From: an uncultured Chloroflexia bacterium
Lineage (GTDB): Bacteria > Chloroflexota > Dehalococcoidia > SZUA-161
Direction of reading: 5' to 3'
NCBI GenBank assembly: GCA_963847595.1
Contig: CAWKAJ010000002.1
Location: 1,597,914-1,661,913 of the forward strand
Length of the DNA stretch: 64,000 nt
Translations under genes and position numbers: made by a program
The notes under the pieces: model-generated
Databases searched by the model: none
What the model was told of the DNA's origin: nothing
The model's input: the letters and a program-made list of their open reading frames with translations, nothing else
Shown here: one piece after another, positions 1-64,000 of the stretch
Layout of the letters: every line of letters starts with the position of its first letter
Numbering within the stretch: the stretch's first letter is position 1

Positions 1-300
1 AGGAACAGCGATTAAATCCACGACGGCTAGTATAGCAGAGGGGCAGGGGTGAGAGAAGATGTTCAGAACTGCATGCGCTGGGGGTGATAACATCCCCAGA
101 GAGCAGAGGAGTACCAGCTACGTCAATCGGTTGCGGTTGCGCTACTTGAATCGTAATCCGTGGAAGGGTTGCGGGACTCCGACACCGCCTGACGATAGAC
201 GAAACGAACAGCCAACCGAACTACTCCCCCCTACTTGAATAAACCGTATTTTCCCCTTATATTTATTGCGGTCTTGGGCCACAATAAAGGAAGGAGGCAC

Positions 301-978
301 ATGAAAAAATACGCTGCTGAACTCATCGGGACGTTCGCATTGGTTCTGGTGGGGTGCGGGAGCGCGGTGATCGCAGGCCAGCATATAGGATTCCTCGGCA
401 TAGCACTGGCATTCGGCCTGGTCATGCTGGTCATGGTCTATGCTATCGGCAACATATCCGGGTGTCACATCAACCCGGCGGTAACCATCGGTATGCTTGT
501 CAGCGGCAGAATCAAAGGCAAAGACGCGCTCTTCTATATCATTGCTCAGTGCATCGGCGCTATCATTGCCGCTGGAGTGCTGCTGGCAATTGCTAAGGGC
601 CTGGCTGGCTATTCCCTGGCAGATAATGGACTGGGACAGAATGGCTACGGTGCCCATTCCCCGGATGGATACGCCATGTGGGCTTGCTTTGTGGCGGAGC
701 TTGTGCTCACCGCACTGTTCGTCTTCGTGGTGTTAGGCTCCACCCGAGAGGAAGCGCCCAAAGGGTTCGCAGGCATAGCTATCGGCTTTGCCCTTGGATT
801 TGCTCATCTAGTAGGGATTCCCATAACGGGCACCTCAGTCAATCCGGCCAGGAGTTTGGGCCCGGCAGTGTTTGTCCGAGGCGATGCGCTGCCCCAACTC
901 TGGCTGTTCTGGGTGGCCCCTATCGTAGGTGGCATCCTGGCGGCCATTATCTGGAAGTACGCATTCGCGCAAAAATAA
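301..978 (+). CDS. aqpZ: Aquaporin Z / MIP-family water channel. Start set at ATG 301 behind RBS aaggagg.
   Basis: Two NPA motifs (HINPAVT, SVNPARS), six hydrophobic helices, typical MIP length. Confidence 0.85.
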   Translation: MKKYAAELIGTFALVLVGCGSAVIAGQHIGFLGIALAFGLVMLVMVYAIGNISGCHINPAVTIGMLVSGRIKGKDALFYIIAQCIGAIIAAGVLLAIAKGLAGYSLADNGLGQNGYGAHSPDGYAMWACFVAELVLTALFVFVVLGSTREEAPKGFAGIAIGFALGFAHLVGIPITGTSVNPARSLGPAVFVRGDALPQLWLFWVAPIVGGILAAIIWKYAFAQK

Positions 979-1027
979 GAGATATTTTTTGCCAACCGCA
1001 TAGTATGAGGTTGTATATTTATCGCTT

Positions 1028-1150
1028 TTCAGCCCCTTGTATCCCCCAAGATTGGGGGAATTTGAAGACTGGGGGACATCCTTCGACAAGCTCAGGACAG
1101 GCCCCCAGACCCCCGGCAGAGGGGTGAACCCCCCTGCACTCCCCTGTCTG
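1028..1150. repeat. Dispersed hairpin-rich intergenic repeat, copy A
   Basis: Unit ttcagcccc..atcccccaagattggggg..ctgggggacatcc..cccccagacccccggcagagggg..cccctgcactcc is shared with 7 other loci in the window. Confidence 0.6.
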
Positions 1151-1223
1151 TACGGCCTCATATTATGCCCATACATTAGTTGCAGGATACTTCCCTTTAT
1201 ACCTTGAGTGAGGAGGGGAAAAG

Positions 1224-1703
1224 ATGGCCGGTAAATCTAAGCCGCGCAAGTCCTGGCAGGAGAAGCTGGCGGATAGCAAAGACCTGCCCAAGGTCGTAGA
1301 GATTAACAATAAGATGAGCAAGCGGTGGGGGACAGGCACAGTTGCTATCCCGGCCCCGAAGGAAGTGGCTGAAATAATGGGCAAAGTGCCCAAAGGCAAG
1401 CTTATCACGATAAATGAGATTCGCGAAATCCTGGCTAAGAGGCACTGCGCTTCTATCGGATGCCCCATAACAACCGGAATCTTCGCCTGGGTCGCAGCTA
1501 ATGCGGCGGAGGAAGCGGCAGCAGAGGGCAAGAAAGATACTATCCCTTACTGGCGGACATTGAAATCAAGCGGGATTATCAACGAGAAATACCCGGGTGG
1601 GGTGGAGGTCCAAAAGAGGCTTCTGGAGAAGGAGGGGCATAAGGTAGTCCAGAAAGGCAAGAACTACAAAGTGGTCGATTTCGAGAAGTGCTTAGTGAGG
1701 TAG
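1224..1703 (+). CDS. MGMT-family alkyltransferase-like protein. The DNA-binding HTH-like C-terminus is present but the catalytic Cys is absent (IPYWRTL in place of PCHRV).
   Basis: Residual MGMT C-terminal pattern: ITINEIREIL..IGCP..IPYWR..GGVEVQKRLLEKEG. Lys-rich N-terminus. Confidence 0.4.
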   Translation: MAGKSKPRKSWQEKLADSKDLPKVVEINNKMSKRWGTGTVAIPAPKEVAEIMGKVPKGKLITINEIREILAKRHCASIGCPITTGIFAWVAANAAEEAAAEGKKDTIPYWRTLKSSGIINEKYPGGVEVQKRLLEKEGHKVVQKGKNYKVVDFEKCLVR

Positions 1704-1714
1704 TATCCTCTCCT

Positions 1715-1961
1715 TTCAACCCCCTGAGTCCCCCAGTCTTGGGGGAGTTTTAAATCTGGGGGATACCCCCAGACCCCCAGCAGGAGGCATCCTGCACCTC
1801 TTTTTTAATCCCCTGTAACCCCTCCTTTATCGGAAAGATTTGGGGGATCTTAAGGATGGGGGACACCCCTATCCGCCTGAGGCGGACGGCGCCTCTCGAA
1901 ATCCCCCTTAATCCCCCTTTGCAAAAGGGGGAGAAGATGGAGGACGGCTCTTCGGCAGGGT
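1715..1961. repeat. Dispersed hairpin-rich intergenic repeat, copy B (composite, about 250 bp)
   Basis: ttcaaccccctgagtcccccagtcttggggg..ctgggggatacccccagacccccagcagg.. plus a second module ending gggtttagcccagcc that is also present in copy C. Confidence 0.6.
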
Positions 1962-3245
1962 TTAGCCCAGCCCCATGGTGGAGAAAAACTCGGAAAACCT
2001 GTTCTTCAGCACGTCGACAGTAGTATATCTCTTGTCAAAGAGGTCGAGCCCTAGAGCCAAGAACGGGACCCCAATGTCGCGGCATACCTGGCGCATGATG
2101 CCTATGCTGGCGGACCCATCCTTATGGCCCATATGCGCGGGCCAGACGACGCAGTCTATCTTGTAATCTTTCACTACCCGCACGATGTCATTCACCAGGG
2201 TATCTGCAGTGCCGCGCACTTGCCTGACCATGGGTAGATCGCACAAATTCCTCTTGGCCAGGCCTCTGAACATGCTTTCCTCGGTCGAGGTGTCAATCAG
2301 CGTGTAGGGTGCATAGCCAGTCATGTCCATTACGATGCATGCCTTCCACTCCGCCTTTAACCACTCTGTCAGCTCGGGTATCCACACAGCAGGGATGTCA
2401 AACCAGAACAACCTTATCCTCTCATCGGGCACGTTTCCCTTACCATCTCTAACTCGCTGCTCTGTTATATCAATAAGCCTCTGGAACCACTCAGTGCCTC
2501 CAGGGTCACCAACCATGAAGCCCTGAGATACATTCCATGCCTGCGCTCCTTTGGCGGCGCTGTGGGGACAGGGCACGGCACGTCTCAGCTCATTATATTC
2601 TGCCCATAACTCGTATTGCTTGTTGGACTCCTTAACAACCTCTCGAAGCCGGTCGATATCCAACCTGCGCCCGGTGTGCTTTTCTATGAATTTTACCATT
2701 AGCCGCAGTTCATCAGCATGGAAATCTATACTTAGGTCGTTCTGCGAATAGGGCGGGTCGGTGCAGAAGGTCGGTACTTTGCGCCAGTACTTGTCGCGAG
2801 CGATTGCCTGATGAAGCATGTCCACACCGTCACAGGGGGAGAGCAGACCGATAAATGCGGTGGGCAGCGGCAGGCGTCCTGCCTGCATATTGCTGATGCC
2901 CAACCTGATAAGCGTGCACATATCGGTGCCCAGCCCGATATTAACGGCTTCATCGACTTGCTCCAGAATATATGGTACCCAGGTCGGCATGAAAGGCAGC
3001 AGCGCAAGCGGGTACCAGGGGAGGTCCAAGGCAACGAACAGCTCCGGAGCGTTCCCGAAAGCGGTCGCGATGAAAGGCTTGCCCTCTTCGGCACATGCAA
3101 CTATGCGATGGTATCTTTCTAACATTGCTTTGACCAGGGTTGCGGTCAGTTGGGTTTCGGGCGACGCACTCTGCTCGAGTCCTTGTAGAGCAAGCTGCAG
3201 TGCGTCACAGTCCTGCTTGAAGCGCTCAAGGCCCCTTATGCCCAT
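1962..3245 (-). CDS. 2-hydroxyacyl-CoA dehydratase family protein (HgdA/HgdB/BcrB/double-cubane-cluster-like), paralog 1. Start set at the MGIRGLERFKQ methionine.
   Basis: Family-typical length (about 428 aa), conserved Cys residues. About 75-80% identical to the downstream paralog, with a near-identical 3' end at nucleotide level. Confidence 0.65.
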   Translation of the reverse strand: MGIRGLERFKQDCDALQLALQGLEQSASPETQLTATLVKAMLERYHRIVACAEEGKPFIATAFGNAPELFVALDLPWYPLALLPFMPTWVPYILEQVDEAVNIGLGTDMCTLIRLGISNMQAGRLPLPTAFIGLLSPCDGVDMLHQAIARDKYWRKVPTFCTDPPYSQNDLSIDFHADELRLMVKFIEKHTGRRLDIDRLREVVKESNKQYELWAEYNELRRAVPCPHSAAKGAQAWNVSQGFMVGDPGGTEWFQRLIDITEQRVRDGKGNVPDERIRLFWFDIPAVWIPELTEWLKAEWKACIVMDMTGYAPYTLIDTSTEESMFRGLAKRNLCDLPMVRQVRGTADTLVNDIVRVVKDYKIDCVVWPAHMGHKDGSASIGIMRQVCRDIGVPFLALGLDLFDKRYTTVDVLKNRFSEFFSTMGLG

Positions 3246-3348
3246 TGTCTCATCCTCTGTTTCGCAACATGACAGTTGCGGTGAGACAATGGTATGTAGA
3301 AATACAGTGCATGTCAAGAGAGTGATGGAGGGCGTTTACCAATCAATT

Positions 3349-3677
3349 TTCAGCCCCCTGTATCCCCCAATCTTGGGGGAGTTTTAAATCTGGGGGATAC
3401 CCCCAGACCCCCAGCAGGAGGCATCCTGCACCTCTTTTTTAACCCCCTGAGCCCCGCTCTTTCCTTTAGAAGGATTGGGGGGGGGGTAAGCTTGGGGCTC
3501 CCCATCCGCCAGGGGCGGACTGCACGTCTCGAAATCCCTCTTAATCCCCCTTTGCAAAAGGGGGGAAAAGAGGGGGGACGGCTGTCGGGCGGTGTTGGGG
3601 CTATCTATTCTATTAGTTCTCTCTTAATGCCTCTTTCATAAAGGGGGAGAAGACGGAGGGCGAGTCTTCGGCAGGGT
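3349..3677. repeat. Dispersed hairpin-rich intergenic repeat, copy C (composite, about 330 bp)
   Basis: Same modules as copy B, including a g-run (gattggggggggg) and the terminal gggtttagcccagcc module. Confidence 0.6.
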
Positions 3678-4961
3678 TTAGCCCAGCCCCATGGTGGAGA
3701 AGAACTCGGAGAACCTGTTCTTCAGGCGGTCTATCGAAGTGTACCTTTTGTCGAAGAGGTCAACCCCCAGAGCCAAAAAGGGCACGCCGATGTCGCGGCA
3801 TACCTGGCGCATGATGCCTATGCTGGCGGACCCATCCTTATGGCCCATATGCGCGGGCCAGACGACGCAGTCTATCTTGTAGTCTTTGACTAACTGAACG
3901 ATGTCATTGGCAAGGGTATCAGCGGTACCGTGAACCTGCCTGACCATGGGCAGCTCGCACAGATTCCTTTTGGCCAGGCCTCTGAACATGCTTTCCTCGC
4001 TCGAGGTGTCAATCAGCGTCTGGGATGCGTAACCCATCATGTCCATCACTATGCAGGCTCCCCACTCCTCTCTGAGCCACTTTGTCAGCTCGGATAACCA
4101 CAGAGCGGGAACGTCAAACCATAACAACCTTATCCTTTCGTTCGGCGCATACCCTTTGCCCTCTTTAACCTGCTGCTTTGTAATGTTGACAAGCTTCCTG
4201 AACCACGCGGTGCCTCTGGGGTCGCCAACCATGAAGTTTTGAGCGATATTCCAGGCCTGCGCTCCCTTGGTAGTGGCGGGAGGACAGGGCACGGCACGCC
4301 TCAGCTCATTATATTTTGCCCACAATTTGTACTGTTTGTTGGATTCCTTGACAACCTCTCTAAGCTGGTCGGTATCCAGCTTGCGCCCGGTCTGTTCTTC
4401 GAGGAAGGACACCATCAGACGCAGTTCGTGAGCGTGAAAATCTACGCTGTGCTCGTTTTCCCAATATGGGGGGTCGGTGCAGAAGACCGGCACGTTGCGC
4501 CAGTAGTCATCGTGAGCTATGGCCTGATGCAGCATAGTCGCACCGTCGCAGGGGGAGAGCAGGCCGACAAATGCGGTGGGCAGAGGCACGCGTGCAGCCT
4601 GAACGTTACTGATACCCAACCTGATGAGGGTGCAGGTATCGGTGCCCAGCCCGAACCTGACGGCTTCATCGATTTCTTCCAGAACAAACGGTGCACGGGT
4701 GGGCAGGTAAGTCACCAGCAGAAGCGGATACCAGGGGAGGTCCAGGGCAACCAGCAGCTCCGGGGCGTTCCCGTAGGAGGTGGCGATGAAAGGCCTGCCC
4801 TCTTCGGCAGCCTCAATGATGCGCTGGGCGGTCTCCAGCATTGCCTCAATCAGGGTTGTAGAAAGCTGGTTTTCGGGCGAACGATTCTGCCCGGACATCT
4901 GAAGAATGAGCTGCAGGGCATCGCGCTCCTGCTTGAAGTGCTCCAGGCCTCTGATAGCCAT
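3678..4961 (-). CDS. 2-hydroxyacyl-CoA dehydratase family protein, paralog 2
   Basis: Starts MAIRGLEHFKQ. Collinear with paralog 1 over its full length. Tandem duplicate. Confidence 0.65.
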   Translation of the reverse strand: MAIRGLEHFKQERDALQLILQMSGQNRSPENQLSTTLIEAMLETAQRIIEAAEEGRPFIATSYGNAPELLVALDLPWYPLLLVTYLPTRAPFVLEEIDEAVRFGLGTDTCTLIRLGISNVQAARVPLPTAFVGLLSPCDGATMLHQAIAHDDYWRNVPVFCTDPPYWENEHSVDFHAHELRLMVSFLEEQTGRKLDTDQLREVVKESNKQYKLWAKYNELRRAVPCPPATTKGAQAWNIAQNFMVGDPRGTAWFRKLVNITKQQVKEGKGYAPNERIRLLWFDVPALWLSELTKWLREEWGACIVMDMMGYASQTLIDTSSEESMFRGLAKRNLCELPMVRQVHGTADTLANDIVQLVKDYKIDCVVWPAHMGHKDGSASIGIMRQVCRDIGVPFLALGVDLFDKRYTSIDRLKNRFSEFFSTMGLG

Positions 4962-5136
4962 CGCTCTCTCCCCTATACTTCGTGAGATGCCTGCCAGGGT
5001 AAAATTATCCTAGAATGAAATACGGTGCAAGTCAACAGGTAGGAGAGCGAGGGATAAATATCGGTGGCTTTGTTTTTCGATTCACCGCAATAGGGCAGCA
5101 GTCGTTAGAAGGGATGGTTAAGGTATAGGTGTTGGC

Positions 5137-6948
5137 TCAGGGGAGATTGCCCACAGCCGTCGCCGTGTGGTCGGAGTCCATAGTTACTGTTATCGGATTC
5201 TCTCCGGTTGAGTTCCCCACATCAACCTGCCACTGGTCAAAGCTGCACCCTTCGCCTGTCTCTGCAGTGAGCGTAACATTACCGTTTTCAGGAGTGGAAA
5301 ATGCGGTGGTATCACCAGCAGGCACAGTCTGGTTACCGCAGGGCAGGCCTTCTACCAGAATGGGACAGCAGCCGTTAGAGGTCACGGTCAAAGTGTGTGT
5401 GGGATACCCCGCTGTGACATTGCCTGATGGCCAGTCTATGCTGGCGCAGTCCCACCACTCGTGATTTGACAGAGTCTTGTTCCCTTCGAAGACCAATTCA
5501 TCATTAATCCATATCTTTACTGTTGCCGTAGAGAGAAGACCGGTGTCGTGATCCGAATAATAGTAAACTTTGTATTGATAGATGCCGTTAAAAGGCGGAG
5601 CAGCCAGAACTATGTACTCCGGGCCGTAGCCATCTTGGTTATCCACATCTAATGAGGGGTCACCAGTACTATTACCGCCAGACCTATCCCAGTCAGGATT
5701 CGGGTTGGCAAAGTAGCAATCACCGAACGGATCATTCTCAGTATAGCACGGTGCGATGAGGTGGCTATCGAGGTCGGTATTGTTGGTGTCCCAGGTGAGC
5801 TCGGCTTTTATGGCGTATAACTGAATATTCGCATTGACCGTAACTGTATCGTTCCCTGTCTGGCCACTCGCATCGGTGGCAGTCACAGTTATGCTGTTCG
5901 AGCCTGGAATCAGCTCGACCTGGGTGCTGAAGCTATAGTCATAAGTGCTGTTACCCTGAAGGGTCAACGGCAGAGAACGTGTTTCGCCATTAAGGGTAAT
6001 AATCGCCCCAGTTTCACTATTGACCTCATTCGTGCTGGTCACATTACCTGACACTGTGAGCAGCCTGTTATCCGTTGCAGAACCGTCCTCAGGGCTGGTT
6101 ATCTGCACCTGCGGAGCACCACCACCTGGGGTTGGCGTTGGCGTAGGCGTCAGTGTTGGAATAGGAGTCGATGTAGGCGTGGGAATAGATGCTGGCTGGT
6201 AATAATATTGCGGTGGTACATTGGTAGGTGTCGGTGTAGGCGTAGGCGTTGGGGTAGGTGTGGGTATCGGTGTTGGTGTAACACTAGGTGAGGGGTTAGA
6301 GGGTGGGCAACCCACACATGCAGATGATTGCATGCCTGTGCCCACCAATACTGTCACGTTATTGGCTGTAAATCCTACATCACCTTCTTCTGAACTTAAG
6401 GTGGTGTTACCATCTATCCCTACCAGCACCGTGAATATCGTACCTCTAACAACCGCAGAAGCGGCCGGGGTCTCGACCTCGTATTTAGACTCGGAATCTA
6501 CGAGTTTTTGCACGCGGTTGACAGTGTTCCCAACCAGTTGCTTCAATCCGATAGTGGTGGAGCCGGTGCCTGAAAGGCTCATCTCATTGATGAGTATTTC
6601 GGTGTCAGCCTGCACCTCCATAGTGCTGCCTTCAAAGAAGAGGAGCAGGGCAGTACTGTTGCCACCCGTCTTGAGCTGGTCTCCCGCCTCGAGTTTCATA
6701 CCGGCAACGGCTTGTACCCAGGTTGTAGTACCCTGTTTTTGCACCAGCACCTCTCCGCTGAGAGATGAGATAGTGCTGGGAGGGGAACTGGTAGCAGGAG
6801 TAGGAGTAGGAGTGGGAGCAGGGCTAGGAGTAGCTGTCGGTGTCGGAGTGGCTGCTCCCTGTCCACCACAACTGACAAGCGGCACCAGCAGCATTAGTGC
6901 CAGCAGTAAGGCGATATATCTGAAAGCCATTTGGACCTTAGTAGTCAA
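5137..6948 (-). CDS. Secreted lipoprotein with a FecR-like domain, two Pro/Thr-rich linkers, Ig-like middle region and a C-terminal beta-rich domain
   Basis: Lipobox-like LVSCGG after the signal peptide. FecR-like block [37 protein letters not shown]. Linkers (PT)n. Many N-x-S/T sequons. Confidence 0.55.
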   Translation of the reverse strand: MTTKVQMAFRYIALLLALMLLVPLVSCGGQGAATPTPTATPSPAPTPTPTPATSSPPSTISSLSGEVLVQKQGTTTWVQAVAGMKLEAGDQLKTGGNSTALLLFFEGSTMEVQADTEILINEMSLSGTGSTTIGLKQLVGNTVNRVQKLVDSESKYEVETPAASAVVRGTIFTVLVGIDGNTTLSSEEGDVGFTANNVTVLVGTGMQSSACVGCPPSNPSPSVTPTPIPTPTPTPTPTPTPTNVPPQYYYQPASIPTPTSTPIPTLTPTPTPTPGGGAPQVQITSPEDGSATDNRLLTVSGNVTSTNEVNSETGAIITLNGETRSLPLTLQGNSTYDYSFSTQVELIPGSNSITVTATDASGQTGNDTVTVNANIQLYAIKAELTWDTNNTDLDSHLIAPCYTENDPFGDCYFANPNPDWDRSGGNSTGDPSLDVDNQDGYGPEYIVLAAPPFNGIYQYKVYYYSDHDTGLLSTATVKIWINDELVFEGNKTLSNHEWWDCASIDWPSGNVTAGYPTHTLTVTSNGCCPILVEGLPCGNQTVPAGDTTAFSTPENGNVTLTAETGEGCSFDQWQVDVGNSTGENPITVTMDSDHTATAVGNLP

Positions 6949-7165
6949 TAGAAATCTTTCTCAGGGCATTCGTGTCACATGCGACAAAATTCGCTGCCGC
7001 GTTGATGATAAACGGCAGGTCTAAATCTTAACGCGGATAGTGCTTTTAGTCAAGAAGAGATTGAGAAATAGGTGGGATAAGTTAGCTTTAGGGAAGAATA
7101 TGCACATGTGGTGGGGGCGATACCGGTGCAGGAGGGTTTAGTCCGAGGCTCAGGCCATCGAATTA

Positions 7166-7226
7166 GCAACATAGAAATCAAAGAGGTCGCTGCTGGGGTA
7201 TCACTGCCCCAGTGCCAGCGACCTCT
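7166..7226 (-). terminator. Rho-independent terminator downstream of archaellin 1
   Basis: On the minus strand, a gaggtcgctgg..ccagcgacctc stem with a nested inner hairpin is followed by tttgatttctatgtt. Confidence 0.45.
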
Positions 7227-7248
7227 CACGTCTTTGCCCGTTTTATCT

Positions 7249-7851
7249 CTAATCAAGGTTCATTACAGCATCAATCCTGGCGGGCAATGTCCGATTCAGG
7301 ATCACGGCTGCACCGGTCACAGGCTTCACCTCAACGGTGAATGTGCTGTAAATGCCGGGACTGGTAGTAAGGTGAGACAGGTCTACCGTAACCACAGCCT
7401 GATCATCCTGCTCCAGCAGGTTACTACCACCGGTGTTCGTGTTCCTGCCTATCCAATTGACAGTCCAGGGCATGTCGGCAACATGCTGGTTGTTGTCGGT
7501 GTAGCTTATTATGGTAACATGGGTGTCATTCCCACCATATGGATTTGGCGACAGGTCAATGGCCTGCCCCTGCAAAGCGTTGGTCAGCGTGAAAGACACC
7601 GCCGTCACGTTCCCGGTGGTGGTGTTACCATAGGCAAACATACTCCCTTTGACCTCCATGGTCGCCCTGGTTTCCGCTATCCCTGCATAGACCGCTTCTT
7701 GGCCCTTCTGGGACGAGAATATGCCTGCCGACAACACTGTGTAGGCGAACACCGATGCCACGACCACGAAGGCAATCAGAATGATCGCCGTCTCCAGGCC
7801 AGTGATGCCTCTCTCATCCCGGCGCAGGTTCTTGTTCAATCCTTTAAGCAT
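7249..7851 (-). CDS. Archaeal-type flagellin (archaellin, FlaB/ArlB-like) with class III (type IV pilin-like) signal peptide
   Basis: N-terminus KNLRRDERG|ITGLETAIILIAFVVVASVFAYTVL is the archaellin signature. Beta-rich C-terminal domain has N-x-T sequons. RBS aggagg upstream. Confidence 0.75.
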   Translation of the reverse strand: MLKGLNKNLRRDERGITGLETAIILIAFVVVASVFAYTVLSAGIFSSQKGQEAVYAGIAETRATMEVKGSMFAYGNTTTGNVTAVSFTLTNALQGQAIDLSPNPYGGNDTHVTIISYTDNNQHVADMPWTVNWIGRNTNTGGSNLLEQDDQAVVTVDLSHLTTSPGIYSTFTVEVKPVTGAAVILNRTLPARIDAVMNLD

Positions 7852-7924
7852 CTCGCTTACCTCCTTTTAGTTTTAGTTCCTTGTCTGTTTCCTTAATCTA
7901 TACCCGATTCCTGATGGCCTGACC

Positions 7925-8536
7925 TTAGTTCAGTATCGTCCAGGGAGCAAGGGAAGCAGGGGTCGTCCTCTCGATAACGAGCACGCTGCCAATGGGCGGC
8001 TTGATGTCTATATCGAATGTATCATAGGTGCCTATGCCCCCAACCGCTTCCAGGTCTATCGTCATCTGGAAGGTCTGGCCGGGACCGAGTATGCTGTTAC
8101 CAGCCGTCACATTGCCCAGTTGCGTCGCAGTCCAGACCAGGTCGTCAACGCGTTGAGTGCTGTCGGAAAAGGAAACAACCACCACGTTGGAGCTGTTTCC
8201 AGCAGCTAGCCCAGGGGTTGTCGTACTGTTGCCCGGCTCCGTCAGGTCGATGGGCTCGCCATTCAAAGCATTAGCTACGCAGATCACCAGGGATTGAATA
8301 GCCGTGCCGTTAGTCTCCGCAACCACATCGCCCCTCAGTTCCAGCGTGGACCTCGCAGTCTGCAGCCCGGTATAGACTGCCTCCTGGCCCTTCTGAGAAG
8401 CGAATATACCTGCTGACAACACAGTGTAGGCAAATACAGAGGCCACAACCACGAAGGCAATCAGGATGATCGCCGTCTCCAGGCCGGTAATGCCTCTCTC
8501 ATCCCTTCGCATTTTCTTTTCTGGTGTTTTCAACAT
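7925..8536 (-). CDS. Archaeal-type flagellin (archaellin), second tandem paralog. Start set at ATG 8536 behind RBS aaggagg.
   Basis: N-terminal 45 residues are nearly identical to archaellin 1 (MRRDERGITGLETAIILIAFVVVA). Variable domain diverges. Confidence 0.75.
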   Translation of the reverse strand: MLKTPEKKMRRDERGITGLETAIILIAFVVVASVFAYTVLSAGIFASQKGQEAVYTGLQTARSTLELRGDVVAETNGTAIQSLVICVANALNGEPIDLTEPGNSTTTPGLAAGNSSNVVVVSFSDSTQRVDDLVWTATQLGNVTAGNSILGPGQTFQMTIDLEAVGGIGTYDTFDIDIKPPIGSVLVIERTTPASLAPWTILN

Positions 8537-9147
8537 CCTTATCCTCCTTATCGGTTTGATGCACTTGTCAATCAAGCCTGCCGTTGTGTTGCAGGCTATC
8601 CTGAAGCCCTGAGTCAAGTTTTGACCATCCGCATCACCTCCTCCGACCTTGACCTTTTACTGCCGATATGTCCTTTCGCTGTGACTTCCCAATTGCATAG
8701 GGCTCTCAAACAAGTATCGGTAGCAATCCTATCAACTGATTAGCTTTTGCACAATCACCGCACAGTACCGTAATAAAAAGTTATATAGTAATGCCTTGAA
8801 GGTAGTACTACCTTACCGAGCAGTTCCCCAAAGAGGGCTAGGTACGCGTTCGAATCAGGTGAACCCGTGAGGGGAAAAAGAAGCCCCGGGGCTGGCTTTA
8901 ACGCCTTATTCCTCGGGGCACCGGTCAAGGCCAGAGGGTCTCGGAAACAAACGACTCTGAAGCGGCCTACTCTCCAGAGCGACATCGATATTTTGCTTCA
9001 GGTCCTGGCTAATAGCAATATTACAAGCGTACTTTTATGCGGCAAACTTCTGTAAGTTTGGTTAACGGCATTGCTCAGCGTTTCAGGACTGAGGGCTTGG
9101 GGGAGGGCGGTTGTGTGGATATTGAGTGACTAGTGCTATCCGGAATG

Positions 9148-10155
9148 CTAGCTGCTCACGCTGAAATAGACTGTTATTGAATCTGTTTCTCCGGAGAGAA
9201 CATCCTGGAATGCCAGATCAGCTTTGTATTGTCCCACGGGAGCGCCCGGCAGCAGGTCTATGTACAAGGCGCCCCAGAGATAGTTGGGGACTGTGTCCAG
9301 TTGCGTTCGGTGAAAGTCAACCGGACTCGTCCCGCTCATGTAAAGCTGCCCATCGGGGCCATATACTTTAACATCGGTTACTCTGTACCAGACTTCGTAT
9401 GTACCGTTAGAAGCGTTCCATGAAAGGTCTGACGCCTCAAAGTAAATCCAGGCCCTCTCCCCCGGGGCAAAAATGGCATCAGGCCTAATCGTATAGTCTC
9501 TGTCTCCGCGCACATCTGAGCATATTTTGACGTTACCTATTTGAAAAGCAGAGGGCGTTGAAGGAGTGCCTCCTGGAGTGGCGCCGGACCACTCCCCTGC
9601 GTTCACTGTCACTGTTGCCCCTTGGGCGGTGAACCAGACAGTACCCTCATCACAATGGATAATGGTGAAGCCATTAACGCCGACATAGGAGTTAAAAGCA
9701 GTCCCCCGCACCACAGCCGAGCCTGCCGGTGTGTCCACTTCATAGCTGGACCCTGAATTGACAAGTTTTTGCACGCGGTTGACAGTATTACCTACAAACT
9801 GCTTCAAATGGATGGAGGTTGAACCCGTGTGAGGGTCAAGAGCCAGCTCATTTAGAAGGATCTCAGAATCGGCCCCGACTTCTACTACGCTTCCTTCAAA
9901 GAAAACAATTTCAGCTGTACTGTTCCCACCGGTTTTGAGGCTGTCACCCTCAAAGACTTTCATGCCGGAAACGGCTTGAATCCAGGTGGTGGAGCCCTGC
10001 TTCTGTACCAGTACCTCTCCGACAGGGGATGATATGGTGCCAGCAGCCGTAGCAGTTGCTTTGTGATTTCCCAATAACACCAACACCAGTGCAACTATGA
10101 TGGCTACCGCCAGTAAAGAGCCCGTCGATATTAAGAGCTTTCGGTGCTTACGCAT
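9148..10155 (-). CDS. Membrane-anchored FecR-like domain protein, paralog of the N-terminal half of 5137..6948
   Basis: N-terminal TM helix, then [45 protein letters not shown], collinear with the 603-aa protein. Confidence 0.55.
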
Positions 10156-10197
10156 TAACTTACCCCCTCGCTCGATATGGTTTGCACAAGAAGACTA

Positions 10198-11214
10198 TCA
10201 ATCCGGTCTACGTCTCCTAAACCACCCAAGGATCAGGAAAACAAACAAAGCCACAAATAACATTCCGCCTATTATCTCGCCTACCATGGCCCAGGGAACC
10301 GCAGCGGCTCCGGGTGCTGGGGTCGGGGCAGGTGTCGGACTCGCTGTCGGCGTTGGTGCAGGCGTAGGCGTTGGTGCTGGCGTGGGCGTTGGGGTAGGCG
10401 TCGCCGTTGGCATGGGTAGCGGTAAATATCCACCACTACCTATCCCGCCTATAATGCCCCAGGTGACCGCGAGTTCCCCCCCTGCAGGGATCGGAGTCGG
10501 CGCAGGCGTTGCTGCCGGCGTAGGCGTTGGTGCCGGCGTGGGCGTTGGTGCTGGCGTGGGCGTTGGTGCCGGCGTGGGTATGGGCGCAAGGCCTAGCGTC
10601 TGTCCCTCCGAGGTCAACTGGACGACTACGATGGTTACAGTCAGGGTATAACTCTGGCCCTGGGGCACTATTTGTCCGGGTTCGGTGCCAACGCCTATGG
10701 ACAGGGCGCCAACCACCTCTTGACCAGCATCTATAGTCTGGTTCAGGTCTATTCCACTAAGTGTGGCAGTCAGCACCGATGTATCAGGGTTCTGAATATC
10801 TATGGACTGGACAATGCCGGGAGTATTCTCTTGATTGCTCAGTCCGAAGAAAACAGTCGGATAGTAGCCAGGATAGGCATTGCTAAGAGTAATGCTAATG
10901 GTGTCCGCGTTCTCGTCGATTGAGGCGGTCGTTGCTGCCACGTTACCGCTAAACCTTCCACAGGCGACACCTGGTGTCTGTGCCTGATAAGGGTCGTTAC
11001 CATTATCGCCGAGGTCAATTCCACTGGGATATTCAGCCGACGTTCCGATGTGGTTGTTATCATTTGATTCCACCCAGGAGAAGGTGCAGAGGCTATTACC
11101 GCCCGGATCAGGGCTGCCGTTGGCATAGGTGATGCCGATAGCTCCCAGTGCTATCAGTGACACTATCAGGACTAACAACGCCAGCCCTAACTTGTCTCTT
11201 TTTTCCGTTATCAT
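10198..11214 (-). CDS. Secreted TasA-like protein with SipW-cognate-type signal peptide, two (PT/PA)n linkers and a C-terminal TM anchor with RRRRPD tail
   Basis: N-terminus [24 protein letters not shown] resembles the TasA signal (LGLALVGGGTWAAF). Core motif [17 protein letters not shown] is shared with the next two genes. Confidence 0.5.
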
Positions 11215-11261
11215 TACTCTATCCTATCCGCCAGCAGCGGGCTCGTTAACCAGATTCCCCA

Positions 11262-12137
11262 TTATGGTACAGCCGTAACGGTATAAGTAATCGTTACCAC
11301 ATAATTTTGGATGCAATCCTGATGGAAAGTGATTGAACCAAATACCTCCTGGCCAGGAGTAACGGTGGCCTGGCTAGCAAAGATACCACCAAGAGTGATC
11401 TTCAAGTCATCAGAGTATGGCGTATAGGAACAGTTGACAGTTACCTTAAGATTGACGCTTCCAGTGTTCTTAATAGTGCAACCAACCGAACTGTAATATC
11501 CTTCATAGGGATTTGTCAGAGTGACAGTCAACTGCTGCGTCCCTGCGCCAGTCACAGTAGTCTGAGCGTCATTGCTGTGACTCCTTGTTCCACTCCAATT
11601 CGAGGATGTTAAGGTGCCGCCGGTCCAGTTCCAGGTGCCCGCTGATGACGGGTCAAGGCTATTATCATGAGTACCGTCGTCATTCGTCACTGCCTGCTGG
11701 CACTGTGCCTGAGGGGTAGTGAACGTTTGATCTTGACCGTACACCGTAAAGAATCCCACTCCTTTGGCTCGGAAGTGATATTTAGTACCGCTTTGTAAAT
11801 TGCTCAGGGCAGCCGTAAAGGCTTTTGGAACGGCTCCGTTCCAAGATGATGGATTCCCTGCCACAGTACCGAGATTATAAATGGGATAATGAGCAGCATC
11901 ACCATATTCAAAGGATACGGTAACACCGCTATTGCCAGGACCCAGGCTATTCAGACTCCCATTAAGAGTAGCTGAAGTAGCGGTTACACTGCTTGCAACA
12001 TTAGTGGTCACTCCTGGGGCTGCGGCAATAGACACAGTCGCTGAAATATGCAAGGGCTGTGACCACCTGGCGTAGCTCACGCCCAGTATTCCCATAGCCA
12101 ACAATAAGACCAGGCAAATCAAGCCCAGTTTCTTCAT
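11262..12137 (-). CDS. Secreted TasA-like protein with SipW-cognate-type signal peptide (paralog)
   Basis: MKKLGLICLVLLLAMGILGVSYARWSQ. Motif TNPYEGYYSSVGCTIKN. Thr/Gly/Ser-rich, beta-rich. Confidence 0.5.
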   Translation of the reverse strand: MKKLGLICLVLLLAMGILGVSYARWSQPLHISATVSIAAAPGVTTNVASSVTATSATLNGSLNSLGPGNSGVTVSFEYGDAAHYPIYNLGTVAGNPSSWNGAVPKAFTAALSNLQSGTKYHFRAKGVGFFTVYGQDQTFTTPQAQCQQAVTNDDGTHDNSLDPSSAGTWNWTGGTLTSSNWSGTRSHSNDAQTTVTGAGTQQLTVTLTNPYEGYYSSVGCTIKNTGSVNLKVTVNCSYTPYSDDLKITLGGIFASQATVTPGQEVFGSITFHQDCIQNYVVTITYTVTAVP

Positions 12138-12194
12138 CTGTTTTCCCTTGTTGCCTTAATTACCATTCGGTCTTTAATCTCCACGGCTAATCTG

Positions 12195-12285
12195 CTTTAA
12201 GGGGGTGGGGTTACCAAACCCCGCGCCCTTAAAAGAAACTAACCCTGGCGGGGGTGGGGTGAAAACCCCACCCCCTACAAAACCA
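12195..12285 (-). terminator. GC-rich tandem hairpins between TasA-like paralogs (terminator or attenuator)
   Basis: On the minus strand: gggggtggggttttcaccccaccccc and ggggtttggtaaccccacccc. Confidence 0.3.
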
Positions 12286-12293
12286 ATCTTAAT

Positions 12294-12914
12294 TTACTGG
12301 TTCTGGCTAGCAGTAACGGTGAATGTAACTGTATAGCTTCCACCCGTTTTCGGCGGGTCTGATGAGGCTCCACCGTTGGTGCCAACACCGATAGTGATTG
12401 TGCCGACAGCAGACGCGCCAACGGCAATAGGAACGGGTCCGGCGGCTAGAGAACCGGTGACCGCTACAGCGAGGTCTGTCGTGGCTCCGCCACCTGAATT
12501 AACCTGCGTCTGCGGCCCACTTGCAACAACCTTTATTGGGACACTGCCGGTATTCGCAACCTGGACGGCAACTGACCCAAAATAGCCGGGATAGGCATTG
12601 TTGATGGTGACAGTCAGAGTGTCACCAGTGACCGTGGTGGTCGTTATGGCGACCGTTGTGTTCCCTACATTTGTGCTTGCCCTCGTCCCGCTGTCCCAGA
12701 CACCACCGCTCCATGAGCCTGCACTACTTGGGTCAAGGATATTACCAGGAGTACCGTCGTCATTGGATACTGCCGACGCGAACTTCGCGCCGAATGTTCC
12801 GGTGTTGACGTTAGCCGTAACATTCAACGACTGGCTCCACGCGGCGTAGCCCACGCCCAGCGCGCCCAGCGCCAGGACTACCACCAGGACTATGAGACCA
12901 ACTTTTTTGTTCAT
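12294..12914 (-). CDS. Secreted TasA-like protein with SipW-cognate-type signal peptide (paralog, 206 aa)
   Basis: MNKKVGLIVLVVVLALGALGVGYAAWSQ. Motif NNAYPGYFGSVAVQVAN. Confidence 0.5.
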   Translation of the reverse strand: MNKKVGLIVLVVVLALGALGVGYAAWSQSLNVTANVNTGTFGAKFASAVSNDDGTPGNILDPSSAGSWSGGVWDSGTRASTNVGNTTVAITTTTVTGDTLTVTINNAYPGYFGSVAVQVANTGSVPIKVVASGPQTQVNSGGGATTDLAVAVTGSLAAGPVPIAVGASAVGTITIGVGTNGGASSDPPKTGGSYTVTFTVTASQNQ

Positions 12915-13793
12915 TTTGTTTCCTCTCCTGTTTTATCTTCGTTTTTTGTCTCTGGATATATTCCCGTTTTTGTTTCTAATTTTTGGTTTCACCCTCCGAT
13001 GCCGACTCATGGGGGCCCCCTTCCACCGATGCTGTGGAAGACCGACCAGGGCTCGCTAGCACCGTGCTCCAAGCCAGGTGTTTTTATCTCCAGAACTAAC
13101 TTCTCATCACCCATAGGAATCATCCCTTTCTCAACTCAGGAATATTTCACGTGGAGAAATCCCTTTTACAAAAGAAAGACCGACCTAAGAAGGTCGGTTT
13201 CACCATTCGCTCGCCGCTGCTTAGGTGACCAAATACAAGCAACGGTTCCCTGCCACCTGTTAATTGCGAGGACGATATGCAGTTTTGGGGTCGTTTGGGG
13301 ACGAATCGACCCGCCAAAATGCAAGCCCCCAGATCTAGTTGCTATCGATATTAAGCTGCTCACCTCCTGCCGCGTAGCGCCTGCTTCCCTGAGGTTCCTC
13401 TGCCGCTCAGCCAGTGATGCCTCTGGGATGGCCTTGTACTAGTGCACAGGCCAGAGATAATTCGGAGCTGAATTCAATCCTCCTTGGTGTAATGCTTCAG
13501 CCATTGCCCCAACAGGTCTCTGGCATTGGAGCAACACAAATACCATGCCCTTTAGTATAGAATATCCTTGGGGAATTAATTACTCGGATATCCCCCCCTT
13601 TTTTGGCAAAAAACACCCCATTTATTGTCATGCATAATCGTCATGCTCTCCGCAAGTAATTTTGCGCCTTCACTCAATGTATGCCCTGAAAAATATAGCA
13701 GGGAAACCTTCGAGGACTGGCGTGTCAAACCCGAACTTTACGACTAGCGGAGAAGAGGCAAGAGCAGTTTCGCACAGTTGACGGTATGGACAC

Positions 13794-13882
13794 CACGGAT
13801 CTCAGCAGACGGATGTCACATATCTGTAATAAGCATAATCGGAACGTGCTCGATGTCGCTAAATCTCCGAAACAAATACAAA
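13794..13882. repeat. About 90-bp direct repeat, copy 1 (copy 2 at 17225..17315)
   Basis: ccacggatctcagcag..acatatctgtaataagcataatcggaacgtgctcgatgtcgctaaatctccgaaacaaatacaaa matches 17225..17315 with few mismatches. Confidence 0.5.
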
Positions 13883-13934
13883 TGCATGTAGGTATTACTG
13901 CTGACCGTCACAGTTAGTGGAATAGGCCTGGACC

Positions 13935-14133
13935 AGATTATGCATGTCTGCCAAGGAGGCCGTCGGCGCCCTGTCAATACGCGTCGGTACCAAACCTGGA
14001 CAAATAGTGCCCCAGGGCAATAGTTATACTGCGAGTGTAACCATCGTAGTCATCCAGTGTACCCAAAGCGGACACACGCTAGTCGTCGGTGCCACCTCCC
14101 TGCCCGCCCCGGCTATTACCTGACAGCTCGAAC
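13935..14133 (+). pseudogene. Inverted C-terminal fragment of a TasA-like gene (paralog of 10198..11214)
   Basis: Translates to [34 protein letters not shown], versus [34 protein letters not shown] in the 338-aa protein. No N-terminal part. No ORF called in the tract. Confidence 0.5.
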
Positions 14134-14385
14134 GGTGCTATGGCCGGCACACTGACCAAGAGCGGCAGCTATAACCTCACTGTCCAAGTGAAGATAGCGC
14201 TGGCGGCAGGGCGATAGCGAACCTCTCAATTAAGACCAATTAGGCCGCATTCGCGGTTGATTCTATCTCGCAAAATGGTATAATAAACGAACAGAACTGT
14301 CGCCTGAAAAAATTCTCACGAAGCGTATTGATTTCGCCTTCTCTCTTGACGTATTTTGCCCCCTCATCTTAAACTGTTCTAGCCA

Positions 14386-15573
14386 TTGCAAGAGTTCGTG
14401 GTGGAGCTTATATATATGAGCAGCGCTATCACTTGCGGCTTGGTTGGTGCAATTTACGTCGTCATAAACGTTTTACTCCCCCATATCGCCATTGACACAC
14501 TCATCAAGGCTTATGTATTCCAGCCGTTGCTGTGGGGACTCCTTATCCTGGCCATCCGTTTACTGCCGGGCTACAGGCCACTGGCGAAAATCAAGGCTAG
14601 GGGCACGTTCATCCAGGTGGCCCTAGGGATTGCTTTCGTAGAGGTACTCCTTAATGTCATTAGCGGACTGTTTTCTAGCTTCGGCAAGAACCCGGCGTCC
14701 CTCACCACGTTGGGCATCACTGAGAACCTGTTTTTTGTGGGCTCAATGCTGGTCGCCATGGAGCTGAGCCGGGCATCGCTGGTCACGCGCCTGGGAAAGC
14801 GGCACAGCTTTCTAGCGTTGGCTTTTGTGACTCTGCTCTATACTTTTATTGCCATCCCATTAAGCCAGATTACCAGCTTCAAGCTGCAAATTGGATCAAC
14901 CAACTTGGTGATTTCCACCTGGTTGCCCCTACTGGCGGAGAGCTTGCTGGCGTCATTTCTCGCCTTCATAGCCGGAGCGCGCGCCTCGCTGGCTTACCGC
15001 AGCCTGTTGGCAGCTTTCTGGTGGTTCTGTCCTATCCTCCCTAACGCGACCTGGGCGCTCAAAGGACTTATCGGCGTCGTCGTGCCAATCGTGGGGATAG
15101 TAGTTGTAAGCAGGTTTTATTCGGCACAAGCCAATCGAGGCAAAGCTAGGCGGCGGGCAAGCAAAGCTTCCTTCCCTGCTGGTTGGATTACTGTCATGCT
15201 GGTAGCTGTGGTAATCGTCTGGTTCTCGGTGGGAGTTTTTCCGTTTCAGCCATGGGTCGTGGGCAGCGGCAGCATGACTCCCGTGCTGCGGACCGGCGAC
15301 GTTGTCATTGTCGATAAGGTGTCGGCGGATGCCATCAAGGTGGGTGATATTGTCGAGTACCGGGAAGCTGGACACAGTGACATAGTTCACCGAGTAATAA
15401 GCATTGAGCAGACAGGACAAGCGAAATCGTTCATAACCAAGGGTGACGCCAACACTCTGCCCGATGCAAACCCGGTCATGGCGGCAAATGTGATAGGGAA
15501 GGTTGTGTTCACTATACCTAAGGTTGGCTGGATTGCTCTTGGCATAAAGAAGCTATTGACAACGAGGACATGA
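14386..15573 (+). CDS. Signal peptidase I of the SipW/ER type (S26 family), fused to an N-terminal polytopic membrane domain of about 290 aa
   Basis: C-terminal GSGSMTPVLRTGDVVIVDKV..DIVHRV..TKGDAN has Ser and His catalytic motifs. The N-terminal region is very hydrophobic with multiple TM helices. Confidence 0.6.
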   Translation: MQEFVVELIYMSSAITCGLVGAIYVVINVLLPHIAIDTLIKAYVFQPLLWGLLILAIRLLPGYRPLAKIKARGTFIQVALGIAFVEVLLNVISGLFSSFGKNPASLTTLGITENLFFVGSMLVAMELSRASLVTRLGKRHSFLALAFVTLLYTFIAIPLSQITSFKLQIGSTNLVISTWLPLLAESLLASFLAFIAGARASLAYRSLLAAFWWFCPILPNATWALKGLIGVVVPIVGIVVVSRFYSAQANRGKARRRASKASFPAGWITVMLVAVVIVWFSVGVFPFQPWVVGSGSMTPVLRTGDVVIVDKVSADAIKVGDIVEYREAGHSDIVHRVISIEQTGQAKSFITKGDANTLPDANPVMAANVIGKVVFTIPKVGWIALGIKKLLTTRT

Positions 15574-17153
15574 GTGGTAGACTTAAACCTAAAACGATTG
15601 CTTCAGGTAATAAAGGAGGCCCAACTCCAGTGAGAAGGTACCTTCTTCTTGTGGTCAGCGCAGTCCTGCTATTTGTGTCACTAGCTGGCGTACTGGCTAC
15701 GAACGGCATACCCACCCAGATAAAGAAAGAGGCGGCGCTGGTCAATTATGAGCATGAAGGCACATTTGATTATCTGATACACTTAAAGCCCTCTGCGCTG
15801 TACGGTTCTGCGCCTACGTCATCATACCCGGCAGCGATTGTTGGCTCGCTTGATTTCACCTTCAGCTATAACCCGGTGGAGAGCGTACCAGAGTCGGCTT
15901 CAGTAGATGCCATCCTGGAAAATCCGGGCATCTGGCAAAAGAAGATTGTACTGGTGCCAGAAACGACTACCACGGGGAATTTCACTTGTAGTTTTTCCCT
16001 CGACATAGACCAGATTATAAAGCTATTTGACGATACTGAGAGTGAGCTCAACATTCCTTCTTCGGAGCGCTACTTATCTATCGAGGCTGATGTTACAAAT
16101 TCGAGTGGGGTCTTTACCCAAAGCCTGCCCATCACGCTAACCGATACAGTGATTGACGTGAGCAACGGCCTGAGCTACAGGCAGTTTTCGGGAACTGGCA
16201 GCTTCCAATATATTGTGAACCTGAAGCCAAACTCGACCTTCGATACCTCAACCCTCGAGCCGCCACAAGCCGCAGATAATGCATCCCCCACTCTTGGGCC
16301 GGGACAGACAGTGTTCTCCCAGCTTGTTGATGGCATGGATGCGTCCTTCCAATATGCGTTTAACGCCGATAAGCCCGTTGCGAATGTGACCACGGATACA
16401 CAGATAACAGCCAGCATAGACGTACCCAACTTCTGGTCGAGAACGTTCCCTGTGCTGAGCGTCAGTAAGGGCGGGAATTTCACCATCGATTTTCCTATCG
16501 ACCTGGCCGGTTATCTGAACTTGCTTGACGCCTTTAATGCTGAGACAGGCGTAGCATCTGCTTCCTCGGAGGTAGCTGTTGACGCTCAGGTCCATACCGT
16601 TGGGCAAAGCCAGTTCGGCCCGATAGATGAGACATACAGCCAAGAGATGAAGGGTACGATAACAGGAGGTGTCATCGAGTGGCAGACGGAATTGACCAAG
16701 ACCCAGACCGGTGCCACACAACAGGTCACGCTGGTTAGCAATGCCAGCAAATATTTGGGGCTTTCCGTCAATAGGGCAAAGACTCTGACCAGGGCTCTGA
16801 CAGCAATATTCCTTCTCTTCCTTGTGGTCTCCTTAATACTGTATTTTAGATCCAGACGTGCGCTGCGCCCCCCCATAAATATGGAAGCGTTGCAAATCCA
16901 GAAAAAGTACAGGCAGAGGATTGCTGAAGCGACAAGTCAAACGCCGTCAGAAAACGGGGCTCTGATAAATTTGGGCTCTATGGAAAGCCTGATCAGCGTA
17001 GCCGATGAGCTGGGCAAACCGATAATCCACCAGGCACCAGGCACTCCTGAAGGACGACACGCTTACTATATATTGGATGGAACAATACGATACCAGTACC
17101 TGCCCTCTAGCGGCATTCTGGAACAGAACAACGATATGGAAGAGACTGGGTAG
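15570..17153 (+). CDS. Bitopic membrane protein with a large extracytoplasmic domain containing an internal duplication, translationally coupled to the signal peptidase
   Basis: Shares an atga start/stop overlap with the upstream gene. TM helices sit near both ends. Internal repeat: EGTFDYLIHLKPSALY versus TGSFQYIVNLKPNSTF. Confidence 0.45.
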   Translation: MSGRLKPKTIASGNKGGPTPVRRYLLLVVSAVLLFVSLAGVLATNGIPTQIKKEAALVNYEHEGTFDYLIHLKPSALYGSAPTSSYPAAIVGSLDFTFSYNPVESVPESASVDAILENPGIWQKKIVLVPETTTTGNFTCSFSLDIDQIIKLFDDTESELNIPSSERYLSIEADVTNSSGVFTQSLPITLTDTVIDVSNGLSYRQFSGTGSFQYIVNLKPNSTFDTSTLEPPQAADNASPTLGPGQTVFSQLVDGMDASFQYAFNADKPVANVTTDTQITASIDVPNFWSRTFPVLSVSKGGNFTIDFPIDLAGYLNLLDAFNAETGVASASSEVAVDAQVHTVGQSQFGPIDETYSQEMKGTITGGVIEWQTELTKTQTGATQQVTLVSNASKYLGLSVNRAKTLTRALTAIFLLFLVVSLILYFRSRRALRPPINMEALQIQKKYRQRIAEATSQTPSENGALINLGSMESLISVADELGKPIIHQAPGTPEGRHAYYILDGTIRYQYLPSSGILEQNNDMEETG

Positions 17154-17224
17154 CCCGCCTGAGCTTGTCAACCAATGGCTGGATTGTGGTCCTGTCTCCC
17201 GTAAATGTACGTCTGTAGTATATG

Positions 17225-17315
17225 CCACGGATCTTAGCAGGCAAAGGTTACATATCTGTAATAAGCATGATCGGAACGTACTAGATATCGCTGAATTCCC
17301 GAAACAAATACGAAC
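17225..17315. repeat. About 90-bp direct repeat, copy 2
   Basis: Matches 13794..13882. It overlaps the 3' end of the vWA-like reading frame. Confidence 0.5.
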
Positions 17316-17970
17316 TCGTTGGGGTTGCCGTCGGAGGCGAAGATGACTAAATCAGGGTGGTCTGGACGATTATTGGGCCCTGCCAAGTAATTGTATGCTG
17401 CGAGCAGTCCTTGCTCCCAGTTAGTAGATTGAGTGCCTGGTAATCTCGTTGCATCAATCGTTGTCTTAATCAAAGCCGCATTATTGGTGAAATCCAAACC
17501 AGGATGGGCAATGGTGCCGAAGTCCACCAGCGCGAACTCGGTAGGCGTGCCGGGGAGAAGGGCATCAACAAAACCATTGAACGCCGTCCGCATCTGATTG
17601 AGCTCGGCGTCGGAGTAGGCACTCTGTTTGCTACCGTCACAGTAATAGTGTCGATGTCATGCCAATCGTTAACGTTGCCCCTATATTGTGATCTTATACC
17701 ATACTGACCATCGGGCACGGTGGTCGTATCCCAGGGCACAGCATGAGGGCTTTGGCCTTGTCCCCCAACTGTTGTCCACGAACCACTGCTATCAAGTCTG
17801 TACTGGAATCGTTGGGTATTGTGAAGCGAGCCTTCGCTAATCTGTATAGTCCCGCTTACGGTAGCTCCATTGGTTGGCTGAGTAATATTTGCCGTGGCTG
17901 GCCCTGCAAGTGATAGCGCGGCCGTGGTCAATGCGACAAATAACCCAGGGATGCTGAAATTTAATCCCAT
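17234..17970 (-). pseudogene. Probable frameshifted secreted Ig-like plus vWA-domain gene
   Basis: The signal peptide and Ig-like module (ITQPTNGATVSGTIQI) run in one frame. The vWA-like C-terminus (DLVIFASDGNPN) lies in another frame from about 17600. Stops sit upstream of the second frame. Confidence 0.35.
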
Positions 17971-18125
17971 TTAATGCTTTGTCTGGAGAGCCTCCTTAAC
18001 CAAGGGCTTGGGGGTATTAGCCTGGGCCTGTGGAACAAAACTCTCTCTGGAGGCGTCTGTAATTAGTAGAGGGACGATAAGCGACAAGATGAACTATCCC
18101 AAAAGTCAGGGAAAGGAGAGCAGAA

Positions 18126-18533
18126 ATGAAAAGGGTCTTTTGGGTGATCTTCGGGCTTATCCTTGTGGCAGGTTTCGCTGTGGGAGCAGGGGCAGCATGC
18201 ACTGGGGGCAGCAACAATCTCAATGTAGACGATTCGTACTCGGGTAAACAGGTCGAGCTTTCGGTCGGCCAGTCGTTAGTAGTGACCTTGGATTCCAATG
18301 CCAGTACAGGTTACAGTTGGTCTCTGTCCCAGAATAGCGACGACAGTGTGTTGAATAATGCAGGAAACGAATATGTCGCTCCGCAAACCACTCTGGTAGG
18401 GGCGGGCGGCAAAGAAGAATGGACTTTCAAGGCGCTTAAGAAAGGCAATAGCACCATTTCTATGGGATATAGCCGCCCGTGGGAAAGTACACCGCCGGCC
18501 AAGACGTTCGATTTGACTGTGGTTGTTAAATAG
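18126..18533 (+). CDS. Chagasin-family peptidase inhibitor (I42) lipoprotein
   Basis: Signal peptide plus Cys, TGYSWSL motif, beta-rich, about 110-aa mature domain. Confidence 0.5.
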   Translation: MKRVFWVIFGLILVAGFAVGAGAACTGGSNNLNVDDSYSGKQVELSVGQSLVVTLDSNASTGYSWSLSQNSDDSVLNNAGNEYVAPQTTLVGAGGKEEWTFKALKKGNSTISMGYSRPWESTPPAKTFDLTVVVK

Positions 18534-18567
18534 GCTGACGCCAAACGGGAAAACGCTTGGTTCACAT

Positions 18568-18602
18568 GAAAAAGAGGCCTCGCTCCGAGGCCTCTTTTTT
18601 TA
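18568..18602 (+). terminator. Rho-independent terminator
   Basis: aaaaagaggcctcg-ctc-cgaggcctc followed by ttttttt. Confidence 0.7.
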
Positions 18603-18737
18603 CTTCGTTCGCTTCAGGTATAATGGAGAGCATGAAAATAAAAATTATGCTGGGAAGGGCTTCTTTCATTGCTGTTAGCCGGCGCTTCCCTCACGCCCTT
18701 GGGTTGAGTTCCTCTATCAACATTTGAAGTAGAATTA

Positions 18738-19415
18738 TTGGAAGTTGTGAAAATGAATTGGGACGATGAATATGCAGGAAACAGGAAAATTTGGGGCGAT
18801 GTCCCAAGTGAGTTGGCTATAGTAATGGTTGATTATCTGCATAAAAGTAGACTTGGTGAGAGGCACTTAAAAATGTTGGACATTGGCTGCGGGTACGGTC
18901 GCGATGAAGTATACCTATCGAAACATCTAAACTGCGATATAAAAGCCATAGACAGCTCCCCCAAGGCTATTTTCATGGCCCAGAATACTGTCTCTGAACT
19001 TAATATGGGAAATGTTGATTTCGTAATCTGCAATTTCACTGAATTAGCAGAAGATAAATACGATGTTGTATTTATTTCAAACCTTTACCATTCACTTAAA
19101 GAACATGAAAGGAAGGGGTTGCGAAATAAGATTAAGAATCTATTGGAATTCAAGGGCTTGTTGTTTCTGAATTCCCTCTCTACAAACGATCCGGAGGAAT
19201 ACGGTAAAGGAGCCCCGGTTGAGAACGAGCCGCATTCATTTCAGGGGGGAAAATATCTTCACTTTTGCACCGGTGAAGAACTGCGTAGCGATTTTGATTT
19301 TTTAAGTATGAGTGAGCTTTATGAACATAAATATGATGAGCCTCGTTATCAGGGTAAAACCCATCACCATATTTCGTGGATTCTAATCGGGCAGAAACTG
19401 GGTAGAGGCAGGTGA
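18738..19415 (+). CDS. Class I SAM-dependent methyltransferase
   Basis: LDIGCGYGRD motif I. Lies in a low-GC segment. Confidence 0.55.
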   Translation: MEVVKMNWDDEYAGNRKIWGDVPSELAIVMVDYLHKSRLGERHLKMLDIGCGYGRDEVYLSKHLNCDIKAIDSSPKAIFMAQNTVSELNMGNVDFVICNFTELAEDKYDVVFISNLYHSLKEHERKGLRNKIKNLLEFKGLLFLNSLSTNDPEEYGKGAPVENEPHSFQGGKYLHFCTGEELRSDFDFLSMSELYEHKYDEPRYQGKTHHHISWILIGQKLGRGR

Positions 19416-19419
19416 GAAA

Positions 19420-19905
19420 ATGATCAGACTGAGCAATAAGCAAATTGCAGAGTATTTTCACCGCAGCTACACCGCAGTGGACGGGCTGTGGTTCATGAAG
19501 GTTGAGGGGAAGTACGGATTCGATGCAGCACTCGACATCGACAACGAGGTCTGGAAGGTTTTTCCCAAGATGCAGGCTCGCCTGCTCAAATCCCTGGGGC
19601 AGACGGGCGACGGCATAGACTCGCTCTTCGAGTGTCTTACCACCAAGCTCACCCTGGAATGTTTTGAGTTTAAAGCTGAGAAGAACGACAGCCGCAGTTT
19701 CAATATAACCATAAGTGAATGCCCCTGGCATAATCTCATGATTAAATCGGGCAGAGAAAAGCTTTCCGGCAAGGTGGGAACCCTGGTTTGCAATACGGAG
19801 TACTCCGTTTGGGCTTCTGAATTCGGCGAAGGCATAAGGTTCGAGTTAAGACGGCAAATCTGCCAGGGCTCCAAATCCTGCATACTTCAGTTTAAGTCCG
19901 CCTAA
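19420..19905 (+). CDS. Hypothetical protein (low-GC segment)
   Basis: ORF only. Tightly follows the methyltransferase. Confidence 0.3.
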   Translation: MIRLSNKQIAEYFHRSYTAVDGLWFMKVEGKYGFDAALDIDNEVWKVFPKMQARLLKSLGQTGDGIDSLFECLTTKLTLECFEFKAEKNDSRSFNITISECPWHNLMIKSGREKLSGKVGTLVCNTEYSVWASEFGEGIRFELRRQICQGSKSCILQFKSA

Positions 19906-20098
19906 AGCTTCCTCAAAACACCTCGGGGTAACCCAACATGGGTAAGCCCATCGGCCCATATCATCACGCAAGAGTCCTTAACTATTGCCCCCCAAAGACT
20001 ACCCGAAAAGGGATTGCTAAACGGCAGTGCACTCGCAGTATACTGAAACAAAGAGAGCGAACTGCGAAGAAGGCCCGAGGAAAAGTAAAGGGGGGACA

Positions 20099-21001
20099 AT
20101 GGCTACTCAGAAGTTGGGATGGAGCGGAATCATTCTGTCCGTAATAGGGATAGTGCTGGTGATTGTGGGCATACTGTGGGTAATGGTCATCTTCCCCGCG
20201 CTAGCGCAGATACCCAAGGATTATGAGCGCACCTATTACTCCGACGGCACATTCTCGGCACTGAATTCTGATACTCAGTCGATGGATAGCTTCCCCGTAG
20301 AGCAGGCACTGGCCCAGAAAGCCAATGGCACCAAGGATGGAGCCATGCTTATCCATGAGAAGAGCACAGTTGTCAATTCAGCTACCGGCGCTGACCTCTC
20401 AGCCTATTATGGTGATGAGAGCACTCTTGCAATAGACAGGAAGACTCTCAAGTTTATGCCTGCGGTTGATGAGAGGGGTCGGACAGGATATTGGGCGCCT
20501 CCAATGGGGCTGAGCCCGGCGAGTAGTTTCGCGATCTACATTGATAGCGTGAACGAGCCACTGACGGCTACATACGTGAAGTCCGAGGAACTTCAAGGTC
20601 TTAAGGTTCTTGTTTTTCAGGTGAGTGCGAGCGATGTATCGTTAGGCACAAATCCTCAAAATGGCTTAGCGATGTATTCGAGCACTACAGTTAGTCTCAC
20701 GATAGAACCAAAGACCGGGACTGTGGTTGACCAGACTGCCGCATCTACCACGAGCATGGATATGGGAGGCAATAAGGTGCCTGCCCTGGTGGCTAATGTA
20801 GGATGGACCGATGCAACAGTTTCGGATATGGTGAAAGTTGCTAAGGATGGCCTGGGCATGCTGTTCTGGTTCCAAGCCGTTCTTCCGTGGCTGTTGATCG
20901 GGATTGGCGCTGTTCTGCTTATTATCGGTGCGGGGCTAATGATTCGAAAGCAGAGTATCGGTGCGGGGCTAGTGATTCACAAGCAGAGAACGGCCTGGTG
21001 A
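20099..21001 (+). CDS. Membrane protein with N- and C-terminal TM helices and a central extracytoplasmic domain
   Basis: Start set at MATQKLG behind RBS aagggggg. Hydrophobic helices lie at both ends. Confidence 0.4.
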   Translation: MATQKLGWSGIILSVIGIVLVIVGILWVMVIFPALAQIPKDYERTYYSDGTFSALNSDTQSMDSFPVEQALAQKANGTKDGAMLIHEKSTVVNSATGADLSAYYGDESTLAIDRKTLKFMPAVDERGRTGYWAPPMGLSPASSFAIYIDSVNEPLTATYVKSEELQGLKVLVFQVSASDVSLGTNPQNGLAMYSSTTVSLTIEPKTGTVVDQTAASTTSMDMGGNKVPALVANVGWTDATVSDMVKVAKDGLGMLFWFQAVLPWLLIGIGAVLLIIGAGLMIRKQSIGAGLVIHKQRTAW

Positions 21002-21075
21002 ACTGCTGGTGGGGGCTGATTGGTGGGGAGAGGGGCACGGCACGCCGTGCCCCTCAGTGGTTTTATCTCGGAAGA

Positions 21076-22704
21076 TCAAAAGAGGTCCTTGATATCTTTC
21101 TCGGCCTTCCTCTTTAGCTCCGCGGCATCCCTGAAGCCGAACTCTCTGTAGGACTCGGCTGAGCCGTATTCCCGGGTCTTGACCACCACAGGCATGGGCA
21201 ACGCATGGCCAAAGATTAGCGCCTGCTGCCTGGCCTCCAGCTTGGCCAGCACCGTCTTAAGCTCGCTCTTCCCTGAGGCCCCCATGAGCACGCTGTCTAT
21301 ATCCTTCTCGTTGTCCAGAAGATAGACAACCTTGGTGCCGAGCTGGGACATCACCTCGTCGTCTATGCCGCTGGGACGCTGGTCTATAACCAGCAGGGTA
21401 ACGTTGTACTTCCTCATCTCGCGCGCGATTTTGCCAAAAATGGTCTGCTCTGCCACCTGGGGGTTGAGGAATTTATGGGCTTCCTCGATGGTAATCACCA
21501 GAGGATAGGGTTCGGCTTTCTCGTCTCCCCGGGCAGCTTCCTTACGTTCTCTATACTTATCGTAAATGCGGCGGGTGAGTATGTTGGCCACCAGCACATA
21601 AGCTGTCAAGTCATCATATCTGCCGAATTCGAGCACTACATTGATGCCGCGGTCGAGGTATTCCAGTATGCGCTGCACCGAGTTCTCGCGAGCGTGGGGC
21701 ACCAGGAAATGCAGCCTGCTCAATTTCGCCAGACCACGGCGCAAATTGCGGTAGCTGCTCTCGTGCACGCTCAGCTTGTCCAGCAGGTCTTTGGTATCGG
21801 CGGCCTCGTCCAGCTTCAAGAAGGTATCCAGCCAGCGTTTTTCGCCGAAGTGGCGCGAGAACTGGTACACTGCCTCTACCGCCGGTTGGGTCAGGTTCAG
21901 CGTCTCCCTGAGCAGTTCGATGTCCTCGGGCTCTATCTCGTCGGAGCCAATCTCAACTATGTAGTCGGCGCTGAGTCCACGGCGGCGAGCGCTGTCCTCG
22001 TCCAAGGTGAAAACGGCTACCTTCGAAGGGAATAGCTGCTTCAGCCCCTTCACAAATCTTTTCTCCTCGCTTTGGACCTGCCAGCCATACTCGTTGTGCA
22101 TGTCGAAGATTAGGTTGGCTGCTGCTTTCTTCTGCACCATGCCGATGAGTAACAGCCTGGTGAAGAAGGTCTTGCCTGTGCCGCTTTTGCCAAAGACGCC
22201 GTTGGAGCGTTTCACGAACTCGGGTATGTCGAGGCAGACCTTGGTCTCCATGTCCAGCGGCGTGCCCACATAGAAATGTTTTTCGTCTTCCTGCCCGAAA
22301 ACCCTCTCGATATCTGCTTCCGATGCCTCGCGCACCAAGGAGAAGTGGGCGGGCACCGTCTTCACCGGCTGCGGGCCTTCGAGTATGCTCATGGCGTCGC
22401 CGCTGAGGGTGAGCCTGAGCCCCACATGGATTACACCGTAAGTGCCAGTGCCGGCGATGACCTCGGCGATGAAGGGGTCGGAGACATCGGGCGGCGTGAT
22501 GGTGAGCTGCTGGTTGGTGGCGCCCAGAGTCACGTCGGAAATCATGCCGAAGAAGCGGCATTTCTGTCCCTCGATGACCACGTAGCGACCCACCGCCATC
22601 TCCTCGATGGGCGTGGCGCTATCCAGTTTGACATCAATACCTTCGGTCAGCGAGCCGCCGACCACTATACCCAGACGTTTTCCCTGAGGTGTTGCCTCGT
22701 TCAC
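21076..22704 (-). CDS. herA: HerA-family (DUF87, FtsK/HerA superfamily) ATPase/helicase
   Basis: N-terminal HAS-barrel-like region. Walker A GKSGTGKT. HerA-typical LIFDMHNEYG and Walker B VITIEEAHKF. Confidence 0.65.
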   Translation of the reverse strand: MNEATPQGKRLGIVVGGSLTEGIDVKLDSATPIEEMAVGRYVVIEGQKCRFFGMISDVTLGATNQQLTITPPDVSDPFIAEVIAGTGTYGVIHVGLRLTLSGDAMSILEGPQPVKTVPAHFSLVREASEADIERVFGQEDEKHFYVGTPLDMETKVCLDIPEFVKRSNGVFGKSGTGKTFFTRLLLIGMVQKKAAANLIFDMHNEYGWQVQSEEKRFVKGLKQLFPSKVAVFTLDEDSARRRGLSADYIVEIGSDEIEPEDIELLRETLNLTQPAVEAVYQFSRHFGEKRWLDTFLKLDEAADTKDLLDKLSVHESSYRNLRRGLAKLSRLHFLVPHARENSVQRILEYLDRGINVVLEFGRYDDLTAYVLVANILTRRIYDKYRERKEAARGDEKAEPYPLVITIEEAHKFLNPQVAEQTIFGKIAREMRKYNVTLLVIDQRPSGIDDEVMSQLGTKVVYLLDNEKDIDSVLMGASGKSELKTVLAKLEARQQALIFGHALPMPVVVKTREYGSAESYREFGFRDAAELKRKAEKDIKDLF

Positions 22705-23294
22705 GCTCTAATCCTCCTCAGGATGGCATTGAGCCGATTGAGGTCGCCGCTCAGCAGAACAGCGATTTCCTTGCCTGCTTTTACCAGGAAGGCGCGCCTG
22801 TCGTCCTGGGCGCAGCTCGCCTGCCGCAGGCAGGCGGAAACTATCTCGTCCACCGTCCCTGTTCGGGTATTGAGCAATATGGGCAGGAAATCAAGCGATT
22901 GAGTGAAGCCGCGTACCTCGTCCTTTTCGCAGAGATAGACGAAGCTGTGGACGCGGGGTGGGCGGGGCGGCAGGTAATGCAGGGGCACAGCGCGCTGTGC
23001 CCCTACGCTGTGTCCGATGACAAGAGTATCGAATGTGGTGCGTAGCAGCTTGGAAAGCTGCGGATTTTGACGATAAATACTCTCCTCGGTGGCTTCCTCC
23101 CTGCCCCGCGCTATGGGACGGCGGTTTGGCTCTATGCTCTCCGTGGCGGCGTTGCAGACCACGCCGTAAATCTCTACATCGCCGTCGCTGGTCTTAACCA
23201 GGCTGCCCAGGGGTGGGGGGGAGTGCAATTCATAGCATTCTGCCACGAACTGCCCTGTGCTGGCCTCGATGACCTCGCCTATCTTGTCTGGCAA
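22701..23294 (-). CDS. Hypothetical protein with HAS-barrel-like N-terminus (IGEVIEASTGQF..VKTSDGDVEIYGVV), overlapping the herA start
   Basis: ORF with a 4-nt overlap to herA. No other motifs recognised. Confidence 0.35.
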   Translation of the reverse strand: MPDKIGEVIEASTGQFVAECYELHSPPPLGSLVKTSDGDVEIYGVVCNAATESIEPNRRPIARGREEATEESIYRQNPQLSKLLRTTFDTLVIGHSVGAQRAVPLHYLPPRPPRVHSFVYLCEKDEVRGFTQSLDFLPILLNTRTGTVDEIVSACLRQASCAQDDRRAFLVKAGKEIAVLLSGDLNRLNAILRRIRA

Positions 23295-23866
23295 ATCAGT
23301 TCTCCTCGCGGTTTGAGTTCATTCATCTGCCTGTCCGGATTATTTTCGTCCACATTCCATTTTACAGGGTTGTCAAGGGTGTATTGGCGGATATCGTTCA
23401 AATCATGTTCGTTGCGGATGACGTGTTCATAGTAATTGCGCTGCCATCTAAAATCGAGATGTCCAGCGCGGCGACAGCGGGTTGTCACTGCGGCTTTATA
23501 GGTACGCATAATTATGGCCAGCTTATTTCGCTGTGGGGAGATGGTAGAAAATCGGTTGTTGGTAATACGGATTGTAGGGGCGTTCAATTGAACGCCCCTA
23601 CGGAGGGCAATGAAGACGATTCCGTGTAAATGATTTGGCATGATAATCCATTCATCCAATTGAACATTTGGAAAATGGTTGGGAATTTCTATCCAACATT
23701 GTTCTGCAATGGCACGGATTTTCTTCTTTTCGAACAGTAACGCCTTATTATGTGTGCAAATGGTCACAAAATACGCCCCTTCCTGGGAATAGTCGTAATC
23801 CTCTAAACGGAGGGAATGGCGCTGGCGCTGTTCTATGTCGGGTGCCAATTTTGACCTCAAATCCAC
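23279..23866 (-). mobile_element. REP-associated tyrosine transposase (RAYT / TnpA_REP, IS200-like Y1 HUH enzyme). Non-ATG start (GTG 23866 or TTG 23849).
   Basis: DYDYSQEGAYFVTICT N-terminus. HuH motif MPNHLHGIV. Catalytic Tyr motif WQRNYYEHVIRNE. Confidence 0.7.
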
Positions 23867-25065
23867 CTCGTCTTCTTGCTGCGGCTTTTGGCAGAGGTGG
23901 CGGTGGGCAGGCGCCTTTCGGACAGGGCCAGTTCGACCAAATATTGGAACTGTTCGCGGTCGGCGCCGGTTACCACTGCCTGCTCGTGCGCCTCGCTCAA
24001 AGCCACCGGATAGCCCTGGCCGCGGCGGCACTGGTCGAGGACTAGCGTGTGAACCAAATCAACCAGCCCCCGCTCCTCAACCCATCGTGGGAACTCGACT
24101 CGCCCTATCTCTTCATCGCCCTTCAAGTAGAAGAAGCGGACCTCATTTTCTCCGTAATGCTTCTGCACCACCGAGGAACGGCTGATGAATGTCGCCGACC
24201 TCTCGCCCGGCTCAAGGATTCGGGCGAAGATGGCGCTGTCCTGTACGCCATCAACCGCTTCACACACCTTTTTCGATGAGGGCACGCTGCGGGAACAGTT
24301 GCGGTCGCAGTCGGGCGGGTCGTAAGGACATACCGCTACCCTGAGTGCGTTCACCACATCGGTACTCCGGGGGAAGCTGATGTAGCTTGCCAGAGCCAGC
24401 CTGGTTTTCTGGCCAGTCTCCTTGATTTTGTTCACAGCCCGAAGGAATCCGTTCTCCAGCAGTTCTCTCTTTACGTAGTCCGGGTAAGCCTGCCCCGCTA
24501 GCCCCCACATGATGAGCGAGCCGTCGATCAAGGCTAGCGCCGGCAATTGGGGAGGAAGCCCCTCGCATAGCTCTGCCAGAGCTTCAATCTCGGCTACAGC
24601 GCGTTTTATGCCCAGCAGATCCCGCTCCAGAGCTTGTTCGCCGCTGCCCAACGGGTCGGCTATGGTCAAGTCTTGGCGGCTGGCGTAGAGGGCGGGCTGG
24701 CTGCGGAGTGCAGCATCAGGCTTCTGGCCGTAGCGCAACACCACGCTGCCGATGTTTATCAGGCAACACCTCGCTGCGCTATGTCGGTCGACATCTATAT
24801 GGGAGCCGTCTACAGCGATGACTGCGAAGTCGGATGGGCATTCTCCGGATTTGTGGCTGCCTGTGAGCTCATTAGTTAGCCCGGCCACTAACCAGGTGGT
24901 CTTGCTGCTCTCGATCCTCTTTTTGAGCGGGTCAAGCGCGGTAGATTTCAGGCGCAGTGTCTCCAGGGCGTGGACGAGGTGGGCTTCTTTGTCCTTCTGC
25001 TCTGCTTTGAGGTCTGCAGCCATGCCTTCGATCTGGGCTGCTACTTTGTTGAGGTCTAATGACAT
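23857..25065 (-). CDS. nurA: NurA-family 5'-3' nuclease
   Basis: AVDGSH and LIDGSL motifs. Length and position next to herA. Confidence 0.6.
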   Translation of the reverse strand: MSLDLNKVAAQIEGMAADLKAEQKDKEAHLVHALETLRLKSTALDPLKKRIESSKTTWLVAGLTNELTGSHKSGECPSDFAVIAVDGSHIDVDRHSAARCCLINIGSVVLRYGQKPDAALRSQPALYASRQDLTIADPLGSGEQALERDLLGIKRAVAEIEALAELCEGLPPQLPALALIDGSLIMWGLAGQAYPDYVKRELLENGFLRAVNKIKETGQKTRLALASYISFPRSTDVVNALRVAVCPYDPPDCDRNCSRSVPSSKKVCEAVDGVQDSAIFARILEPGERSATFISRSSVVQKHYGENEVRFFYLKGDEEIGRVEFPRWVEERGLVDLVHTLVLDQCRRGQGYPVALSEAHEQAVVTGADREQFQYLVELALSERRLPTATSAKSRSKKTRWI

Positions 25066-25126
25066 CTCTGCTACTCTTTAGTGGCGAGTATAGCACAAGG
25101 TGCTTTCTAATGACAATCGAATTTAT

Positions 25127-25333
25127 GAACCCCCTTTATCCCCCAGTCTTGGGGGATAAAGGGAATTGGGGGATACCCCCAAACCCCCAGCAAAGGGCTT
25201 TGCCCTCTGCGCTCCCTGGTAACTGGGACTTGGAAGAGGTTTTATAAAGGGCTTTTTGACCCCCTTTATCCCCCTCCTTCCTAAAAGGGGGCGGGGGAAT
25301 TTGAAATATGGGGGACACCCCCATCCGCCAGAC
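25127..25333. repeat. Dispersed hairpin-rich intergenic repeat, copy D
   Basis: tatcccccagtcttggggg..ttgggggatacccccaaacccccagcaaagggctttgccctctgcgctcc.. lies in the divergent nurA/ftsH region. Confidence 0.6.
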
Positions 25334-25409
25334 AACGAAGCCCATGACTATTTTCTCTTTTAAGTTCTTTTACATTTGTGATATAATTTATTGTCAAATA
25401 GGTGGGAAG

Positions 25410-27560
25410 ATGCCAAAGATTTCTCGAAGCTTAATTATCTGGCTCATCGTGCTGGCGGTGGTGATAGCCGTATTCTTCACCCTGATGACACCAGGCACCA
25501 AGACAGTTACACTTACGTCGTCGGAGATGATCACCGATTTGCAGCAGGGGATAAACCCCGCGGGCGGGAACTATACCGCTCCGGCTACTCTTACCATTAA
25601 AGACACGTCGCTGACAGCGGTGATAGAGGGCAAGACCTATACCACGACTGTTCCCTCGAACTTTGATGCTTTTCAGGTCTTTGCCTCTCAGATCGGAAAT
25701 GGCACTGTGACCGTCAACTACCAGGGCGCAAGCCGCTGGAGCAGTTGGGGCACGATTCTGATCAACTTCCTGCCACTGATTCTCTTCGGCGCACTCATCA
25801 TATTCATGCTGCGTCAGGCGCAGGGAGGCTCAAACCAGGCGCTCTCCTTCGGCAGGAGCCGGGCGCGCATGGTCAGCGGAGATAAACCTACCGTGACCTT
25901 CGGCGATGTAGCCGGTGTCGATGAGGCGAAGCAAGAGTTGCAGGAGATAGTGGAGTTCCTGAAATTCCCGGAGAAATTTATCGCTCTGGGCGCACGTATA
26001 CCGCGAGGCGTGTTGCTGGTTGGTCCTCCCGGAACGGGCAAGACTCTGCTGGCCCGCGCTGTCGCGGGGGAGGCAGGGGTTCCCTTCTTCTCCATCAGCG
26101 GCAGTGAGTTTGTGGAGATGTTCGTCGGCGTGGGCGCCTCCCGTGTACGTGACCTCTTCGATCAGGCCAAGCGCAATGCGCCTTGCATTATCTTCGTGGA
26201 TGAAATAGACGCTGTGGGCCGTCACCGGGGCTCCGGCTTGGGCGGCGGGCATGACGAAAGGGAGCAGACTCTGAACCAGATACTGGTGGAGATGGATGGG
26301 TTCGATTCCAGCACCAAGGTCATCGTCATCGCGGCTACCAACCGCCCTGATATCCTCGACCCGGCGCTGCTGCGCCCCGGCAGGTTCGACCGACGTGTGA
26401 TTCTGGATCAACCTGACATCGTTGGCCGCAAGGCAATCCTTCAGGTTCATGCCAAGGGTAAGCCCCTGGAGCCAACAGTTGACCTGGAGGTCATTGCCAA
26501 GCAGACGCCTGGTTTCAGCGGCGCCGACCTGGCCAACTTGGTAAACGAGGGTGCTATTCTGGCAGCCAGGCGCAACAAGAAGAAGATTGGCTTGAGCGAG
26601 TTGGAGGAAGCTATAGACCGCGTCCTGCTTGGGCCGGAGCGGAAGAGCCGTGTCATCAACATGAAAGAAAAGGAGATTATCGCCTACCATGAGGCAGGGC
26701 ATGCCCTGGTAGCCCGCAATCTGCCTAACGCTGACCCGGTGCACAAGGTATCCGTTGTAGCTCGAGGCATGGCTGGTGGCTATACCAAGCAGCTACCCAC
26801 CGAGGACCGCCGTCTTCACTCTGTAAGCCAGTTACGGGACATACTTACTACTCTCATGGGTGGACGGGCTGCTGAGGAGCTTATCTTCGGGAAGGCGGAA
26901 GTGACCACCGGGGCACACAGCGACCTGGAGCAGGTCACTGCAATTGCCCGCGGCATGGTAAAAGAGTACGGCATGAGCGAGGAGCCACGCTACGAAGAGA
27001 TGCCTATTAGCACTGTTATGGAGGAGATTCTGGCAGGCAACATCGAGGCTATCGAAGTGTATGGCGACGACCTTCTAGTTCGAACAAAAGACAAACGTAT
27101 ATTCCGCTCCCGAAAGGAGGCGGACTTCAGCCTGGTGGAATTCTTGCGAGAGCGGGGAGCCAATACAGGTTCTGACGGAGTTCAGGTCATTGTCAAGGAC
27201 TTGAGCAGCTTAGGTGGTCTGGGGCCGCGCACCTTCGGCCGCAGGGAGGAGTTGGTCTTTCTGGGCAGGATGGTTGATGAGCAGAAGGACTACGGCGACA
27301 AGGTAGCTGACTCAATCGACGCTGAGATGAAGTCACTTATAGACACCGCTTACGCTCAAGCAAAAGACATACTGACCAAGAATAAGGCCAAGCTGGTTCA
27401 GATCGCTGAGCGCTTGATTGCTGAAGAAACGCTCGAGGGTGACAAACTCGAGGCGCTGTTCAATGAGCCTGTGCCCTCTGCTACGCCGGATGCTGGTTCG
27501 GCTGACGGCGAGCCCGACGCTGCAAAGGGTGACTCGACAGGCCAAGCGGCTGTAAATTAG
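25410..27560 (+). CDS. ftsH: ATP-dependent zinc metalloprotease FtsH
   Basis: Two TM helices, AAA Walker [12 protein letters not shown] motif, HEAGH zinc site. Confidence 0.9.
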
Positions 27561-27619
27561 GATTAGAGGCGGCGGCATGCCATGCCTCCGCGGTCACTAT
27601 CTAGCCCCCAAGAGATATC

Positions 27620-28411
27620 ATGAGCACCATATTCTCATCACAGGAATTCACCAGAGAAGTCAAGGCAGCAGCGATAGCTAATGGTGCGGCATTGGTTGGA
27701 GTGGCAGCTATCGAATCCATTCCGCCTTGCAAGCCTCCGCTGCCGGTGACCAAGGTGATGCCAGAGGCACGCAGTGTTGTGGTTTTCGCAATACCTATGC
27801 TGCGCGGGTCTATCGAAAGCCCGAGTCTATTTTCTGCCATGATATCTACACATGCAACCTATAAGGAAGAGGAAATATTAGAGCTCAGGTTGGGCAGACT
27901 CTTAGAGGAGCGGGGATACCGGGCCGCCATGATAGTACCGGCATCACCCATCGAGATGAGTAGAGAGACTAAGGGACTGTTGGGGGATATCTCTCTCCGT
28001 CATGCTGCTGTAGGGGCTGGCCTGGGAACAATAGGCAAGAGCCGGCTGCTGCTCACGCGTAGATGGGGGCCGAGAGTGCGCTTAGGAGCTGTGGTTACTA
28101 ATGCCCCGCTGGAAGTGGACCGACCGATAGCAGAACGATTTTGTGATGATTGTGACCTGTGCGTGCAATCTTGCCCGGCACAGGCGCTCAATACACATAC
28201 CCTGAAAGATGCGGTTAAGTGTCTCAGTAAGCAGATGAAATGGGGGATGGTTGCGCACATCCAATTCATGCAGAAGCTGATGGAAGCTCCGCCGGAGCAG
28301 CAGAAGGAAATGCTAGGCAGCCCCGAATACTGGAATATCTATCAGGCGCAGAGTGTGGGCTTGCTGTACACCTGCTACGAATGCGTGAACTGCTGTCCGG
28401 TTGGTAGATGA
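27620..28411 (+). CDS. 4Fe-4S cluster-binding protein
   Basis: CDDCDLCVQSCP and C-terminal CYECVNCCP Cys clusters. Confidence 0.45.
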   Translation: MSTIFSSQEFTREVKAAAIANGAALVGVAAIESIPPCKPPLPVTKVMPEARSVVVFAIPMLRGSIESPSLFSAMISTHATYKEEEILELRLGRLLEERGYRAAMIVPASPIEMSRETKGLLGDISLRHAAVGAGLGTIGKSRLLLTRRWGPRVRLGAVVTNAPLEVDRPIAERFCDDCDLCVQSCPAQALNTHTLKDAVKCLSKQMKWGMVAHIQFMQKLMEAPPEQQKEMLGSPEYWNIYQAQSVGLLYTCYECVNCCPVGR

Positions 28412-28432
28412 AACAGAGTTGTTGAAGGCTGT

Positions 28433-29218
28433 CTACCCGTTCTCTTCGTGCTCCTCCCGTTCCCAGATCGGCCTGGTGAAGTGCTGCAGGTACTCTTTTC
28501 TTATCTCGTCTCCTATCTGCCTGAGCTGTTTTTCCGTCCCCTCGGCAAACTCCTTAAGCTCAGACATGTCTATTTTCACCTCGAGCAGCCTGGTCAGAAC
28601 CCCGAGCACAGCCTGAGAAGACCGGGGGTTCGCCAGCTTGGCAGCGTACTTCACGGTCTCGCCCAGCAGACAGATCCCCTCCAAATCCCTTTCCTTGGCT
28701 GCGCCCAGCAATAGGCCATTCAATCCGGCTACATAGAAGTCGCCGGCCAGCACTACGCCGTGCATTTTTAACTCATCGAGCAGCTCAGGTGACGTAGCTG
28801 CTCCCAGTACCCTCGGTTCATCGGGATGGTGCTCAGTGACGGCGGCGGCCAGGGTGTATATCCTGCTCACCCCGAAACTCTCCGCTATATCTAATATTTT
28901 GCCCACATATTCATAGGCTCCGAAAGGGGGCTGCGCCTCCGAGAGGAAGATCAGCAGGTCGTTCCCCTTGTTTCTCCTTTTCCAATAATAGAAGGCGCTG
29001 TGGGGGAACTCCGGCATCTCGATTAGATTGTCCTTGATGAAAACGCCCCCGAGGTCGAAGAAACCCTGAGGGTCAAGCTCCCCGAGCGGTTTCGCCTTCA
29101 GCTTGTCCTTAAGGTATGTTGCTGCGATCAATGCCACGTTGCCCACGCCGGGCCAGGCGGCAACCAGCGTAGGGTTGACTAGCTTGGGCGTGCGGCGTGC
29201 CTTAACCGTTTCTTTCAA
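28433..29218 (-). CDS. PAC2-family protein (proteasome assembly chaperone-like). TTG start after ggagg proposed.
   Basis: PAC2-like sequence pattern. Confidence 0.5.
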   Translation of the reverse strand: MKETVKARRTPKLVNPTLVAAWPGVGNVALIAATYLKDKLKAKPLGELDPQGFFDLGGVFIKDNLIEMPEFPHSAFYYWKRRNKGNDLLIFLSEAQPPFGAYEYVGKILDIAESFGVSRIYTLAAAVTEHHPDEPRVLGAATSPELLDELKMHGVVLAGDFYVAGLNGLLLGAAKERDLEGICLLGETVKYAAKLANPRSSQAVLGVLTRLLEVKIDMSELKEFAEGTEKQLRQIGDEIRKEYLQHFTRPIWEREEHEENG

Positions 29219-29271
29219 TTTTGTCCTCCCTATATCACTTAACGTGCAAACCCGATAGCTTGTGGAGCCTT

Positions 29272-29320
29272 CTTCAACCCCCTGAGTTCTTCTCCTTCCT
29301 GGGATTGGGGGATCCATTAT
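29272..29320. repeat. Dispersed repeat, partial copy E
   Basis: ttcaaccccctgag..gggattgggggatcc. First module only. Confidence 0.45.
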
Positions 29321-29407
29321 ATCCAGGCGCATCCCTGTATGTCTGAGACCCTTCGCTAAAGCTCAGGGTGACATTTATATTCTCCACCCTTGGGAGGTCG
29401 CCATGAA

Positions 29408-30745
29408 CTACTTGCCGATACAGAAGCGGCTGAAGATGGTATCGAGAAGCTCATCGGTGACCGTCTCCCCGGTTATCTCACCCAGCGCATTCAAGGCAGC
29501 GGTGAGGTCGATGGTGACGAAGTCGTCGGGAAGGTTCTCTTCCATAGCAGCCCTGGCTAGCCTCAGGTGCCTCTCTGCCCTTTGCAGGGCCTCCTTGTGG
29601 CGCGGGTTGGTCACCAGCAGAGCATCCGAGGTCACTATTTTGCCACCCAGTACGGAGTTCACCATGGCGTTCTCCAACTCCTCAAGCCCCTCGCCGGTCA
29701 GCGCCGAGGTCGAGACCTCCAGCCAGGTCAGTCCATCCAGCTCGGCCTGGCGCGGCAGGTCGCATTTGTTGGCCACTATCAGCACTGTCTTCTCGGTGAG
29801 AGAATCTATCAGCTCTTTATCCGAGTTGGTCAGAGGCTCGCTGGTATCTATTACCAGCAGCACGAAGTCGGCTTGCTCGATGGCCTTCCTGCTCCGCTCC
29901 ACCGCCAGTGCCTCCACCACGTTATTGCTTTTCATGATACCAGCCGTGTCAATAAGGATGAAGGGCACGCCCTTCAGATTCACCGTCTCCTCCAGTGTAT
30001 CGCGGGTAGTGCCGGGGATGGGGGTCACGATGGCGCGGCTCTGGCGCAGCAGGCGGTTGAGCAGGCTCGATTTGCCCACATTGGGACGTCCCACGATGGC
30101 AGTCCTCACTCCGTGTCTATAGACCATGCCGGCATCGGCGTTGGCGATGAGATTCTGCAGGGTCGCCTGCGCCTTCTCCAACGGCTCTTTAATATCCTGC
30201 TCCTCGACCTCATCGTCGGGGAAGTCGATCCTGGCGGTGAGGTAGGCCAGGATGTCCATCAGCCTGCGGCGCACCTCTCTTATCGGCTCGGAGAGCTTGC
30301 CAGCCAGCCCCTGCACCGCCAGACGTAGGCTGGCCTGCGTTTTGGACTGAATGACATCGAGAACGGACTCAGCTTGAGCCAGGTCTATCCTGCCGTTGAG
30401 GAAAGCCCTCAGGGTGAACTCGCCGGGATTGGCCAGCCTGGCGCCGCAGCGCAGGGCCAGCTCCAAAATGCGCTGCAAGGGTATAGGTCCGCCGTGGCAG
30501 TCTATCTCGACGATATCTTCTCTGGTGTAGGTGTGAGGCGCCTTCATATAGGCCACCAGCACCTCATCGACGACCTCTCCGTTATCCGGGTCAACGATGT
30601 GCCCATAGACGAGGCGGCGGTTCTGAAGTTTCCTGTCGAACAACCCCTGGACAATGGGCAGGGCTTTCTTCCCGCTCAGCCTCACGATGCCGATGCCGCC
30701 CTCGCCGAGGGGTGTGGATATAGCGGCTATAGTATCTTGATACAT
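29408..30745 (-). CDS. mnmE: tRNA modification GTPase MnmE
   Basis: G1 GRPNVGKSSLLN. C-terminal CIGK. N-terminal THF-binding domain. Confidence 0.85.
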   Translation of the reverse strand: MYQDTIAAISTPLGEGGIGIVRLSGKKALPIVQGLFDRKLQNRRLVYGHIVDPDNGEVVDEVLVAYMKAPHTYTREDIVEIDCHGGPIPLQRILELALRCGARLANPGEFTLRAFLNGRIDLAQAESVLDVIQSKTQASLRLAVQGLAGKLSEPIREVRRRLMDILAYLTARIDFPDDEVEEQDIKEPLEKAQATLQNLIANADAGMVYRHGVRTAIVGRPNVGKSSLLNRLLRQSRAIVTPIPGTTRDTLEETVNLKGVPFILIDTAGIMKSNNVVEALAVERSRKAIEQADFVLLVIDTSEPLTNSDKELIDSLTEKTVLIVANKCDLPRQAELDGLTWLEVSTSALTGEGLEELENAMVNSVLGGKIVTSDALLVTNPRHKEALQRAERHLRLARAAMEENLPDDFVTIDLTAALNALGEITGETVTDELLDTIFSRFCIGK

Positions 30746-30847
30746 GGCTAAGTTTATATGATATATCTTTCGCTTGGGGTGGGCAAGAAAATGAGGCAAT
30801 CAGTTCCTAATGCGATTGGGTTGGAGCAGGTGCTCCAATCGTGCCAA

Positions 30848-30868
30848 GGGCGACCCATCGGGTCGCCC
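30848..30868 (-). terminator. GC hairpin downstream of the flotillin gene
   Basis: gggcgaccc-atc-gggtcgccc. Weak T tract. Confidence 0.3.
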
Positions 30869-30943
30869 TTACAGTAGGCGGGCTCAAGGAGCGAAAACAT
30901 TAACCCAAAGGGGTATGTTTGCGTTTATCCTGGTATTTCGAGC

Positions 30944-33058
30944 CTAAGACTCTTTCTTCTCTCCCTCTGTTTTCGGGTTTGAAGGTGGTTGAGACGGTTT
31001 CTTCCCTCCAAGCAGGTAATTCATTACCGTTCCCGCAAGTCCCTCCATGGCGTTACCCCCGGTTACCATTACCTGGGGAACAAACGATAGTTTATTCTCG
31101 GAGAGCGGTATGATGGCGTTGACCAGAGCTGTGTTCTCGGGACCCAGGGCTTCCATCTGGGCCCGGTAAGCCTTGGCTCTGGCTAGGCCCACAGCCTCAA
31201 CCTCGGCGCCCTTTGCCCTACCGGTCTCAGACACATAATAGGCCTCGCCGTCTGCCTCCTTCTTCCTGGCCTCGGCCATATTTTTCTTGATGTCTACCTC
31301 AATTTCCGCACTGGCCAGCTCCCTCTGTTTATCAGCCCTGCCTATGGCCTTCTCGGTGAGTTGCTTTTGCTCCTGGGCCAGGGTCTTTTTCTTCCAGGTC
31401 TCTATCTCTTGATTTGCAATCTCCCTCTGGGTCAGCACTTCTACAAGCTGCGGCGGTAATATAACATCCTGTATATACACGCCTTTCGTTTCCACCTGGT
31501 ACTGCTTGAGCTGGCCTTCTATATGTTTGAAGGCCTCCTCCTGCACTTTCTGTCTGGTCTCTATGAATGTAACTGCTGGCATGGACTGCAACTTATCCCT
31601 GAAATGGTTCCCGACTGCGGCCTGCAATACCTCAGTGACTAGGTTTTGCATGGTGCCTACCATGCTGATAACTTTGGACGCCTGCTCTACAGCCACGTGG
31701 ATTTGCACCTGCAGGTCCAGCCTGAATATGAAACCCTCGCGGCTCTTGGCGTCGATGGGTGACAACTGAGCATCCAAATAGTGCGCGTGGGATACTTTCT
31801 CCGCCCAGTTCAGGGTCAATATGCTCGTGGGTACTATCTCAGCCTGGTAACAGTGGGGGTTCAAGGCGTACTTCCCGGTTCTCAGAGTCTCGGTCCAAAT
31901 ACCTCTGTGCCCCGGCTTGACCAGGGAGCCGAATTTGAACTGCTCGCCAGATGCCTCTTTGGTGGACAAGCCCACATACGCTTTGACTACTGCTACCTCA
32001 CCCTGCTCCACAACCAGCATGGGCACGATTTCCACTCTTACCAAAAAGGGGTTAAGCACGTAGGCTCCATAGAGAAGCGGGTCGTGTTGCAGTCCCATCT
32101 TCCCACCGTTGTCCAAAAAAGCCTGAAAATCCTGGTAATTATTATGAAGCTGGTTCTTGCTGCTGAGTATAAGGTCTATTATCTCTCCATCTGAAGCGCC
32201 AGCAGCTTCCTTATCTTCAATATCCTTAAATCCACCCAGTCTACTTGCTATATCACCAGGTGGAAGCGGGTCTCCTTCTAAAGCCGTTACTATTCCCACC
32301 ACATCCATTATTCCCTTCCTCGCCCTGAGAACCCTATCGGCTATCCTCTCCCCTTCGCGAGCAAGGGTTTTATCAGCCTGCACTTCTTTCTTCTTCGCTT
32401 TCTCTTGTTCCTCTGATATTTTGGGATAATCTATCTTTTCACCTTCTGTGTACTCTATTCTAGTCAATGCGAACTGGTTGGGGCTCAGGCCCCAGGCATC
32501 AACCGTGAGGACGCCTTTCTCCCTCTGGAAGTTAAGGATCCCTTTCTTCTTCTGCAACTCAATGTGTTCTGGACTTACGGGAACCCCATAAACCTTGCTT
32601 TTCGTTAACACCAGGAAGCCGACTGGATGGATGGGAACAAGTGTACCTGGCGACAGAGCTGGTCTCTGAACACCCTTCTGCCCACCATTCTTAATAAATC
32701 CCTTAAGGTCTCTGAAGTCACCGAACTCCTTCTTATACACAGCCGACTTTGCGCCTATGGGCAACAGTTGCCCTGCCTGGGCTATCACGACCCCAATCTC
32801 ACCCGCCGGTATTTGCACCCACGGCATCTTCATGACGCTGTAAACCAGTTTAAATTTGAATCTGAACCCAGGCATCAGCAAATCTGCCTGATACCCTGCT
32901 TCCCCATTGAAGGCAATAGGATCGCTCTCCTTCAACTTTCCGCCTACCAATTTTGTTACCAGTCCTACCTCAGTAGGTCCGATATAGTATGTAGACAGGA
33001 ACATTACTATTACGGCAGCAAACCCCAAGAGACCTATAATCACCCATAACGCTATCAT
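30944..33058 (-). CDS. Flotillin / SPFH (band 7) family protein
   Basis: N-terminal TM, SPFH domain, long EA-rich coiled coil, Lys/Glu-rich tail. Confidence 0.75.
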   Translation of the reverse strand: MIALWVIIGLLGFAAVIVMFLSTYYIGPTEVGLVTKLVGGKLKESDPIAFNGEAGYQADLLMPGFRFKFKLVYSVMKMPWVQIPAGEIGVVIAQAGQLLPIGAKSAVYKKEFGDFRDLKGFIKNGGQKGVQRPALSPGTLVPIHPVGFLVLTKSKVYGVPVSPEHIELQKKKGILNFQREKGVLTVDAWGLSPNQFALTRIEYTEGEKIDYPKISEEQEKAKKKEVQADKTLAREGERIADRVLRARKGIMDVVGIVTALEGDPLPPGDIASRLGGFKDIEDKEAAGASDGEIIDLILSSKNQLHNNYQDFQAFLDNGGKMGLQHDPLLYGAYVLNPFLVRVEIVPMLVVEQGEVAVVKAYVGLSTKEASGEQFKFGSLVKPGHRGIWTETLRTGKYALNPHCYQAEIVPTSILTLNWAEKVSHAHYLDAQLSPIDAKSREGFIFRLDLQVQIHVAVEQASKVISMVGTMQNLVTEVLQAAVGNHFRDKLQSMPAVTFIETRQKVQEEAFKHIEGQLKQYQVETKGVYIQDVILPPQLVEVLTQREIANQEIETWKKKTLAQEQKQLTEKAIGRADKQRELASAEIEVDIKKNMAEARKKEADGEAYYVSETGRAKGAEVEAVGLARAKAYRAQMEALGPENTALVNAIIPLSENKLSFVPQVMVTGGNAMEGLAGTVMNYLLGGKKPSQPPSNPKTEGEKKES

Positions 33059-33205
33059 GATTTACCCCCTGCAAATTATATTCTTCCACGAAGTCTATCG
33101 TCAAGCAAATTGCGGCCGCCTGTTAGGGGTTCGGGGTTAGAAATGCCTACCTTGACGGGAAAAGTCTGAAGATGATATCATAAGGCGATATCAGTAGATG
33201 ATAAC

Positions 33206-33520
33206 ATGAATGGCGAAATGTTTCAGGGCTTCTTTCTGGGCTTCGTGAAGATTCATATCCTCTATCATGCCTCTAAGGAGCCCATTTATGGCGCTGAGAT
33301 ATTAGAGGAACTGGGCAGGCATGGCTATCGGCTCAGCCCCGGCACTCTCTACCCCACGCTGCACCGTCTGGAGAGGGAGGGCTACCTCGCTATGGAGAAA
33401 AGGGTGGTCGAGGGCAAGGTGCGCAAATACTACACTGCCACGGAGCAGGGGCTGACTGTGCTGGGCGAGTCCAGAAAGAAAATAGCCGAGCTGGTGGATG
33501 AGGTGCTTCTGGATAAATAG
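33206..33520 (+). CDS. PadR-family transcriptional regulator
   Basis: ILYHASKEPIYGAEI..SPGTLYPTLHRLEREGYL. Confidence 0.8.
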   Translation: MNGEMFQGFFLGFVKIHILYHASKEPIYGAEILEELGRHGYRLSPGTLYPTLHRLEREGYLAMEKRVVEGKVRKYYTATEQGLTVLGESRKKIAELVDEVLLDK

Positions 33521-33523
33521 GCC

Positions 33524-34753
33524 ATGGAACAAAAAGGCGAAAAGAAGATCATAGGGGTCAGCCGCAATGTCTTCTTCCTGGGCTGGGTGAGCTTGTTCAC
33601 GGATATGTCCAGCGAGATGATTTTTAATGTGTTGCCCCTGTTCCTGCTGAACGTGCTCAAGGTGGGCACTCCTATTATTGGGCTCATCGAGGGCATCGCG
33701 GAGGGCACGGCGAGCCTGTTCAGGCTGGTCAGCGGCTGGCTCAGTGACCGCCTCGGGCGGAGGAAAAGCCTGACCGTCTTCGGCTACAGCCTTTCCACCC
33801 TGTCGAAGCCATTTCTCTATATCGCCAGCAGTTGGGCTGTGGTGCTGGTGGTGCGCTTCGCCGACCGCGTGGGGAAGGGGATTCGCGACGCTCCCCGCGA
33901 CGCTCTGGTGGCCGACTCCACCGCCGATAACGAGAGGGGTAGGAGCTTTGGCTTCCACCGCGCCATGGACACCGTGGGCGCCGTCCTCGGCATCGCTCTG
34001 GCTGCTCTGGTTGTTTACCTTGTGGAGCGAGAGGGGCTTCAGCTAACCTGGCATGCCTTCCGAGCACTGGTGCTATCAGGCATAGGCCCGGCTGTGCTCG
34101 CCGTTATCATACTTCTGGTCTTCGTCAGAGAGAAGAAAAAGGGCGCGCAGAGGAAGCCCGGCGAACCCGCAACAGCACAACCGGTACGCGAGGCCCCGGC
34201 GAAGACGACGCTCGATAGACGCTTCAAGCTGTTTCTGTTGATAATGGTGCTGTTCACGCTGGGGAACTCCAGCGATGCCTTTCTTATCCTGCGCGCCCAG
34301 AACCTGGGCTTCTCGGTCTTCTGGGTGCTCATCCTGTTCGTGGCCTTCAACCTGGTTTATGCCCTGGCTGCCACGCCTGCGGGGGTGATTTCGGACAAGC
34401 TGGGACGCAGGGGCGTGATCGTAGCAGGCTGGACGTTGTATGCATTGTCCTATCTGGGGCTGGGCCTGGCGTCGGCAAAGTGGGAGGTATGGCTGCTGTT
34501 CGCTATCTACGGGCTTTACTACGGAATATCCGAGGGGGTAACCCGGGCTTTTGTCAGCGACCTGGTGCCCGTGGAGAAGCGAGGCACCGCCTACGGGTGG
34601 TATCATGCCGCTGTGGGCGTCTCCCTGCTTCCCGCAAGCGTGATAGCAGGCCTGTTATGGCAGTACATCAGTCCCGCGGTGACGTTCTATTTCGGGGCGG
34701 GGATGGCAGGTGTGGCGATGCTGGGACTTTTGTTGTTCATCAGAGAAAAATAG
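33524..34753 (+). CDS. MFS transporter
   Basis: 12 TM pattern. GRRK loop motif (DRLGRRK). Confidence 0.75.
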   Translation: MEQKGEKKIIGVSRNVFFLGWVSLFTDMSSEMIFNVLPLFLLNVLKVGTPIIGLIEGIAEGTASLFRLVSGWLSDRLGRRKSLTVFGYSLSTLSKPFLYIASSWAVVLVVRFADRVGKGIRDAPRDALVADSTADNERGRSFGFHRAMDTVGAVLGIALAALVVYLVEREGLQLTWHAFRALVLSGIGPAVLAVIILLVFVREKKKGAQRKPGEPATAQPVREAPAKTTLDRRFKLFLLIMVLFTLGNSSDAFLILRAQNLGFSVFWVLILFVAFNLVYALAATPAGVISDKLGRRGVIVAGWTLYALSYLGLGLASAKWEVWLLFAIYGLYYGISEGVTRAFVSDLVPVEKRGTAYGWYHAAVGVSLLPASVIAGLLWQYISPAVTFYFGAGMAGVAMLGLLLFIREK

Positions 34754-34898
34754 GCGGTTCAAGAGGGTTGCGGTTAGCCTGGAAATAGGTTAGTATCTCC
34801 ACAAGTCTGCTGGAGGAAACAGCGAATTTCTCTTGTGTCATTGCGAGTCGGCCAGAGGCGGACGAAGCAATGACATACAATAATGGGAGGTAAGGAAT

Positions 34899-35519
34899 AT
34901 GGAAGATAGGGTAGGGATATTCATAGACGGGAGCAATCTTTATCACGCCTTGCGTTCCAATTTCGGACGCTATGATTTGAATTTTGCTGAGTTCACCAAG
35001 AAGCTCTGCGGGCCGAGGCGCATGTTCCGGACCTATTATTACAATGTGCTGCAAGACCCCACCCAACGGGCTGAGGGACATCGCGAGCAGCAGGAATTCC
35101 TAAACACGCTTCGCGAGACGCCTTATCTGGAGGTGAGGCTGGGAAGCACCAAGATGGCTCCGGGCGGTGTCCCTGTGGAGAAGGGGATAGACGTCATGCT
35201 GGTTACAGACCTGTTGCACTTTGCCTGGAATAACTTGTATGACATAGCGGTGCTGGTGAGCGGTGATGCGGACTTCGCGTACGCCCTGCAGGCAATTAAA
35301 AACATGGGCAAACACGTCGAGGTTGCCTACTTTGAGAGCAATGTTTCCAAAGACCTTCTGGCTGTGTCCGATGACAAGCACCTTTTGGACCGGAATTTCT
35401 TCAGTGATTTATGGGTGCGCAAGCCTCGACCCTACAAACGGAGGGGCAGGAGACTGGGCGGGATTTTGCCCAGAGTCGGCATCCCCAAAACGGAAAATAC
35501 CCCTCCACCGCAAGAGTGA
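34899..35519 (+). CDS. NYN-domain (LabA-like) protein
   Basis: IFIDGSNLYHA..VLVSGDADF. Confidence 0.65.
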   Translation: MEDRVGIFIDGSNLYHALRSNFGRYDLNFAEFTKKLCGPRRMFRTYYYNVLQDPTQRAEGHREQQEFLNTLRETPYLEVRLGSTKMAPGGVPVEKGIDVMLVTDLLHFAWNNLYDIAVLVSGDADFAYALQAIKNMGKHVEVAYFESNVSKDLLAVSDDKHLLDRNFFSDLWVRKPRPYKRRGRRLGGILPRVGIPKTENTPPPQE

Positions 35520-35609
35520 ATAAAAAGACTCTGGTTCGCTTATGTACAGTAGGGGCATCCTTCAGTGGAAGGATGCCCCTACGTGCAAAGGAATATAGTC
35601 AGGCCCTAA

Positions 35610-35882
35610 ATGTCGATCTTTCTGCAAATATTTTTGGGATTGCTGGCAGGGATTGCTTTGGGATTTGTTTATGAGCTGGGCTATAGAATAGTCGCCAGAA
35701 GTTTAAAAAGAAAACCAGTGTTCAGAATTAAGGGATTCCGTATACATCACAGTATTTACGGCATAATAATTGCGGCAGTCAGTCTCTGGATGAGAGAATA
35801 CTTTCTGTTATCTCTGGGTATCGGGATAATCATTCAGCATATTCTTGTCGAGAAAAGGTTTACCGTAATCGACAGGTCATGA
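35610..35882 (+). CDS. Small hydrophobic membrane protein
   Basis: Three predicted TM segments. ORF only. Confidence 0.3.
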   Translation: MSIFLQIFLGLLAGIALGFVYELGYRIVARSLKRKPVFRIKGFRIHHSIYGIIIAAVSLWMREYFLLSLGIGIIIQHILVEKRFTVIDRS

Positions 35883-36067
35883 GCAGAGCATCGTTTTTTC
35901 CTCAGACAGAATAGCAGTCTGGTTCGCCAGTTCCCCTTTCGGGCTCAGATAGAAGTTTTCTACGGCTTGCTCGAACCACCGCAACTAACTCTTCCAAATT
36001 GACAAAGAAGCTGCTTTCGGGGTATTATGCCATCAGATTTTTGAACTAGCGCAAGGAGGAGAAACAG

Positions 36068-36880
36068 GTGTCCGAGAAGACTGTGCTTATTGACAAGAAG
36101 GATATGATAGCCACCATTACCCTGAACCGCCCTGACTCTAACAATGCCTTCGATTTCCCTATGATGGAGGCGATTGACAATGCCATAAACGACGTGGCTG
36201 CGGATAAGGGCATCAGGGTTGTTATCATAACCGGTGCAGGTAAGGCTTTCTGCGCCGGAGGCGATATCAGCTACCTGGGCAGCCTGGTCGAGGGCAGGTC
36301 GGAGTTCGCCAGGACGGTCATCGGCGATGTGGTCAAAAGGGTGGGTCATATGCCCACGGTGGTGCTCAAGATTCGCAACATGACGAAGCCTGTTATCGCT
36401 GCGGTCAACGGCATCGCGGCGGGCGGCGGCATGGGCCTGGCTCTGGCCTGCGATATGAGAATTATCTCGGAGAAGGCACGCTTCAGCACCATATTTATCA
36501 AGAGGGGTGTGATACCCGATTGTGCTGCCAGCTACAACCTGCCCCGCCTCATCGGCATGGCCAAAGCCTGCGAGCTGGTGCTCACTGGCAAGATAATCAA
36601 CGCCCAGGAAGCGGAGCGCATAGGCCTGGTGAACAAGGTCGTTCCCCACGACGAGCTGATGAAAGCGACCAGGGAACTGGCGGCGGAGATAGCCAAGAAC
36701 CCCCCTCTGGCAGTGGGATTAGCCAAGGCAGCGCTCTACAGGGGCATGCTCGAACCCGACATGAGCGGCCACATGGACTTCGAGAACCTCACACAGAATG
36801 CGCTTATGGGGACCAAGGACTTCAAGGAAGGCATCGACTCCTTTATGGAGAAGCGCGAGCCCGTGTTCAAAGGAGAATAG
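36068..36880 (+). CDS. Enoyl-CoA hydratase/isomerase (crotonase) 1, GTG start
   Basis: Crotonase fold motifs ITGAGKAFCAGGD and AAVNG.AAGGG. Confidence 0.8.
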   Translation: MSEKTVLIDKKDMIATITLNRPDSNNAFDFPMMEAIDNAINDVAADKGIRVVIITGAGKAFCAGGDISYLGSLVEGRSEFARTVIGDVVKRVGHMPTVVLKIRNMTKPVIAAVNGIAAGGGMGLALACDMRIISEKARFSTIFIKRGVIPDCAASYNLPRLIGMAKACELVLTGKIINAQEAERIGLVNKVVPHDELMKATRELAAEIAKNPPLAVGLAKAALYRGMLEPDMSGHMDFENLTQNALMGTKDFKEGIDSFMEKREPVFKGE

Positions 36881-36889
36881 ATTGTAGTT

Positions 36890-36930
36890 TCACCCTCATC
36901 CTTCGACAAGCTCAGGACAGGCTCTAGCCT
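36890..36930. repeat. Dispersed repeat, partial copy F
   Basis: atccttcgacaagctcaggacagg matches copy A. Followed by hairpin cctctcccgtcgagggagagg. Confidence 0.45.
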
Positions 36931-36976
36931 CTCCCGTCGAGGGAGAGGGACTACAAATTGATGAAAGGGGCTTCAA

Positions 36977-37786
36977 TTGGCATACAAAACTGTGATTTAT
37001 GAAAAAGAGGGCGGGGTGGTGGTGATGACCCTTAACCGTCCCGAGGTCAAGAACGCCTTCGATGCCAGAATGCAGGCGGAGATGGACGCTGTGATCACCA
37101 GGGTGGCTAAGGACCGTAGCGCCAGGGTGCTCATCATCACCGGCGCGGGCAAGGCGTTCTGCACCGGCGCTGATGTGGCCTACTTAATGTCGCTGGGAGA
37201 GACGCATAAGCTCCATCAGACGACTATGGAAGAGATGATGCGCAACGATGGCAACATACTGACCACCGTGCTCAAGATAAGAAATCTGCCCAAGCCGGTT
37301 ATCGCTGCGGTGAACGGCACAGCGGCAGGCGGGGGCCTGGCTCTGGCTATGGCCTGTGATATCAGGATTGCTTCTGAGGGAGCCCGTTTCAACATGATTT
37401 TCACGAAGAGGGGCGTGATACCTGAGTCAGGTTCGACCATGACCCTGCCCCGTCTCATCGGAACCGCCCGCGCCCTGGAGTTGGTGTTCACCGCTGAGGC
37501 CATCGATGGCAGGGAAGCGGAGCGAATAGGCATGGTGAACAAGGCAGTCCCCGCTGACCAGTTGATGACTGCGGCGAAGGAGATGGCGGCGAAGATGTCG
37601 CAGAACTCCCCCATCGCGCTGGGATTCGCCAAGGCGGCTATTTACAAGGGCGTTAACGAGACCGACATCGCGGCGCAAATGGACTACGAGGCTTACGTTG
37701 AAAGCGTCCTGTTCAACACCGAGGACTTCCAGGAGGGCATCAAGTCGTTCATGGAGGGAAGACCGGCCAAGTTTAAAGGGAAGTAG
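36977..37786 (+). CDS. Enoyl-CoA hydratase/isomerase 2
   Basis: Crotonase motifs. Collinear with paralog 1. Confidence 0.8.
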   Translation: MAYKTVIYEKEGGVVVMTLNRPEVKNAFDARMQAEMDAVITRVAKDRSARVLIITGAGKAFCTGADVAYLMSLGETHKLHQTTMEEMMRNDGNILTTVLKIRNLPKPVIAAVNGTAAGGGLALAMACDIRIASEGARFNMIFTKRGVIPESGSTMTLPRLIGTARALELVFTAEAIDGREAERIGMVNKAVPADQLMTAAKEMAAKMSQNSPIALGFAKAAIYKGVNETDIAAQMDYEAYVESVLFNTEDFQEGIKSFMEGRPAKFKGK

Positions 37787-37798
37787 GAGGCAACCGAT

Positions 37799-38582
37799 GT
37801 CTGTCGATGGTCTGCTCTTCAAAGTAGAGGATGGAATCGCCATCATAACCTTTAACCGCCCGGAGAAGCTGAATGCGGTCACCGAGGCGATGAGGACGGA
37901 GGTGTACCGACTGGCTACCCAGCTTCGTACCGACGATTCGGTGAAGGTGCTGGTCTTCACAGGAGCGGGCGAGGCGTTCAGCACCGGAGCGGATGCCAGC
38001 GAGCTGACCGCTGACTACAGCGGGCCCATCGAGCCGTATATCCTCAAGAGGCCCCTGGGCTGGTGGACATTGCCGGTGCGCTATTTCCCCAAGCCGACCA
38101 TTGCTGCTATACCGGGCGTTATCGCCGGGGTGACCTTCTCGTTGGCTCTGGCCTGCGATATCAGGATAGCCTCGGAGAAAGCCCGCTTCAGCATGGTTTT
38201 CGTGAAGAGAGGGCTTTGTCCGGACGGCGGCGCAACCTATTACCTGCCTCGCATGGTGGGCGCCTCCAAGGCGCTGGAGCTTATGTGGATGGGCGAGACC
38301 TTCGATGCCAGGGAGGCGGAGCGTCTGGGTCTGGTGAGCAGGGTGGTGCCCCATAATGACCTGATGAAGGTCACCAGAGAGCTGGCGCTGAAGATAGCCA
38401 GGGGACCGTCGGTCGCCATCGAGCTTATCAAGAAGGGTGTGTACAAGGGCGTGGTGGGCGACCTGGAATCTCAGTTGGACTTCGAGACGCTGGCACAGCG
38501 CATCTGCTTCCAGACCGAGGACTTCAAGGAAGGGATGACGTCGTTTCTTGAGAAGAGGAAGCCTGAGTTCAGGGGAAGATAG
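37799..38582 (+). CDS. Enoyl-CoA hydratase/isomerase 3. Start set at ATG 37799 after ggagg.
   Basis: Crotonase motifs. Confidence 0.75.
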
Positions 38583-38691
38583 AAAATAGGGTATGTATTG
38601 GATTGTAGGGGCACAAAATTTTGTGCCCCTACGTTGTTCCGACAACCTGCGATTGCCTTATTCGGATGTAGGGGCAATTCATGAATTGCCC

Positions 38692-40071
38692 CTACTCATT
38701 ATCTTCGGGTAGTTTATCTTGCGATAGCCCCGCCCTTATCGCCTGGGACAGCGAACTCACGGCGATGGGTTTCATCTCGCGGGGCAGCTTCTGTCCGCCT
38801 GGGAGCGGGGGAATGAGGCAGGAGGTGAAGCCGAGCTTGGCAGCCTCGGCCAGCCGCTTCTCCAGTTGAGATACAGACCTGAGCTCTCCGCTGAGCCCTA
38901 TTTCGCCGATAGCCACCAGACTGGGATTAACCCCGGCGTTCTTGAAGCTCGAAGCAATAGCCAGGGCTATGCCTAGGTCGGCCGCCGGCTCATTCACCTT
39001 GAGCCCGCCTACCACGTTCGTGATAATGTCCTGAGTCCCTAAAGATAGCCTCGCTCTCTTGGTGAGGACGGCGGTTATCATGAGCAGGCGGTTGTAGTCC
39101 ACGCCGTTGGCGTTGCGGCGGGGCAAGCCGAATGCGGTGGGGCTGGTCAGCGCCTGAATCTCCACTAGCAGAGGCCGCGTACCTTCGATGGTGGGCACGA
39201 TAACAGAGCCCACCGCTCCCTCGGAGCGCTGCGAGAGGAAGACCAGGGAGGGATTGGCCACCTCGACCATTCCCCGGTCTCTCATCTCGAACACGCCTAA
39301 CTCGTCAGTGGAGCCGAAGCGGTTCTTGGCGCCGCGCAGCAGCCGGTACGAGCTGTAGCGTTCCCCTTCGAGGTAAAGGACGACATCCACGATATGTTCC
39401 AGGGTATTGGGGCCGGCGATGGAGCCGTCCTTGGTGACATGCCCCACTATGAAGATGGGGGTGTTGCTCGATTTAGCCCAGCGCATCAGCCTCTGCGTGC
39501 ACTCGCGTACCTGTCCGACGCTGCCTGCTGCTGAGGAAAGGTCGCTGGAGTGAACCGTTTGGATGGAATCTATAATCACCAGCCGCGGCGAGATTTCCTG
39601 GCCCCGCTCGATGATGCTCTGCAAATCGGTCTCGGGCAGGAGGAACAGCCCCTCGCCACGCAGCCCCAGTCTGTCCGCCCTCAGCTTTATCTGATGCGCC
39701 GACTCCTCGCCGGAGACATACAGCACCTTGCCCACGCTTTCGGCAATCATGCCGGCCACCTCGAGCAGCAGCGTTGACTTGCCTATGCCGGGGTCGCCGC
39801 CGATGAGCACCATGGAGCCGGGGACAATGCCGCCGCCCAGCACACGGTTAAACTCGGCCAGGGGCAGGGCCAGGCGGGGCACGGAGTTGGTGGGCAGCCG
39901 GGATAGCTCCTGGGCTTGAGTTCTTGAGCTCAGTTGGGTCGCTTTTGGTGCGGGGCTGACCAGGCTCTCGACATAGGTGTTCCATTCGTTGCACTCTGGA
40001 CAGCGCCCCAGCCACTTGGGGCTCTCATTGCCGCAGTTCTGACAGACGAAGACGCTCTTGGGTTTAGGCAT
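38692..40071 (-). CDS. radA: DNA repair protein RadA (Sms)
   Basis: N-terminal C4 zinc finger CQNCG..CPEC. RecA-like Walker A GDPGIGKST. KNRFG. Lon-like C-terminus. Confidence 0.9.
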   Translation of the reverse strand: MPKPKSVFVCQNCGNESPKWLGRCPECNEWNTYVESLVSPAPKATQLSSRTQAQELSRLPTNSVPRLALPLAEFNRVLGGGIVPGSMVLIGGDPGIGKSTLLLEVAGMIAESVGKVLYVSGEESAHQIKLRADRLGLRGEGLFLLPETDLQSIIERGQEISPRLVIIDSIQTVHSSDLSSAAGSVGQVRECTQRLMRWAKSSNTPIFIVGHVTKDGSIAGPNTLEHIVDVVLYLEGERYSSYRLLRGAKNRFGSTDELGVFEMRDRGMVEVANPSLVFLSQRSEGAVGSVIVPTIEGTRPLLVEIQALTSPTAFGLPRRNANGVDYNRLLMITAVLTKRARLSLGTQDIITNVVGGLKVNEPAADLGIALAIASSFKNAGVNPSLVAIGEIGLSGELRSVSQLEKRLAEAAKLGFTSCLIPPLPGGQKLPREMKPIAVSSLSQAIRAGLSQDKLPEDNE

Positions 40072-40230
40072 ATAACAACCTTTGTGCGATGGGTAGGTTG
40101 GAGCATCGGCTCCATGCTACCCGTATTATAATCTCATCTTCTGGGTGCAGAAAGGGGAGCCCGGCCAAGCGGTTACGAACTCGATGCCGGGCTCCCCTTC
40201 TTTGGATTCTTCTGAAGCAGTGACTGGCGT

Positions 40231-40725
40231 CTAGCCTCCCTCGGCCAGCTTCTTCATAATCTTATCGCGCACATCCTTCTGCACAAGCTCGATTCTGAGG
40301 CCATTGGTCTTAATGGCGTCGAAATGTGCGAAGGCCATGATGCCCACCATCTTGAGGTAGCAGATCATCTTAAGGCCCTGCGACTTGGCATTGGCCACTT
40401 CCTTGTCCAGGTCGTCTACCTCGAAGCCAAGATGGTGGAGGCCTTCACCGTATTTTGTGAGGAAGTCGGTATAGATGCACGGGCCCTTAACCACCTGCAC
40501 CATCTCCAGCCTGACCGGCCCCATCTGGCCGAAGGTGACCTTCATGGTGTAAGGCGAGGGCTTGCCCTTGTATATCACATCGGGCGGCAGGTCGTGCTGC
40601 TGCACCTCCTCGAATTTGATGCCGAATGCTTTGCTGTAAAAGGCTAGAGCCTTGTCCATGTCCTTGACCACGAATGCCAAGTGGTCTAGCTTCAATTTGG
40701 CGCTGCCTATCTTTAACGTCGCCAT
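40231..40725 (-). CDS. VOC (glyoxalase/bleomycin-resistance/dioxygenase) family protein
   Basis: VOC-like sequence pattern. Confidence 0.5.
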   Translation of the reverse strand: MATLKIGSAKLKLDHLAFVVKDMDKALAFYSKAFGIKFEEVQQHDLPPDVIYKGKPSPYTMKVTFGQMGPVRLEMVQVVKGPCIYTDFLTKYGEGLHHLGFEVDDLDKEVANAKSQGLKMICYLKMVGIMAFAHFDAIKTNGLRIELVQKDVRDKIMKKLAEGG

Positions 40726-40774
40726 CGCTGCATTTCCTCCTTATAAGTTGTAAAGGTTATTTTATTAATCTGCT

Positions 40775-40864
40775 TTCAACCCCCTGGCCCCCAATCTTGG
40801 GGGGATTTGAGAGTTGGGGACACCCCAAACCCCCGGCAAAGGGGCTTCGCCCCTCTGCACTCCT
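40775..40864. repeat. Dispersed hairpin-rich intergenic repeat, copy G
   Basis: ttcaaccccctggcccccaatcttgggggg..ttggggacaccccaaacccccggcaaaggggcttcgcccctctgcactcc. Confidence 0.6.
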
Positions 40865-40883
40865 CAATTGTTAAACATACTCC

Positions 40884-42857
40884 TTATATCTCGGCGGCGG
40901 CGAGCCAGCCCTCTTTTATGGCTTCCAGTATCGTCCTGGCCTCGACGCAGTCACCGATGCACTTGACCTCGACGCCCGTTTTCTCAATCGCTTCCTTGAG
41001 TTCGGTATTGGGTACGGACCCGGCAGCAAGTATGAAGGTATCAGCAGGGAAGTTCTTCATGGCATCGGCTGCGATCTCCGCCATGGAGGTTATGCCTCCA
41101 CGCACGTGGACACGCATGCCGGTCTCGGTTGCCTGCTGGTACTGGACGCCGGTGAGCATGCGGATGCCTTTGTTTCTCATCCTGTCGACGAGGAGTATCC
41201 TCATGTCGGGGTTCATCTTATTCGCCATGAACTGGCTTCTTCGGGCTATGGCCACCTGCTTGCCCTGGTCTGCCAGGAACTCGGCGGTCTCGCAGCCCAC
41301 CAGGTCGCCGCCGATGATGAACACCTTCTTACCCACCTTGGCCTTGCCCAGAAGCACATCCTCAGCGGTCACTACGTTCTTCAGCGTATCCAGGCCGGGT
41401 ATGTCCTCAGGGCTGGGGACCAAATTTTTAACGCCGGCGGCGAGGATAACCACATCGGGCTTGGCCTTCTTAATCTCTTCCGCAGTGATGGCCTTGCCCA
41501 GCACTACCTTGACCTTAAGCTTCCTCAACTGATTTATCATATAGGCTGTCAGGTCACGGATGTCCTTCTTGTAAGGAGGTATTGCGGCCAGGATCAATTG
41601 GCCGCCCAGCTTCCGTTCTTTTTCATAGAGCGTTACCTGGTGCCCTCTCAGCGTTGCCACGCGGGCTGCCTCCATGCCTGCAGGCCCGCCGCCCACGATG
41701 ATGACCTTCTTGGGCTTGGCTGCTTTCTTAATCTCGAACTCTTTCTCCCTGCCCACGGCGGGGTTGACCACGCAGGCAACGCCGTCAGCCCAAGCCAGGG
41801 TCTCGATGCAGTGGTTGCAGTGGATGCAGGGCCTGATATCCTTCTCTCTGCCCCTGGCGAGCTTGTTGGGAAGGTCGGGGTCACACTGCATCGCCCTGCC
41901 CATGGCGACGAAATCAATCTTGCCCTGCTTAATAGCCTGGTCGCCGATCTCAGGAGTGATATGCGCTGCGGCGATAATGGGAACCTTGACTACCTTCTTG
42001 ACCTGCTCAACCAGGCCAAGGTTGGGGGCAGGGCCGTCGGCTTCCGTGGGGCACATTGTGAAGTATTGCCAGGCGTAATCGTAGAATCCGCCCTGAGAGA
42101 GGTGGATGGCATCCGCTCCGGCAGCCACGAACATGGGCACCTGCACTAAAGTATCCTGCAGGGTGACGCCGTATTCGGCTACCTTGCCGCCTTTGACATA
42201 ATATACTTCATAGATGCTGGTGCGGCACCACAGCGGGAAATTCTTGCCCACTTCCTTTCTCACTGCCTTCAGGGTATCGCACATGAATCGCGCCCTGTTC
42301 TCCACGCTGCCGCCGTATTTGTTTTTGAGCGTGTTCCAGATGCGGGAGCGGAACTGGGTTTGCCCATTGATATTGGCGCCGTGGATTTCGATGGCATCAA
42401 ACCCCGCCTCTTTGGCTCTTCTCGCCCCCTCGACGAACTTCTGGATAATGTATTGGATTTTGTCTATCGATAGCTCTCGAGGCAGCTCCGCCCCCATGAC
42501 CGGCCTTTGCTCTCCCATGGCCCAGATGGAGCCGTGATAGATTTGCAGGCAGGCCTTGGCGCCATTTTTCTTGATGGTCTGGGCCAGCTTTGTTAATCCC
42601 GGCATATATTTGTCGTCGTCGATATTCAGCCCGAAGGGTAGCCCTGCTGCTCCGGCAGTGTCGACATTAGCGTTCTCGACGATGATCATCCCGACGCCGC
42701 CCTTGGCGCGCGCCTCATGGTAGGCCAGCAATCGGTCGGTGGCCTCGCCGCCTTCGCACACATTGGTCCCCATGGGAGGATAAACAATGCGGTTTTTGAG
42801 CTGCAGGGTGCCGATGCGGCCGGGGGAAAACAAGCTTTCATACTGGGACTTGGGCAT
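40884..42857 (-). CDS. 2,4-dienoyl-CoA reductase-like NADH:flavin oxidoreductase (OYE TIM barrel plus Fe-S plus FAD/NAD(P) domain)
   Basis: OYE N-terminus. CIHCNHC cluster. GGGPAG Rossmann motif. Confidence 0.7.
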   Translation of the reverse strand: MPKSQYESLFSPGRIGTLQLKNRIVYPPMGTNVCEGGEATDRLLAYHEARAKGGVGMIIVENANVDTAGAAGLPFGLNIDDDKYMPGLTKLAQTIKKNGAKACLQIYHGSIWAMGEQRPVMGAELPRELSIDKIQYIIQKFVEGARRAKEAGFDAIEIHGANINGQTQFRSRIWNTLKNKYGGSVENRARFMCDTLKAVRKEVGKNFPLWCRTSIYEVYYVKGGKVAEYGVTLQDTLVQVPMFVAAGADAIHLSQGGFYDYAWQYFTMCPTEADGPAPNLGLVEQVKKVVKVPIIAAAHITPEIGDQAIKQGKIDFVAMGRAMQCDPDLPNKLARGREKDIRPCIHCNHCIETLAWADGVACVVNPAVGREKEFEIKKAAKPKKVIIVGGGPAGMEAARVATLRGHQVTLYEKERKLGGQLILAAIPPYKKDIRDLTAYMINQLRKLKVKVVLGKAITAEEIKKAKPDVVILAAGVKNLVPSPEDIPGLDTLKNVVTAEDVLLGKAKVGKKVFIIGGDLVGCETAEFLADQGKQVAIARRSQFMANKMNPDMRILLVDRMRNKGIRMLTGVQYQQATETGMRVHVRGGITSMAEIAADAMKNFPADTFILAAGSVPNTELKEAIEKTGVEVKCIGDCVEARTILEAIKEGWLAAAEI

Positions 42858-43149
42858 CTACTCCTCCTTGATTTGAGAATATTTTTTAATAGATTAGATT
42901 TAGGATTGAAGCTGGTAGAGGCTAATAGGGGGTTGCAGCCTCTGCGAACGCAATAATCTCCCCGAGGTTGGGTGACGGGACTAAGATTATCGCCAGAAAA
43001 GAAACGGGGATGATAAGGGGGCTGTGATAGAGGTCATTTGGGAGCATGGCGGAAGCATAGTAGCCCATCTTGTTGCGGTTGTCAATAGTTGTCCAGGGGT
43101 GTACAGGGGCGTTTATCGTAGGGCGGGTTTCAAACCCGCCCTACCTGTG

Positions 43150-44544
43150 CTATCCCTCGTATTTCTTGAACACCAGGCAGGCGTTCTGGCCCCCGAAGCC
43201 GAAGCTGTTGGAGAGGGCTACATTAACATCCTTTACTCTGGCTACATTGGGCACGTAATCCAGGTCACAATCGGGGTCCGGGTATTCGTAGTTTATTGTG
43301 GGATGAATCACACCTGTGGTGATCGTTTTGATGCAGGCCACTGCTTCCACAGCCCCCGAACCGCCCAGAAGGTGCCCGATCATGGATTTGGTGGAGCTTA
43401 TGGGGATGTGATAGGCGTGCTCTCCGAAGAGCAATTTAATCGCCAGGGTCTCCACAGCATCGTTGAGCTGTGTTGAGGTTCCGTGGGCGTTGATGTGTTC
43501 AACCTCATTGGGCGAGAGGCCAGCGTCCTCAATTGCCCAGCGCATGGCGCGAATGGCTCCGGCACCATTTTCATGGGGAGCTACCACATGGTAGGCGTCC
43601 GATGATGCGCCGACGCCGGCAACCTCGGCATAGATGCGAGCATTCCTGTGCATGGCATGCTCCAAACTTTCCAGGATGAGAATGCCGGCTCCCTCTGCAG
43701 GAACGAAGCCATCCCGCTTGGCATCGAAGGGGCGGCTGGCCTTGGTCGGCTCATCGTTCCGAGTGGTCAAGGCTTTCATCACACAGAACCCGGCTATCCC
43801 TGTGGGGGTCAGGGCAGCCTCGCTGCCACCGGCGACCATGACCTCTGCTTTACCAAGTCTTATCACCTCTACGGCATCGCCGATAGCCTGGGTTGCAGCA
43901 GCGCAGGCGGTGGTTATGGTGGAGGAAAAACCTGTGAGCCCGAAGATAAGGCTGATCTGCCCTGCCGCCATGTTAGGCAGGATTATGGGCATGAAAAAGG
44001 GGGTTATCCTCATTCCGCCTTTCTCCAACAGGGTATGGTATCCTGCCTCAGCTTCAGGGAAGCCGCCGATTCCATTGCCGATAATCACGCCCAGCATGTC
44101 TGTGTTCTCGCGGCTGATATCGAGTCTGGCATCGTCTATAGCCATCCTCGCTGAGGCTACAGCGAATTGGCTGAACCGCGCCATCCTGCGCGCTTCTTTG
44201 AAGTCCATGTAGTTGCGGGGGTCAAAGTCCTTTACTTCGCCGGCTATCTGGCAGCTCAGACTGCTGACGTCGCAACTAGTAGTTTTAGCGATGCCTGACC
44301 TTCCTTCAATCAGTCCCTGCCAGTATTCGTCAACGGTGAGACCCAGGGGTGTAACTACCCCCATGCCGGTGACGACAACGCGGCGCCTCTCCTTCTTCCC
44401 CCGGCCTGTCCGCTGGGTGCGTGTTTTGGGGAGGCGGTGTGCCTTTGCCTTTTTGGCTATGCCTGTGAGCAGCTCATCGATTTGCTTATCGACGACTGCG
44501 GTGACTGCTTTTGATTGTTCAATCTCCGAACCCCCTGCCCCCAT
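43150..44544 (-). CDS. fabF: Beta-ketoacyl-ACP synthase II. The real start may lie downstream of the called one (50-aa basic N-terminal extension in the ORF).
   Basis: RRVVVTGMG. Active-site Cys region. Confidence 0.75.
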   Translation of the reverse strand: MGAGGSEIEQSKAVTAVVDKQIDELLTGIAKKAKAHRLPKTRTQRTGRGKKERRRVVVTGMGVVTPLGLTVDEYWQGLIEGRSGIAKTTSCDVSSLSCQIAGEVKDFDPRNYMDFKEARRMARFSQFAVASARMAIDDARLDISRENTDMLGVIIGNGIGGFPEAEAGYHTLLEKGGMRITPFFMPIILPNMAAGQISLIFGLTGFSSTITTACAAATQAIGDAVEVIRLGKAEVMVAGGSEAALTPTGIAGFCVMKALTTRNDEPTKASRPFDAKRDGFVPAEGAGILILESLEHAMHRNARIYAEVAGVGASSDAYHVVAPHENGAGAIRAMRWAIEDAGLSPNEVEHINAHGTSTQLNDAVETLAIKLLFGEHAYHIPISSTKSMIGHLLGGSGAVEAVACIKTITTGVIHPTINYEYPDPDCDLDYVPNVARVKDVNVALSNSFGFGGQNACLVFKKYEG

Positions 44545-44555
44545 TAAAACCCTCC

Positions 44556-45878
44556 TTAGCTTGCGTAGCGTTCGGGATGCAAGCCCTTCACATATTCTAT
44601 CACCTCGGCGACAAGGAATAGAGAGCCCGTGGCGCAGATGAGGTCTCCCCTGCCCGCTTTTCCTTGTGCCTCTGCCACTGCCCCGGCAACATCCTCCGCC
44701 GTCTCAGCCTGCACTCCCAATCGGGCAAACTCGCCAGCCAGTATCTCGGGCCTGGAGGCCCGGGGATGGCGCGAGCGAGTCACGATAACGGTATTTGCCA
44801 GCGGCGCTAATTCTTCGACTATCCCCGACGCATCCTTGTCGGCAGATGTACCCATTATAAGGATTAAATGGTCAAAGTGGAAATATTCTTTGAGCGCTTC
44901 TTTGAGCTTGCTCGCCGAATCGCGGTTATGGGCACCGTCCACGACGAGCAGCGGCCTGCGCCTCAGGATTTGCAGACGCCCGGGCCAGTTGGTCCTGGCT
45001 AATCCAGCCTCTATGCTTTTCCGGGGCACTCCCAGAACTTCCAGGGCTCCGACAGCAGCGGCGGCATTCTGCAACTGGTGCGCCCCGAGGAGGGGTATGG
45101 TTATCCGATAGGAGCCTCTAAGTCCCTGCACCTCCATTGATTGGCCGGAAAGGTTGGAGTCGAGTTTTCGCCACGTGATGTCGCTGCCCACTGAGACCAG
45201 CCTGGCTCCCTTCCTCTGGCAAGTCTCTCTAATCACCCCTGCAGCCTCATCGGCTTGAGCAGAGCTAACCACAGGGCGCCCCGGCTTGATAATGCCCGCC
45301 TTTTCGGCTGCGATCTGGGCGAGGGTGTCGCCCAATACCTCCGTATGGTCGAGGCTTATCGAAGTGATGATGCTAACCTCCGGGGTGACCACGTTAGTGG
45401 CATCCAGTCTGCCTCCCAGCCCTGTCTCCAGCACCTGGTAATCAACCTCCTTTTGCTGAAAATACATGAAGGCAGCGGCGGTGAGCAGCTCGAAGGTGGA
45501 AAGCTCGCCATAGGTCTTGTCATGGTCTATCGCTTCGACATGGGGCCGCATCCTGGCGACCACTGATTCCAGCTCTGATTTGAGTATAGGCTTACCGTCC
45601 ACCTGTATCCTTTCGCGAAGTGTAACCAGGTGGGGGGAAGTATAAAGCCCTGTCCTATAGCCGGCAGCCTGAAGCCCCGCCGCAATCATAGCTGACGTGC
45701 TGCCCTTGCCCTTGGAGCCGGCGATGTGCACAGCCTTCGTGCTGAGATGCGGGTTGCCCAGCCTCTGCAGCAGGGCGTCCATACGCCTCAGGTCGAACCT
45801 GCTGGCGTAGTTGTAGCCCGGCCACCTTTCGTAGTCGGTGCGGCTAAGCAAAAAATTGAGGGCAGCAGCGTAGTTCAT
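44556..45878 (-). CDS. folC: Folylpolyglutamate synthase / dihydrofolate synthase (Mur ligase family)
   Basis: HIAGSKGKGST P-loop. Mur ligase middle and C domains. Confidence 0.8.
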   Translation of the reverse strand: MNYAAALNFLLSRTDYERWPGYNYASRFDLRRMDALLQRLGNPHLSTKAVHIAGSKGKGSTSAMIAAGLQAAGYRTGLYTSPHLVTLRERIQVDGKPILKSELESVVARMRPHVEAIDHDKTYGELSTFELLTAAAFMYFQQKEVDYQVLETGLGGRLDATNVVTPEVSIITSISLDHTEVLGDTLAQIAAEKAGIIKPGRPVVSSAQADEAAGVIRETCQRKGARLVSVGSDITWRKLDSNLSGQSMEVQGLRGSYRITIPLLGAHQLQNAAAAVGALEVLGVPRKSIEAGLARTNWPGRLQILRRRPLLVVDGAHNRDSASKLKEALKEYFHFDHLILIMGTSADKDASGIVEELAPLANTVIVTRSRHPRASRPEILAGEFARLGVQAETAEDVAGAVAEAQGKAGRGDLICATGSLFLVAEVIEYVKGLHPERYAS

Positions 45879-45957
45879 CGTATAGAAAGGACGGTTTTTA
45901 ATGATTGGCTATTATATCATTGGGGCAAAGTCACTACAAGAGAACCCGCTTACTAAT

Positions 45958-46056
45958 GGGGGAGTGCAGAGGGGCTCTCCCCTCTGCCAGGGGGCTGTGG
46001 GTGTCCCCCAAAATTCTAAATTCCCCCATGATTGGGGGATACAGGGGGTTGAAAAG
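45958..46056. repeat. Dispersed hairpin-rich intergenic repeat, copy H (inverted orientation)
   Basis: ggagtgcagaggggctctcccctctgcc..gtgtcccccaaaattc..tcccccatgattgggggatacagggggttgaa is the reverse complement of the unit. Confidence 0.6.
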
Positions 46057-46143
46057 AGATTAGTGAACGCCTTCTAACAAGTGGCGGAGAGTGTCTCGTT
46101 GTATTATACTTAGGTGGTTTTAGCGACTCTGGAGGAGAGAAGG

Positions 46144-47061
46144 ATGAAAGGGAAAGACCTGTTGTCCATCAGCGACCTCACCCTGGATGAGGTATGGGGC
46201 ATTATCAATAGAGCCATCCGGCTGAAGAAGAGGAAGGCGATGAGCTCCATCCTTGCCGGAAAGACCCTCGCTTTGATATTCGAGAAGCCTTCTCTGCGCA
46301 CCAAGGTCAGCTTCGATGTCGCCATGTACCAGCTCGGAGGACACAGCGTATATCTTTCCCAGGCCGAGGTGGGGTTGGGGAGCAGGGAGCCCATCGCGGA
46401 CGTGGCCCGGACTCTCAGCCGCTATGTTGACATAATCGCAGCCCGGACCTTTGCCCATGCCACTGTGGAGTCGCTGGCAAAGTACGCCAGCGTGCCTGTA
46501 ATAAACGCGCTCTCAGATGGAGAGCACCCTTGCCAGGCGCTCGCCGACATCATGACCATCTACGAGAAGAAGGGTAAGCTGGAAGGCTTGACCGTTGCTT
46601 ACGTCGGCGACGGCAACAACGTAGCCAACAGCCTTTTCCTCGCTTGCTCGTCGGTGGGGGCGAACTTCAGGATTGCCTCGCCCAAGGGATACGAGCTTTC
46701 CAAAGAGATAATGCCCCTGGGGCTGCGCTCCTCAAGGAAAGTGGGCGCTGAGATCGCGCTGCTGAAAGACCCCAGGGAGGCGGTCAAGGGCGCCGACGTG
46801 GTCTACACCGATGTCTGGACCAGCATGGGACAGGAAGCGGAGGCGGAGAAGCGGCGCAAGGCCTTTGCAGGCTATCAGGTGGATGCCAGGCTGATGAAGC
46901 TTGCGGCAAAGGGCGCCATCTTCATGCACCCGCTGCCGGCGCATCACAACGAGGAGGTAGCCCCAGGCATCATAGACTCGAAGCAGTCTGTGGTCTTCGA
47001 CCAGGCAGAGAACCGCCTGCATGTCCAGAAGGCGATACTGGCGGAGATTTTGGGTAAGTAA
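46144..47061 (+). CDS. argF: Ornithine carbamoyltransferase
   Basis: S.RT. carbamoyl-phosphate motif. HPCQALAD. C-terminus SVVFDQAENRLHVQKAIL is OTC-typical. Confidence 0.75.
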   Translation: MKGKDLLSISDLTLDEVWGIINRAIRLKKRKAMSSILAGKTLALIFEKPSLRTKVSFDVAMYQLGGHSVYLSQAEVGLGSREPIADVARTLSRYVDIIAARTFAHATVESLAKYASVPVINALSDGEHPCQALADIMTIYEKKGKLEGLTVAYVGDGNNVANSLFLACSSVGANFRIASPKGYELSKEIMPLGLRSSRKVGAEIALLKDPREAVKGADVVYTDVWTSMGQEAEAEKRRKAFAGYQVDARLMKLAAKGAIFMHPLPAHHNEEVAPGIIDSKQSVVFDQAENRLHVQKAILAEILGK

Positions 47062-48380
47062 TGTCCAAGCCCATTGTCGCTATCGTGGGCAGGCCCAATG
47101 TGGGCAAGTCTACCCTGTTCAACCGGCTGGTCGGCGAACGCATCGCTATCGTGGAAGACCTGCCGGGTACGACGCGGGACAGGGTCTACGCCGATATGTC
47201 CTGGGGGGAACGCGAACTAACAATCATAGACACCGGCGGCTTCGAGCCCAGGCCCGACTCCGACCTGCGGCAAAAGGTCAAGCACCAGGCTGAGGTCGCT
47301 ATCGAGGAGGCGGACGCTATCATCTTTATGGTGGATGTCCTTGATGGCGTGACCATCCCCGACCAGGAGATAGCCGAGACGCTGAGGCGCTCACGGAAGC
47401 CGATTATCCTGGCTGTGAATAAAGCGGATAATGACCAGCGCCGCCAGCAGGCATTTCAGTTTCACGAGTTGGGCATCGGCGAGCCCATGGCTATCAGCGC
47501 CCATCATGGCATCGGCGTCTCCGACTTGATGGATGAGGTCTGCACCAGGTTGCCGCCCCCTGAGCCTGCTGCGCAGGAGCCTGAGATGCTGAAGATAGCC
47601 ATCGTGGGGCGACCCAACGTAGGCAAGTCCATGCTGCTCAACGCTATCCTGGGCCAGGAGAGGGCGATTGTGAGCGATATCCCCGGTACGACCCGTGACG
47701 CTACAGATACTGTATTCAAATACGATGGCGAGTCCATATTGTTCATAGATACCGCAGGGATCCGACGACGCGGCAAAATTGAGGTCGGCATCGAGCGATA
47801 CGGCGTCATGCGTTCTCTTAACGCAATCTCCAGGGCGGACGTTGTCCTCCTGGTCATCGAGGCTGCTGAGATCATGAATGAGCAGGATATGCACATCGCG
47901 GGCTATATCCATGAGGCGCTCAAAGGAATAGTGGTTGTGGTGAATAAGTGGGACTTGGCTCGCGAGTTGGAAGTGGATAAAGCTCAATGCGCTCGCGAGA
48001 TCAGGCAGAAGGTCAAATTCTTCCCCGATGTGCCCATGGCGTTCGCATCGGCACAGTTCGGGAAAGGCATCGGCGGGGTATTATCGGCAGCCAGGCAAGT
48101 CTATCAGGAGAGGCAGAAACGCCTTCCCACTCCGTTGCTCAATGATGAGATGAATAGAGCTATAGTTGCTCATCCTCCTCCATCGTTGTGGGGCAGACAG
48201 CTCAAGTTATCTTATGTAACCCAGCCCGATGTCGAACCACCGACCTTTGTTTTCTTCGTCAACGACCCCAGGCTGCTCCATTTTTCCTATCAGCGCTATC
48301 TGGAGAACAGCCTGCGCAAGGCCTTTGGCTTCAAGGGCACGCCGCTAAAGCTCATCTTTAAACGGAAGGGTAAGAAATGA
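47061..48380 (+). CDS. der: Ribosome biogenesis GTPase Der (EngA)
   Basis: Two tandem GTPase domains (GRPNVGKS twice). KH-like C-terminus. Confidence 0.9.
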   Translation: MSKPIVAIVGRPNVGKSTLFNRLVGERIAIVEDLPGTTRDRVYADMSWGERELTIIDTGGFEPRPDSDLRQKVKHQAEVAIEEADAIIFMVDVLDGVTIPDQEIAETLRRSRKPIILAVNKADNDQRRQQAFQFHELGIGEPMAISAHHGIGVSDLMDEVCTRLPPPEPAAQEPEMLKIAIVGRPNVGKSMLLNAILGQERAIVSDIPGTTRDATDTVFKYDGESILFIDTAGIRRRGKIEVGIERYGVMRSLNAISRADVVLLVIEAAEIMNEQDMHIAGYIHEALKGIVVVVNKWDLARELEVDKAQCAREIRQKVKFFPDVPMAFASAQFGKGIGGVLSAARQVYQERQKRLPTPLLNDEMNRAIVAHPPPSLWGRQLKLSYVTQPDVEPPTFVFFVNDPRLLHFSYQRYLENSLRKAFGFKGTPLKLIFKRKGKK

Positions 48381-49006
48381 TCGGGTTTGCTGCGGTGGTA
48401 ATCGGCAGTTATCTGATCGGTTCCATACCCTCGGGGTTAGTAGTGGGGAGGCTAAGAGGCGTCGATGTCAGGGAGTACGGCAGTGGCAATATCGGCACCA
48501 CCAATGTATTGCGCACGCTGGGCGCCAGATACGGGGCGGTAGTGCTCATCGCCGACGTGCTCAAGGGGGTAATAGCTGTCGTGCTTGCCAGGTATATTAT
48601 TGAGACTCCCACCGGTGAGATGGCTGCTGGCTTCGCCGCCGTCGCGGGGCATGACTGGTCGCTGTTCCTCAAGTTCAAGGGCGGACGCGGCGTTGCCACT
48701 TCGCTGGGGGCGCTTTTGCCGTTGGCTATGCCAGGCCCGTTGAGCGGTGTTATTGGCCTGGCTGTCTTTGCCCTGGTTACCTTGGCCTCTCGCTACGTGT
48801 CGCTGGCCTCCATAGTGGGTTCTGTTAGCGCAGTAGTGGCGATGGCTGTTTTCCTGGGCCTGGACCGTGTCCCCTGGCAATATTTGGTCTACATCGTGGT
48901 CGTGGTCGCCTTGATAATTTACCAGCATCGGGATAACATATCGAGGCTGCTGTCCGGCACGGAGAGCAAGCTGGGGCAGAAAGGGGAGAAAAGGCAGGCC
49001 ACATGA
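48377..49006 (+). CDS. plsY: Glycerol-3-phosphate acyltransferase PlsY
   Basis: GSGN.G.TN motif. Five TM. Overlaps the der stop. Confidence 0.85.
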   Translation: MIGFAAVVIGSYLIGSIPSGLVVGRLRGVDVREYGSGNIGTTNVLRTLGARYGAVVLIADVLKGVIAVVLARYIIETPTGEMAAGFAAVAGHDWSLFLKFKGGRGVATSLGALLPLAMPGPLSGVIGLAVFALVTLASRYVSLASIVGSVSAVVAMAVFLGLDRVPWQYLVYIVVVVALIIYQHRDNISRLLSGTESKLGQKGEKRQAT

Positions 49007-50052
49007 GGCAAAGAAAAAGCAGGGTCGCCGTTATCGGCACCACGAGTTGGGGCACCACCCTCGCCATAATGCTCAGTCGCAAGGGGCTGGCGGTCAGCCT
49101 GTGGGCGCGAACCGGACAGGAAGCGGAGAAGCTGAATCGCCAGAAGCAAAATGCCGTCCGTCTCCCAGGGTTTTCGTTCCCCGAGGGGCTGCTCACCACT
49201 GCTTCGCTCGACGAGGCGCTCGATAAAGCAGGCCTGGTCATTTTCGCTGTGCCCTCACAGGATATGCGGCGTAATGTCAGGTTGGTCAGGGAGCACCTCG
49301 ATCGCTCGATGCTTATTTTGAGCGTGGCCAAGGGACTTGAGGTTGAAAGTGTCAAGCGTATGTCCCAGGTGGCCTCCGAAGAACTCGCAGCCCGTTACCA
49401 TCCCAATATCTGTGTCCTTTCCGGACCCAATCTATCTAAAGAGATCGCCCGCGGCCTGCCGGCGGTCACAGTGGTGGCTGCCTACGACGCTACGGTGGCA
49501 GCGAAGGTGCAGAAGATAATGGCCACGCCTCTCTTTCGCGTTTACACAAATACTGATGTGGTCGGGGTAGAGCTGGGCGGAGCGCTGAAGAACATCATTG
49601 CCCTGGCAGCGGGCATGGTTGACGGACTGGAATACGGGAACAATACCAAGGCGGGTCTGATTACGCGCGGGCTTGCTGAGATTACACGTCTGGGCGTGGC
49701 TGCGGGAGCAAATCCGCTTACCTTCGCCGGTCTGGCCGGGCTGGGCGACCTGGTGGCTACCTGCTCCAGCCCCTTGAGCCGCAACCGCTTCGTGGGGCAG
49801 GAACTGGCGAAGGGGCGGGACTTGAAGGAGATACTCTCCTCTATGACGGGCATAGCCGAGGGGATTACCACCACTGTCGCCGCCCTCAAGCTGGCCGAGG
49901 AATTCGATGAGGAGATGCCCATCGCCGGGCAGGTATTCCGGGTGCTTTTCAAAGGGCTCGATGTCCGCCGCGCGGTGTCCGAACTCATGGTGCGCGAGCT
50001 GAAACATGAACTGGCTGGCATCCACAGTGCCCAGAACTCGGGGCTGATTTAG
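49003..50052 (+). CDS. gpsA: NAD(P)H-dependent glycerol-3-phosphate dehydrogenase
   Basis: N-terminal Rossmann motif. GLGDLV..C. KGxE motif. Confidence 0.9.
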   Translation: MRQRKSRVAVIGTTSWGTTLAIMLSRKGLAVSLWARTGQEAEKLNRQKQNAVRLPGFSFPEGLLTTASLDEALDKAGLVIFAVPSQDMRRNVRLVREHLDRSMLILSVAKGLEVESVKRMSQVASEELAARYHPNICVLSGPNLSKEIARGLPAVTVVAAYDATVAAKVQKIMATPLFRVYTNTDVVGVELGGALKNIIALAAGMVDGLEYGNNTKAGLITRGLAEITRLGVAAGANPLTFAGLAGLGDLVATCSSPLSRNRFVGQELAKGRDLKEILSSMTGIAEGITTTVAALKLAEEFDEEMPIAGQVFRVLFKGLDVRRAVSELMVRELKHELAGIHSAQNSGLI

Positions 50053-50190
50053 ACTATTCCCGCAATGTCATGCTATAATACTACGGGCAAAAAAGTCCTC
50101 TACATTGGGGAGGTGCCTCTGAAGAATCGTCTCAATAGTGGTCTGGAAGTCGCCAAAATGAACAACCAATTAAAGGAGGGCAAATAGAAA

Positions 50191-51123
50191 ATGACTCATC
50201 ACACAACTAGATTAAAGGGCAAAGTGGCCATCATCACCGGTGCCGGCCGGGGCATCGGCGCGGCTGAGGCCGTCTTGTTTGCCCAAGAGGGCGCCAAGGT
50301 AGTGGTGAACGACCTGGGCGGCGGCGGCGATGGTAGCGGCGGCGCATCCAAATCGCCGGCCGATGAGGTGGTGGCGGAAATCAAGAAGATGGGTGGGGAG
50401 GCGGTTGCCAACTACGACAGCGTGGCTACTACAGATGGTGGAGAGAGAATTATCAAGACCGCCATCGATGCCTTTGGCAGGCTGGATATCCTGGTGAACA
50501 ACGCCGGCATACTCAGGGATAAGATGGTCTACAATATGAGCCCGGAGGAATGGGACCTCGTGATTAAGGTCCACCTCTACGGTACTTTCAACTGCACTAA
50601 GCCCGCGTGCGTGATATTCAGACAGCAGAAAAGCGGCCGCATTATCAATACAGCCTCTGAGTCAGGCTTGGGGAACATGGGGCAGGCCAACTACAGCTCT
50701 GCCAAAGAGGGGATAGTGGGATTCACCCGGACTGTGGCTAGAGACATGGGCAGATACGGGGTGACCTGCAATGCTGTCAGGCCCCGCGCCAAGTCAAGAC
50801 TGACTATCTCCCCCGAGCTGGTGGCTGCTATCGAAAGGGCCAAGAGCTCAGGCACTGCGATGCCTCCAGGCGCGGATGTAATTCTAAAGCTGCCGGAGCC
50901 CAGTGAGATGATTGCCTTGGTGGCCTACCTGGCAACCGATGCCGCCGCCAACATAAATGGCTGCACCTTCCTCATCAGCGGAGACCAGATTTCGCTTTAC
51001 CAGGACCCTATACCTATCAGGACTGTCTACAAGAAGGGTTTCTGGACGCTGGATGACCTGATGGAGATTGTGCCCAACACGCTGGCAGCCGGCCTGATTA
51101 ATCCTGCTCCTCCGAAACAATAA
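50191..51123 (+). CDS. SDR-family oxidoreductase with C-terminal extension
   Basis: GKVAIITGAGRGIG. NNAG. YxxxK. Confidence 0.75.
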   Translation: MTHHTTRLKGKVAIITGAGRGIGAAEAVLFAQEGAKVVVNDLGGGGDGSGGASKSPADEVVAEIKKMGGEAVANYDSVATTDGGERIIKTAIDAFGRLDILVNNAGILRDKMVYNMSPEEWDLVIKVHLYGTFNCTKPACVIFRQQKSGRIINTASESGLGNMGQANYSSAKEGIVGFTRTVARDMGRYGVTCNAVRPRAKSRLTISPELVAAIERAKSSGTAMPPGADVILKLPEPSEMIALVAYLATDAAANINGCTFLISGDQISLYQDPIPIRTVYKKGFWTLDDLMEIVPNTLAAGLINPAPPKQ

Positions 51124-51146
51124 GACCGACGGTGAATAAGCGTGTA

Positions 51147-51180
51147 GGGGCGACCCGCCTCGGCGGGTCGCCCCTTTTGT
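51147..51180 (+). terminator. Rho-independent terminator
   Basis: ggggcgacccgcc-tc-ggcgggtcgcccc followed by ttttgt. Confidence 0.65.
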
Positions 51181-51344
51181 AATTGCCTGATTTATCAGGC
51201 ACGATCGCCCAATAAATTGGGCAACTACCTTTTCTGCTTGTGGTGGATGTTATCATCCACAGTGGTTTGGCCTTGGTACAAATCAGGGCAGACGCATGGG
51301 TCTGCCCCTACAGGAACGGCTGGAGAGGGTGCTCCAACCTACCC

Positions 51345-51860
51345 TTAATCCAACAAACCCTCGATAGCCTCAATGACCATTTTGCCTTTTTTGAGGTCGA
51401 TGGACTTGACCACGTCCTCTATGGCGGGTATCAGTATCTCGCCGCGCTTACCCTCGACTATGTACACATCGTTGCTGGCTGTGGACATGATGTCTGTGAC
51501 GCGGCCGAGCGTTTGGCCCTCTGTGGTCACGACCTTAAGACCGATGAGTTGGAAGGTGTAGTATTGTCCTTCGGGCAGGGCGTATAGTTCTGAGCTGGGG
51601 ATGGTGAGGTCTTGCCCTCTTAGCTTCTCCGCAGCTTCGATGCTGTCTATAGTGACCAGCTTGAGTATCAAGTGATGCTTGTGGTATCGGCAGCTTTCTA
51701 TCTCAAGCGGGCTGGTATTAAGGTAGACTACCTTCCGGGGGGCGAACCGCTCGGGAAAATCGGTCAATACTTCGACTTTTACCTCACCCCTTATGCTCCA
51801 GGGGGCGAGTATACGTCCCACGATAAGGGAATCAGGAGGAACTGGTTCCTTGCCCATCAC
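51345..51860 (-). CDS. rimM: Ribosome maturation factor RimM
   Basis: N-terminal beta barrel (VGRILAPWSIRGEVKV) and PRC barrel. Confidence 0.8.
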   Translation of the reverse strand: MMGKEPVPPDSLIVGRILAPWSIRGEVKVEVLTDFPERFAPRKVVYLNTSPLEIESCRYHKHHLILKLVTIDSIEAAEKLRGQDLTIPSSELYALPEGQYYTFQLIGLKVVTTEGQTLGRVTDIMSTASNDVYIVEGKRGEILIPAIEDVVKSIDLKKGKMVIEAIEGLLD

Positions 51861-51876
51861 CCTAGACCAAGATGCC

Positions 51877-52104
51877 CTAGATTATTTCCAGTGTGGCGCG
51901 AGTCCCTTTCCTGATCGCTGCTACGCGGAGCAGAGTCCGCATCGCCTTGGCAATTCTCCCCTCTTTGCCGATGACCTTTCCGGTATCCTCAGGCGCTACT
52001 TGAAGCTTGAGGATAACCCCGTTCTCTGAGGGGACCTCGGTTACTTTGACTTCCTCTGGTTTGTCTACGATTGCCTTTGCGATGTACTCGATGAGCTCTT
52101 TCAT
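51877..52104 (-). CDS. KH-domain RNA-binding protein (YlqC-like)
   Basis: GKVIGKEGR KH motif. Lies between rpsP and rimM. Confidence 0.7.
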   Translation of the reverse strand: MKELIEYIAKAIVDKPEEVKVTEVPSENGVILKLQVAPEDTGKVIGKEGRIAKAMRTLLRVAAIRKGTRATLEII

Positions 52105-52157
52105 TTTCCTTTCATCCTTTGGCTAATGCCTAGTTGCGTGATTCAATGTTTTCAAGA

Positions 52158-52610
52158 CTATGCTGCCGGCTTGGTCTCTGATGCTTTGGGTGCTTTGGCC
52201 TCAGGTGCTGCCGCTGGTTTGCTCTCCGGCGCTGCGGCTGTCTTGGCTTGTGCTGCCGCCGGCTTGGTCTCCGACTTTGCTGCCGCTTTGGCTTGCGCCG
52301 CTGCCTTCTTCTCCGATTTCTTCAGCGTCTTGCGGTCTGTCGTTTTTCGCACAGAAGCACTGACTAATTTATCGCTGAGCCCCGCCCTGCCCAGCAAGCT
52401 GGCAACAGTCTGAGTTGGCATAGCTCCGCGGCGCAGCCACTCGAGCGCCTTCTCCTGTTGAATGACGATGGTCGCGGGATCGGTTAGAGGGTCGTAGTGA
52501 CCGATAACCTCTATGAATGCACCATCGCGAGGCGACCGGGAATCGGCCACCACCACCCGATAGGCAGGTTTCTTTGTTGCCCCCACCCTCTGTAATCTGA
52601 TCTTAACCAT
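52158..52610 (-). CDS. rpsP: 30S ribosomal protein S16 with Ala/Lys-rich C-terminal extension
   Basis: [26 protein letters not shown]. Confidence 0.85.
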
Positions 52611-52678
52611 ATTCTGCTCTCCCTTGCCCCCTTATTTTCTACCAGAGAACGATTTAAATCAACCCCCTGTGTTCCAAT

Positions 52679-54127
52679 CTAGTTCAGATATTGCTCTCTT
52701 CTGAATCGGTAAAAATCGACAAGCCTCTTTAGAGCCCTGGCACCCCGCTCGAAGCTGGGGAAGCACGGTATGTCTTTCCCAGTTAACCTGTCCCTTATCT
52801 CTATGGCTAATGTCTCTCTGTGCGCCGTGGTCACAATGGTCAGGAAAGGCTTCTTAGTCCGGCCTTTGAATTCCAGGATGGTGTCCAGAAGCGGGTCCGG
52901 TTGCTCCAGGTCGTGGCTGAATGGGCTGATTATGGTAAATAGTTCGAGAACTACACTGTCTATATTGGGGTCTTGCTCCATGACATCCAGCATATTGGCT
53001 AAATTCGATATGGCATTCTCCGACATCAGGAACGAGCTGGATATATCGAAGGGGTTCCTGTAGCTTCCTCCGATGATATTGAAAAAGGTGGACAGCCTTT
53101 CATAGGAACTCTGGGAAAGCTGTGGAACCCTGAGTCCTTCCCTGGCGAAGGTATCGGCTATCGCCACCGATTGCCCCCCGCTCATGGCAATAAGCCCCAC
53201 CCTGTTTCCCCTGGCTGGTTTCAGGTAAAGCAACGCCTTGACGGTGTCAATCATCTCGTCGAGGTTCTCAATCCTGATGGCGCCGCACTGTCTGATGAGT
53301 GTTTGCCAGATGACGCTCGACTGGGCCAGTGCCCCAGTGTGAGAAGCGGTTGCCCGGGCACCTTCCTCGCTCTCTCCGCCTCTCCAAATTAGCACCGGCT
53401 TTTTCTCCGCCGCCTCTCGCAGGCAGCGGAAAAGCCTCCTGCCATCCTTTACAGCTTCGACATACATGCCTATTATCTCGGTTTCACGGTCTTTCTTAAG
53501 GTACTCCAGATAGTCCGTGCTGTCGAGTATCGCAGCATTTCCGTAGCTCACCGACTTGCTGAACTTGATTCCGTTACGTGTTCCTGCCAGGGTGAAAAGT
53601 GTGGCGTGAGTGCCGCTCTGGGCGATGAAGCCCACCGTTCCGCCCTCGCCGTAATCCTGCACAGGATTGTGGCGCAGGCCGATTTTGGGGTTGTAGACGC
53701 CGACACAGTTGGGCCCGATGACGAGCAGGCCAGCCTCGCGTGCCAGGTCGGTGATCGCCTGTTGGAGCCTTATCCCTTCCTCGGTGCCGGTCTCAGCAAA
53801 TCCCGAGGTGAAAAAACAAACGCCGCCCACGTTCTTTTGTATGCAGTCCTTGATGATGACAGGTGCTACTGCTCGAGGCACGGCGGCGATGACGTAATCT
53901 ACAGGTCCTGGTATATCCTTGAGGCTCGGGTAGTTCTTCACACCGAGTTGGGCTATCCCTGGAAGCTCATTTGGGTCTATCTGCACCGAGTAAACCTTTC
54001 CCTGGAAATGGCTCAGACTTCTCAGCCACATATAGCCTAGTGCCTGCTTGTCGCCGACCACTGCTACAGAGCGGGGGTTGAATACTCTATCCAGCTTTTG
54101 TGTTGTGCTCTCTCCCAATTTTCTCAT
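52679..54127 (-). CDS. ADP-forming acetyl-CoA synthetase (acyl-CoA synthetase NDP-forming) alpha subunit, paralog 1
   Basis: CoA-binding NPRSVAVVG. Succinyl-CoA synthetase-like ligase domain with His loop. Confidence 0.7.
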   Translation of the reverse strand: MRKLGESTTQKLDRVFNPRSVAVVGDKQALGYMWLRSLSHFQGKVYSVQIDPNELPGIAQLGVKNYPSLKDIPGPVDYVIAAVPRAVAPVIIKDCIQKNVGGVCFFTSGFAETGTEEGIRLQQAITDLAREAGLLVIGPNCVGVYNPKIGLRHNPVQDYGEGGTVGFIAQSGTHATLFTLAGTRNGIKFSKSVSYGNAAILDSTDYLEYLKKDRETEIIGMYVEAVKDGRRLFRCLREAAEKKPVLIWRGGESEEGARATASHTGALAQSSVIWQTLIRQCGAIRIENLDEMIDTVKALLYLKPARGNRVGLIAMSGGQSVAIADTFAREGLRVPQLSQSSYERLSTFFNIIGGSYRNPFDISSSFLMSENAISNLANMLDVMEQDPNIDSVVLELFTIISPFSHDLEQPDPLLDTILEFKGRTKKPFLTIVTTAHRETLAIEIRDRLTGKDIPCFPSFERGARALKRLVDFYRFRREQYLN

Positions 54128-54129
54128 GC

Positions 54130-54822
54130 TCAGGATTCGAGTATCACCCTCGCGTCCACAGCTAAAGCGCTGTCCTTATAGGCGAAGATGGGATTGAGGT
54201 CCATCTCCTTGATTTTGGGGTTTTTGTCCACGAAATCGGAAAGCTTCAGTAACAGGTCTTCGAGCGCAGTGATATTCGCCGGCTCCTGACCGCGGTAACC
54301 TTCGAGCAATGGATAGCCCTTTATCTCCCTGACCATCTGGCTGGCGTCTCTTCTGTTCAAGGGGACAATCCTGAAGGCGACATCCTTTAATACTTCGACG
54401 AATACCCCGCCCAAGCCGAACATGAGCACCGGGCCGAACTGAGCATCCTTAGACATGCCCATGATAACCTCGACCCCGGGCCTGGCCATTTTCTGCACCG
54501 AGATACCCTGGATGGCAGCCTTTTTGTTTGCTTTTTGGGCTGCCGCCATAATCTCCGTATAGGCCTTGCCCACCTGGGCTGCGTTTGCCAGATTCAGTTT
54601 CACGCCGCCGATATCGCTCTTATGGATGATATCGGGCGACACTATCTTCAGCACAACCGGGAAGCCCATCTTCTTGCTCAACGAGATGGCCTCGGCCTTC
54701 GTCTGCGCAAGTTTTGTCTGGACAACCGGTATGCCGGCTTCAGCCACGAGTTGTTTCGACTCCACCTCGGTCAGGACTGTTCTCCCGCTCTTCAGCACGC
54801 TATTGATTATTTTGCTAGTCAC
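54130..54822 (-). CDS. ADP-forming acyl-CoA synthetase beta subunit (ATP-grasp)
   Basis: ATP-grasp pattern. 230 aa. Sits immediately upstream of an alpha subunit. Confidence 0.7.
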   Translation of the reverse strand: MTSKIINSVLKSGRTVLTEVESKQLVAEAGIPVVQTKLAQTKAEAISLSKKMGFPVVLKIVSPDIIHKSDIGGVKLNLANAAQVGKAYTEIMAAAQKANKKAAIQGISVQKMARPGVEVIMGMSKDAQFGPVLMFGLGGVFVEVLKDVAFRIVPLNRRDASQMVREIKGYPLLEGYRGQEPANITALEDLLLKLSDFVDKNPKIKEMDLNPIFAYKDSALAVDARVILES

Positions 54823-55023
54823 TTGCAGCTCTCCTTGGTTGGATAGAATACATAATTGCTGTCAAATGTCGCTGCCATCTCTGGTGCTCCCTGTATAACC
54901 AGGAAGCTATTTTAGCAGGTAAACTTCCGAAAGTAAACCTACTGTTGGAGACCGCTTAGCAACACTTTTTGACCTCCCTAAATTCCCTGGACCCCTCGGG
55001 ACTCCCCAGTTCCTAAACGATCT

Positions 55024-56427
55024 CTATTGGATAGACCTTAGGAATTCACTGTACTGCGTGAGCTTGGCCAGGGCGTAGGCCGCTCTCCTCGGCTCAGGGT
55101 AGACCGGAACGTTGCTTCTAGACAGGAACCTGAACTCACCTTTAGGCCATCCCTGAGGCGTGGCCCCGCACATCACTGTTGGCTTGCCTCCCGCCGCTAT
55201 TTCGCTGAGCAGTATGTCGGCAACCTTCTTATCGTGGTCATCGTCATCGAAGGGTGGGCCGGTGAAAGCAGCCAGAATCATATCGATGTTCGGGTCCTTG
55301 GCGACGATTCTGATGGCATTCTTAATATAGTTGTCGGGAGCGAGAGCCGCTCTCAGACCCAGGTCGACCGGGTTGCTTACGCTTGTTCCCACGCTCTCTG
55401 CAATGCCGGCCAGTTCCCTCTGAGTTTTTGCTGAAAGCGGTGGTATCTCCAGCCCCAACTCGTTGCAGGCATCGGTGGAGGTGACTGCAAGCCCTCCGGG
55501 TGTTGTGATGATGCCCACTCTTCTGCCCTTTGGCCTGGATAGATGGTGAAGCGCCAACAGAGTATCCATCATTTGCTCGAAGCTGTCTACAGAGATTATG
55601 CCTGTTTGGCTGCAGAGGGCTTTCCAGATAGCCGTGGGTACTGCGAGAGTTCCGGTGTGAGAGGCCGATGCCCTCCTGCCAGCATCGGTGTTGCCACCCT
55701 TCAGCACGATGATGGGCTTGGCGGGCGAAATCTTGCGTGCCACCTGCAATAACCTCTTGCCATCCCTGATTCCTTCCAGGTAAGCAGCGATTATTTTCGT
55801 TTCGGGGTCCTGTCCCAGATACTCTAAGAAATCCACGCAAGTGAGGTCGCAGTCGCTTCCGCAGCTGACCCCCTTGCTGGGCTTGAGTCCCGCGTCATCA
55901 ATGGACATGAGCAGGTAGTAGAACAGGAAGCCGCTGTGAGATATCACACCCACAGGGCCGCTTTCTTTGGGGAGAATGGCTTGTGGAATAAGCTTAGCTG
56001 ACGGGTTATAGGTGCCCACGCAATTCGGCCCAATAACCCGTGTGCCTCTCTTCCTTGCGATTTTGACTATCTCCTCCTCAAGTTCTCTGCCCTCCGGCCC
56101 GCTTTCGCTGAATCCGCCGGTATAGAGTATCATCCCCTTTATTCCCTTAGCGGCGCATTCTTTGGTTATCTCGAGTACTGCATTGCGCGGGACGGTTACC
56201 AAGGCTAAGTCTATATCCCCCGGGATATCCTTTATACTGGGATACACCTTTACACCCAGCAGCTCACCTCCCTTGGGGTTCACAGGGTAGACCTTCGTGA
56301 AACCCGCGTCCAGGAGGTTGTGCAGGAACATATACGCTACATTGGTCGCAGTTTTGGAGATGCCTACTAACGCTACTGACCTGGGGTAAAATAGGGGTTC
56401 AAGCTGTCCTTTAATACTTTTGCTCAT
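55024..56427 (-). CDS. ADP-forming acyl-CoA synthetase alpha subunit, paralog 2
   Basis: NPRSVALVG. Confidence 0.7.
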   Translation of the reverse strand: MSKSIKGQLEPLFYPRSVALVGISKTATNVAYMFLHNLLDAGFTKVYPVNPKGGELLGVKVYPSIKDIPGDIDLALVTVPRNAVLEITKECAAKGIKGMILYTGGFSESGPEGRELEEEIVKIARKRGTRVIGPNCVGTYNPSAKLIPQAILPKESGPVGVISHSGFLFYYLLMSIDDAGLKPSKGVSCGSDCDLTCVDFLEYLGQDPETKIIAAYLEGIRDGKRLLQVARKISPAKPIIVLKGGNTDAGRRASASHTGTLAVPTAIWKALCSQTGIISVDSFEQMMDTLLALHHLSRPKGRRVGIITTPGGLAVTSTDACNELGLEIPPLSAKTQRELAGIAESVGTSVSNPVDLGLRAALAPDNYIKNAIRIVAKDPNIDMILAAFTGPPFDDDDHDKKVADILLSEIAAGGKPTVMCGATPQGWPKGEFRFLSRSNVPVYPEPRRAAYALAKLTQYSEFLRSIQ

Positions 56428-56430
56428 CTG

Positions 56431-56964
56431 CTATTTCTGTGACTGAGGTTCCTCTCTGCGGTGTATATAAACCTCGAACTTCGTGATTTTCCAGACGCCG
56501 TCGTCTTTGCGGAATTTATAATGGTGCATGCCCTCGGAGATGGCGCGTTCTTCAGAGACCTTCCCTGTCTCGGGATTTATGGGGTACCCGTAATGGGAAA
56601 AGTAGTCCTTGCCAGTCGCTGTATCGCCAGTAATATCTATCATGATGTTCATCAAGGTGCTGAACTTTCTCTTCTCGGTGCCGAATACAGTACGTTCGCC
56701 GTATTCTTTGAGCGCCTTCTTGCCCTTTATATCTATATTATATTGCGGGACTGTATAATGAATATCGTCGCTCCATATGCCAAGCCAGAGGTCCTTGTCG
56801 TCTAAATCTATAGCCCATACCATCGTCTTCATCAGGTTCTCGGTCTCGACAATGTCTGGAAGCTTCATCAGCTTGTCGACTTTAGCCTCCAGCTTCCTGA
56901 CGTCGGTTTCAACCCTTTTCGCCATATGGTTCAACAGCGCTCTTAAATCTCTCAGGTCTTCCAT
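56431..56964 (-). CDS. NTF2/SnoaL-like fold protein
   Basis: Weak pattern match only. Confidence 0.4.
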   Translation of the reverse strand: MEDLRDLRALLNHMAKRVETDVRKLEAKVDKLMKLPDIVETENLMKTMVWAIDLDDKDLWLGIWSDDIHYTVPQYNIDIKGKKALKEYGERTVFGTEKRKFSTLMNIMIDITGDTATGKDYFSHYGYPINPETGKVSEERAISEGMHHYKFRKDDGVWKITKFEVYIHRREEPQSQK

Positions 56965-57097
56965 TTTTGTCTCCTCTGAGGTGGAAGATTATAGAACTGC
57001 CATAATTGAGCTTATTGAGAGGGCAAAGAATTTTGTTAAGAGCGACAAAGGTGACAACTTTTAAATCTGGGCGTAACCTTCTTAATCCGAGGTGACT

Positions 57098-58609
57098 CTA
57101 GGCCCGAAAATCCTGTATCGGCGTTTTAGTATACTTGTGCACAATCTTCCTGAAATGGAATCCATATACAGCGAAAGCCATGGAAATGGGAAAGGAACGG
57201 GGGTTCTTCAGCAGGGTCGAAATAAAGAACCTCCAATAATACCATCTATCCCTTTCCAGGACACCCATAACCCACATGGATGTGATGAGCGCCCGGATAT
57301 GCCAGAACCGCAACTGGGGGAGCCCTTTTCTTTTCCGCGGCTTGTACTCTTTAAGAAATATCTTAACCCTTTTGTAATACTGCTTTGATGAATAGATAGA
57401 GGTCAGGACGTGCCTGTAGCCGTTGATGAGTTTCTCGCGGCCCATTTTGGGGACGAAGTTCAGGGAGCCATCGGTATTGTCGCCGGAGATGCCCTCTAAT
57501 AAACGGTTCTCCTTCTTTAGGCGCTGGTATAGCCTGGTGCCAGGTGGTGCATTCAGCAAACCGACCATTGCGGTAACGATGCCACTCTTCTGGATAAAGT
57601 TGGACTGGCTTTTGAAGATAGAGTCCGGGTCGCTATCAAATCCCAGGATGAAGCCTCCGTGCACCTGCATGCCGTAATTTTGAATCTTCTTAACTGAAGC
57701 AATGAGGTCACGGTTTATGTTCTGATTCTTGTTACATTCAACCAGACTCTCTTCATTGGGGCTTTCAATCCCAATGAATACGGTATCGAATCCGGCTTTA
57801 ACCATCAACTGCATTAACTCTTCGTCATCGGCCAGATTTATGGAGGCCTCTGTAAGGAATCCAAAGGGGAATTTTTTATCCTGCTGCCATTTAATCATGG
57901 CAGGCAGAATTTCTTCCTTCAGTTTCCTCTTATTGCCGATGAAGTTGTCATCCACAATGAACACGGTCTCTCGCCAACCACGGTTGTATAGGCCGTCGAG
58001 CTCTGCCAGGAGCTGCTCTTTAGTCTTGGTTCGGGGCCTGTTGCCGTTCAATACGATGATGTCGCAGAATTCACAATCGAAGGGACATCCCCGAGAGTAC
58101 TGGATACTCATTGTGGTGTATTTCTTCGTGTTTAATAGTGACCACATGGGTACAGGGGTTTTGCAGACGTCTGGTCGTTCTTTAGATGTGTAGATATGTT
58201 TGGTGCAGCCTTTACTCAGGTCTTCCAGGAAAAGCTGTAGGGTGCTCTCGGCCTCATTGAGCACCAGGTGGTCTACATCCGGGAACTCTTCATACTCGGA
58301 GGTGAAGAGCGGGCCACCGGCAACAGTTCTGGCCCCGAGCCTCTTACACCTTCTGATGACCTCTTGCGCTGAATCCCTTTGCACCACCATGGCGCTGATG
58401 AATACATAGTCAGCCCACCTGATGTCCTTGTCGGTCAGGGCGGCTGCATTCATATCCACCAGTTTCTTATCCCACTCCCGGGGAAGCATCGAAGCTATAG
58501 TCAATAAACCCAGGGGCGGGAAGGTCGCCTTTTTGGAGATGATTCTCAGGGCGTGTCTGAAACTCCAGAAGGTATCCGGGTACTGAGGATAAACCAGAAG
58601 TATTTTCAA
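57098..58609 (-). CDS. B12-binding domain radical SAM protein (with DUF4070-like C-terminus)
   Basis: N-terminal cobalamin-binding Rossmann domain. Radical SAM CxxxCxxC motif CPFDCEFC. Confidence 0.75.
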   Translation of the reverse strand: MKILLVYPQYPDTFWSFRHALRIISKKATFPPLGLLTIASMLPREWDKKLVDMNAAALTDKDIRWADYVFISAMVVQRDSAQEVIRRCKRLGARTVAGGPLFTSEYEEFPDVDHLVLNEAESTLQLFLEDLSKGCTKHIYTSKERPDVCKTPVPMWSLLNTKKYTTMSIQYSRGCPFDCEFCDIIVLNGNRPRTKTKEQLLAELDGLYNRGWRETVFIVDDNFIGNKRKLKEEILPAMIKWQQDKKFPFGFLTEASINLADDEELMQLMVKAGFDTVFIGIESPNEESLVECNKNQNINRDLIASVKKIQNYGMQVHGGFILGFDSDPDSIFKSQSNFIQKSGIVTAMVGLLNAPPGTRLYQRLKKENRLLEGISGDNTDGSLNFVPKMGREKLINGYRHVLTSIYSSKQYYKRVKIFLKEYKPRKRKGLPQLRFWHIRALITSMWVMGVLERDRWYYWRFFISTLLKNPRSFPISMAFAVYGFHFRKIVHKYTKTPIQDFRA

Positions 58610-58800
58610 TTTAAGCTGTACTCACTTTCCTTGATCAAGGATGAAATTATTCCATAGATTACTCCTATTCAGGCAGAAAATCAAATCTCGTGTACGCCCA
58701 TCAAGGCGCCCCAGTGAAGGACGTTGCAATTCACCCTGTCTTCGTGTATGATTTTAAAGGATTTTGAGCCATCTCAACTTGGTAGAGAATTATACTTGGC

Positions 58801-60261
58801 ATGAATCTTATCCAGCATCTGGATTACCTCTTCAATCCCCGTTCGGTGGCAGTCATCGGAGCATCCAACATCCCTGGCAAGTGGGGCTGTGATATCCTCA
58901 ACCTTCTTTTGACCAAGGGGCAGAGGAAGGTCTACCCCATAAACAGGAACAGGGCGGAGGTGCTCGGGGTGAAGGCTTATCCCAGCCTGGCGGATGTTCA
59001 GGGCCCTGTGGATTTTGCGGTGATAACCGTCTCCTCGGAAGCCCTGCCTGCTGCTATGGAGGACTGCGTCACCAAAGGTGTCAAGGCTGCCCTCATCATC
59101 TCCGGCGGTTTTGCCGAGACTGGCGAAGTTGGAGCCAAAGCCGAGCAGAAAGTAGTCGAAATCGCCCGCAGAGGCGGGATACGCTTCATAGGCCCGAACT
59201 GTGCCGGGCACTTCAATACCTTCGCCGAGCTTTATACTGCCCCCTATTTACCGCCAATGAGAAAGGGCCCTGTTTCTTTTGTTACTCAAAGCGGAAACCT
59301 GGGACTTGTCGTCCTCGCCATGGGATACGAGGGAGGGGTGGGGTTCAGCAAGTATGTCAGCAGTGGGAACGAGGCCGACCTGCATTTCGAGGACTATCTG
59401 GAGTATCTGGGGCAGGATGAGGAGACGAAGCTCATTCTGGGCTATGTCGAAGGACTCAGGGAGGGCAAGCGCTTCTTGAAACTGGCGAGGGAGATCACTA
59501 GGAAGAAGCCTGTGGTCATCATGAAGGTGGGGCGCACGGAATCTGGAGCCAGGGCTGCACAGTCACACACCGCAGCCCTTTCGGGCTCGGACGAGTTCTC
59601 CGATGCAGCTTTCAGGCAAGCCGGGGTGATAAGGGTGGAAGAGGTGGGCGAGTTGGTCGAAACAGCACTCGTTTTGTTAGGCCAGCCTTTGCCAAGGGGG
59701 AAGAAAGTGGCCGTCTTGACGGTGGGTGGCGGCCTGGGGGTCATCGCTGCAGATGCCTTGAGAAAGCATGGTCTCGAAGTCCCGCCGTTATCATCGGCGA
59801 CCATGAAGAAATTGAACTCGGTTCTCTCAGGACGGTGGTCCCGCGGCAATCCTGTAGACACCAGCGGAGACATCAGCTATCCCTGCCTCCAACCTCTTCT
59901 GGAGGACAAAAATGTGGATGCCGTATTGATCGCCGGCCCTGTCTGGGCGGCTGCCGGCCTCTCGGCGCTCATCAGCACGCCTCCCTGGGAGAGGAATGAC
60001 CTGGCCAGCTTCGAGCAATTGATTCAGTTCATAGAAGAGGAGTCGCTGAGGAATCTGAATACCACGATGGAACTGATGAAGAAGTATCAAAAGCCGGTGG
60101 TTCTCTCTATCTGGGTAGATAACGAAGTTAAAGGCGGGCAACTTTATGAGAAGTTGCTCAGTAGCAATCTGACTCCTTACCCTACTCCGGACAGGGCAGC
60201 CAAAGCCTTGGCTCATCTGGTAGAATATAGCGAGTACCTGGGCATTGCCAGGAAATGGTAA
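58801..60261 (+). CDS. ADP-forming acyl-CoA synthetase alpha subunit, paralog 3
   Basis: NPRSVAVIG. Confidence 0.7.
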   Translation: MNLIQHLDYLFNPRSVAVIGASNIPGKWGCDILNLLLTKGQRKVYPINRNRAEVLGVKAYPSLADVQGPVDFAVITVSSEALPAAMEDCVTKGVKAALIISGGFAETGEVGAKAEQKVVEIARRGGIRFIGPNCAGHFNTFAELYTAPYLPPMRKGPVSFVTQSGNLGLVVLAMGYEGGVGFSKYVSSGNEADLHFEDYLEYLGQDEETKLILGYVEGLREGKRFLKLAREITRKKPVVIMKVGRTESGARAAQSHTAALSGSDEFSDAAFRQAGVIRVEEVGELVETALVLLGQPLPRGKKVAVLTVGGGLGVIAADALRKHGLEVPPLSSATMKKLNSVLSGRWSRGNPVDTSGDISYPCLQPLLEDKNVDAVLIAGPVWAAAGLSALISTPPWERNDLASFEQLIQFIEEESLRNLNTTMELMKKYQKPVVLSIWVDNEVKGGQLYEKLLSSNLTPYPTPDRAAKALAHLVEYSEYLGIARKW

Positions 60262-60290
60262 AATCTCAGTAATCAGTCGAAAGGAGAGAC

Positions 60291-61127
60291 ATGACGGTTA
60301 AAGTTGTGACCGACAGCACCTGTGACATGCCTCCTCAGTTGATGCAGGATTTGGGAATCACCGCAGTGCCGATATATGTGGTGTTTGGTGACAAGTCTTA
60401 TCGCGATAAGTTAGATATCGGTGATGACGAATTCTACGAGAGGTTGGTTCATGGCCCTGTGCATCCTTCTACCTCGATACCCACTCCTAAGGATTTCGCC
60501 GACGCCTATAACAAACTAGCCCAGGAAACCGATGAGATTATCTCGATACATATTACCTCCCGGGAAAGCGGCACCTATAACGCAGCGCTGCTGGCCAGGG
60601 AGCTTGTCACGAAGAAGTGCCGCATCGAGGTTGTGGACTCCTTATCCATGTCGATGGCCCTGGGGCTTCTGGTTGCCGAGGCCGGGCGGCAGGCTAAGGC
60701 CGGGGCGAGCCTGGAGAAGGTAACGGAGTCGGTACGCCAGGCTATCCCCAAGGTTCACCTTATTTTTCTCCTGGATACCCTCAAATATGTGGTCAGGGGC
60801 GGGCGTCTCGGCAAGGCTTATGGGATCATAGGGTCGGCACTGAGGGTCAAGCCCCTGCTTACTCTAAAGGAGGGCGACCTTTCTATGGTGGGTGTGGCTC
60901 GTACCAAAGCCAAGGCGGTGGAGCGGCTGTTCGAATTTGCCAAAGGCTTCCCCAAAGTGAAGGAGTTAGCGGTGTCATACACCACCGCTCTCGATGAGGC
61001 CAAAGCGTTTGCCGACCGCCTGACGGCGGCTTTCCCTGGTGTACCTGTATCTTTGATGAGAGTCGGCTCCTCACTGGGCACCCATGCGGGCCCTGGCGGC
61101 ATGGGCATAGCGGTAAGGGAGGCGTAG
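60291..61127 (+). CDS. DegV-family fatty-acid-binding protein
   Basis: VVTDSTCD N-terminus. DegV fold pattern. Confidence 0.8.
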   Translation: MTVKVVTDSTCDMPPQLMQDLGITAVPIYVVFGDKSYRDKLDIGDDEFYERLVHGPVHPSTSIPTPKDFADAYNKLAQETDEIISIHITSRESGTYNAALLARELVTKKCRIEVVDSLSMSMALGLLVAEAGRQAKAGASLEKVTESVRQAIPKVHLIFLLDTLKYVVRGGRLGKAYGIIGSALRVKPLLTLKEGDLSMVGVARTKAKAVERLFEFAKGFPKVKELAVSYTTALDEAKAFADRLTAAFPGVPVSLMRVGSSLGTHAGPGGMGIAVREA

Positions 61128-61173
61128 AAGGTTTGCCTGTAACGTACGGCGGTTTTGAATCGGAGACAAGATA

Positions 61174-62367
61174 ATGGCTAAAGCTCTCGATGGCATCAGG
61201 GTGTTGGATTTCACCAGGATGTACGGCGGCCCTTTGGGTACCATGATGCTGGCTGAACTCGGCGCAGATGTGATTAAGGTTGAGGTACCGGGCGGGGGAG
61301 ACGCAATCAGAACCACTGCGCCTTTAACCGAGGGACAGGAGAGCTACCGTTTCGTGGCCCTGAATCGCGGCAAGCGAGACATCACCTTGAACCTCAACTC
61401 GGAGGAAGGGCAGAGGATATGCAGGGAGCTGGTAGGGAAGTGCGATGTTCTGGTGGAGAACTTTACGCCCGGGGTGATGGAGGGCTACGGCCTGGGCTAC
61501 GAGGAGCTCAAACGTCATAACCCGCGCCTTGTCTACGTTTCTATATCGGGGTTCGGATGTACCGGCCCTTACCGCAGCCGTGTGGCTTTCGATACCATTA
61601 TCCAGGCCATGGGCGGCCTCATCAGCATCAATGGGTTCCCGGATTCTCCTCCCACTAAAGTGGGGCCTGCCATCGCAGATTTTTTAGGAGGGATATTCGC
61701 TAATATTGCCATCCTCGCTGCTCTCCAGTACAGGTCGAGGACAAAGCAAGGCCAGTTTGTGGATATCTCCATGCAGGACTGTATCTGGTACATAACCGCT
61801 ATACAATTCCTGCCCTTATACGTATTGACGGGCCAGGAGCCGCCGAGGCTGGGCAACCGCCAGATCGAGGTCACGCCATTCAGCATCTATAAGGCGAAGG
61901 ATGGGTACATCGTCATCGGTGTCGTCACAGTCGCGCAATGGCAGCGCCTGCTGGAGGTTATTGGCAGAGAGGACCTCAAGAATGTCCCGGAGTATGCCAG
62001 CCAGGCTACTCGTATCGAACACGCCGAGCAAATAGAAGCTATAGTGGAGACTTGGACAAAGGAGAGAACGGTTGATGAGATGCTAAATGTGCTTGAGGCT
62101 GCTGATTTAGCCTGTTCCCCGGTTCCCACCTTCGGTCAGGTGGCGAACGACCCTCAGCTTGCCAGTCGCCACATGGTGGTCGAGGTTGAGCAGGTAATAA
62201 GCGGCAAACTCAAAGTGCCGGGTTCGGTGTTCAAGATGGCCAGAACGCCGGGCGACGCCACTAAGCCCGCCCCCTTCCTCGGCCAGCACAACGCCGAGGT
62301 GTACAGCGAGCTTCTGGGCTACGACCAGAAGACCATAGACCGTCTGCAGCACGAAGGGGTGATTTAA
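61174..62367 (+). CDS. Family III CoA-transferase (CaiB/BaiF)
   Basis: LDGIRVLDFT..GP N-terminus. Conserved Asp region. Confidence 0.8.
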   Translation: MAKALDGIRVLDFTRMYGGPLGTMMLAELGADVIKVEVPGGGDAIRTTAPLTEGQESYRFVALNRGKRDITLNLNSEEGQRICRELVGKCDVLVENFTPGVMEGYGLGYEELKRHNPRLVYVSISGFGCTGPYRSRVAFDTIIQAMGGLISINGFPDSPPTKVGPAIADFLGGIFANIAILAALQYRSRTKQGQFVDISMQDCIWYITAIQFLPLYVLTGQEPPRLGNRQIEVTPFSIYKAKDGYIVIGVVTVAQWQRLLEVIGREDLKNVPEYASQATRIEHAEQIEAIVETWTKERTVDEMLNVLEAADLACSPVPTFGQVANDPQLASRHMVVEVEQVISGKLKVPGSVFKMARTPGDATKPAPFLGQHNAEVYSELLGYDQKTIDRLQHEGVI

Positions 62368-62496
62368 CCCAGACATAAATTACCCAACTGGCCAGAAAGT
62401 CGAAGGCCTTCAACCGGTTCCTCATCGTCTCTTGCTTTTGTCAAATTACCCTGGGTGTTACAAATCTCTTACATTTTTCTGCTGAGATTACCCTTG

Positions 62497-62527
62497 CCTT
62501 GACAAACTCCTATGTGATGTTAGAATG
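62497..62527 (+). promoter_or_regulatory. Sigma70-like promoter (ttgaca, 16-17 nt spacer, tagaat) for the small ORF and rSAM gene
   Basis: Near-consensus -35 and -10 hexamers about 45 nt upstream of the ATG. Confidence 0.4.
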
Positions 62528-62572
62528 CGCTCAGAAGCTGCCGGCATCTTAGCCTGGAAGGAGGTGAGGGCT

Positions 62573-62671
62573 ATGAGTGAGGAATTGAGGGAGATGGAAG
62601 CCAGGCTGTTCCAGAGCTTGAAAGAGGCTCTGGAGAAGAACAAAGCCCTGGCCAGGAACTGCCTCGCCTGA
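62573..62671 (+). CDS. 32-aa small ORF, candidate precursor peptide (MSEELREMEARLFQSLKEALEKNKALARNCLA). Below the ORF-track length cut-off.
   Basis: Strong RBS ggaaggaggtg placed 7 nt before the ATG. Own promoter. Lies 50 nt upstream of a radical SAM/SPASM gene. Confidence 0.45.
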   Translation: MSEELREMEARLFQSLKEALEKNKALARNCLA

Positions 62672-62721
62672 AAGTCCTGAAAGGGTAAGTAAATTGCCGG
62701 TCCGGCAATAAGGCAGTTGCA

Positions 62722-63768
62722 ATGAAGGGCACGCCCTATGATTTCTTCGTCCAGTGGCACTTAACCGAGAGATGTAATCTGAGATGTCGGCATTGCTACC
62801 AGTCGGGACCTGTGCCCGAGATGGGCTACGAGGAAATCTGCAGGGCGGTTGATAACGTAAGAAGCGCAATACAAAGCTGGGTGACCGAATACGAGATGCA
62901 GATGTCACCCAGCTTTCATTTTACCGGAGGCGAGCCGTTTCTGCGCAAGGACCTCTTCGAAATACTGGGTTATGTCCGCGATTGCGGTTTCTCAGTGTCC
63001 CTGATGAGCAACGGCACGCTTATAGATGGCGATATGGCGCGGCGCATCAAAGAGGCAGGGGTCAACGATGTGCAGGTCAGCCTCGACGGACTCGAGGCTA
63101 CACACGATAGCCTGAGAGGCAGGGGAGCTTACAGGCGCACGCTGCAAGGCATCGGAAACCTGGTGGCTCAAGGGGTTGAGGCCAATATCAATTTAACTGT
63201 CTCGCGGATCAATATGGGCCAGGCCGCGAAACTGGTTCGGCTTGCTGAGGAGTTGGGAGTAAGCGCCATCGCCTTCTCGCGCCTGGTGCCCACCGGGCAG
63301 GGCAAGGGACTCAGCAGCGAGACACTGACTCCCCCGCAGGTGGCTAATTTCTACGGAGAGCTGCGAAAGTATAAAGATAACCCCAAAGTCGTGGTTACCT
63401 CGCGCGACCCTCTGGCCGCTATCGCCGCAATGGATGGGGAGAGCCCGCAGGCGGAAATGCCTATAGGCGGCTGCGCGGCCGGCATCTTCGGCGTAACTAT
63501 CACCGCCGATGGCACCATCATGCCGTGCCGGCGCATGAACCTGCCCATTGGAAATATCAAAGAGGTGTCATTCCGTGAGCTCTGGGCAGGTTCACCTGTG
63601 CTGTGGTCTCTGCGCAGGCGGGAGGACTACCACGGGGGGTGCGAGTCCTGTCGCTACTGGGCGGTGTGCCGGGGCTGTCGGGCCATAGCGCTGGCCTATG
63701 CCCGGGCCAACGACCGGGAGGACTGCCTCGGCCCGGACCCGCAGTGCCCATACCATTGCCCCTGGTAA
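62722..63768 (+). CDS. Radical SAM protein with C-terminal SPASM-type Cys cluster (peptide-modifying maturase family)
   Basis: CNLRCRHCY radical SAM motif. C-terminal CAAG..C..CRYWAVCRGC cluster. Confidence 0.75.
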   Translation: MKGTPYDFFVQWHLTERCNLRCRHCYQSGPVPEMGYEEICRAVDNVRSAIQSWVTEYEMQMSPSFHFTGGEPFLRKDLFEILGYVRDCGFSVSLMSNGTLIDGDMARRIKEAGVNDVQVSLDGLEATHDSLRGRGAYRRTLQGIGNLVAQGVEANINLTVSRINMGQAAKLVRLAEELGVSAIAFSRLVPTGQGKGLSSETLTPPQVANFYGELRKYKDNPKVVVTSRDPLAAIAAMDGESPQAEMPIGGCAAGIFGVTITADGTIMPCRRMNLPIGNIKEVSFRELWAGSPVLWSLRRREDYHGGCESCRYWAVCRGCRAIALAYARANDREDCLGPDPQCPYHCPW

Positions 63769-63937
63769 TGAACACTTTTCACTCGATTTGCAAATCTTGC
63801 CTTTTTCTGTTATAGTGCCCTTCGGTGGTTAATAGTATAGGTTGCCAATCTACTGAAGGGTCCTCTTTTATCAGCGACATCCTCAGGCCTTGGATGACCG
63901 AGCTTTAACCAACTAGCATAAGAGAGGAGGTCATCCA

Positions 63938-64000
63938 TGAGCTACGTGGAAAAGTCGCTGCAATGTTCAGATTGCGGCACCAGTTTCACCTTTAGCGCCG
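63938..64000 (+). CDS. 5' end of a zinc-ribbon (CxxC) protein gene, truncated by the window edge
   Basis: RBS agaggagg then ATG. MSYVEKSLQCSDCGTSF. Confidence 0.3.

Follow-up and report, generated by a model that had tools for sequence, protein, structure and literature searches.

A mosaic family of three-hairpin intergenic repeats in Dehalococcoidia and its likeness to MITEs and BIMEs

REP sequences are imperfect palindromes of 20-40 bp with a GTAG or CGTC tag at one end, the two tags defining two super-families (PMC3733652). Prokaryotic MITEs include Correia/NEMIS, RUP and ERIC/RU-1 (reviewed in PMC10969869), and the Clostridiales-2 RNA motif RF02937 is classed as a candidate small RNA rather than a mobile repeat (Weinberg et al. 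2017, PMC5737381). We describe here a repeat family from a 64-kb stretch of DNA of a Dehalococcoidia bacterium, the whole of which is referred to as the window, and compare it with these systems. As in the BIMEs of Enterobacteria and Pseudomonas, which are built from REP palindromes, the units are strictly extragenic G+C-rich hairpins joined in fixed mosaic order to linker motifs that are not palindromic, occur in tandem or dimeric layouts, lie 3' of stop codons and in operon spacers, and contain palindromes that are targeted by IS, here a DDE transposon in hairpin 2. In contrast to BIMEs, the unit lacks a GTAG/CGTC tag, consists of three different hairpins rather than one REP in alternating orientations, has cores made of G5/C5 runs, has direct repeats flanking its insertion sites, and is not accompanied by a RAYT in the window. 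The units resemble MITEs in being 90-140 nt long, non-coding, multi-copy and strongly structured, in being present or absent at orthologous sites (F, E, G, ECH1-ECH2 and S16-ACS), and in having clean insertions with flanking direct repeats (8 bp at E) and inverted termini in A and F. Unlike in MITEs, conservation peaks in the internal hairpins and not at the ends, the direct repeats are uneven in length, and the termini vary from copy to copy: no terminal inverted repeat is shared by the whole family, those of A (12/13) and F (13/17) differing in sequence and the other copies having none, and no parent IS with matching ends was found in any locus examined. Small dispersed repeats of cyanobacteria are reportedly very short hairpin units nested in other repeats or hairpins. 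A 24-mer that copy A carries within its hairpin-2 loop, that also lies in element H and that is missing at the orthologous site in one relative (L309) recalls that arrangement, although the sequences are unrelated, the phylum is another one, and the short module is here a passenger of a larger three-hairpin unit. The repeat family is new, and its general kind is known.

The window contains six full units of ~90 nt each (Table 1). Three variant units in second position, a partial copy of variant type and the remnant of a deletion are also present. The full units scored 86-101 bits against a covariance model built from these same six. The core TTGGGGGA-N10-TGGGGGAYACCCC, allowing up to three mismatches, was matched seven times compared to 0.00 expected from shuffles, and the leader with hairpin 1 five times compared to 0.05 expected. 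The family is real and non-random, well beyond chance. Its conserved core of ~90 nt comprises, in order, the leader (TAATCT..)TTTCAACCCCCTG, hairpin 1 of the C5/G5 type (TCCCCCA-N4-TGGGGGA), an AT-rich 10-nt spacer, hairpin 2 of the G5/C5 type (TGGGGGA-YA-CCCCCA, then RACCCCC), and hairpin 3, which is variable and forms an exchangeable cassette. Complete copies measure ~135 nt and family units 90-171 nt, and type-I and type-II units are frequently paired as dimers. A gene map supported by Pfam matches places every copy in an intergenic spacer, as the first-pass annotation had claimed, many of them directly 3' of stop codons, and no Pfam family was found on translations of the units. Copies B and C stem from a single tandem gene-plus-flank duplication (1714-1828 and 3348-3462 at 90% identity, 1902-2201 and 3618-3917 at 87%). 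D2 adds a spurious N-terminal extension to the FtsH ORF (ATG at 25308), the FtsH_ext domain beginning only at residue 42.

Table 1. Units, variants and associated elements in the 64-kb window
Feature	Position	Strand	Description
Copy A	998-1168	+	Core unit 1026-1146; 88.4 bits
Copy A ends	998-1010 and 1156-1168		12/13 inverted repeat GCATAGTATGAGG / CCTCATATTATGC
Nested 24-mer TCCTTCGACAAGCTCAGGACAGGC	1079-1102	+	In hairpin-2 loop of copy A; stem TCCT/AGGA, loop TCGACAAGCTC; identical to 36899-36922
Copy B, type I	1713-1804	+	90 bits; short hairpin 3 GCAGGA/TCCTGC
B2, type-II variant	~1802-1885	+	3' of copy B; more hairpins up to HGD-D stop codon (1962-1964)
Copy C	3347-3436	+	Paralogous duplicate of B, 90% identical; 89.4 bits
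C2, type II	~3436-3497	+	3' of copy C; hairpins on to stop codon at 3678
Copy D, type I	25123-25219	+	Divergent NurA / FtsH spacer; 100.8 bits
D2, type-II variant	25253-25335	+	48.9 bits
G, 173-nt insertion	29236-29408	+	Between MnmE stop codon and PAC2 start; type-II-like leader (29270-29286); hairpin ACCCT-TCGCTAAAGCTC-AGGGT (29349-29369); flanked by direct repeat CACTTA / TACTTG (~6 bp, imperfect)
H, different composite hairpin element	36882-36956	+	Outer stem TTGTAGT/ACTACAA, inner CCTCTCCC-GTCG-AGGGAGAGG; has acquired the 24-mer at 36899-36922
Copy E	40737-40887	+	Unit 40773-40867; element 40745-40879 (135 nt); perfect 8-bp direct repeats CTCCTTAT at 40737-40744 and 40880-40887
Copy F	45936-46081	-	Unit 45957-46055; element 45941-46076 (136 nt); 13/17 inverted repeat AGAACCCGCTTACTAAT (45941-45957) / ATTAGTGAACGCCTTCT (46059-46075); ACAAG direct repeats 45936-45940 and 46077-46081 (5 bp perfect; 7/8 with one indel)
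Remnant AATCAACCCCCTGTGTTCCAATCT	52657-52680	+	Leader and 5' arm of hairpin 1; left by internal deletion

Eight copies had been listed at first pass, and six of them correspond to the full units A to F. The other two were mis-assigned: 29272-29320 is only a partial variant unit within insertion G, and 36890-36930 belongs to element H, which has nothing but the 24-mer in common with the family. An 'extra module ending gggtttagcccagcc' proved to run over the final codons and the stop codon (...TMGLG*) of two paralogous HGD-D genes. The 'perfect hairpin' placed at the end of the unit exists in F only; an A.C mismatch interrupts it in E and D, and B and C have another, shorter hairpin.

To compare filled and empty sites, the orthologous loci of five Dehalococcoidia relatives (L309-L313) and, for the G site, of L318 were used; the relatives form a graded series. 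The spacer that holds copy F is 265 nt in the window compared to ~135 nt in L309, L311, L312 and L313 and 170 nt in L310, and the 136-nt insert between the ACAAG repeats is absent in all five. At the E site, L309 and L311 share the element, and L313, which lacks it, has only one CTCCTTAT; read on the minus strand, this repeat is ATAAGGAG, which comprises the OYE stop codon and the glyoxalase ribosome-binding site. The G spacer measures 186 nt in the window and 16 nt in L318, a 92% relative. Two complete tandem units occupy the S16-ACS spacer of L311, where the window and L309 retain only a 24-nt stub, and in the ECH1-ECH2 spacer the place of element H in the window is taken in L311 by a full three-hairpin unit; L309, a 96% relative, lacks the 24-mer there. 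Presence and absence vary among 85-96% relatives, beside genes as unrelated as argF, OYE, ECH, S16 and MnmE. Hairpin 3 of the E ortholog is long in the window and L309 and short in L311, and another shared site carries two tandem units in L064 and a single chimeric unit in L113. Collectively, these comparisons show that close relatives have gained or lost copies at orthologous positions between genes, with short flanking direct repeats in the clean cases, that copies decay through internal deletion, and that they exchange modules through recombination. Since the direct repeats are uneven (8 bp perfect at E, 5 bp perfect at F, ~6 bp imperfect at G), some events could be microhomology-mediated insertions or deletions, and E and G, with one empty relative each, could reflect loss instead of gain. 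The polymorphism and the flanking repeats bear out the original proposal of a dispersed, intergenic REP/BIME- or MITE-like family.

On balance, we consider it likely that the units are small mobile DNA elements of Dehalococcoidia, non-coding and non-autonomous, which make up a mosaic MITE/BIME-like family. Copies would be moved in trans by an enzyme whose gene lies elsewhere; the simplest fit would be a DDE-type transposase that makes duplications of up to 8 bp. No cognate transposase was found among the ~60 ORFs of the window, which counts against this reading. Insertions may persist only at harmless places, namely just 3' of stop codons, 5' of ribosome-binding sites and in divergent promoter spacers. 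Of seven spacers flanked by genes that run in the same direction, six have the complement of the unit on the mRNA strand (C, E, G, the S16-ACS site, L311-H and L320; the exception is A), a bias that is not significant (one-sided p ~0.06, from gene maps and model matches). Within operons, the orientation that places the G-rich strand in the mRNA would mostly be kept, which would avoid the terminator-like signal of the other strand, that is, hairpin 1 followed by a U-tract. Any host function, such as mRNA 3'-end protection or weak termination, would be secondary.

Hairpin 2 is itself the target of other insertions, namely the 24-nt hairpin, a 95-nt insert and a 3.8-kb DDE transposon, the last lying exactly in hairpin 2 in L329 with a 10-bp duplication of the hairpin; unrelated inserts interrupt hairpin-2 loops in three other lineages. 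The 18-nt core of the 24-mer was found in at least 120 IMG/VR contigs with a G+C content of 0.32 to 0.72, in 117 distinct contexts with 109 distinct flank pairs and varying stem flanks, and the 22-mer TGGGGGAYACCCCCARACCCCC in 24 stretches, giant-virus bins among them. Sub-modules of the unit occur as exact 18-22-mers in highly diverse phage and bacterial contigs, which a lineage-specific selfish element alone does not explain. Together with the interrupted loops and with the identical 24-mer in copy A and element H, absent at the L309 ortholog, this spread raises the idea that the unit has been assembled from ultra-short 'hairpin words', themselves self-mobile, common to phyla and phages, and prone to enter the loops of other hairpins. 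We regard this as unlikely. If true, it would imply that tiny hairpins are copied into the loops of hairpins by a widespread and undescribed process, which could work on single-stranded DNA or by templated repair and which would have the Rfam 'Clostridiales-2 sRNA' among its products. The 24-nt TCCT-TCGACAAGCTC-AGGA hairpin and the G5-ACA-C5-AGA-C5 clamp are candidate words.

A mobile MITE/BIME-like family could also be moved as single-stranded hairpins by a RAYT (HUH Y1 transposase) elsewhere in the genome, which would make the units REP/REPIN-type elements. Their extragenic, hairpin-rich mosaic build and the use of hairpin 2 as an IS target are those of REPs in BIMEs. Six of eight independent insertion loci have the same chromosomal orientation, on the strand with positive GC skew, which would suit lagging-strand-template targeting, but 6:2 is not significant. 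A separate family of GTAG-tagged palindromes, GTAGGGGC...GCCCCTAC, is present in the window and has this tagged-palindrome feature of a REP; the three-hairpin unit does not, since the alignments have neither GTAG nor CGTC at either end of any unit hairpin on either strand, and its three different hairpins stand in a fixed order with no inverted doublet of one palindrome. HUH/RAYT-type transposition makes no target duplication, whereas the 8-bp sequence that L313 has once stands perfectly duplicated around copy E, and F is flanked by the ACAAG repeats. In a REPtron, the RAYT gene is flanked by its repeats. The RAYT gene announced at first pass could not be recovered: no Y1_Tnp (PF01797) or other transposase family matched any of the ~60 ORFs, which are essentially all the coding capacity of the window. 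We therefore hold a RAYT origin to be distinctly improbable.

A similarly low probability is given to the units being primarily structured RNA, either a cis-acting mRNA element or a small RNA related to Clostridiales-2, with dispersal secondary. Three independent copies give sub-threshold matches to RF02937 (A 29.2, E 20.8 and F 18.4 bits), in each case on the complement of the unit strand, and this strand is the mRNA strand in the six of seven operon spacers given above. The best match, that of copy A on the minus strand (E 2.5e-5 to 3e-4), covers the 24-mer and hairpin 3; the shared words, GGGgUGcaGgGG...CCcCugCCG (hairpin 3 and flanks) and GUCGAAGG (complementary to the nested 24-nt hairpin), have the order and strand of copy A. 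However, matches of 18-29 bits are far under the gathering score of 58.6, with none at threshold, the central 32 model positions are skipped, and the motif is from a different phylum. Pairing in hairpin 3 is maintained through different sequences (GCAGAGGGG/CCCCTCTGC, GCAGGA/TCCTGC, TCCACC/GGTGGA and TCCGCC/GGCGGA), and the A.C on the unit strand of six of the nine long hairpin-3 copies reads G.U on the opposite strand. Against this, only two double compensatory changes fall in the 21 modelled pairs, the common A.C was probably inherited from one master copy, and the RNA folding suggested at first pass gave modest whole-element z-scores of -0.6 to -1.9. Presence and absence beside unrelated genes, as well as tandem arrays and stubs, also argue against a primary RNA function.

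It is very improbable that the units are dispersed intrinsic terminators, possibly bidirectional, in the manner of the pneumococcal SPRITE elements. In B and C, GTTTTAAATC comes after hairpin 1 and ACCTCTTTTT after the short hairpin 3, hairpin 2 of D has a T-rich tail on the minus strand, and many copies directly follow stop codons. Nevertheless, the U-tracts are only 3-4 long, and A, E and F fail the terminator scan. E, G and C lie inside co-directional pairs whose original spacers were very short, where termination would be polar, and D and F are in divergent promoter regions. The orientation bias, moreover, suggests avoidance of the terminator-like strand in operons.

The single segmental duplication behind B and C might point to an artefact of local duplication, or else G5/C5 runs could have clustered by chance in the window alone; this reading was rejected as next to impossible given the 0.00 matches expected from shuffles, the copies in other genomes, metagenomes and a phage, and the assemblies that break within units. 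Density varies by lineage, from six units per 64 kb in the window to four per 21 kb in L311 and one per 21 kb in L309; a covariance-model search of ~119 kb of L310, L313 and L314-L318 returned none. Units were also found in L319 (a 1.34-Mb contig), L320 and L321; beyond the window, the family is present in relatives and other Dehalococcoidia genomes. Among translated sequences there were 27 tiny repeat-derived ORFs (E<=1e-3), one of them from a 'Dehalococcoidales bacterium' MAG, and 120 clusters (50% identity), of which some hold 5-6 stretches in tandem and none matches a Pfam family. Logan contig L122, which is 100% identical, has its ends inside E and inside F, and IMG/VR contigs likewise terminate within units, which shows that the units are multi-copy enough to break short-read assemblies. 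At least one phage carries units: L327, with terminase, portal and capsid genes, contains three.

Alignment of six regions gave the unit a fixed order, from 5' to 3': a leader ((TAATCT..)TTTCAACCCCCTG), hairpin 1 (TCCCCCA-N4-TGGGGGA), an AT-rich spacer of ~10 nt, hairpin 2 (TGGGGGA-YA-CCCCCA) followed by RACCCCC, and hairpin 3 with ACTCCCC directly after it. The six full copies in the window scored 86-101 bits against R1, a covariance model of the unit. The core pattern with up to three mismatches matched the window seven times and the leader plus hairpin 1 five times, compared to 0.00 and 0.05 matches expected from dinucleotide shuffles. RNA folding predicted three hairpins in every copy and on both strands, bearing out the hairpin-rich character described in the first-pass annotation. 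Paired cells made up 92.5% in the 13 best copies; classical covariation was weak (two double changes) because the G5/C5 stems are nearly invariant. Hairpin 3 is a cassette, with four unrelated stem sequences at one position, all pairing. G-quadruplex, i-motif or triplex structures, which the four C5 and two G5 runs might form, were also considered. Type-II units have the leader and both G5 runs of the main unit, and differ in hairpins 1 and 3 (TCCGCC-NNN-GGCGGA).

Positions of the repeats and of other features in the window
Feature	Position	Strand	Description
Copy A	1026-1146	+	full unit
Copy B	1713-1804	+	full unit, type-II unit directly 3'
Copy C	3347-3436	+	full unit, type-II unit directly 3'
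Copy D	25123-25219	+	full unit, type-II unit directly 3'
Copy E	40773-40867	+	full unit
Copy F	45957-46055	-	full unit
Insertion G	29236-29408		173 nt
Partial copy	29270-29320		type-II version
Element H	36882-36956		different hairpin element
24-mer	36899-36922, 1079-1102		in element H and in copy A
False ORF starts	25308, 29332		FtsH, PAC2
Second hairpin family	23574-23601, 35549-35582, 38605-38632, 38668-38695		perfect palindromes
Second hairpin family	21028-21061, 22978-23011		degenerate copies
Riboswitch RF01786	13183-13265	-	c-di-GMP-II, 57.4 bits, above gathering
Inverted duplication	10565-10775, 13899-14110		~210 nt, 75-79% complementary
Direct repeat	13793-13882, 17225-17314		84%
Tandem periodicities	5137-6948, 10198-11214		GTNGGN-type, long, 18-nt spacing

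All repeat copies lie in spacers between ordinary chromosomal genes, as was first reported. A Pfam scan of ~60 ORFs, essentially all the coding capacity of the window, identified MIP, HGD-D, archaeal-type flagellins, HerA/NurA, FtsH, MnmE, enoyl-CoA hydratases, RadA, FolC and OTCase, as well as Der, PlsY, GpsA, RimM/S16, ADP-forming acyl-CoA synthetases and others. Two window proteins have homologues that their sources assign to Dehalococcoidia or Chloroflexota; exact protein look-ups, made for two proteins of the window, returned no match. Neither Y1_Tnp nor any other transposase was matched among these ORFs, and the RAYT gene that the first-pass annotation had placed in the window is therefore withdrawn. 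ORF calls starting within units, such as those of FtsH and PAC2, are artefacts that give false N-terminal extensions. Two further readings were revised. The copy listed at 36890-36930 is element H, which has only the 24-nt hairpin TCCTTCGACAAGCTCAGGACAGGC in common with the unit; this 24-mer is also nested, identical, in the hairpin-2 loop of copy A. What was read as an extra module ending gggtttagcccagcc overlaps the 3' end (final codons and stop) of two paralogous 2-hydroxyacyl-CoA dehydratase genes, and therefore copies B and C represent one tandem gene-plus-flank duplication rather than two insertions.

The decisive evidence came from syntenic loci in relatives, five of them ranked by OTCase identity to the window (L309, 96%; L310, 89%; L311 and L312, 87%; L313, 85%) and a sixth, L318, with a QueG-like protein 92% identical to the window's. 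The folC-argF spacer is 265 nt long in the window, compared to ~135 nt in L309, L311, L312 and L313 and 170 nt in L310. The length difference corresponds to a 136-nt block that includes copy F and lies between ACAAG direct repeats, with inverted termini (13/17). At the OYE-glyoxalase spacer, CTCCTTAT (the stop codon and ribosome-binding site on the coding strand) occurs once in L313, whereas in the window it flanks both sides of a 135-nt element containing copy E; the element is also present in L309 and L311. The MnmE-PAC2 spacer, 16 nt in L318, reaches 186 nt in the window, where insertion G has imperfect flanking repeats. Two tandem units occupy the S16-ACS spacer of L311, of which the first 24 nt alone are kept in the window and L309, an internal deletion. 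The ECH1-ECH2 spacer holds a full unit in L311, element H in the window and element H minus the 24-mer in L309. Modules were also exchanged: the orthologous E copy has a long hairpin 3 in the window and L309 and a short one in L311, and at another site two tandem units in L064 stand against one chimeric unit in L113. Therefore, elements were gained, lost, truncated and recombined within the time separating relatives of 85-96% identity. Filled and empty orthologous sites agree with the REP/BIME- or MITE-like class first proposed. This general class of small non-autonomous intergenic repeats is known; the repeat is new as a family and its architecture is unusual.

The argF leader showed two further features. 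In L310 it carries a different insertion, a GTAG-type palindrome (9940-9990; GTAGGGGCGGTTCGCGAACCGCCCCTGC, minus strand), close to the spot of copy F. In L319, a more distant Dehalococcoidia genome with different genes around the unit, a unit (10024-10121) again precedes argF by 80-90 nt, with the relative orientation of copy F, and the five closer relatives have no unit there. This could be a coincidence in compact genomes or a preferred site.

The family is not confined to the window: units were found in relatives, metagenomes and phage contigs, so the dispersed family claimed at first pass is real. Strong R1 hits numbered six per 64 kb in the window, four per 21 kb in L311, one per 21 kb in L309, one per 20 kb in L319 (a 1.34-Mb Dehalococcoidia contig) and one per 11 kb in L320, with none in ~119 kb of L310, L313 and L314-L318. 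A Logan contig from another sample was 100% identical to window positions 40834-46052 and ended inside copies E and F, which is what a multi-copy repeat should produce. Searches with profiles built on the translated unit retrieved 27 tiny ORFs (E<=1e-3), including one of a 'Dehalococcoidales bacterium' MAG, and 120 clusters at 50% identity among 1.84 billion representatives, some with 5-6 tandem stretches; Pfam matched no family on these repeat-derived ORFs. In IMG/VR, full units were present in L325, L327 and L329, and several contigs end within a unit. L327 encodes a terminase, SPP1-type portal, capsid and SU10-type adaptor, has three units around the terminase and portal genes (1-2609) and ends inside one of them. 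Therefore, at least one real phage carries the unit.

Other searches were less productive. A scan of GTDB representatives (the source genome and its relatives evidently not among them) for hairpin 1 plus a G5 run gave one chance-like match only, BLAST of copy D matched no deposited phage or plasmid, and the pattern CCCCCARACCCCCNGCAR returned mostly unrelated phage elements from viral contigs. Among the matches listed, the metagenome scan yielded mostly another, soil-borne palindromic family, with L064, L113 and L024 the only true relatives. This other family (L002-L121; ~115 nt, abundant in soil/sediment metagenomes) reads CCTCC-TCCCCCAACATGGGGGAGG-ATCGAGG-TGGGGGAAGCGAGCG...CGCGGCTTCCCCCTCCC-TAACCC-TCCCCCANNNTGGGGGAGGG; its grammar of C5/G5 hairpin and G5 clamp is that of the unit, and its sequence is otherwise different.

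Hairpin 2 is a recurrent insertion point. The inserts are the 24-mer in copy A, 95 nt in L024, a small hairpin in a phage group and a 3801-nt transposon in L329 (1341-5141). The transposon encodes a DDE_Tnp_1 + SWIM transposase and a MerR-like gene, has an 11-bp perfect terminal inverted repeat (AGCTTTGCACA), and its 10-bp target duplication GGGGTACCCC is the hairpin-2 palindrome itself. We rejected this transposase as the autonomous partner of the unit, since the ends of the transposon (AGCTTTGCACA / TGTGCAAAGCT) show no relation to the unit, in which it simply interrupts hairpin 2.

The 18-mer and 22-mer sub-modules are not lineage-specific. The 18-mer CCTTCGACAAGCTCAGGA occurred in at least 120 IMG/VR contigs (L147-L266) with G+C of 0.32 to 0.72; the matches listed comprised 117 distinct contexts and 109 distinct flank pairs. 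In most contexts the variable bases beside the 18-mer added just one or two pairs to its CCT/AGG stem, and the first six positions outside the 18-mer held 113 A.C mismatches compared to 51 G.T on the 18-mer strand. Rfam returned no family for loci with the 18-mer hairpin at the E-value threshold. The 22-mer TGGGGGAYACCCCCARACCCCC was found in 24 IMG/VR stretches (L123-L146) from phage contigs with G+C of 0.37 to 0.66, including two giant-virus bins, and is often beside a similar GGGGCTCTGCCCCAGACCCCGC unit or iteron-like repeats (GGGGGATGCACT x3). BLAST of a phage region with the 22-mer, and string searches of the searchable literature for the conserved words, gave no match. We estimate that an exact 18-mer is expected by chance about once per 3.4e10 bases per strand; both counts are therefore far above chance. 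The results thus expose short hairpin words common to very different genomes. From this spread without a known family, one might read the words as ultra-short hairpins that are mobile on their own and insert into loops of other hairpins, which we regard as improbable.

At the gathering threshold, Rfam matched nothing at the repeats and only the c-di-GMP-II riboswitch in the window. In a permissive search, RF02937 (Clostridiales-2) matched three independent copies, each time on the strand complementary to the unit, with scores of 29.2, 20.8 and 18.4 bits (threshold, 58.6). The matches cover hairpin 3 and its flanks together with GUCGAAGG, which is complementary to the 24-mer. The likeness is one of construction, not membership, suggesting that Clostridiales-2, a catalogued candidate small RNA, may be a repeat built like the unit. 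The G-rich complement of the unit was the mRNA strand in six of seven spacers between co-directional genes (C, E, G, the S16-ACS site, L311-H and L320; A was the exception; one-sided binomial p ~0.06). On the unit strand, a short U-tract lies directly 3' of hairpin 1, which passed a terminator scan in B and C and failed in A, E and F. We infer that the terminator-like orientation may be counter-selected inside operons. The unit is a possible modifier of operon expression.

Collectively, the elements are non-coding, multi-copy, intergenic, insertion/deletion-polymorphic, recombining and phage-borne, with direct repeats at the clean cases, and are evidently mobile. They would be mobilised in trans by a transposase encoded elsewhere; the simplest fit would be a DDE enzyme whose duplications measure up to 8 bp. 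The weak points of this reading are that the copies compared have no family-wide terminal inverted repeat, that the flanking direct repeats are of unequal length between sites and that no partner enzyme for the unit was found. Possible alternatives are microhomology-mediated copying and a RAYT/HUH mechanism encoded elsewhere in the genome; the Pfam scan of the window ORFs does not support a RAYT association.

Dehalococcoidia genomes are small and streamlined, and dispersed repeats are not known as a feature of them. The mosaic element, which is proliferating, is carried by phage and inserts precisely between stop codon and ribosome-binding site, is thus of use as a marker of recent genome dynamics. 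The unit also causes assembly breaks and spurious ORFs, from the FtsH/PAC2 extensions to >100 clusters of tiny 'hypothetical proteins'.

In the second hairpin family of the window, the outer clamp (GTAGGGGC...GCCCCTAC) is conserved and the palindromic interior varies; the family has the GTAG tag in common with classical REPs. Its copy number in the ECH3-RadA spacer is two in the window, 1-2 in L309 and 3-4 in L311. The riboswitch lies upstream of a gene cluster (12294..12914 and neighbours) whose secreted products have SipW-type signal peptides, adjoined by a signal peptidase/DUF5305 pair and archaeal-type flagellin genes. Through the inverted duplication, part of gene 10198..11214 is repeated in 12915-14385, a stretch otherwise free of genes, and the direct repeat links 13.8 kb and 17.2 kb; both suggest rearrangement in the surface-protein cluster. 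The tandem periodicities lie within two secreted-protein genes, encode Pro/Thr-rich linkers on the coding (minus) strand and bear no relation to the intergenic repeat.

Follow-up and report, generated by a model that had tools for sequence, protein, structure and literature searches.

Two archaellin genes lying in tandem, arlB1 and arlB2, in the genome of an uncultured Dehalococcoidia bacterium duplicate the gene pair that opens the archaellum operon, which solves the puzzle of their orphan appearance. They lie in a 64,000-nucleotide stretch of contig CAWKAJ010000002.1, referred to here as the window, at what sequence comparison indicates is a conserved second copy, about 1.9 kb long, of the operon head. 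Both proteins are true archaellins and are under purifying selection. We consider it probable that they are functional archaellins of a horizontally acquired Chloroflexota archaellum, forming an accessory second locus. The features of this locus are listed below, with positions numbered from the first letter of the window.

7925 to 8536, minus strand: arlB1, first-position archaellin, 203 aa (PF01917, PDB match, tree)
7249 to 7851, minus strand: arlB2, second-position archaellin, 200 aa, ATG start (PF01917, tree)
8543 to 8549, minus strand: Shine-Dalgarno sequence AAGGAGG, 6 nt 5' of the arlB1 ATG at 8536 (direct sequence reading)
7860 to 7866, minus strand: Shine-Dalgarno sequence AAGGAGG, 8 nt 5' of the arlB2 ATG (direct sequence reading)
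7170 to 7227, minus strand: candidate intrinsic terminator, an 18-bp hairpin with a 3-nt bulge, then UUUGAUUUCU (RNA fold; putative function)
8575 to 8597, minus strand: hairpin AGCCUGC-N9-GCAGGCU within the leader 5' of arlB1 (conserved in stand-alone and operon copies)
8614 to 8654, minus strand: remnant of an HTH_17 gene, its last ~13 codons, frameshifted (comparison with operon sequence)
8715 to 8801, minus strand: conserved non-coding block, candidate promoter/operator region (blastn)

Archaellin identity and gene models

A sequence-only reading of this DNA had proposed two tandem archaellin genes in a bacterial genome, and had suggested a search with the Pfam archaellin profile. Both proteins match that profile (Arch_flagellin, PF01917) well above its gathering score of 29.5, ArlB1 with 94.3 bits over profile positions 1-162 and ArlB2 with 76.2 bits over positions 1-159, of 162. 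They also score 33-34 bits on the NCBIfam archaellin/pilin N-terminal domain TIGR02537, whose cut-off is 20. The class III signal peptide that had been described, RRDERG followed by ITGLETAIILIAFVVVASVFAYTVL after the cleavage site, is found in both proteins. In ArlB1 the signal peptide is MLKTPEKKMRRDERG, with cleavage predicted before I17, so that the junction lies between MLKTPEKKMRRDERG and ITGLETAIILIAFVVV. The best PDB sequence match of ArlB1 is the bacterial archaellin ArlB of Litorilinea aerophila (9i5h/9sie/9sii; E 2.3e-36), whose first mature residue aligns with I17, at the predicted RG/I cleavage site. Entries 9SIE and 9SII represent the L. aerophila archaellum filament, in which the mature N-terminus is at Ile (PMC12488501).

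The fold agrees with the sequence matches. An AF2 model of ArlB1 (pLDDT 79) has a helix at residues 18-57 and a beta domain of eight strands. When the model was compared with the PDB using Foldseek, archaellins filled ranks 1-17, with 9i5h (E 5e-15, TM 0.58/0.64) at the top, and the archaeal stator proteins FlaG and FlaF ranked after them. ArlB2 is 49% identical to ArlB1, with 39 of 44 positions identical in the helix and 44 of 148 in the globular domain.

We also weighed the idea that some other type IV filament machine uses the two proteins as subunits, for instance a bacterial Tad or type IVa pilus or an archaeal-type pilus that does not rotate, which we regard as very unlikely. Bacterial type IV pilins, too, have a glutamate at position +5, and the one in these proteins (ITGLE) may be counted as pilin-like; an ITxLE N-terminus, however, is also present in the proven L. 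aerophila archaellin. No family other than PF01917 was found in Pfam at E <= 0.1, and at the same threshold NCBIfam gave only TIGR02537 and a 'flagellin' subfamily model; the type IV pilin models (PF07963/TIGR02532) and the Flp model (PF04964) had no match at E <= 0.1. Bacterial pilins were also absent from the 50 Foldseek PDB matches listed. In each of these comparisons, therefore, the proteins score as archaellins over type IV or Tad pilins among the matches listed, as had been expected from the sequence.

The boundaries of the upstream gene needed correction. A TTG at 8617 would open a reading frame of 230 aa, and this had been taken as the gene start. All homologues begin MLK..., and AAGGAGG stands 6 nt before the ATG at 8536; we therefore place the true arlB1 at 7925-8536, and position 8617 falls within the HTH_17 remnant. 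The arlB1 product is identical to database protein P0001 and that of arlB2 to P0242. An upstream mini-ORF (a Shine-Dalgarno sequence and MVKT*) was considered as a leader peptide and rejected, being the 3' end of HTH_17, frameshifted in the window.

The signals around the pair are well preserved. The arlB1 Shine-Dalgarno sequence is kept across all stand-alone and operon copies, and that of arlB2 lies inside the 73-nt spacer between the genes. The terminator-like hairpin begins ~20 nt beyond the arlB2 stop codon and has a folding energy of -37.6 kcal/mol (z = -5.5), with 0 of 200 shuffles equally stable. Its arms are also kept in the stand-alone loci L003 and L005 and in operon L002, and its T-rich tail is seen in stand-alone loci only. 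The leader hairpin takes the form GCCCGC...GCGGGC in L001, one compensatory change. Further upstream, the block at 8715-8801 shows 72-82% identity (blastn) to the upstream regions of L001, L002, L004, L006 and L035 and about 80% to L003/L005; its operon counterpart sits upstream of HTH_17. The promoter role of this block is putative because a sigma-70 consensus scan upstream of arlB1 gave no match. For the conserved ~160-nt upstream block, a structured RNA is unproven, since Rfam gave nothing above noise, a tRNA search was negative, codon periodicity was absent, and compensatory changes occurred in 0 of 39 predicted pairs across seven sequences.

A second locus derived from the operon head

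The host genes of the window are bacterial, as the sequence-only reading had stated: FtsH, MnmE, Der, RadA, S16 and FabF were confirmed by Pfam, together with PlsY and GpsA. The same reading had found no motor genes within 30 kb on either side, which stands for one side; on the other only 7.2 kb is visible. Within the 64 kb, Pfam detected no T2SSE, T2SSF, ArlH-type KaiC or A24 peptidase, and tblastn (E <= 0.01) found no homologues of ArlF, ArlG, ArlI, ArlJ or ArlCDE-like proteins. In Chloroflexota, the prepilin peptidase lies outside the archaellum locus (PMC12488501).

The window pair has no linkage to arlC-J genes; its orthologues do have it in 21-23 of the 34 related loci from Dehalococcoidia, where the order is arlB1-arlB2-(ArlCDE-like)-arlG-arlF-arlH-arlI-arlJ (ArlF being assigned by PF22201, ArlH by KaiC, ArlI by T2SSE and ArlJ by T2SSF). 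These loci come from species representatives, with a best match of 82%. In complete operons, an HTH_17 gene (excisionase/BldC-like; Pfam, TIGR01764) precedes arlB1. A neighbour-joining tree, which carries no support values, puts arlB1 in the first-position clade of operon archaellins, as sister to P0016 of the same genome, and arlB2 in the second-position clade.

This nesting also bears on the idea of a different filament machine. That idea draws on the lack of a linked motor gene in the window and on a report that Tad or type IVa pili are also encoded by some of the Chloroflexota that have archaella (PMC12488501). Against it, the genes nest among operon-linked arlB1 and arlB2 and are 75-84% identical to them (arlB2 80-84% to the second archaellin of L002-L006), and the ArlB1 helix matches that of P0016 at 43 of 44 positions. 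In two genomes, moreover, stand-alone and operon copies are mutual closest relatives, which suggests that they are interchangeable.

The first option raised for the missing motor, that it is encoded elsewhere, is probably the right one. At least three ArlB proteins (P0001, P0242 and P0016) are encoded on the 1,748,546-bp contig. A full-length ArlF of 177 aa (P0337, PF22201) is assigned to a contig of equal size, 1,748,546 bp, a match made by size and not by coordinates, and a short contig, L036, encodes exactly this ArlF with arlG directly upstream, plus the end of another upstream gene. The arlH, arlI and arlJ genes are presumably present in the source genome as well. Among the matches listed, no ArlJ from the 1,748,546-bp contig appeared in the 120 best clusters or the 16 opened; the ArlJ proteins of the closest relatives share 89-96% identity, and this high identity could hide a copy inside large 90%-identity clusters, whose members are listed in part. 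As a separate observation, the 1.35-Mb contig encoding P0023 has the operon, with arlB2 and arlJ split by frameshifts.

The stand-alone locus is syntenic in three other MAGs (L003, L005 and L006). All three share one flank, an HGD-D gene and an MGMT-like gene; L003 and L005 also share the other, with I42 and a methyltransferase, and the synteny of L003 continues to HerA/NurA/FtsH. The MAGs with these stand-alone pairs also hold a full operon (L002, L004, L021). The origin of the locus can still be read upstream of arlB1, where the operon sequence GGTCAAGG...GATGATCAAAGCCTAG, encoding ...GQGQREVIGMIKA*, is kept in the window as the same DNA minus 1 nt. The rest of the HTH_17 gene is missing, and HTH_17 proteins gave no tblastn match to the window. 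Three shared features indicate an origin by duplication: the HTH_17 3' remnant, the upstream block and the hairpin 3' of arlB2.

Such conservation leaves almost no room for an artefact in which archaeal DNA was mis-binned or mis-assembled into a bacterial contig, a reading that we would credit with hardly any probability. The archaeal affinity of the protein family speaks for it and nothing further does. At least four independent assemblies and several metagenome contigs show the pair flanked by bacterial genes in one and the same order, its G+C of 0.52-0.53 is the same as that of the neighbourhood, and all 34 related loci are from Dehalococcoidia/Chloroflexota.

Expression, selection and the filament surface

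We propose that, in a common ancestor of the Dehalococcoidia clade concerned, a segment of ~1.9 kb, comprising the promoter region, HTH_17, arlB1, arlB2 and the hairpin 3' of arlB2, was copied and inserted between the I42-inhibitor gene and the HGD-D dehydratase gene, and that HTH_17 was mostly lost afterwards. The pair would then be transcribed as its own two-gene unit and the pre-archaellins inserted into the membrane, where a prepilin-type peptidase encoded elsewhere would cut between G and I, removing a signal peptide of 16 residues from ArlB1 and of 15 residues from ArlB2. The ArlH/I/J motor and ArlF/G stator, which the main operon would encode at another site on this chromosome, would polymerise the archaellum by acting through the nearly invariant N-terminal helix of the subunits. 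The extra copies, whose differences from the operon-type paralog lie nearly all in exposed, sequon-bearing loops, may raise the archaellin supply and/or alter the filament surface. Expression, processing and co-assembly of the pair are presumed parts of this scheme.

The alternative that the copies are silent or decaying, with the filament built from operon-linked archaellins only, seems unlikely to us. It could appeal to the loss of the HTH_17 regulator gene that lies upstream in operons, to the negative sigma-70 scan and to the replacement of putative metal-site residues in ArlB1. Both reading frames, however, are intact here and in every readable stand-alone relative (L003, L005, L006, L040), and the strong Shine-Dalgarno sites, conserved leader and terminator are all kept. 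The dN/dS of the pair is 0.25-0.58 (0.25-0.30 for arlB2), the same range as between operon copies. The same-genome paralog P0016 has identical metal-site replacements, which therefore characterise the lineage and are no sign of decay in the window copy.

Beyond an accessory second locus, the stand-alone arlB1-arlB2 might form a separately regulated 'ecoparalog' cassette, which lost HTH_17, underwent gene conversion with the operon copies and changed the loops of the filament; we hold this to be rather doubtful.

The loops carry N-x-S/T sequons, several of which had been pointed out in the sequence-only reading. There are four in each protein, where 1.6 and 2.6 are expected (p about 0.055 and 0.25), so that the count holds and is not significant for either protein singly. 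Across 72 family members the observed sequons number 205, where 136 +/- 10 would be expected, and they are concentrated in certain loops, near residues 76 and 114 of ArlB1. No STT3-type transferase was found in the window, and a full-text search of the literature found no paper joining a Dehalococcoid with an oligosaccharyltransferase. The L. aerophila ArlB shows O-glycan densities, whereas the window family has enriched N-x-S/T sequons in loops, one cluster of which sits in the loop of the L. aerophila O-glycosylated T66.

Relation to known archaella and significance

The sequence-only reading had placed bacterial archaella in a few Chloroflexota lineages. The phylum is correct, and the novelty was overstated: complete archaellum loci have been reported in 243 of 3,780 Chloroflexota genomes, with Dehalococcoidia named (PMC12488501, Sivabalasarma et al. 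2025). The same work noted arlB in one or several copies, as well as second loci that are incomplete, imaged the bacterial archaellum, solved the cryo-EM structure from L. aerophila and assigned the donor of the Chloroflexota archaellum to Methanotecta; a rotating motility filament made from a bacterial archaellin has been shown for L. aerophila only (PMC12488501). Palmer et al. 2023 (PMC10284905) was set aside, as its topic is the bacterial flagella of Tepidiforma and not archaella.

ArlB1 and the L. aerophila ArlB share family and fold; they are about 44% identical along the entire mature chain, their N-terminal helices are almost the same, and both are cleaved before Ile (predicted here). 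The relatives of the window pair also share the arl2-type operon of the Chloroflexota archaellum, with arlG before arlF (PMC12488501). The two window genes differ from the L. aerophila system in standing alone, apart from motor genes. At the proposed metal site of L. aerophila ArlB, the acidic residues D127, E131 and E134 are replaced by N, G and Q in both ArlB1 and P0016, so the window subunits differ in detail from the solved one. That filament has been seen by cryo-EM, whereas the organism of the window is uncultured and its filament is predicted. Among euryarchaeal (Methanotecta-type) archaellins, Methanospirillum hungatei FlaB3 (PDB 5TFY) has the same N-terminal helix motif and fold as the window archaellins; its sequence similarity to ArlB1 extends only over the N-terminal ~85 residues, and the globular domain of ArlB1 is nearer the L. 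aerophila protein.

The closest parallels for the arrangement are haloarchaeal. Archaellin genes occupy two loci in Halobacterium salinarum (arlA1-A2 and arlB1-B3), and in Haloarcula marismortui the ecoparalogs are arlA2, on a plasmid, and arlB, beside accessory genes (PMC10117864). As in the window, tandem archaellins in such archaea lie away from arl accessory and motor genes, and the paralogs are near-identical N-terminally, with short hypervariable surface regions that carry sequons. The window differs in its bacterial host and in a second locus traceable to the operon head through the HTH_17 remnant. Condition-dependent use of the window copies is hypothetical.

No new principle follows from this locus, since Chloroflexota archaella, Dehalococcoidia included, were already described, imaged and solved in 2025. 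What is added is one Dehalococcoidia clade in which the archaellin pair has been copied to a conserved second locus, with its operon-head origin still legible. An archaellin gene that lacks a motor close by is not necessarily an orphan or a sign of new machinery, and co-localisation rules in genome scans would label such loci 'incomplete'. An ecoparalog cassette, if real, would give the filament altered, maybe N-glycosylated loops, for example for phage evasion or particular conditions. The sequon enrichment raises the question of whether these bacterial archaellins are N-glycosylated, unlike the O-glycosylated L. aerophila filament; if they are, this would depart from the O-glycosylation of the only solved bacterial archaellum.

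The archaellin pair and its bacterial host

The minus strand of the window carries two ORFs arranged head to tail, separated from the upstream gene by a terminator-like hairpin:

7925-8536, minus strand: upstream archaellin gene (ArlB1), 203 aa, identical to database protein P0001
7249-7851, minus strand: downstream archaellin gene (ArlB2), 200 aa, ATG start
8881-8898: terminator-like hairpin between the pair and the upstream gene

The sequence-only reading had placed tandem archaellin genes at 7249-8617; the gene identities hold, and the outer boundary has been moved. A TTG at 8617 would open a longer ArlB1 ORF (230 aa), a start that is ruled out because the homologues all begin MLK... and the ATG at 8536 has an AAGGAGG ribosome-binding site 6 nt 5' of it. 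The AAGGAGG site of ArlB2 is 8 nt from its ATG.

In both proteins, a short basic leader with RRDERG at its end precedes ITGLETAIILIAFVVVASVFAYTVL. In the Pfam search proposed by the earlier reading, the hits to PF01917 (Arch_flagellin) span the whole profile for both proteins and score 94.3 and 76.2 bits, where the threshold is 29.5 bits. The NCBIfam model TIGR02537 (archaellin/pilin N-terminal domain) also matches both, and no bacterial pilin family in Pfam or NCBIfam matches either at E <= 0.1. The best match in a sequence search of solved structures was chain 9i5h (E = 2.3e-36; ArlB1 residues 17-197 to chain residues 1-176), identical in sequence to 9sie and 9sii, the Litorilinea aerophila archaellum (PMC12488501, data-availability statement); the weaker matches were archaellins of archaea (A. 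pernix, M. hungatei, S. islandicus, S. acidocaldarius, M. villosus, P. furiosus and M. maripaludis). Isoleucine is the first residue of the mature L. aerophila subunit (PMC12488501), and chain residue 1 aligns with I17 of ArlB1, which supports a predicted signal peptide cleavage at RG|I. In an AlphaFold2 model (pLDDT 79), residues 18-57 form a helix and the protein also has a beta-rich domain. When the model was compared with the PDB using Foldseek, the top 17 matches were all archaellins, the L. aerophila filament first, and the archaellum stator proteins FlaG and FlaF ranked after them; no bacterial type IV or Tad pilin was among the 50 matches listed. Together, these results identify the pair as archaellins rather than the type IV or Tad pilins weighed as the alternative.

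The genome is bacterial, as had been claimed. The window has genes for FtsH, MnmE, Der, RadA, ribosomal protein S16, FabF, PlsY, GpsA and a Mur-ligase-like protein, and all related loci from species-representative genomes (34/34) lie in Dehalococcoidia or unclassified Chloroflexota MAGs. The G+C content around the pair (0.52-0.53) is similar to that of the remaining window. Complete archaellum loci, derived from Methanotecta-type archaea, have been described in 243 of 3,780 genomes of Chloroflexota (Dehalococcoidia and Anaerolineae), along with motility and a 2.7-Å filament structure for L. aerophila (PMC12488501, 2025). The window archaellins are members of this system.

Location of the motor genes

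We called ORFs in the 34 related loci, clustered them and identified the families with Pfam. Five families lie 3' of the archaellins in 21-23 of the 34 loci:

ArlG-like: weak PF01917 match
ArlF: PF22201, FlaF_Ig-like
ArlH: KaiC
ArlI: T2SSE
ArlJ: T2SSF

A further, ArlCDE-sized protein of the relatives has no Pfam match. The relatives have arlG before arlF, in agreement with the Chloroflexota arl2 arrangement (PMC12488501). As the earlier reading had stated, the window itself has no motor genes: tblastn with the operon families (E <= 0.01) gave only a RecA-fold match in RadA across the 64 kb, and Pfam annotation of essentially all long window ORFs gave no T2SSE, T2SSF or A24 peptidase. The signal peptidase gene of the Chloroflexota archaellum lies outside the locus (PMC12488501).

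Two explanations had been offered for this absence, a motor encoded elsewhere or filament use by another machinery. The ArlF protein P0337 (177 aa, PF22201), 79% identical to the ArlF of operon locus L002, is recorded on a contig of 1,748,546 bp, the length of the NCBI/ENA contig on which both archaellins are recorded. A 1.4-kb Logan contig encodes exactly this ArlF, with an ArlG-type gene directly 5' and the end of another gene before it. The motor, or at least the stator, is therefore encoded elsewhere in the same genome, and the appeal to another machinery is set aside. From the conserved operon of the relatives, we infer that arlH, arlI and arlJ are also likely to be present; among the protein clusters listed, no ArlJ, which evolves more slowly than ArlF, was recorded on a contig of this length. 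The contig additionally encodes a third archaellin, P0016 (82% identity to ArlB1), whose N-terminus, MLKRLAKTMRRDERG, is also that of most ArlB1 copies in the relatives, including the operon-linked P0023 (L035).

A second locus beside the operon

The MAGs that contain the stand-alone loci L003, L005 and L006 carry a complete operon as well, on a separate contig (L002, L004 and L021), so the stand-alone pair is conserved as a second locus alongside the operon. On one side, the window pair shares an MGMT-like gene and an HGD-D dehydratase gene with L003, L005 and L006; on the other, a chagasin-type I42 inhibitor and a methyltransferase are common to L003 and L005. Farther out, DUF6125, HerA/NurA and FtsH match L003. 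A second archaellum locus has been reported in ten genomes, incomplete in nine of them (PMC12488501).

A neighbour-joining tree of 72 family members, without support values, splits a first-position from a second-position archaellin type. ArlB1 is of the first type and ArlB2 of the second, so the window pair is a copy of the operon's first two genes. In operons, a small HTH_17 (excisionase/BldC-like) gene, whose last codons are ...GQGQREVIGMIKA and the stop, lies 5' of arlB1; stand-alone loci retain only its last ~45 nt. The window contains the following traces:

8614-8654, minus strand: HTH_17 remnant, frame broken by a 1-nt deletion
8715-8801: recurrence of a block found 5' of HTH_17 in operons

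A hairpin 3' of arlB2 is likewise common to stand-alone and operon loci. Because of the remnant, the upstream block and this hairpin, the locus is identified as a segmental duplicate, ~1.9 kb long, of the head of the operon, from which most of HTH_17 was lost later. In the JAJYLC MAG, stand-alone and operon copies are mutual closest relatives, with a dS of 0.15-0.28 compared with 0.30-0.53 between genomes, and the closest relative of the window ArlB1 is P0016. Since the synteny of the stand-alone loci is shared, gene conversion between loci would fit this unsupported tree better than repeated duplication into one site.

Both ORFs are intact in the window and in each relative of the same arrangement whose sequence could be read through, with dN/dS of 0.25-0.58 against syntenic and operon orthologues. 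The hairpin ~20 nt past the ArlB2 stop (-37.6 kcal/mol, z = -5.5) is followed by UUUGAUUUCU. The pair is most likely an independent two-gene unit.

L006 (JACWAE010000035.1, 6783-13301) has the 5' neighbours of full operons (radical-SAM F36, hydrolase F15, HTH_17) and, 3' of arlB2, those of stand-alone loci (HGD-D, MGMT-like), while the motor genes of its MAG are on L021, which starts with an arlB2-type gene; either the stand-alone and operon archaellin loci really recombined here, or the assembly was joined across the repeat. On a 2.1-Mb Dehalococcoidia chromosome, operon L015 (CP070819.1, 13168-16685) has two tandem ArlI (T2SSE) genes (581 and 583 aa). About 870 kb away, one archaellin gene (L010) has the usual operon-upstream neighbours and lacks motor genes, and motor-distant archaellin genes therefore recur in Dehalococcoidia. 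In L035 (ENA contig_69712, 1.35 Mb), arlB2 is broken into two parts of 90 and 117 aa (10681-11276) and arlJ is shortened to 261 aa (15564-17033), probably through long-read assembly frameshift errors rather than as real pseudogenes.

Neighbouring genes, sequons and role of the pair

Other features of the window are listed here.

1962-4961: two tandem HGD-D (2-hydroxyglutaryl-CoA dehydratase D-component) genes; one in L003, L005 and L006
5137-6948, minus strand: secreted protein of 603 aa with a FecR domain, inserted between arlB2 and HGD-D
8872-9032, minus strand: highly conserved non-coding block, ~160 nt, without codon periodicity
9148-17970: gene island that L003 and L005 lack at the position between arlB1 and the gene for the I42 inhibitor
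9148-10155: FecR-domain secreted protein, in the island
14386-15573: signal peptidase I of archaeal/SipW type, extended by ~260 aa at its N-terminus (TIGR02228, 103 bits)
15570-17153: DUF5305 protein, adjoining the signal peptidase I gene
21076-25065: HerA-NurA pair enclosing two small unannotated genes, syntenic in L003
28433-29332: PAC2-family protein near HerA-NurA
36068-36880, 36977-37786, 37698-38582: three consecutive enoyl-CoA hydratase paralogs
52679-56427, 58801-60261: several ADP-forming acyl-CoA synthetase-type genes

The non-coding block ends 3' in a GC-rich hairpin and T-run, with an extended -10-like motif, TGGTAATAT, 5' of most copies. It lies 5' of the archaellin pair in the window, L003, L005, L037, L040, L041 and L042, and once (L038) has no downstream archaellin. 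It has no Rfam match and compensatory changes in 0 of 39 predicted pairs; it could be a small RNA gene. The island, which differs in length in metagenome relatives, also holds Pro/Thr-rich and unannotated secreted proteins. Its layout recalls SipW/TasA-type fibre loci; no TasA-like family was detected in it. The HGD-D and enoyl-CoA hydratase sets are local gene amplifications. Genes such as HerA-NurA and the ADP-forming acyl-CoA synthetase type are commoner in archaea, and here they sit in otherwise bacterial surroundings.

The N-x-S/T sequons remarked on in the earlier reading are present, four in each archaellin, at a number that is not significant in either protein singly. The 72 family members have 205 against 136 +/- 10 in shuffles, a comparison that is indicative only as the sequences are related, and these cluster around ArlB1 position 76 in 34 sequences and around position 114 in 25. 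The first of these positions lies in a loop aligned with the T66 loop of L. aerophila ArlB, where O-glycan density was observed at T66 (PMC12488501). The acidic residues proposed to bind metal in that protein, D127, E131 and E134 (PMC12488501), are instead N, G and Q in ArlB1 (residues ~143-150) and P0016, both first-type; they stay D, D and E in the relatives P0023, P0013 and P0012, and ArlB2 is acidic at the latter two positions.

The 5137-6948 FecR protein has 13 sequons against 8.1 expected, 11 of them G-N-x-S/T, a form taken by three of the four in each archaellin; the cytoplasmic window proteins tested have 0-2. The protein at 9148-10155 has a paralogous N-terminal domain, so the archaellin pair has a FecR paralog on either side. 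The sequon pattern hints at a possible general N-glycosylation system for surface proteins; no oligosaccharyltransferase genes are encoded in the window.

Bacterial archaella in Chloroflexota are already published (PMC12488501), and the apparent orphan status of the pair is now explained; the present analysis adds the description of a conserved second locus with archaellins only, together with its origin. ArlB1 and P0016 are identical at 43 of 44 helix positions and 108 of 147 in the globular domain, and their differences are located in sequon-bearing loops. If expressed, processed and co-assembled, as we infer, ArlB1 and ArlB2 would provide the machinery of the main operon with extra or alternative filament subunits, for which archaea with two archaellin loci (H. 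salinarum arlA and arlB; the H. marismortui ecoparalogs, PMC10117864) provide a precedent.

Follow-up and report, generated by a model that had tools for sequence, protein, structure and literature searches.

What do three adjacent, paralogous secreted proteins build at the surface of a bacterium, and what turns their genes on? The question is raised by a cluster of three minus-strand genes, A, B and C, within the window (the whole stretch of 64,000 nucleotides that was analyzed). TasA-type fibers are a major protein scaffold of biofilms, and the AbpX branch of their superfamily is, to our knowledge, newly described, its studied member being archaeal only. On the basis of gene content, homology and synteny, together with the identification of an aptamer, its covariation and its overlap with a terminator, all obtained directly, we consider it likely that the cluster makes an extracellular AbpX-like fiber of the TasA superfamily, most likely switched on by c-di-GMP and assembled in the manner proposed below. 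A more specific account, that c-di-GMP gates a TasA-superfamily fiber through a type II riboswitch and that this fiber is a calcium-independent, membrane-tethered AbpX variant with its polarity fixed by an acceptor-only anchor, is offered tentatively, as one that could well hold though we stop a little short of favoring it.

If true, c-di-GMP and donor-strand fibers would here be linked at the RNA level for the first time. The locus provides a concrete bacterial example of an AbpX-like system, in which a ligand-sensing RNA should tie fiber production to c-di-GMP. Subunits devoid of calcium ligands may polymerize calcium-free, a property relevant to the hydrogel uses proposed for AbpX, and an acceptor-only, membrane-anchored subunit could reveal the mode of attachment of such fibers and the end at which they grow. 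Sediments, sludge granules and subsurface biofilms are rich in Chloroflexota, which are intractable to genetics; an RNA that acts in cis and lends itself to in vitro assay offers a practical entry to their surface biology.

Three paralogous secreted proteins

The three minus-strand ORFs proposed by the first-pass annotation were all found: A (12294..12914; 206 aa), the first gene after the riboswitch and the candidate major fiber subunit; B (11262..12137; 291 aa); and C (10198..11214; 338 aa), a putative terminal anchor subunit. Their paralogy, also proposed there, was borne out by BLASTP, the cores of A and B being 39% identical (E=5e-19) and those of A and C 31% (E=1e-13); over the signal peptide and first mature residues, A and B are 62% identical (E=3e-6). 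As described initially, the core motif N-(A/P)-Y-(P/E)-G-Y-(Y/F) occurs in all three (NAYPGYF in A, NPYEGYY in B, NAYPGYY in C), and the mature proteins are rich in Thr, Ser and Gly (together 31-42%). A common N-terminal motif ending Y-A-x-W-S had likewise been claimed; it holds for A (YAAWS) and B (YARWS) but not for C, where YANGS is followed by PDPGG.

Protein A comprises a signal peptide (residues 1-24, with predicted cleavage between GVGYA and AWSQ), a putative donor strand (~25-40) and a beta-sandwich core (43-204); its AF2 model (pLDDT 87.6) contains the signal helix, a donor segment without structure and nine beta strands. B has a signal peptide and predicted donor strand as in A (junction between VSYA and RWSQPLHISATV) and, ahead of its core, an insert of ~107 residues (~36-143) that matches Fn3-type domains at sub-threshold levels only (7cg8, E=0.018; Pur_ac_phosph_N, 0.005; fn3, 0.1) and is probably an Fn3-like domain, judging from these alignments. 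In C, the largest of the three, the two PT/PA linkers, C-terminal transmembrane (TM) helix and RRRRPD tail noted at first reading are all present, the order being signal peptide (ending ITYA, before NGS), core (43-200), PT linker, a 16-residue motif, a second PT linker, the TM helix (modelled at 308-334) and RRRRPD. The AF2 model of C shows coil at 32-42, disordered linkers and the TM helix; the beta-sandwich cores of the A and C models are both confident. This entire architecture is kept in a protein 77% identical to C (P0215), and the C-like proteins of two further loci (L009, L010) also end in a TM helix and basic tail. C-like proteins are encoded last among the subunit genes and bear variable C-terminal modules: a TM anchor, He_PIG, DUF11/DUF7507, or none.

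The window also encodes FtsH and RadA/Sms, the closest named relatives of the latter being from Dehalococcoidia MAGs (~82% identical); the host is bacterial, a member of the Chloroflexota and probably of the class Dehalococcoidia. The nearby archaellin genes mentioned in the first-pass annotation were confirmed as two (7249-8617; PF01917).

Homology to AbpX and relation to known fiber systems

A family profile was assembled from 73 members, with A as the first sequence and every member matching A at E<1e-3. At the profile level the closest solved relative is AbpX of Pyrodictium abyssi (9sj2, E=1.7e-19; 9rhp, 8e-14), with residue Q1 of mature AbpX aligned to A25 of protein A; matches to TasA (8aur and 5of1) were weak but significant (~1.5e-4). 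In single-sequence searches with each of A, B and C, AbpX was the best non-repeat PDB match (E 0.07-0.23), and these matches always fell on the NAYPG...N.G..P motif. Fold searches with the window proteins returned only generic beta-sandwich or adhesin-like domains, and in direct NCBIfam and Pfam scans none of A, B and C scored above threshold. The TasA-like identity originally assigned to the proteins can be retained at the level of profile homology, to AbpX and weakly to TasA, but the curated TasA and camelysin thresholds are missed. Resemblance to the SipW-cognate signal model TIGR04088 is partial: A aligns to positions 4-34 of 34 but at 13.9 bits stays below the cutoff of 19, neither B nor C is hit, and E<=0.1 is reached by 41 of the 73 relatives (best 3.5e-5). 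The suggested camelysin/TasA profiles failed, with PF12389 reaching 11 bits in A (against 22.5) and nothing in B or C, and NF046066 matching no window protein; weak camelysin matches occur in 14 of the 73 relatives.

Nor is the system uncharacterized, as had been supposed: the locus type was described for the AbpX clade, Chloroflexota included, in a January 2026 preprint (10.64898/2026.01.04.697558), according to which the AbpX homologues of Chloroflexota come with a 10-TM SPase I, DUF5305, minor subunits and anchors. The A/B/C locus is a variant of this already described AbpX-like fiber system. Shared features are the Trp at mature position 2 heading an amphipathic strand (in A and B), the NAYPG...N.G..P core motif, a dedicated multi-TM signal peptidase I, a DUF5305 gene and additional, putative minor and anchor subunits. 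Unlike the described system, the window has its peptidase pair inverted with respect to the subunit genes; its anchor is a C-terminal TM helix on PT linkers, where SLH or LPXTG anchors have been reported for bacteria; and a c-di-GMP-II riboswitch heads the operon, riboswitches being unmentioned in the preprint.

As in the TasA-SipW-TapA system of Bacillus subtilis (5of1, 8aur), the predicted products are matrix-fiber subunits secreted by way of a SipW-type signal peptide, and a signal peptidase of the ER/archaeal type is encoded next to them; N-terminal donor-strand assembly, shown for TasA, is what we infer for the window proteins. These differ from TasA in failing its curated models and in being much smaller, no TapA homologue is present, and the peptidase differs from B. 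subtilis SipW in its large multi-TM extension and DUF5305 partner. Regulation of TasA in B. subtilis follows the SinR/SinI pathway, whereas that of the window appears to be riboswitch-based. The AbpA archaeal bundling pilus of Pyrobaculum calidifontis (7ueg) is placed in the same superfamily by the literature and resembles the window system in its co-located signal peptidase I and, presumptively, in donor-strand assembly.

A c-di-GMP-II riboswitch at the head of the operon

The A-B-C operon is headed by a c-di-GMP-II riboswitch aptamer (RF01786; 13183..13265, minus strand), which matches the full-length Rfam model with 57.4 bits against a gathering threshold of 53.5 (E=1e-11). Across five homologous copies of the aptamer, 95% of cells pair (30-46% in slid controls), all four helices are kept, and compensatory changes affect 11 pairs, two of them in the pseudoknot. 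Aptamers of this clade carry GAAACCGACC, as against GCAACCGGCC in the Rfam consensus. The element went unnoticed in the first reading of the sequence.

The aptamer overlaps an intrinsic-terminator-like expression platform (13169..13198, minus strand), whose hairpin (13198-13179) has the sequence ACCGACCU-UCUU-AGGUCGGU followed by CUUUCUUUUG, its 5' arm and loop lying inside the 3' (P1) strand of the aptamer. This is the top terminator-like site within 9000-14500 and is present in both MFE and centroid folds. The same overlapping design is found in L002, L006, L008, L009 and L014, and in these six copies, the window included, the terminator 5' arm is an invariant GAAACCGACC element that is needed for the ligand-bound fold. 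Since the 3' half of the aptamer overlaps an intrinsic terminator, an ON switch is implied, and the riboswitch probably turns on A-B-C, as far as can be judged from sequence. A c-di-GMP-II riboswitch also precedes pilA1, a type IV pilin gene of C. difficile, where ligand binding promotes transcription according to a review. The window resembles that case in having the same riboswitch class 5' of a gene for a surface-filament subunit, with a matching aptamer-terminator overlap; it differs in its phylum (Chloroflexota), in the putative nature of the filament (a donor-strand fiber, not a type IV pilus), and in that, in some relatives, the riboswitch controls response-regulator genes heading the cluster.

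Riboswitches occur at seven of the 14 AbpX-like loci; neither the locus of the closest homologue (L012) nor L013 has one by the Rfam or a custom model, and in the copy at L005 core positions are mutated and a clear terminator is missing. A metagenome control ruled out that the riboswitch is peculiar to AbpX-like operons: only six of 36 copies precede AbpX-like genes; copies of the window's variant mostly lie 5' of other, non-AbpX-like secreted proteins, and the survey suggests that this variant governs a broader set of secreted proteins in these bacteria.

The riboswitch might instead be an OFF switch, a decaying element or one confined to the leader transcript, the fiber genes then not being induced by c-di-GMP. 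The direction of switching is read solely from sequence overlap, a leader of ~265 nt separates the terminator from the start of A, and the element is degenerate in L005 and absent at half of the related loci, all of which would suit such behavior. We nevertheless regard it as unlikely: the aptamer is full-length, exceeds the gathering threshold and has compensatory changes in its four helices; the invariant terminator arm of the six copies fits a ligand-stabilized anti-terminator architecture; and the characterized type II switch at pilA1 is also activating. A c-di-GMP-II riboswitch heading an AbpX-like fiber operon is, we believe, new; literature searches combining c-di-GMP riboswitches with TasA, SipW, signal peptidase or Chloroflexi turned up no relevant work.

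Candidate donor strands and a putative acceptor-only anchor

All three proteins had been taken at first reading for donor-strand-exchange subunits. Trp is found at mature position 2 in 72 of the 73 family members (W26 in A, W25 in B), and in A and B it leads an amphipathic N-terminal strand that aligns with AbpX W2-I12. The sole exception is C, in which hmmalign places G33 at the W2 position and P35 at the E4 position. The original claim thus fits A and B but not C, which has no Trp-led donor strand and seems to be a terminal subunit, anchored in the membrane, that only accepts a strand; the missing Trp matters for the mechanism. As a substitute, the 16-residue motif between the linkers of C was considered as a cis donor strand on the C core and rejected, AF2 leaving it disordered (pLDDT <50) in a monomer model that still allows action in trans. 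A BLASTP alignment offered FSWVES of C as the counterpart of AWSQS in A; we take FSWVES to be the first core strand, because C shares its SNDDG motif with A, B and the C-like relatives and both models put a core strand at 43-50.

Polymerization of AbpX is triggered by Ca2+, with Glu4 as a ligand, and recombinant mature AbpX forms fibrils via its N-terminal donor strand. Position 4 of the strand is Gln in A and B and Pro in C (family-wide, Asp in 38 and Gln in 22 of 73 sequences), and of the five alignable Ca2+-ligand positions of AbpX, A keeps one, B none and C three. Asp and Glu together make up 3.8% of A, 4.9% of B and 6.8% of C, so that A and B are acid-poor by comparison with the ~15% of the AbpX-like clade. 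Calcium-triggered assembly is accordingly doubtful here and, because most AbpX ligands are missing from A and B, their polymerization is probably not calcium-triggered, to the extent that ligand positions can be read from alignment.

These missing ligands would also fit a reading in which A, B and C, though alike in SipW-type signal peptide and beta-sandwich fold, act at the surface as monomers (adhesins or envelope components, for example), either secreted or tethered to the membrane, and form no fibers. The adhesin-like results of the fold searches and the association of the window's riboswitch variant with mostly non-AbpX-like secreted proteins are compatible with this, and polymerization of the Chloroflexota members has so far been deduced. 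Monomeric proteins seem to us improbable, however, in that the Trp-led strand is kept throughout nearly the whole family and aligns with an experimentally defined donor strand of AbpX, a dedicated peptidase is conserved beside the paralogues, and multi-paralogue operons, in which the last subunit has a deviant N-terminus and anchor or Ig modules, suggest the logic of a heteropolymer.

Proposed assembly of the fiber

In the mechanism that we propose for an AbpX-like fiber, high c-di-GMP would lead to binding by the aptamer (13265-13183), and the bound fold would hold the P1 strand and pseudoknot, so that the terminator hairpin could not form and transcription would read through into A, B and C. 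The products would be exported by Sec and cut after the conserved Tyr-Ala by the multi-TM signal peptidase I with DUF5305, exposing the amphipathic Trp-led strand at the N-termini of A and B. This strand would enter the open groove in the beta-sandwich of the next subunit (donor-strand complementation), yielding a chaperone-free polymer with A as the bulk subunit and B as a minor subunit with an extra domain. C, which would have the groove and no donor strand, could therefore only accept a strand; carrying a membrane helix at the C-terminal end of long Pro/Thr linkers, it would cap the cell-proximal end and tether the fiber to the membrane. The archaellin genes 2-4 kb away raise the possibility that the locus belongs to a motile-to-sessile switch of a bacterial swimmer with an archaeal motor.

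The signal peptidase gene pair and related loci

The SipW-type peptidase placed 1.5 kb away by the first-pass annotation is a signal peptidase I gene (14386..15573, plus strand) starting 1.47 kb from the cluster on the opposite strand. Its 395-residue product is of the archaeal/ER/SipW type (TIGR02228, E=1e-29; SipW model NF046067, E=1e-20), with a long multi-TM N-terminal extension, a catalytic domain at 269-383 and the motifs GSGS296M, H335RV and GD354AN; a Kyte-Doolittle scan gave ~8 hydrophobic segments, ~7 before the catalytic domain and one after it, the helix count being approximate. The DUF5305 protein (15570..17153, plus strand; PF17231, E=5.8e-26), a putative accessory subunit of the peptidase, has two TM segments (25-43 and 406-424), with a 4-nt overlap between the start of its gene and the stop codon of the peptidase. 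Orthologues of the peptidase in related loci match at E=1e-64 to 1e-129. The peptidase adjoins AbpX-like paralogues in 11 of 13 other loci and is followed by DUF5305 in nine (including L003-L007, L009, L012 and L013); the contigs of the remaining four end first or hold subunit genes only.

This conserved neighbor, a signal peptidase I and not a prepilin peptidase, bears on whether A, B and C could be type IV pilin-like proteins, with Lys-x-Gly as a class III signal cut by a prepilin peptidase and the hydrophobic stretch as the pilin helix. Their N-termini (KKVG before LIVLVVV, KKLG before LICLV, DKLG before LALLV) do resemble Lys/Arg-Gly plus a hydrophobic stretch, and the neighboring archaellins are true class III proteins. 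We judge this very unlikely: TIGR02537 matches both archaellins (E~1e-8) and none of A, B and C; the solved AbpX chain starts past the hydrophobic region, at the counterpart of A25, and recombinant AbpX with that start forms fibrils in which the N-terminus is the donor strand; and the residues at -3 (G/S/T) and -1 (A) suit signal peptidase I. It is scarcely credible that A, B and C are camelysin-type metalloproteases or precursors of ribosomally synthesized peptides, as the Pfam name of the related family (Peptidase_M73, weakly matched in 14 of 73 relatives) and the JGI label on several relatives ('predicted ribosomally synthesized peptide with SipW-like signal peptide') might imply, for HExxH is absent from all three, A has no histidine at all, they are folded beta-sandwich proteins of 180-300 residues, and the label is merely a product name tied to a signal-peptide model.

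Just 5' of the peptidase gene and sharing its strand lies a relic of a C-like gene (13947..14120, plus strand), detected by tblastn as 58 codons 60% identical to residues 163-220 of C (E=2e-16); stop codons close every other frame as well as the sequence upstream. Its position fits an ancestral order, seen in relatives, of C-like gene, peptidase and DUF5305.

Relationship of the three ORFs to AbpX

Three neighbouring minus-strand ORFs, A (12914-12294; 206 aa), B (12137-11262; 291 aa) and C (11214-10198; 338 aa), lie exactly where the first-pass annotation had placed a TasA-like fibre system, and their proposed paralogy proved true: the core of A is 39% identical to that of B (E=5e-19) and 31% to that of C (E=1e-13). 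A and B share 62% identity over the signal peptide and first mature residues, and B bears an insertion of ~107 residues between its signal/N-terminal part and core. The NAYPGY(F/Y) motif and Thr/Ser/Gly-rich composition remarked on earlier are both present, as are the two Pro/Thr linkers, C-terminal membrane helix and RRRRPD tail of C; the signal-region ending Y-A-x-W-S, said to be common to all three, occurs in A and B only, the Trp being missing in C, where the sequence runs YANGS and then PDPGG.

Curated models (NCBIfam, Pfam) name none of these proteins directly. An NCBIfam scan of A, B and C returned no family match, and the two profile checks suggested by the annotation stayed below threshold on the window proteins: the N-terminus of A scored 13.9 bits against TIGR04088 (cutoff 19), and the sole Pfam match among the three was camelysin (PF12389), on A, at E=0.38. 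The core reading was nonetheless essentially right, with support from evidence other than those tests. A collection of 5.8 billion proteins yielded 79 relatives of A, and among the 73 members aligned, weak matches to TIGR04088 (41/73), camelysin (14/73) and the TasA model (4/73) appeared. The family-alignment profile matched AbpX, the fibre protein of Pyrodictium abyssi (PDB 9sj2, E=1.7e-19; 9rhp, 8e-14), and Bacillus TasA (8aur and 5of1, E about 1.5e-4). Singly, A, B and C each retrieved AbpX as the top non-repeat PDB match, each time at the same motif, with E-values (0.07-0.23) that are not significant. The family is large: at E<=1e-3 it has 5,868 representative clusters. Confident AlphaFold2 models of A (pLDDT 87.6) and C (core, ~90) predict a signal helix and, after it, an all-beta sandwich, and that of A has a ~16-residue unstructured segment at the place of the AbpX donor strand. 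The best placement for this Chloroflexota locus is within the recently described AbpX-like branch of the TasA superfamily, as a variant that is acid-poor and membrane-anchored.

Locus organization

The AbpX-clade locus type was described in a January 2026 preprint, which reports homologues from both Bacillota and Chloroflexota. The reported loci have their own signal peptidase I with ten TM segments, DUF5305 as its accessory subunit, minor subunits and anchors, and c-di-GMP enzymes nearby (10.64898/2026.01.04.697558). The SipW-type peptidase noted 1.5 kb away is present, as a signal peptidase I gene 1.47 kb from A on the opposite strand (TIGR02228, 1e-29; SipW model, 1e-20). Its product carries the Ser296, His335 and Asp354 motifs and ~8 hydrophobic segments, of which seven precede the catalytic domain; a DUF5305 gene (two TM) follows directly, its start overlapping the peptidase stop codon.

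Among 13 other loci with AbpX-like genes (L002-L014), 11 contain the peptidase and nine DUF5305 as well, several contigs stopping short of the full gene set. The fuller loci, taken from reference genomes and metagenomes, follow a single-strand order of two to five AbpX-like paralogues, a C-like subunit with a deviant N-terminus, peptidase and DUF5305; L012 differs in having the peptidase pair ahead of the subunit genes. In the window the pair is inverted relative to A-B-C, and 58 codons of a relic C-like gene (13947-14120, plus strand; 60% identity to C residues 163-220, E=2e-16) lie directly upstream of the peptidase on the same strand, the ancestral position. This relic indicates that an inversion or inverted duplication parted the A-B-C operon from the peptidase-DUF5305 pair.

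Acidity and calcium ligands

AbpX-clade proteins typically have an aromatic residue at mature position 2, an acidic one at position 4 and ~15% Asp/Glu, and AbpX binds Ca2+ through E4, D18, D46, D48, E52 and E142 (10.64898/2026.01.04.697558). We aligned all sequences to the family HMM, with AbpX residues 1-147 rebuilt from the profile-match alignment, and counted ligands at the five alignable positions. A (W26 and Q28 at donor-strand positions 2 and 4) keeps one of five (D98), B (W25, Q27) none of five, and C (G33, P35) three of five (E49, D100, D104); mature Asp+Glu contents are 3.8%, 4.9% and 6.8%, respectively. A and B thus differ from AbpX in having Gln instead of Glu4 and in acidic content far below the clade-typical value, and AbpX-style calcium-triggered assembly of these two subunits is doubtful. 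In the wider family, Asp occupies position 4 in 38 members and Gln does so in 22, so that the acid-poor type is a common sub-variant and no oddity. An Asp/Gly/Asn-rich loop common to C-like subunits (residues 66-75 in C and relatives; IDPGDNGNDP, or DLGDNGNDP in the window), which A and B lack, resembles a calcium-binding loop.

Predicted subunit roles

We infer the roles of A, B and C as follows. A, being the first gene after the riboswitch described below and a minimal subunit, is likely the bulk subunit. B shares the donor strand of A and carries an inserted module whose Fn3-type matches are all sub-threshold; it is probably a minor, decorated subunit. The core of C bears the groove and lacks the donor strand; since C could accept a strand and not donate one, it could occupy only one end of a donor-strand polymer, which it would cap. 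Its membrane helix would make that end cell-proximal, so that the fibre would grow by addition of subunits at the distal end. The closest relative of C (P0215) matches it in architecture, with linker, motif, linker, TM helix and Arg-rich tail; C-like proteins elsewhere end in a TM anchor, Ig-like modules or nothing. The internal WGIIGG motif of C was considered as a tethered donor strand, which the monomer model does not support.

A c-di-GMP-II riboswitch with a predicted anti-terminator layout

The new element of the locus is a c-di-GMP-II riboswitch, whose anti-terminator layout makes a proposed direct link between second messenger and matrix fibre testable in vitro. The aptamer (13183-13265, minus strand; full-length match, 57.4 bits, Rfam gathering score 53.5) is the only Rfam RNA element in the window and lies ~270 nt upstream of the start codon of A; it had been overlooked in the first-pass annotation. 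Its 3' strand also supplies the 5' arm and loop for the region's best terminator-like hairpin, ACCGACCU-UCUU-AGGUCGGU followed by CUUUCUUUUG (13198-13169, minus strand). Ligand-bound fold and terminator would therefore be mutually exclusive, an arrangement that predicts that c-di-GMP favours read-through into A-B-C, as in the characterised, activating type II switch of C. difficile pilA1. A 147-codon ORF without family annotation (12999-13442, plus strand) runs antisense to riboswitch and leader; overlapping a conserved RNA element, it is most likely spurious.

Rfam places the riboswitch upstream of AbpX-like genes on the same strand in L002, L006, L008, L009 and L014. A degenerate copy in L005 (5464-5546) falls below the gathering score and reaches 62.8 bits with the clade's own covariance model; its mutated core (ACGGAACCUAUC) and want of a clear terminator suggest that it may be decaying. 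Counting this copy, seven of 14 AbpX-like loci have the riboswitch, one of the negative loci having just 429 nt of upstream sequence. Over five copies, pairing holds in 95% of cells, compared with 30-46% in slid controls, with compensatory changes in 11 pairs, two of them in the pseudoknot; the aptamer-terminator overlap is common to six copies. In the window, L002 and L014 the riboswitch stands directly 5' of the first subunit gene, and in L008 a small ORF intervenes. In three Dehalococcoidia loci it precedes a conserved, cluster-heading pair of OmpR-type response regulator and single-domain receiver protein (L006, 5608-7084; L009, 2819-4460; L005, 5566-6816), a placement that suggests a riboswitch-to-regulator cascade there rather than direct control.

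As a specificity control, metagenomes were scanned for the clade-specific aptamer core (GAAACCGACC), giving at least 56 confident riboswitches in 80 loci (L015-L094), so this variant is common. Among the matches listed, 36 copies had at least 1 kb downstream; AbpX-like genes followed three of these and the regulator pair three. Most other listed copies precede unrelated ORFs with signal-peptide-like N-termini, a crude hydrophobicity test giving 29 of 44 among the matches listed. These targets point to a riboswitch variant that would govern a broader set of secreted proteins, with AbpX-like operons as one recurrent target. Two copies occur on one strand in each of L033 (500-582, 1549-1632) and L058 (3381-3464, 3914-3996). 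No publication that connects c-di-GMP riboswitches with TasA, SipW or AbpX loci, or with Chloroflexi, was found, and the AbpX preprint (10.64898/2026.01.04.697558) makes no mention of riboswitches.

Host and surrounding genes

The window encodes FtsH, RadA/Sms, MnmE, Der and GpsA, and the best named relatives of RadA are from Dehalococcoidia MAGs (~82% identical); from its gene content, the host is a bacterium. The fibre genes do lie next to archaellin genes, as previously noted: two minus-strand PF01917 genes (7249-7851, E=5e-21; 7925-8617, E=2e-26) with class III signal peptides. In a bacterial host, these fit the archaella that Chloroflexota are known to have gained by horizontal transfer (PMC12488501). 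Scanned ORFs elsewhere in the window included none for the archaellum motor (ArlI/J/H).

Two minus-strand genes encode FecR-domain (PF04773), LipL45/Lsa33-like surface proteins. One (9148-10155) starts 42 nt past the stop codon of C and may share a transcript with A-B-C; the other (5137-6948) adds long PT linkers, a Glucodextran_B domain and InlB B-repeat-like domains. Loci L002-L011 yielded no FecR homologue. Two overlapping minus-strand ORFs in different frames (17234-17970), one with a signal peptide and Ig-like N-terminal part and one a VWA fragment (PF00092, E=4e-5), look like a single surface-protein gene with a frameshift, or a sequencing error. HerA-NurA DNA-end-processing pairs are typical of archaea and occur in some bacteria too; here a HerA-type helicase (DUF87 and HAS barrel) and a NurA nuclease share one minus-strand gene run (21076-25065).
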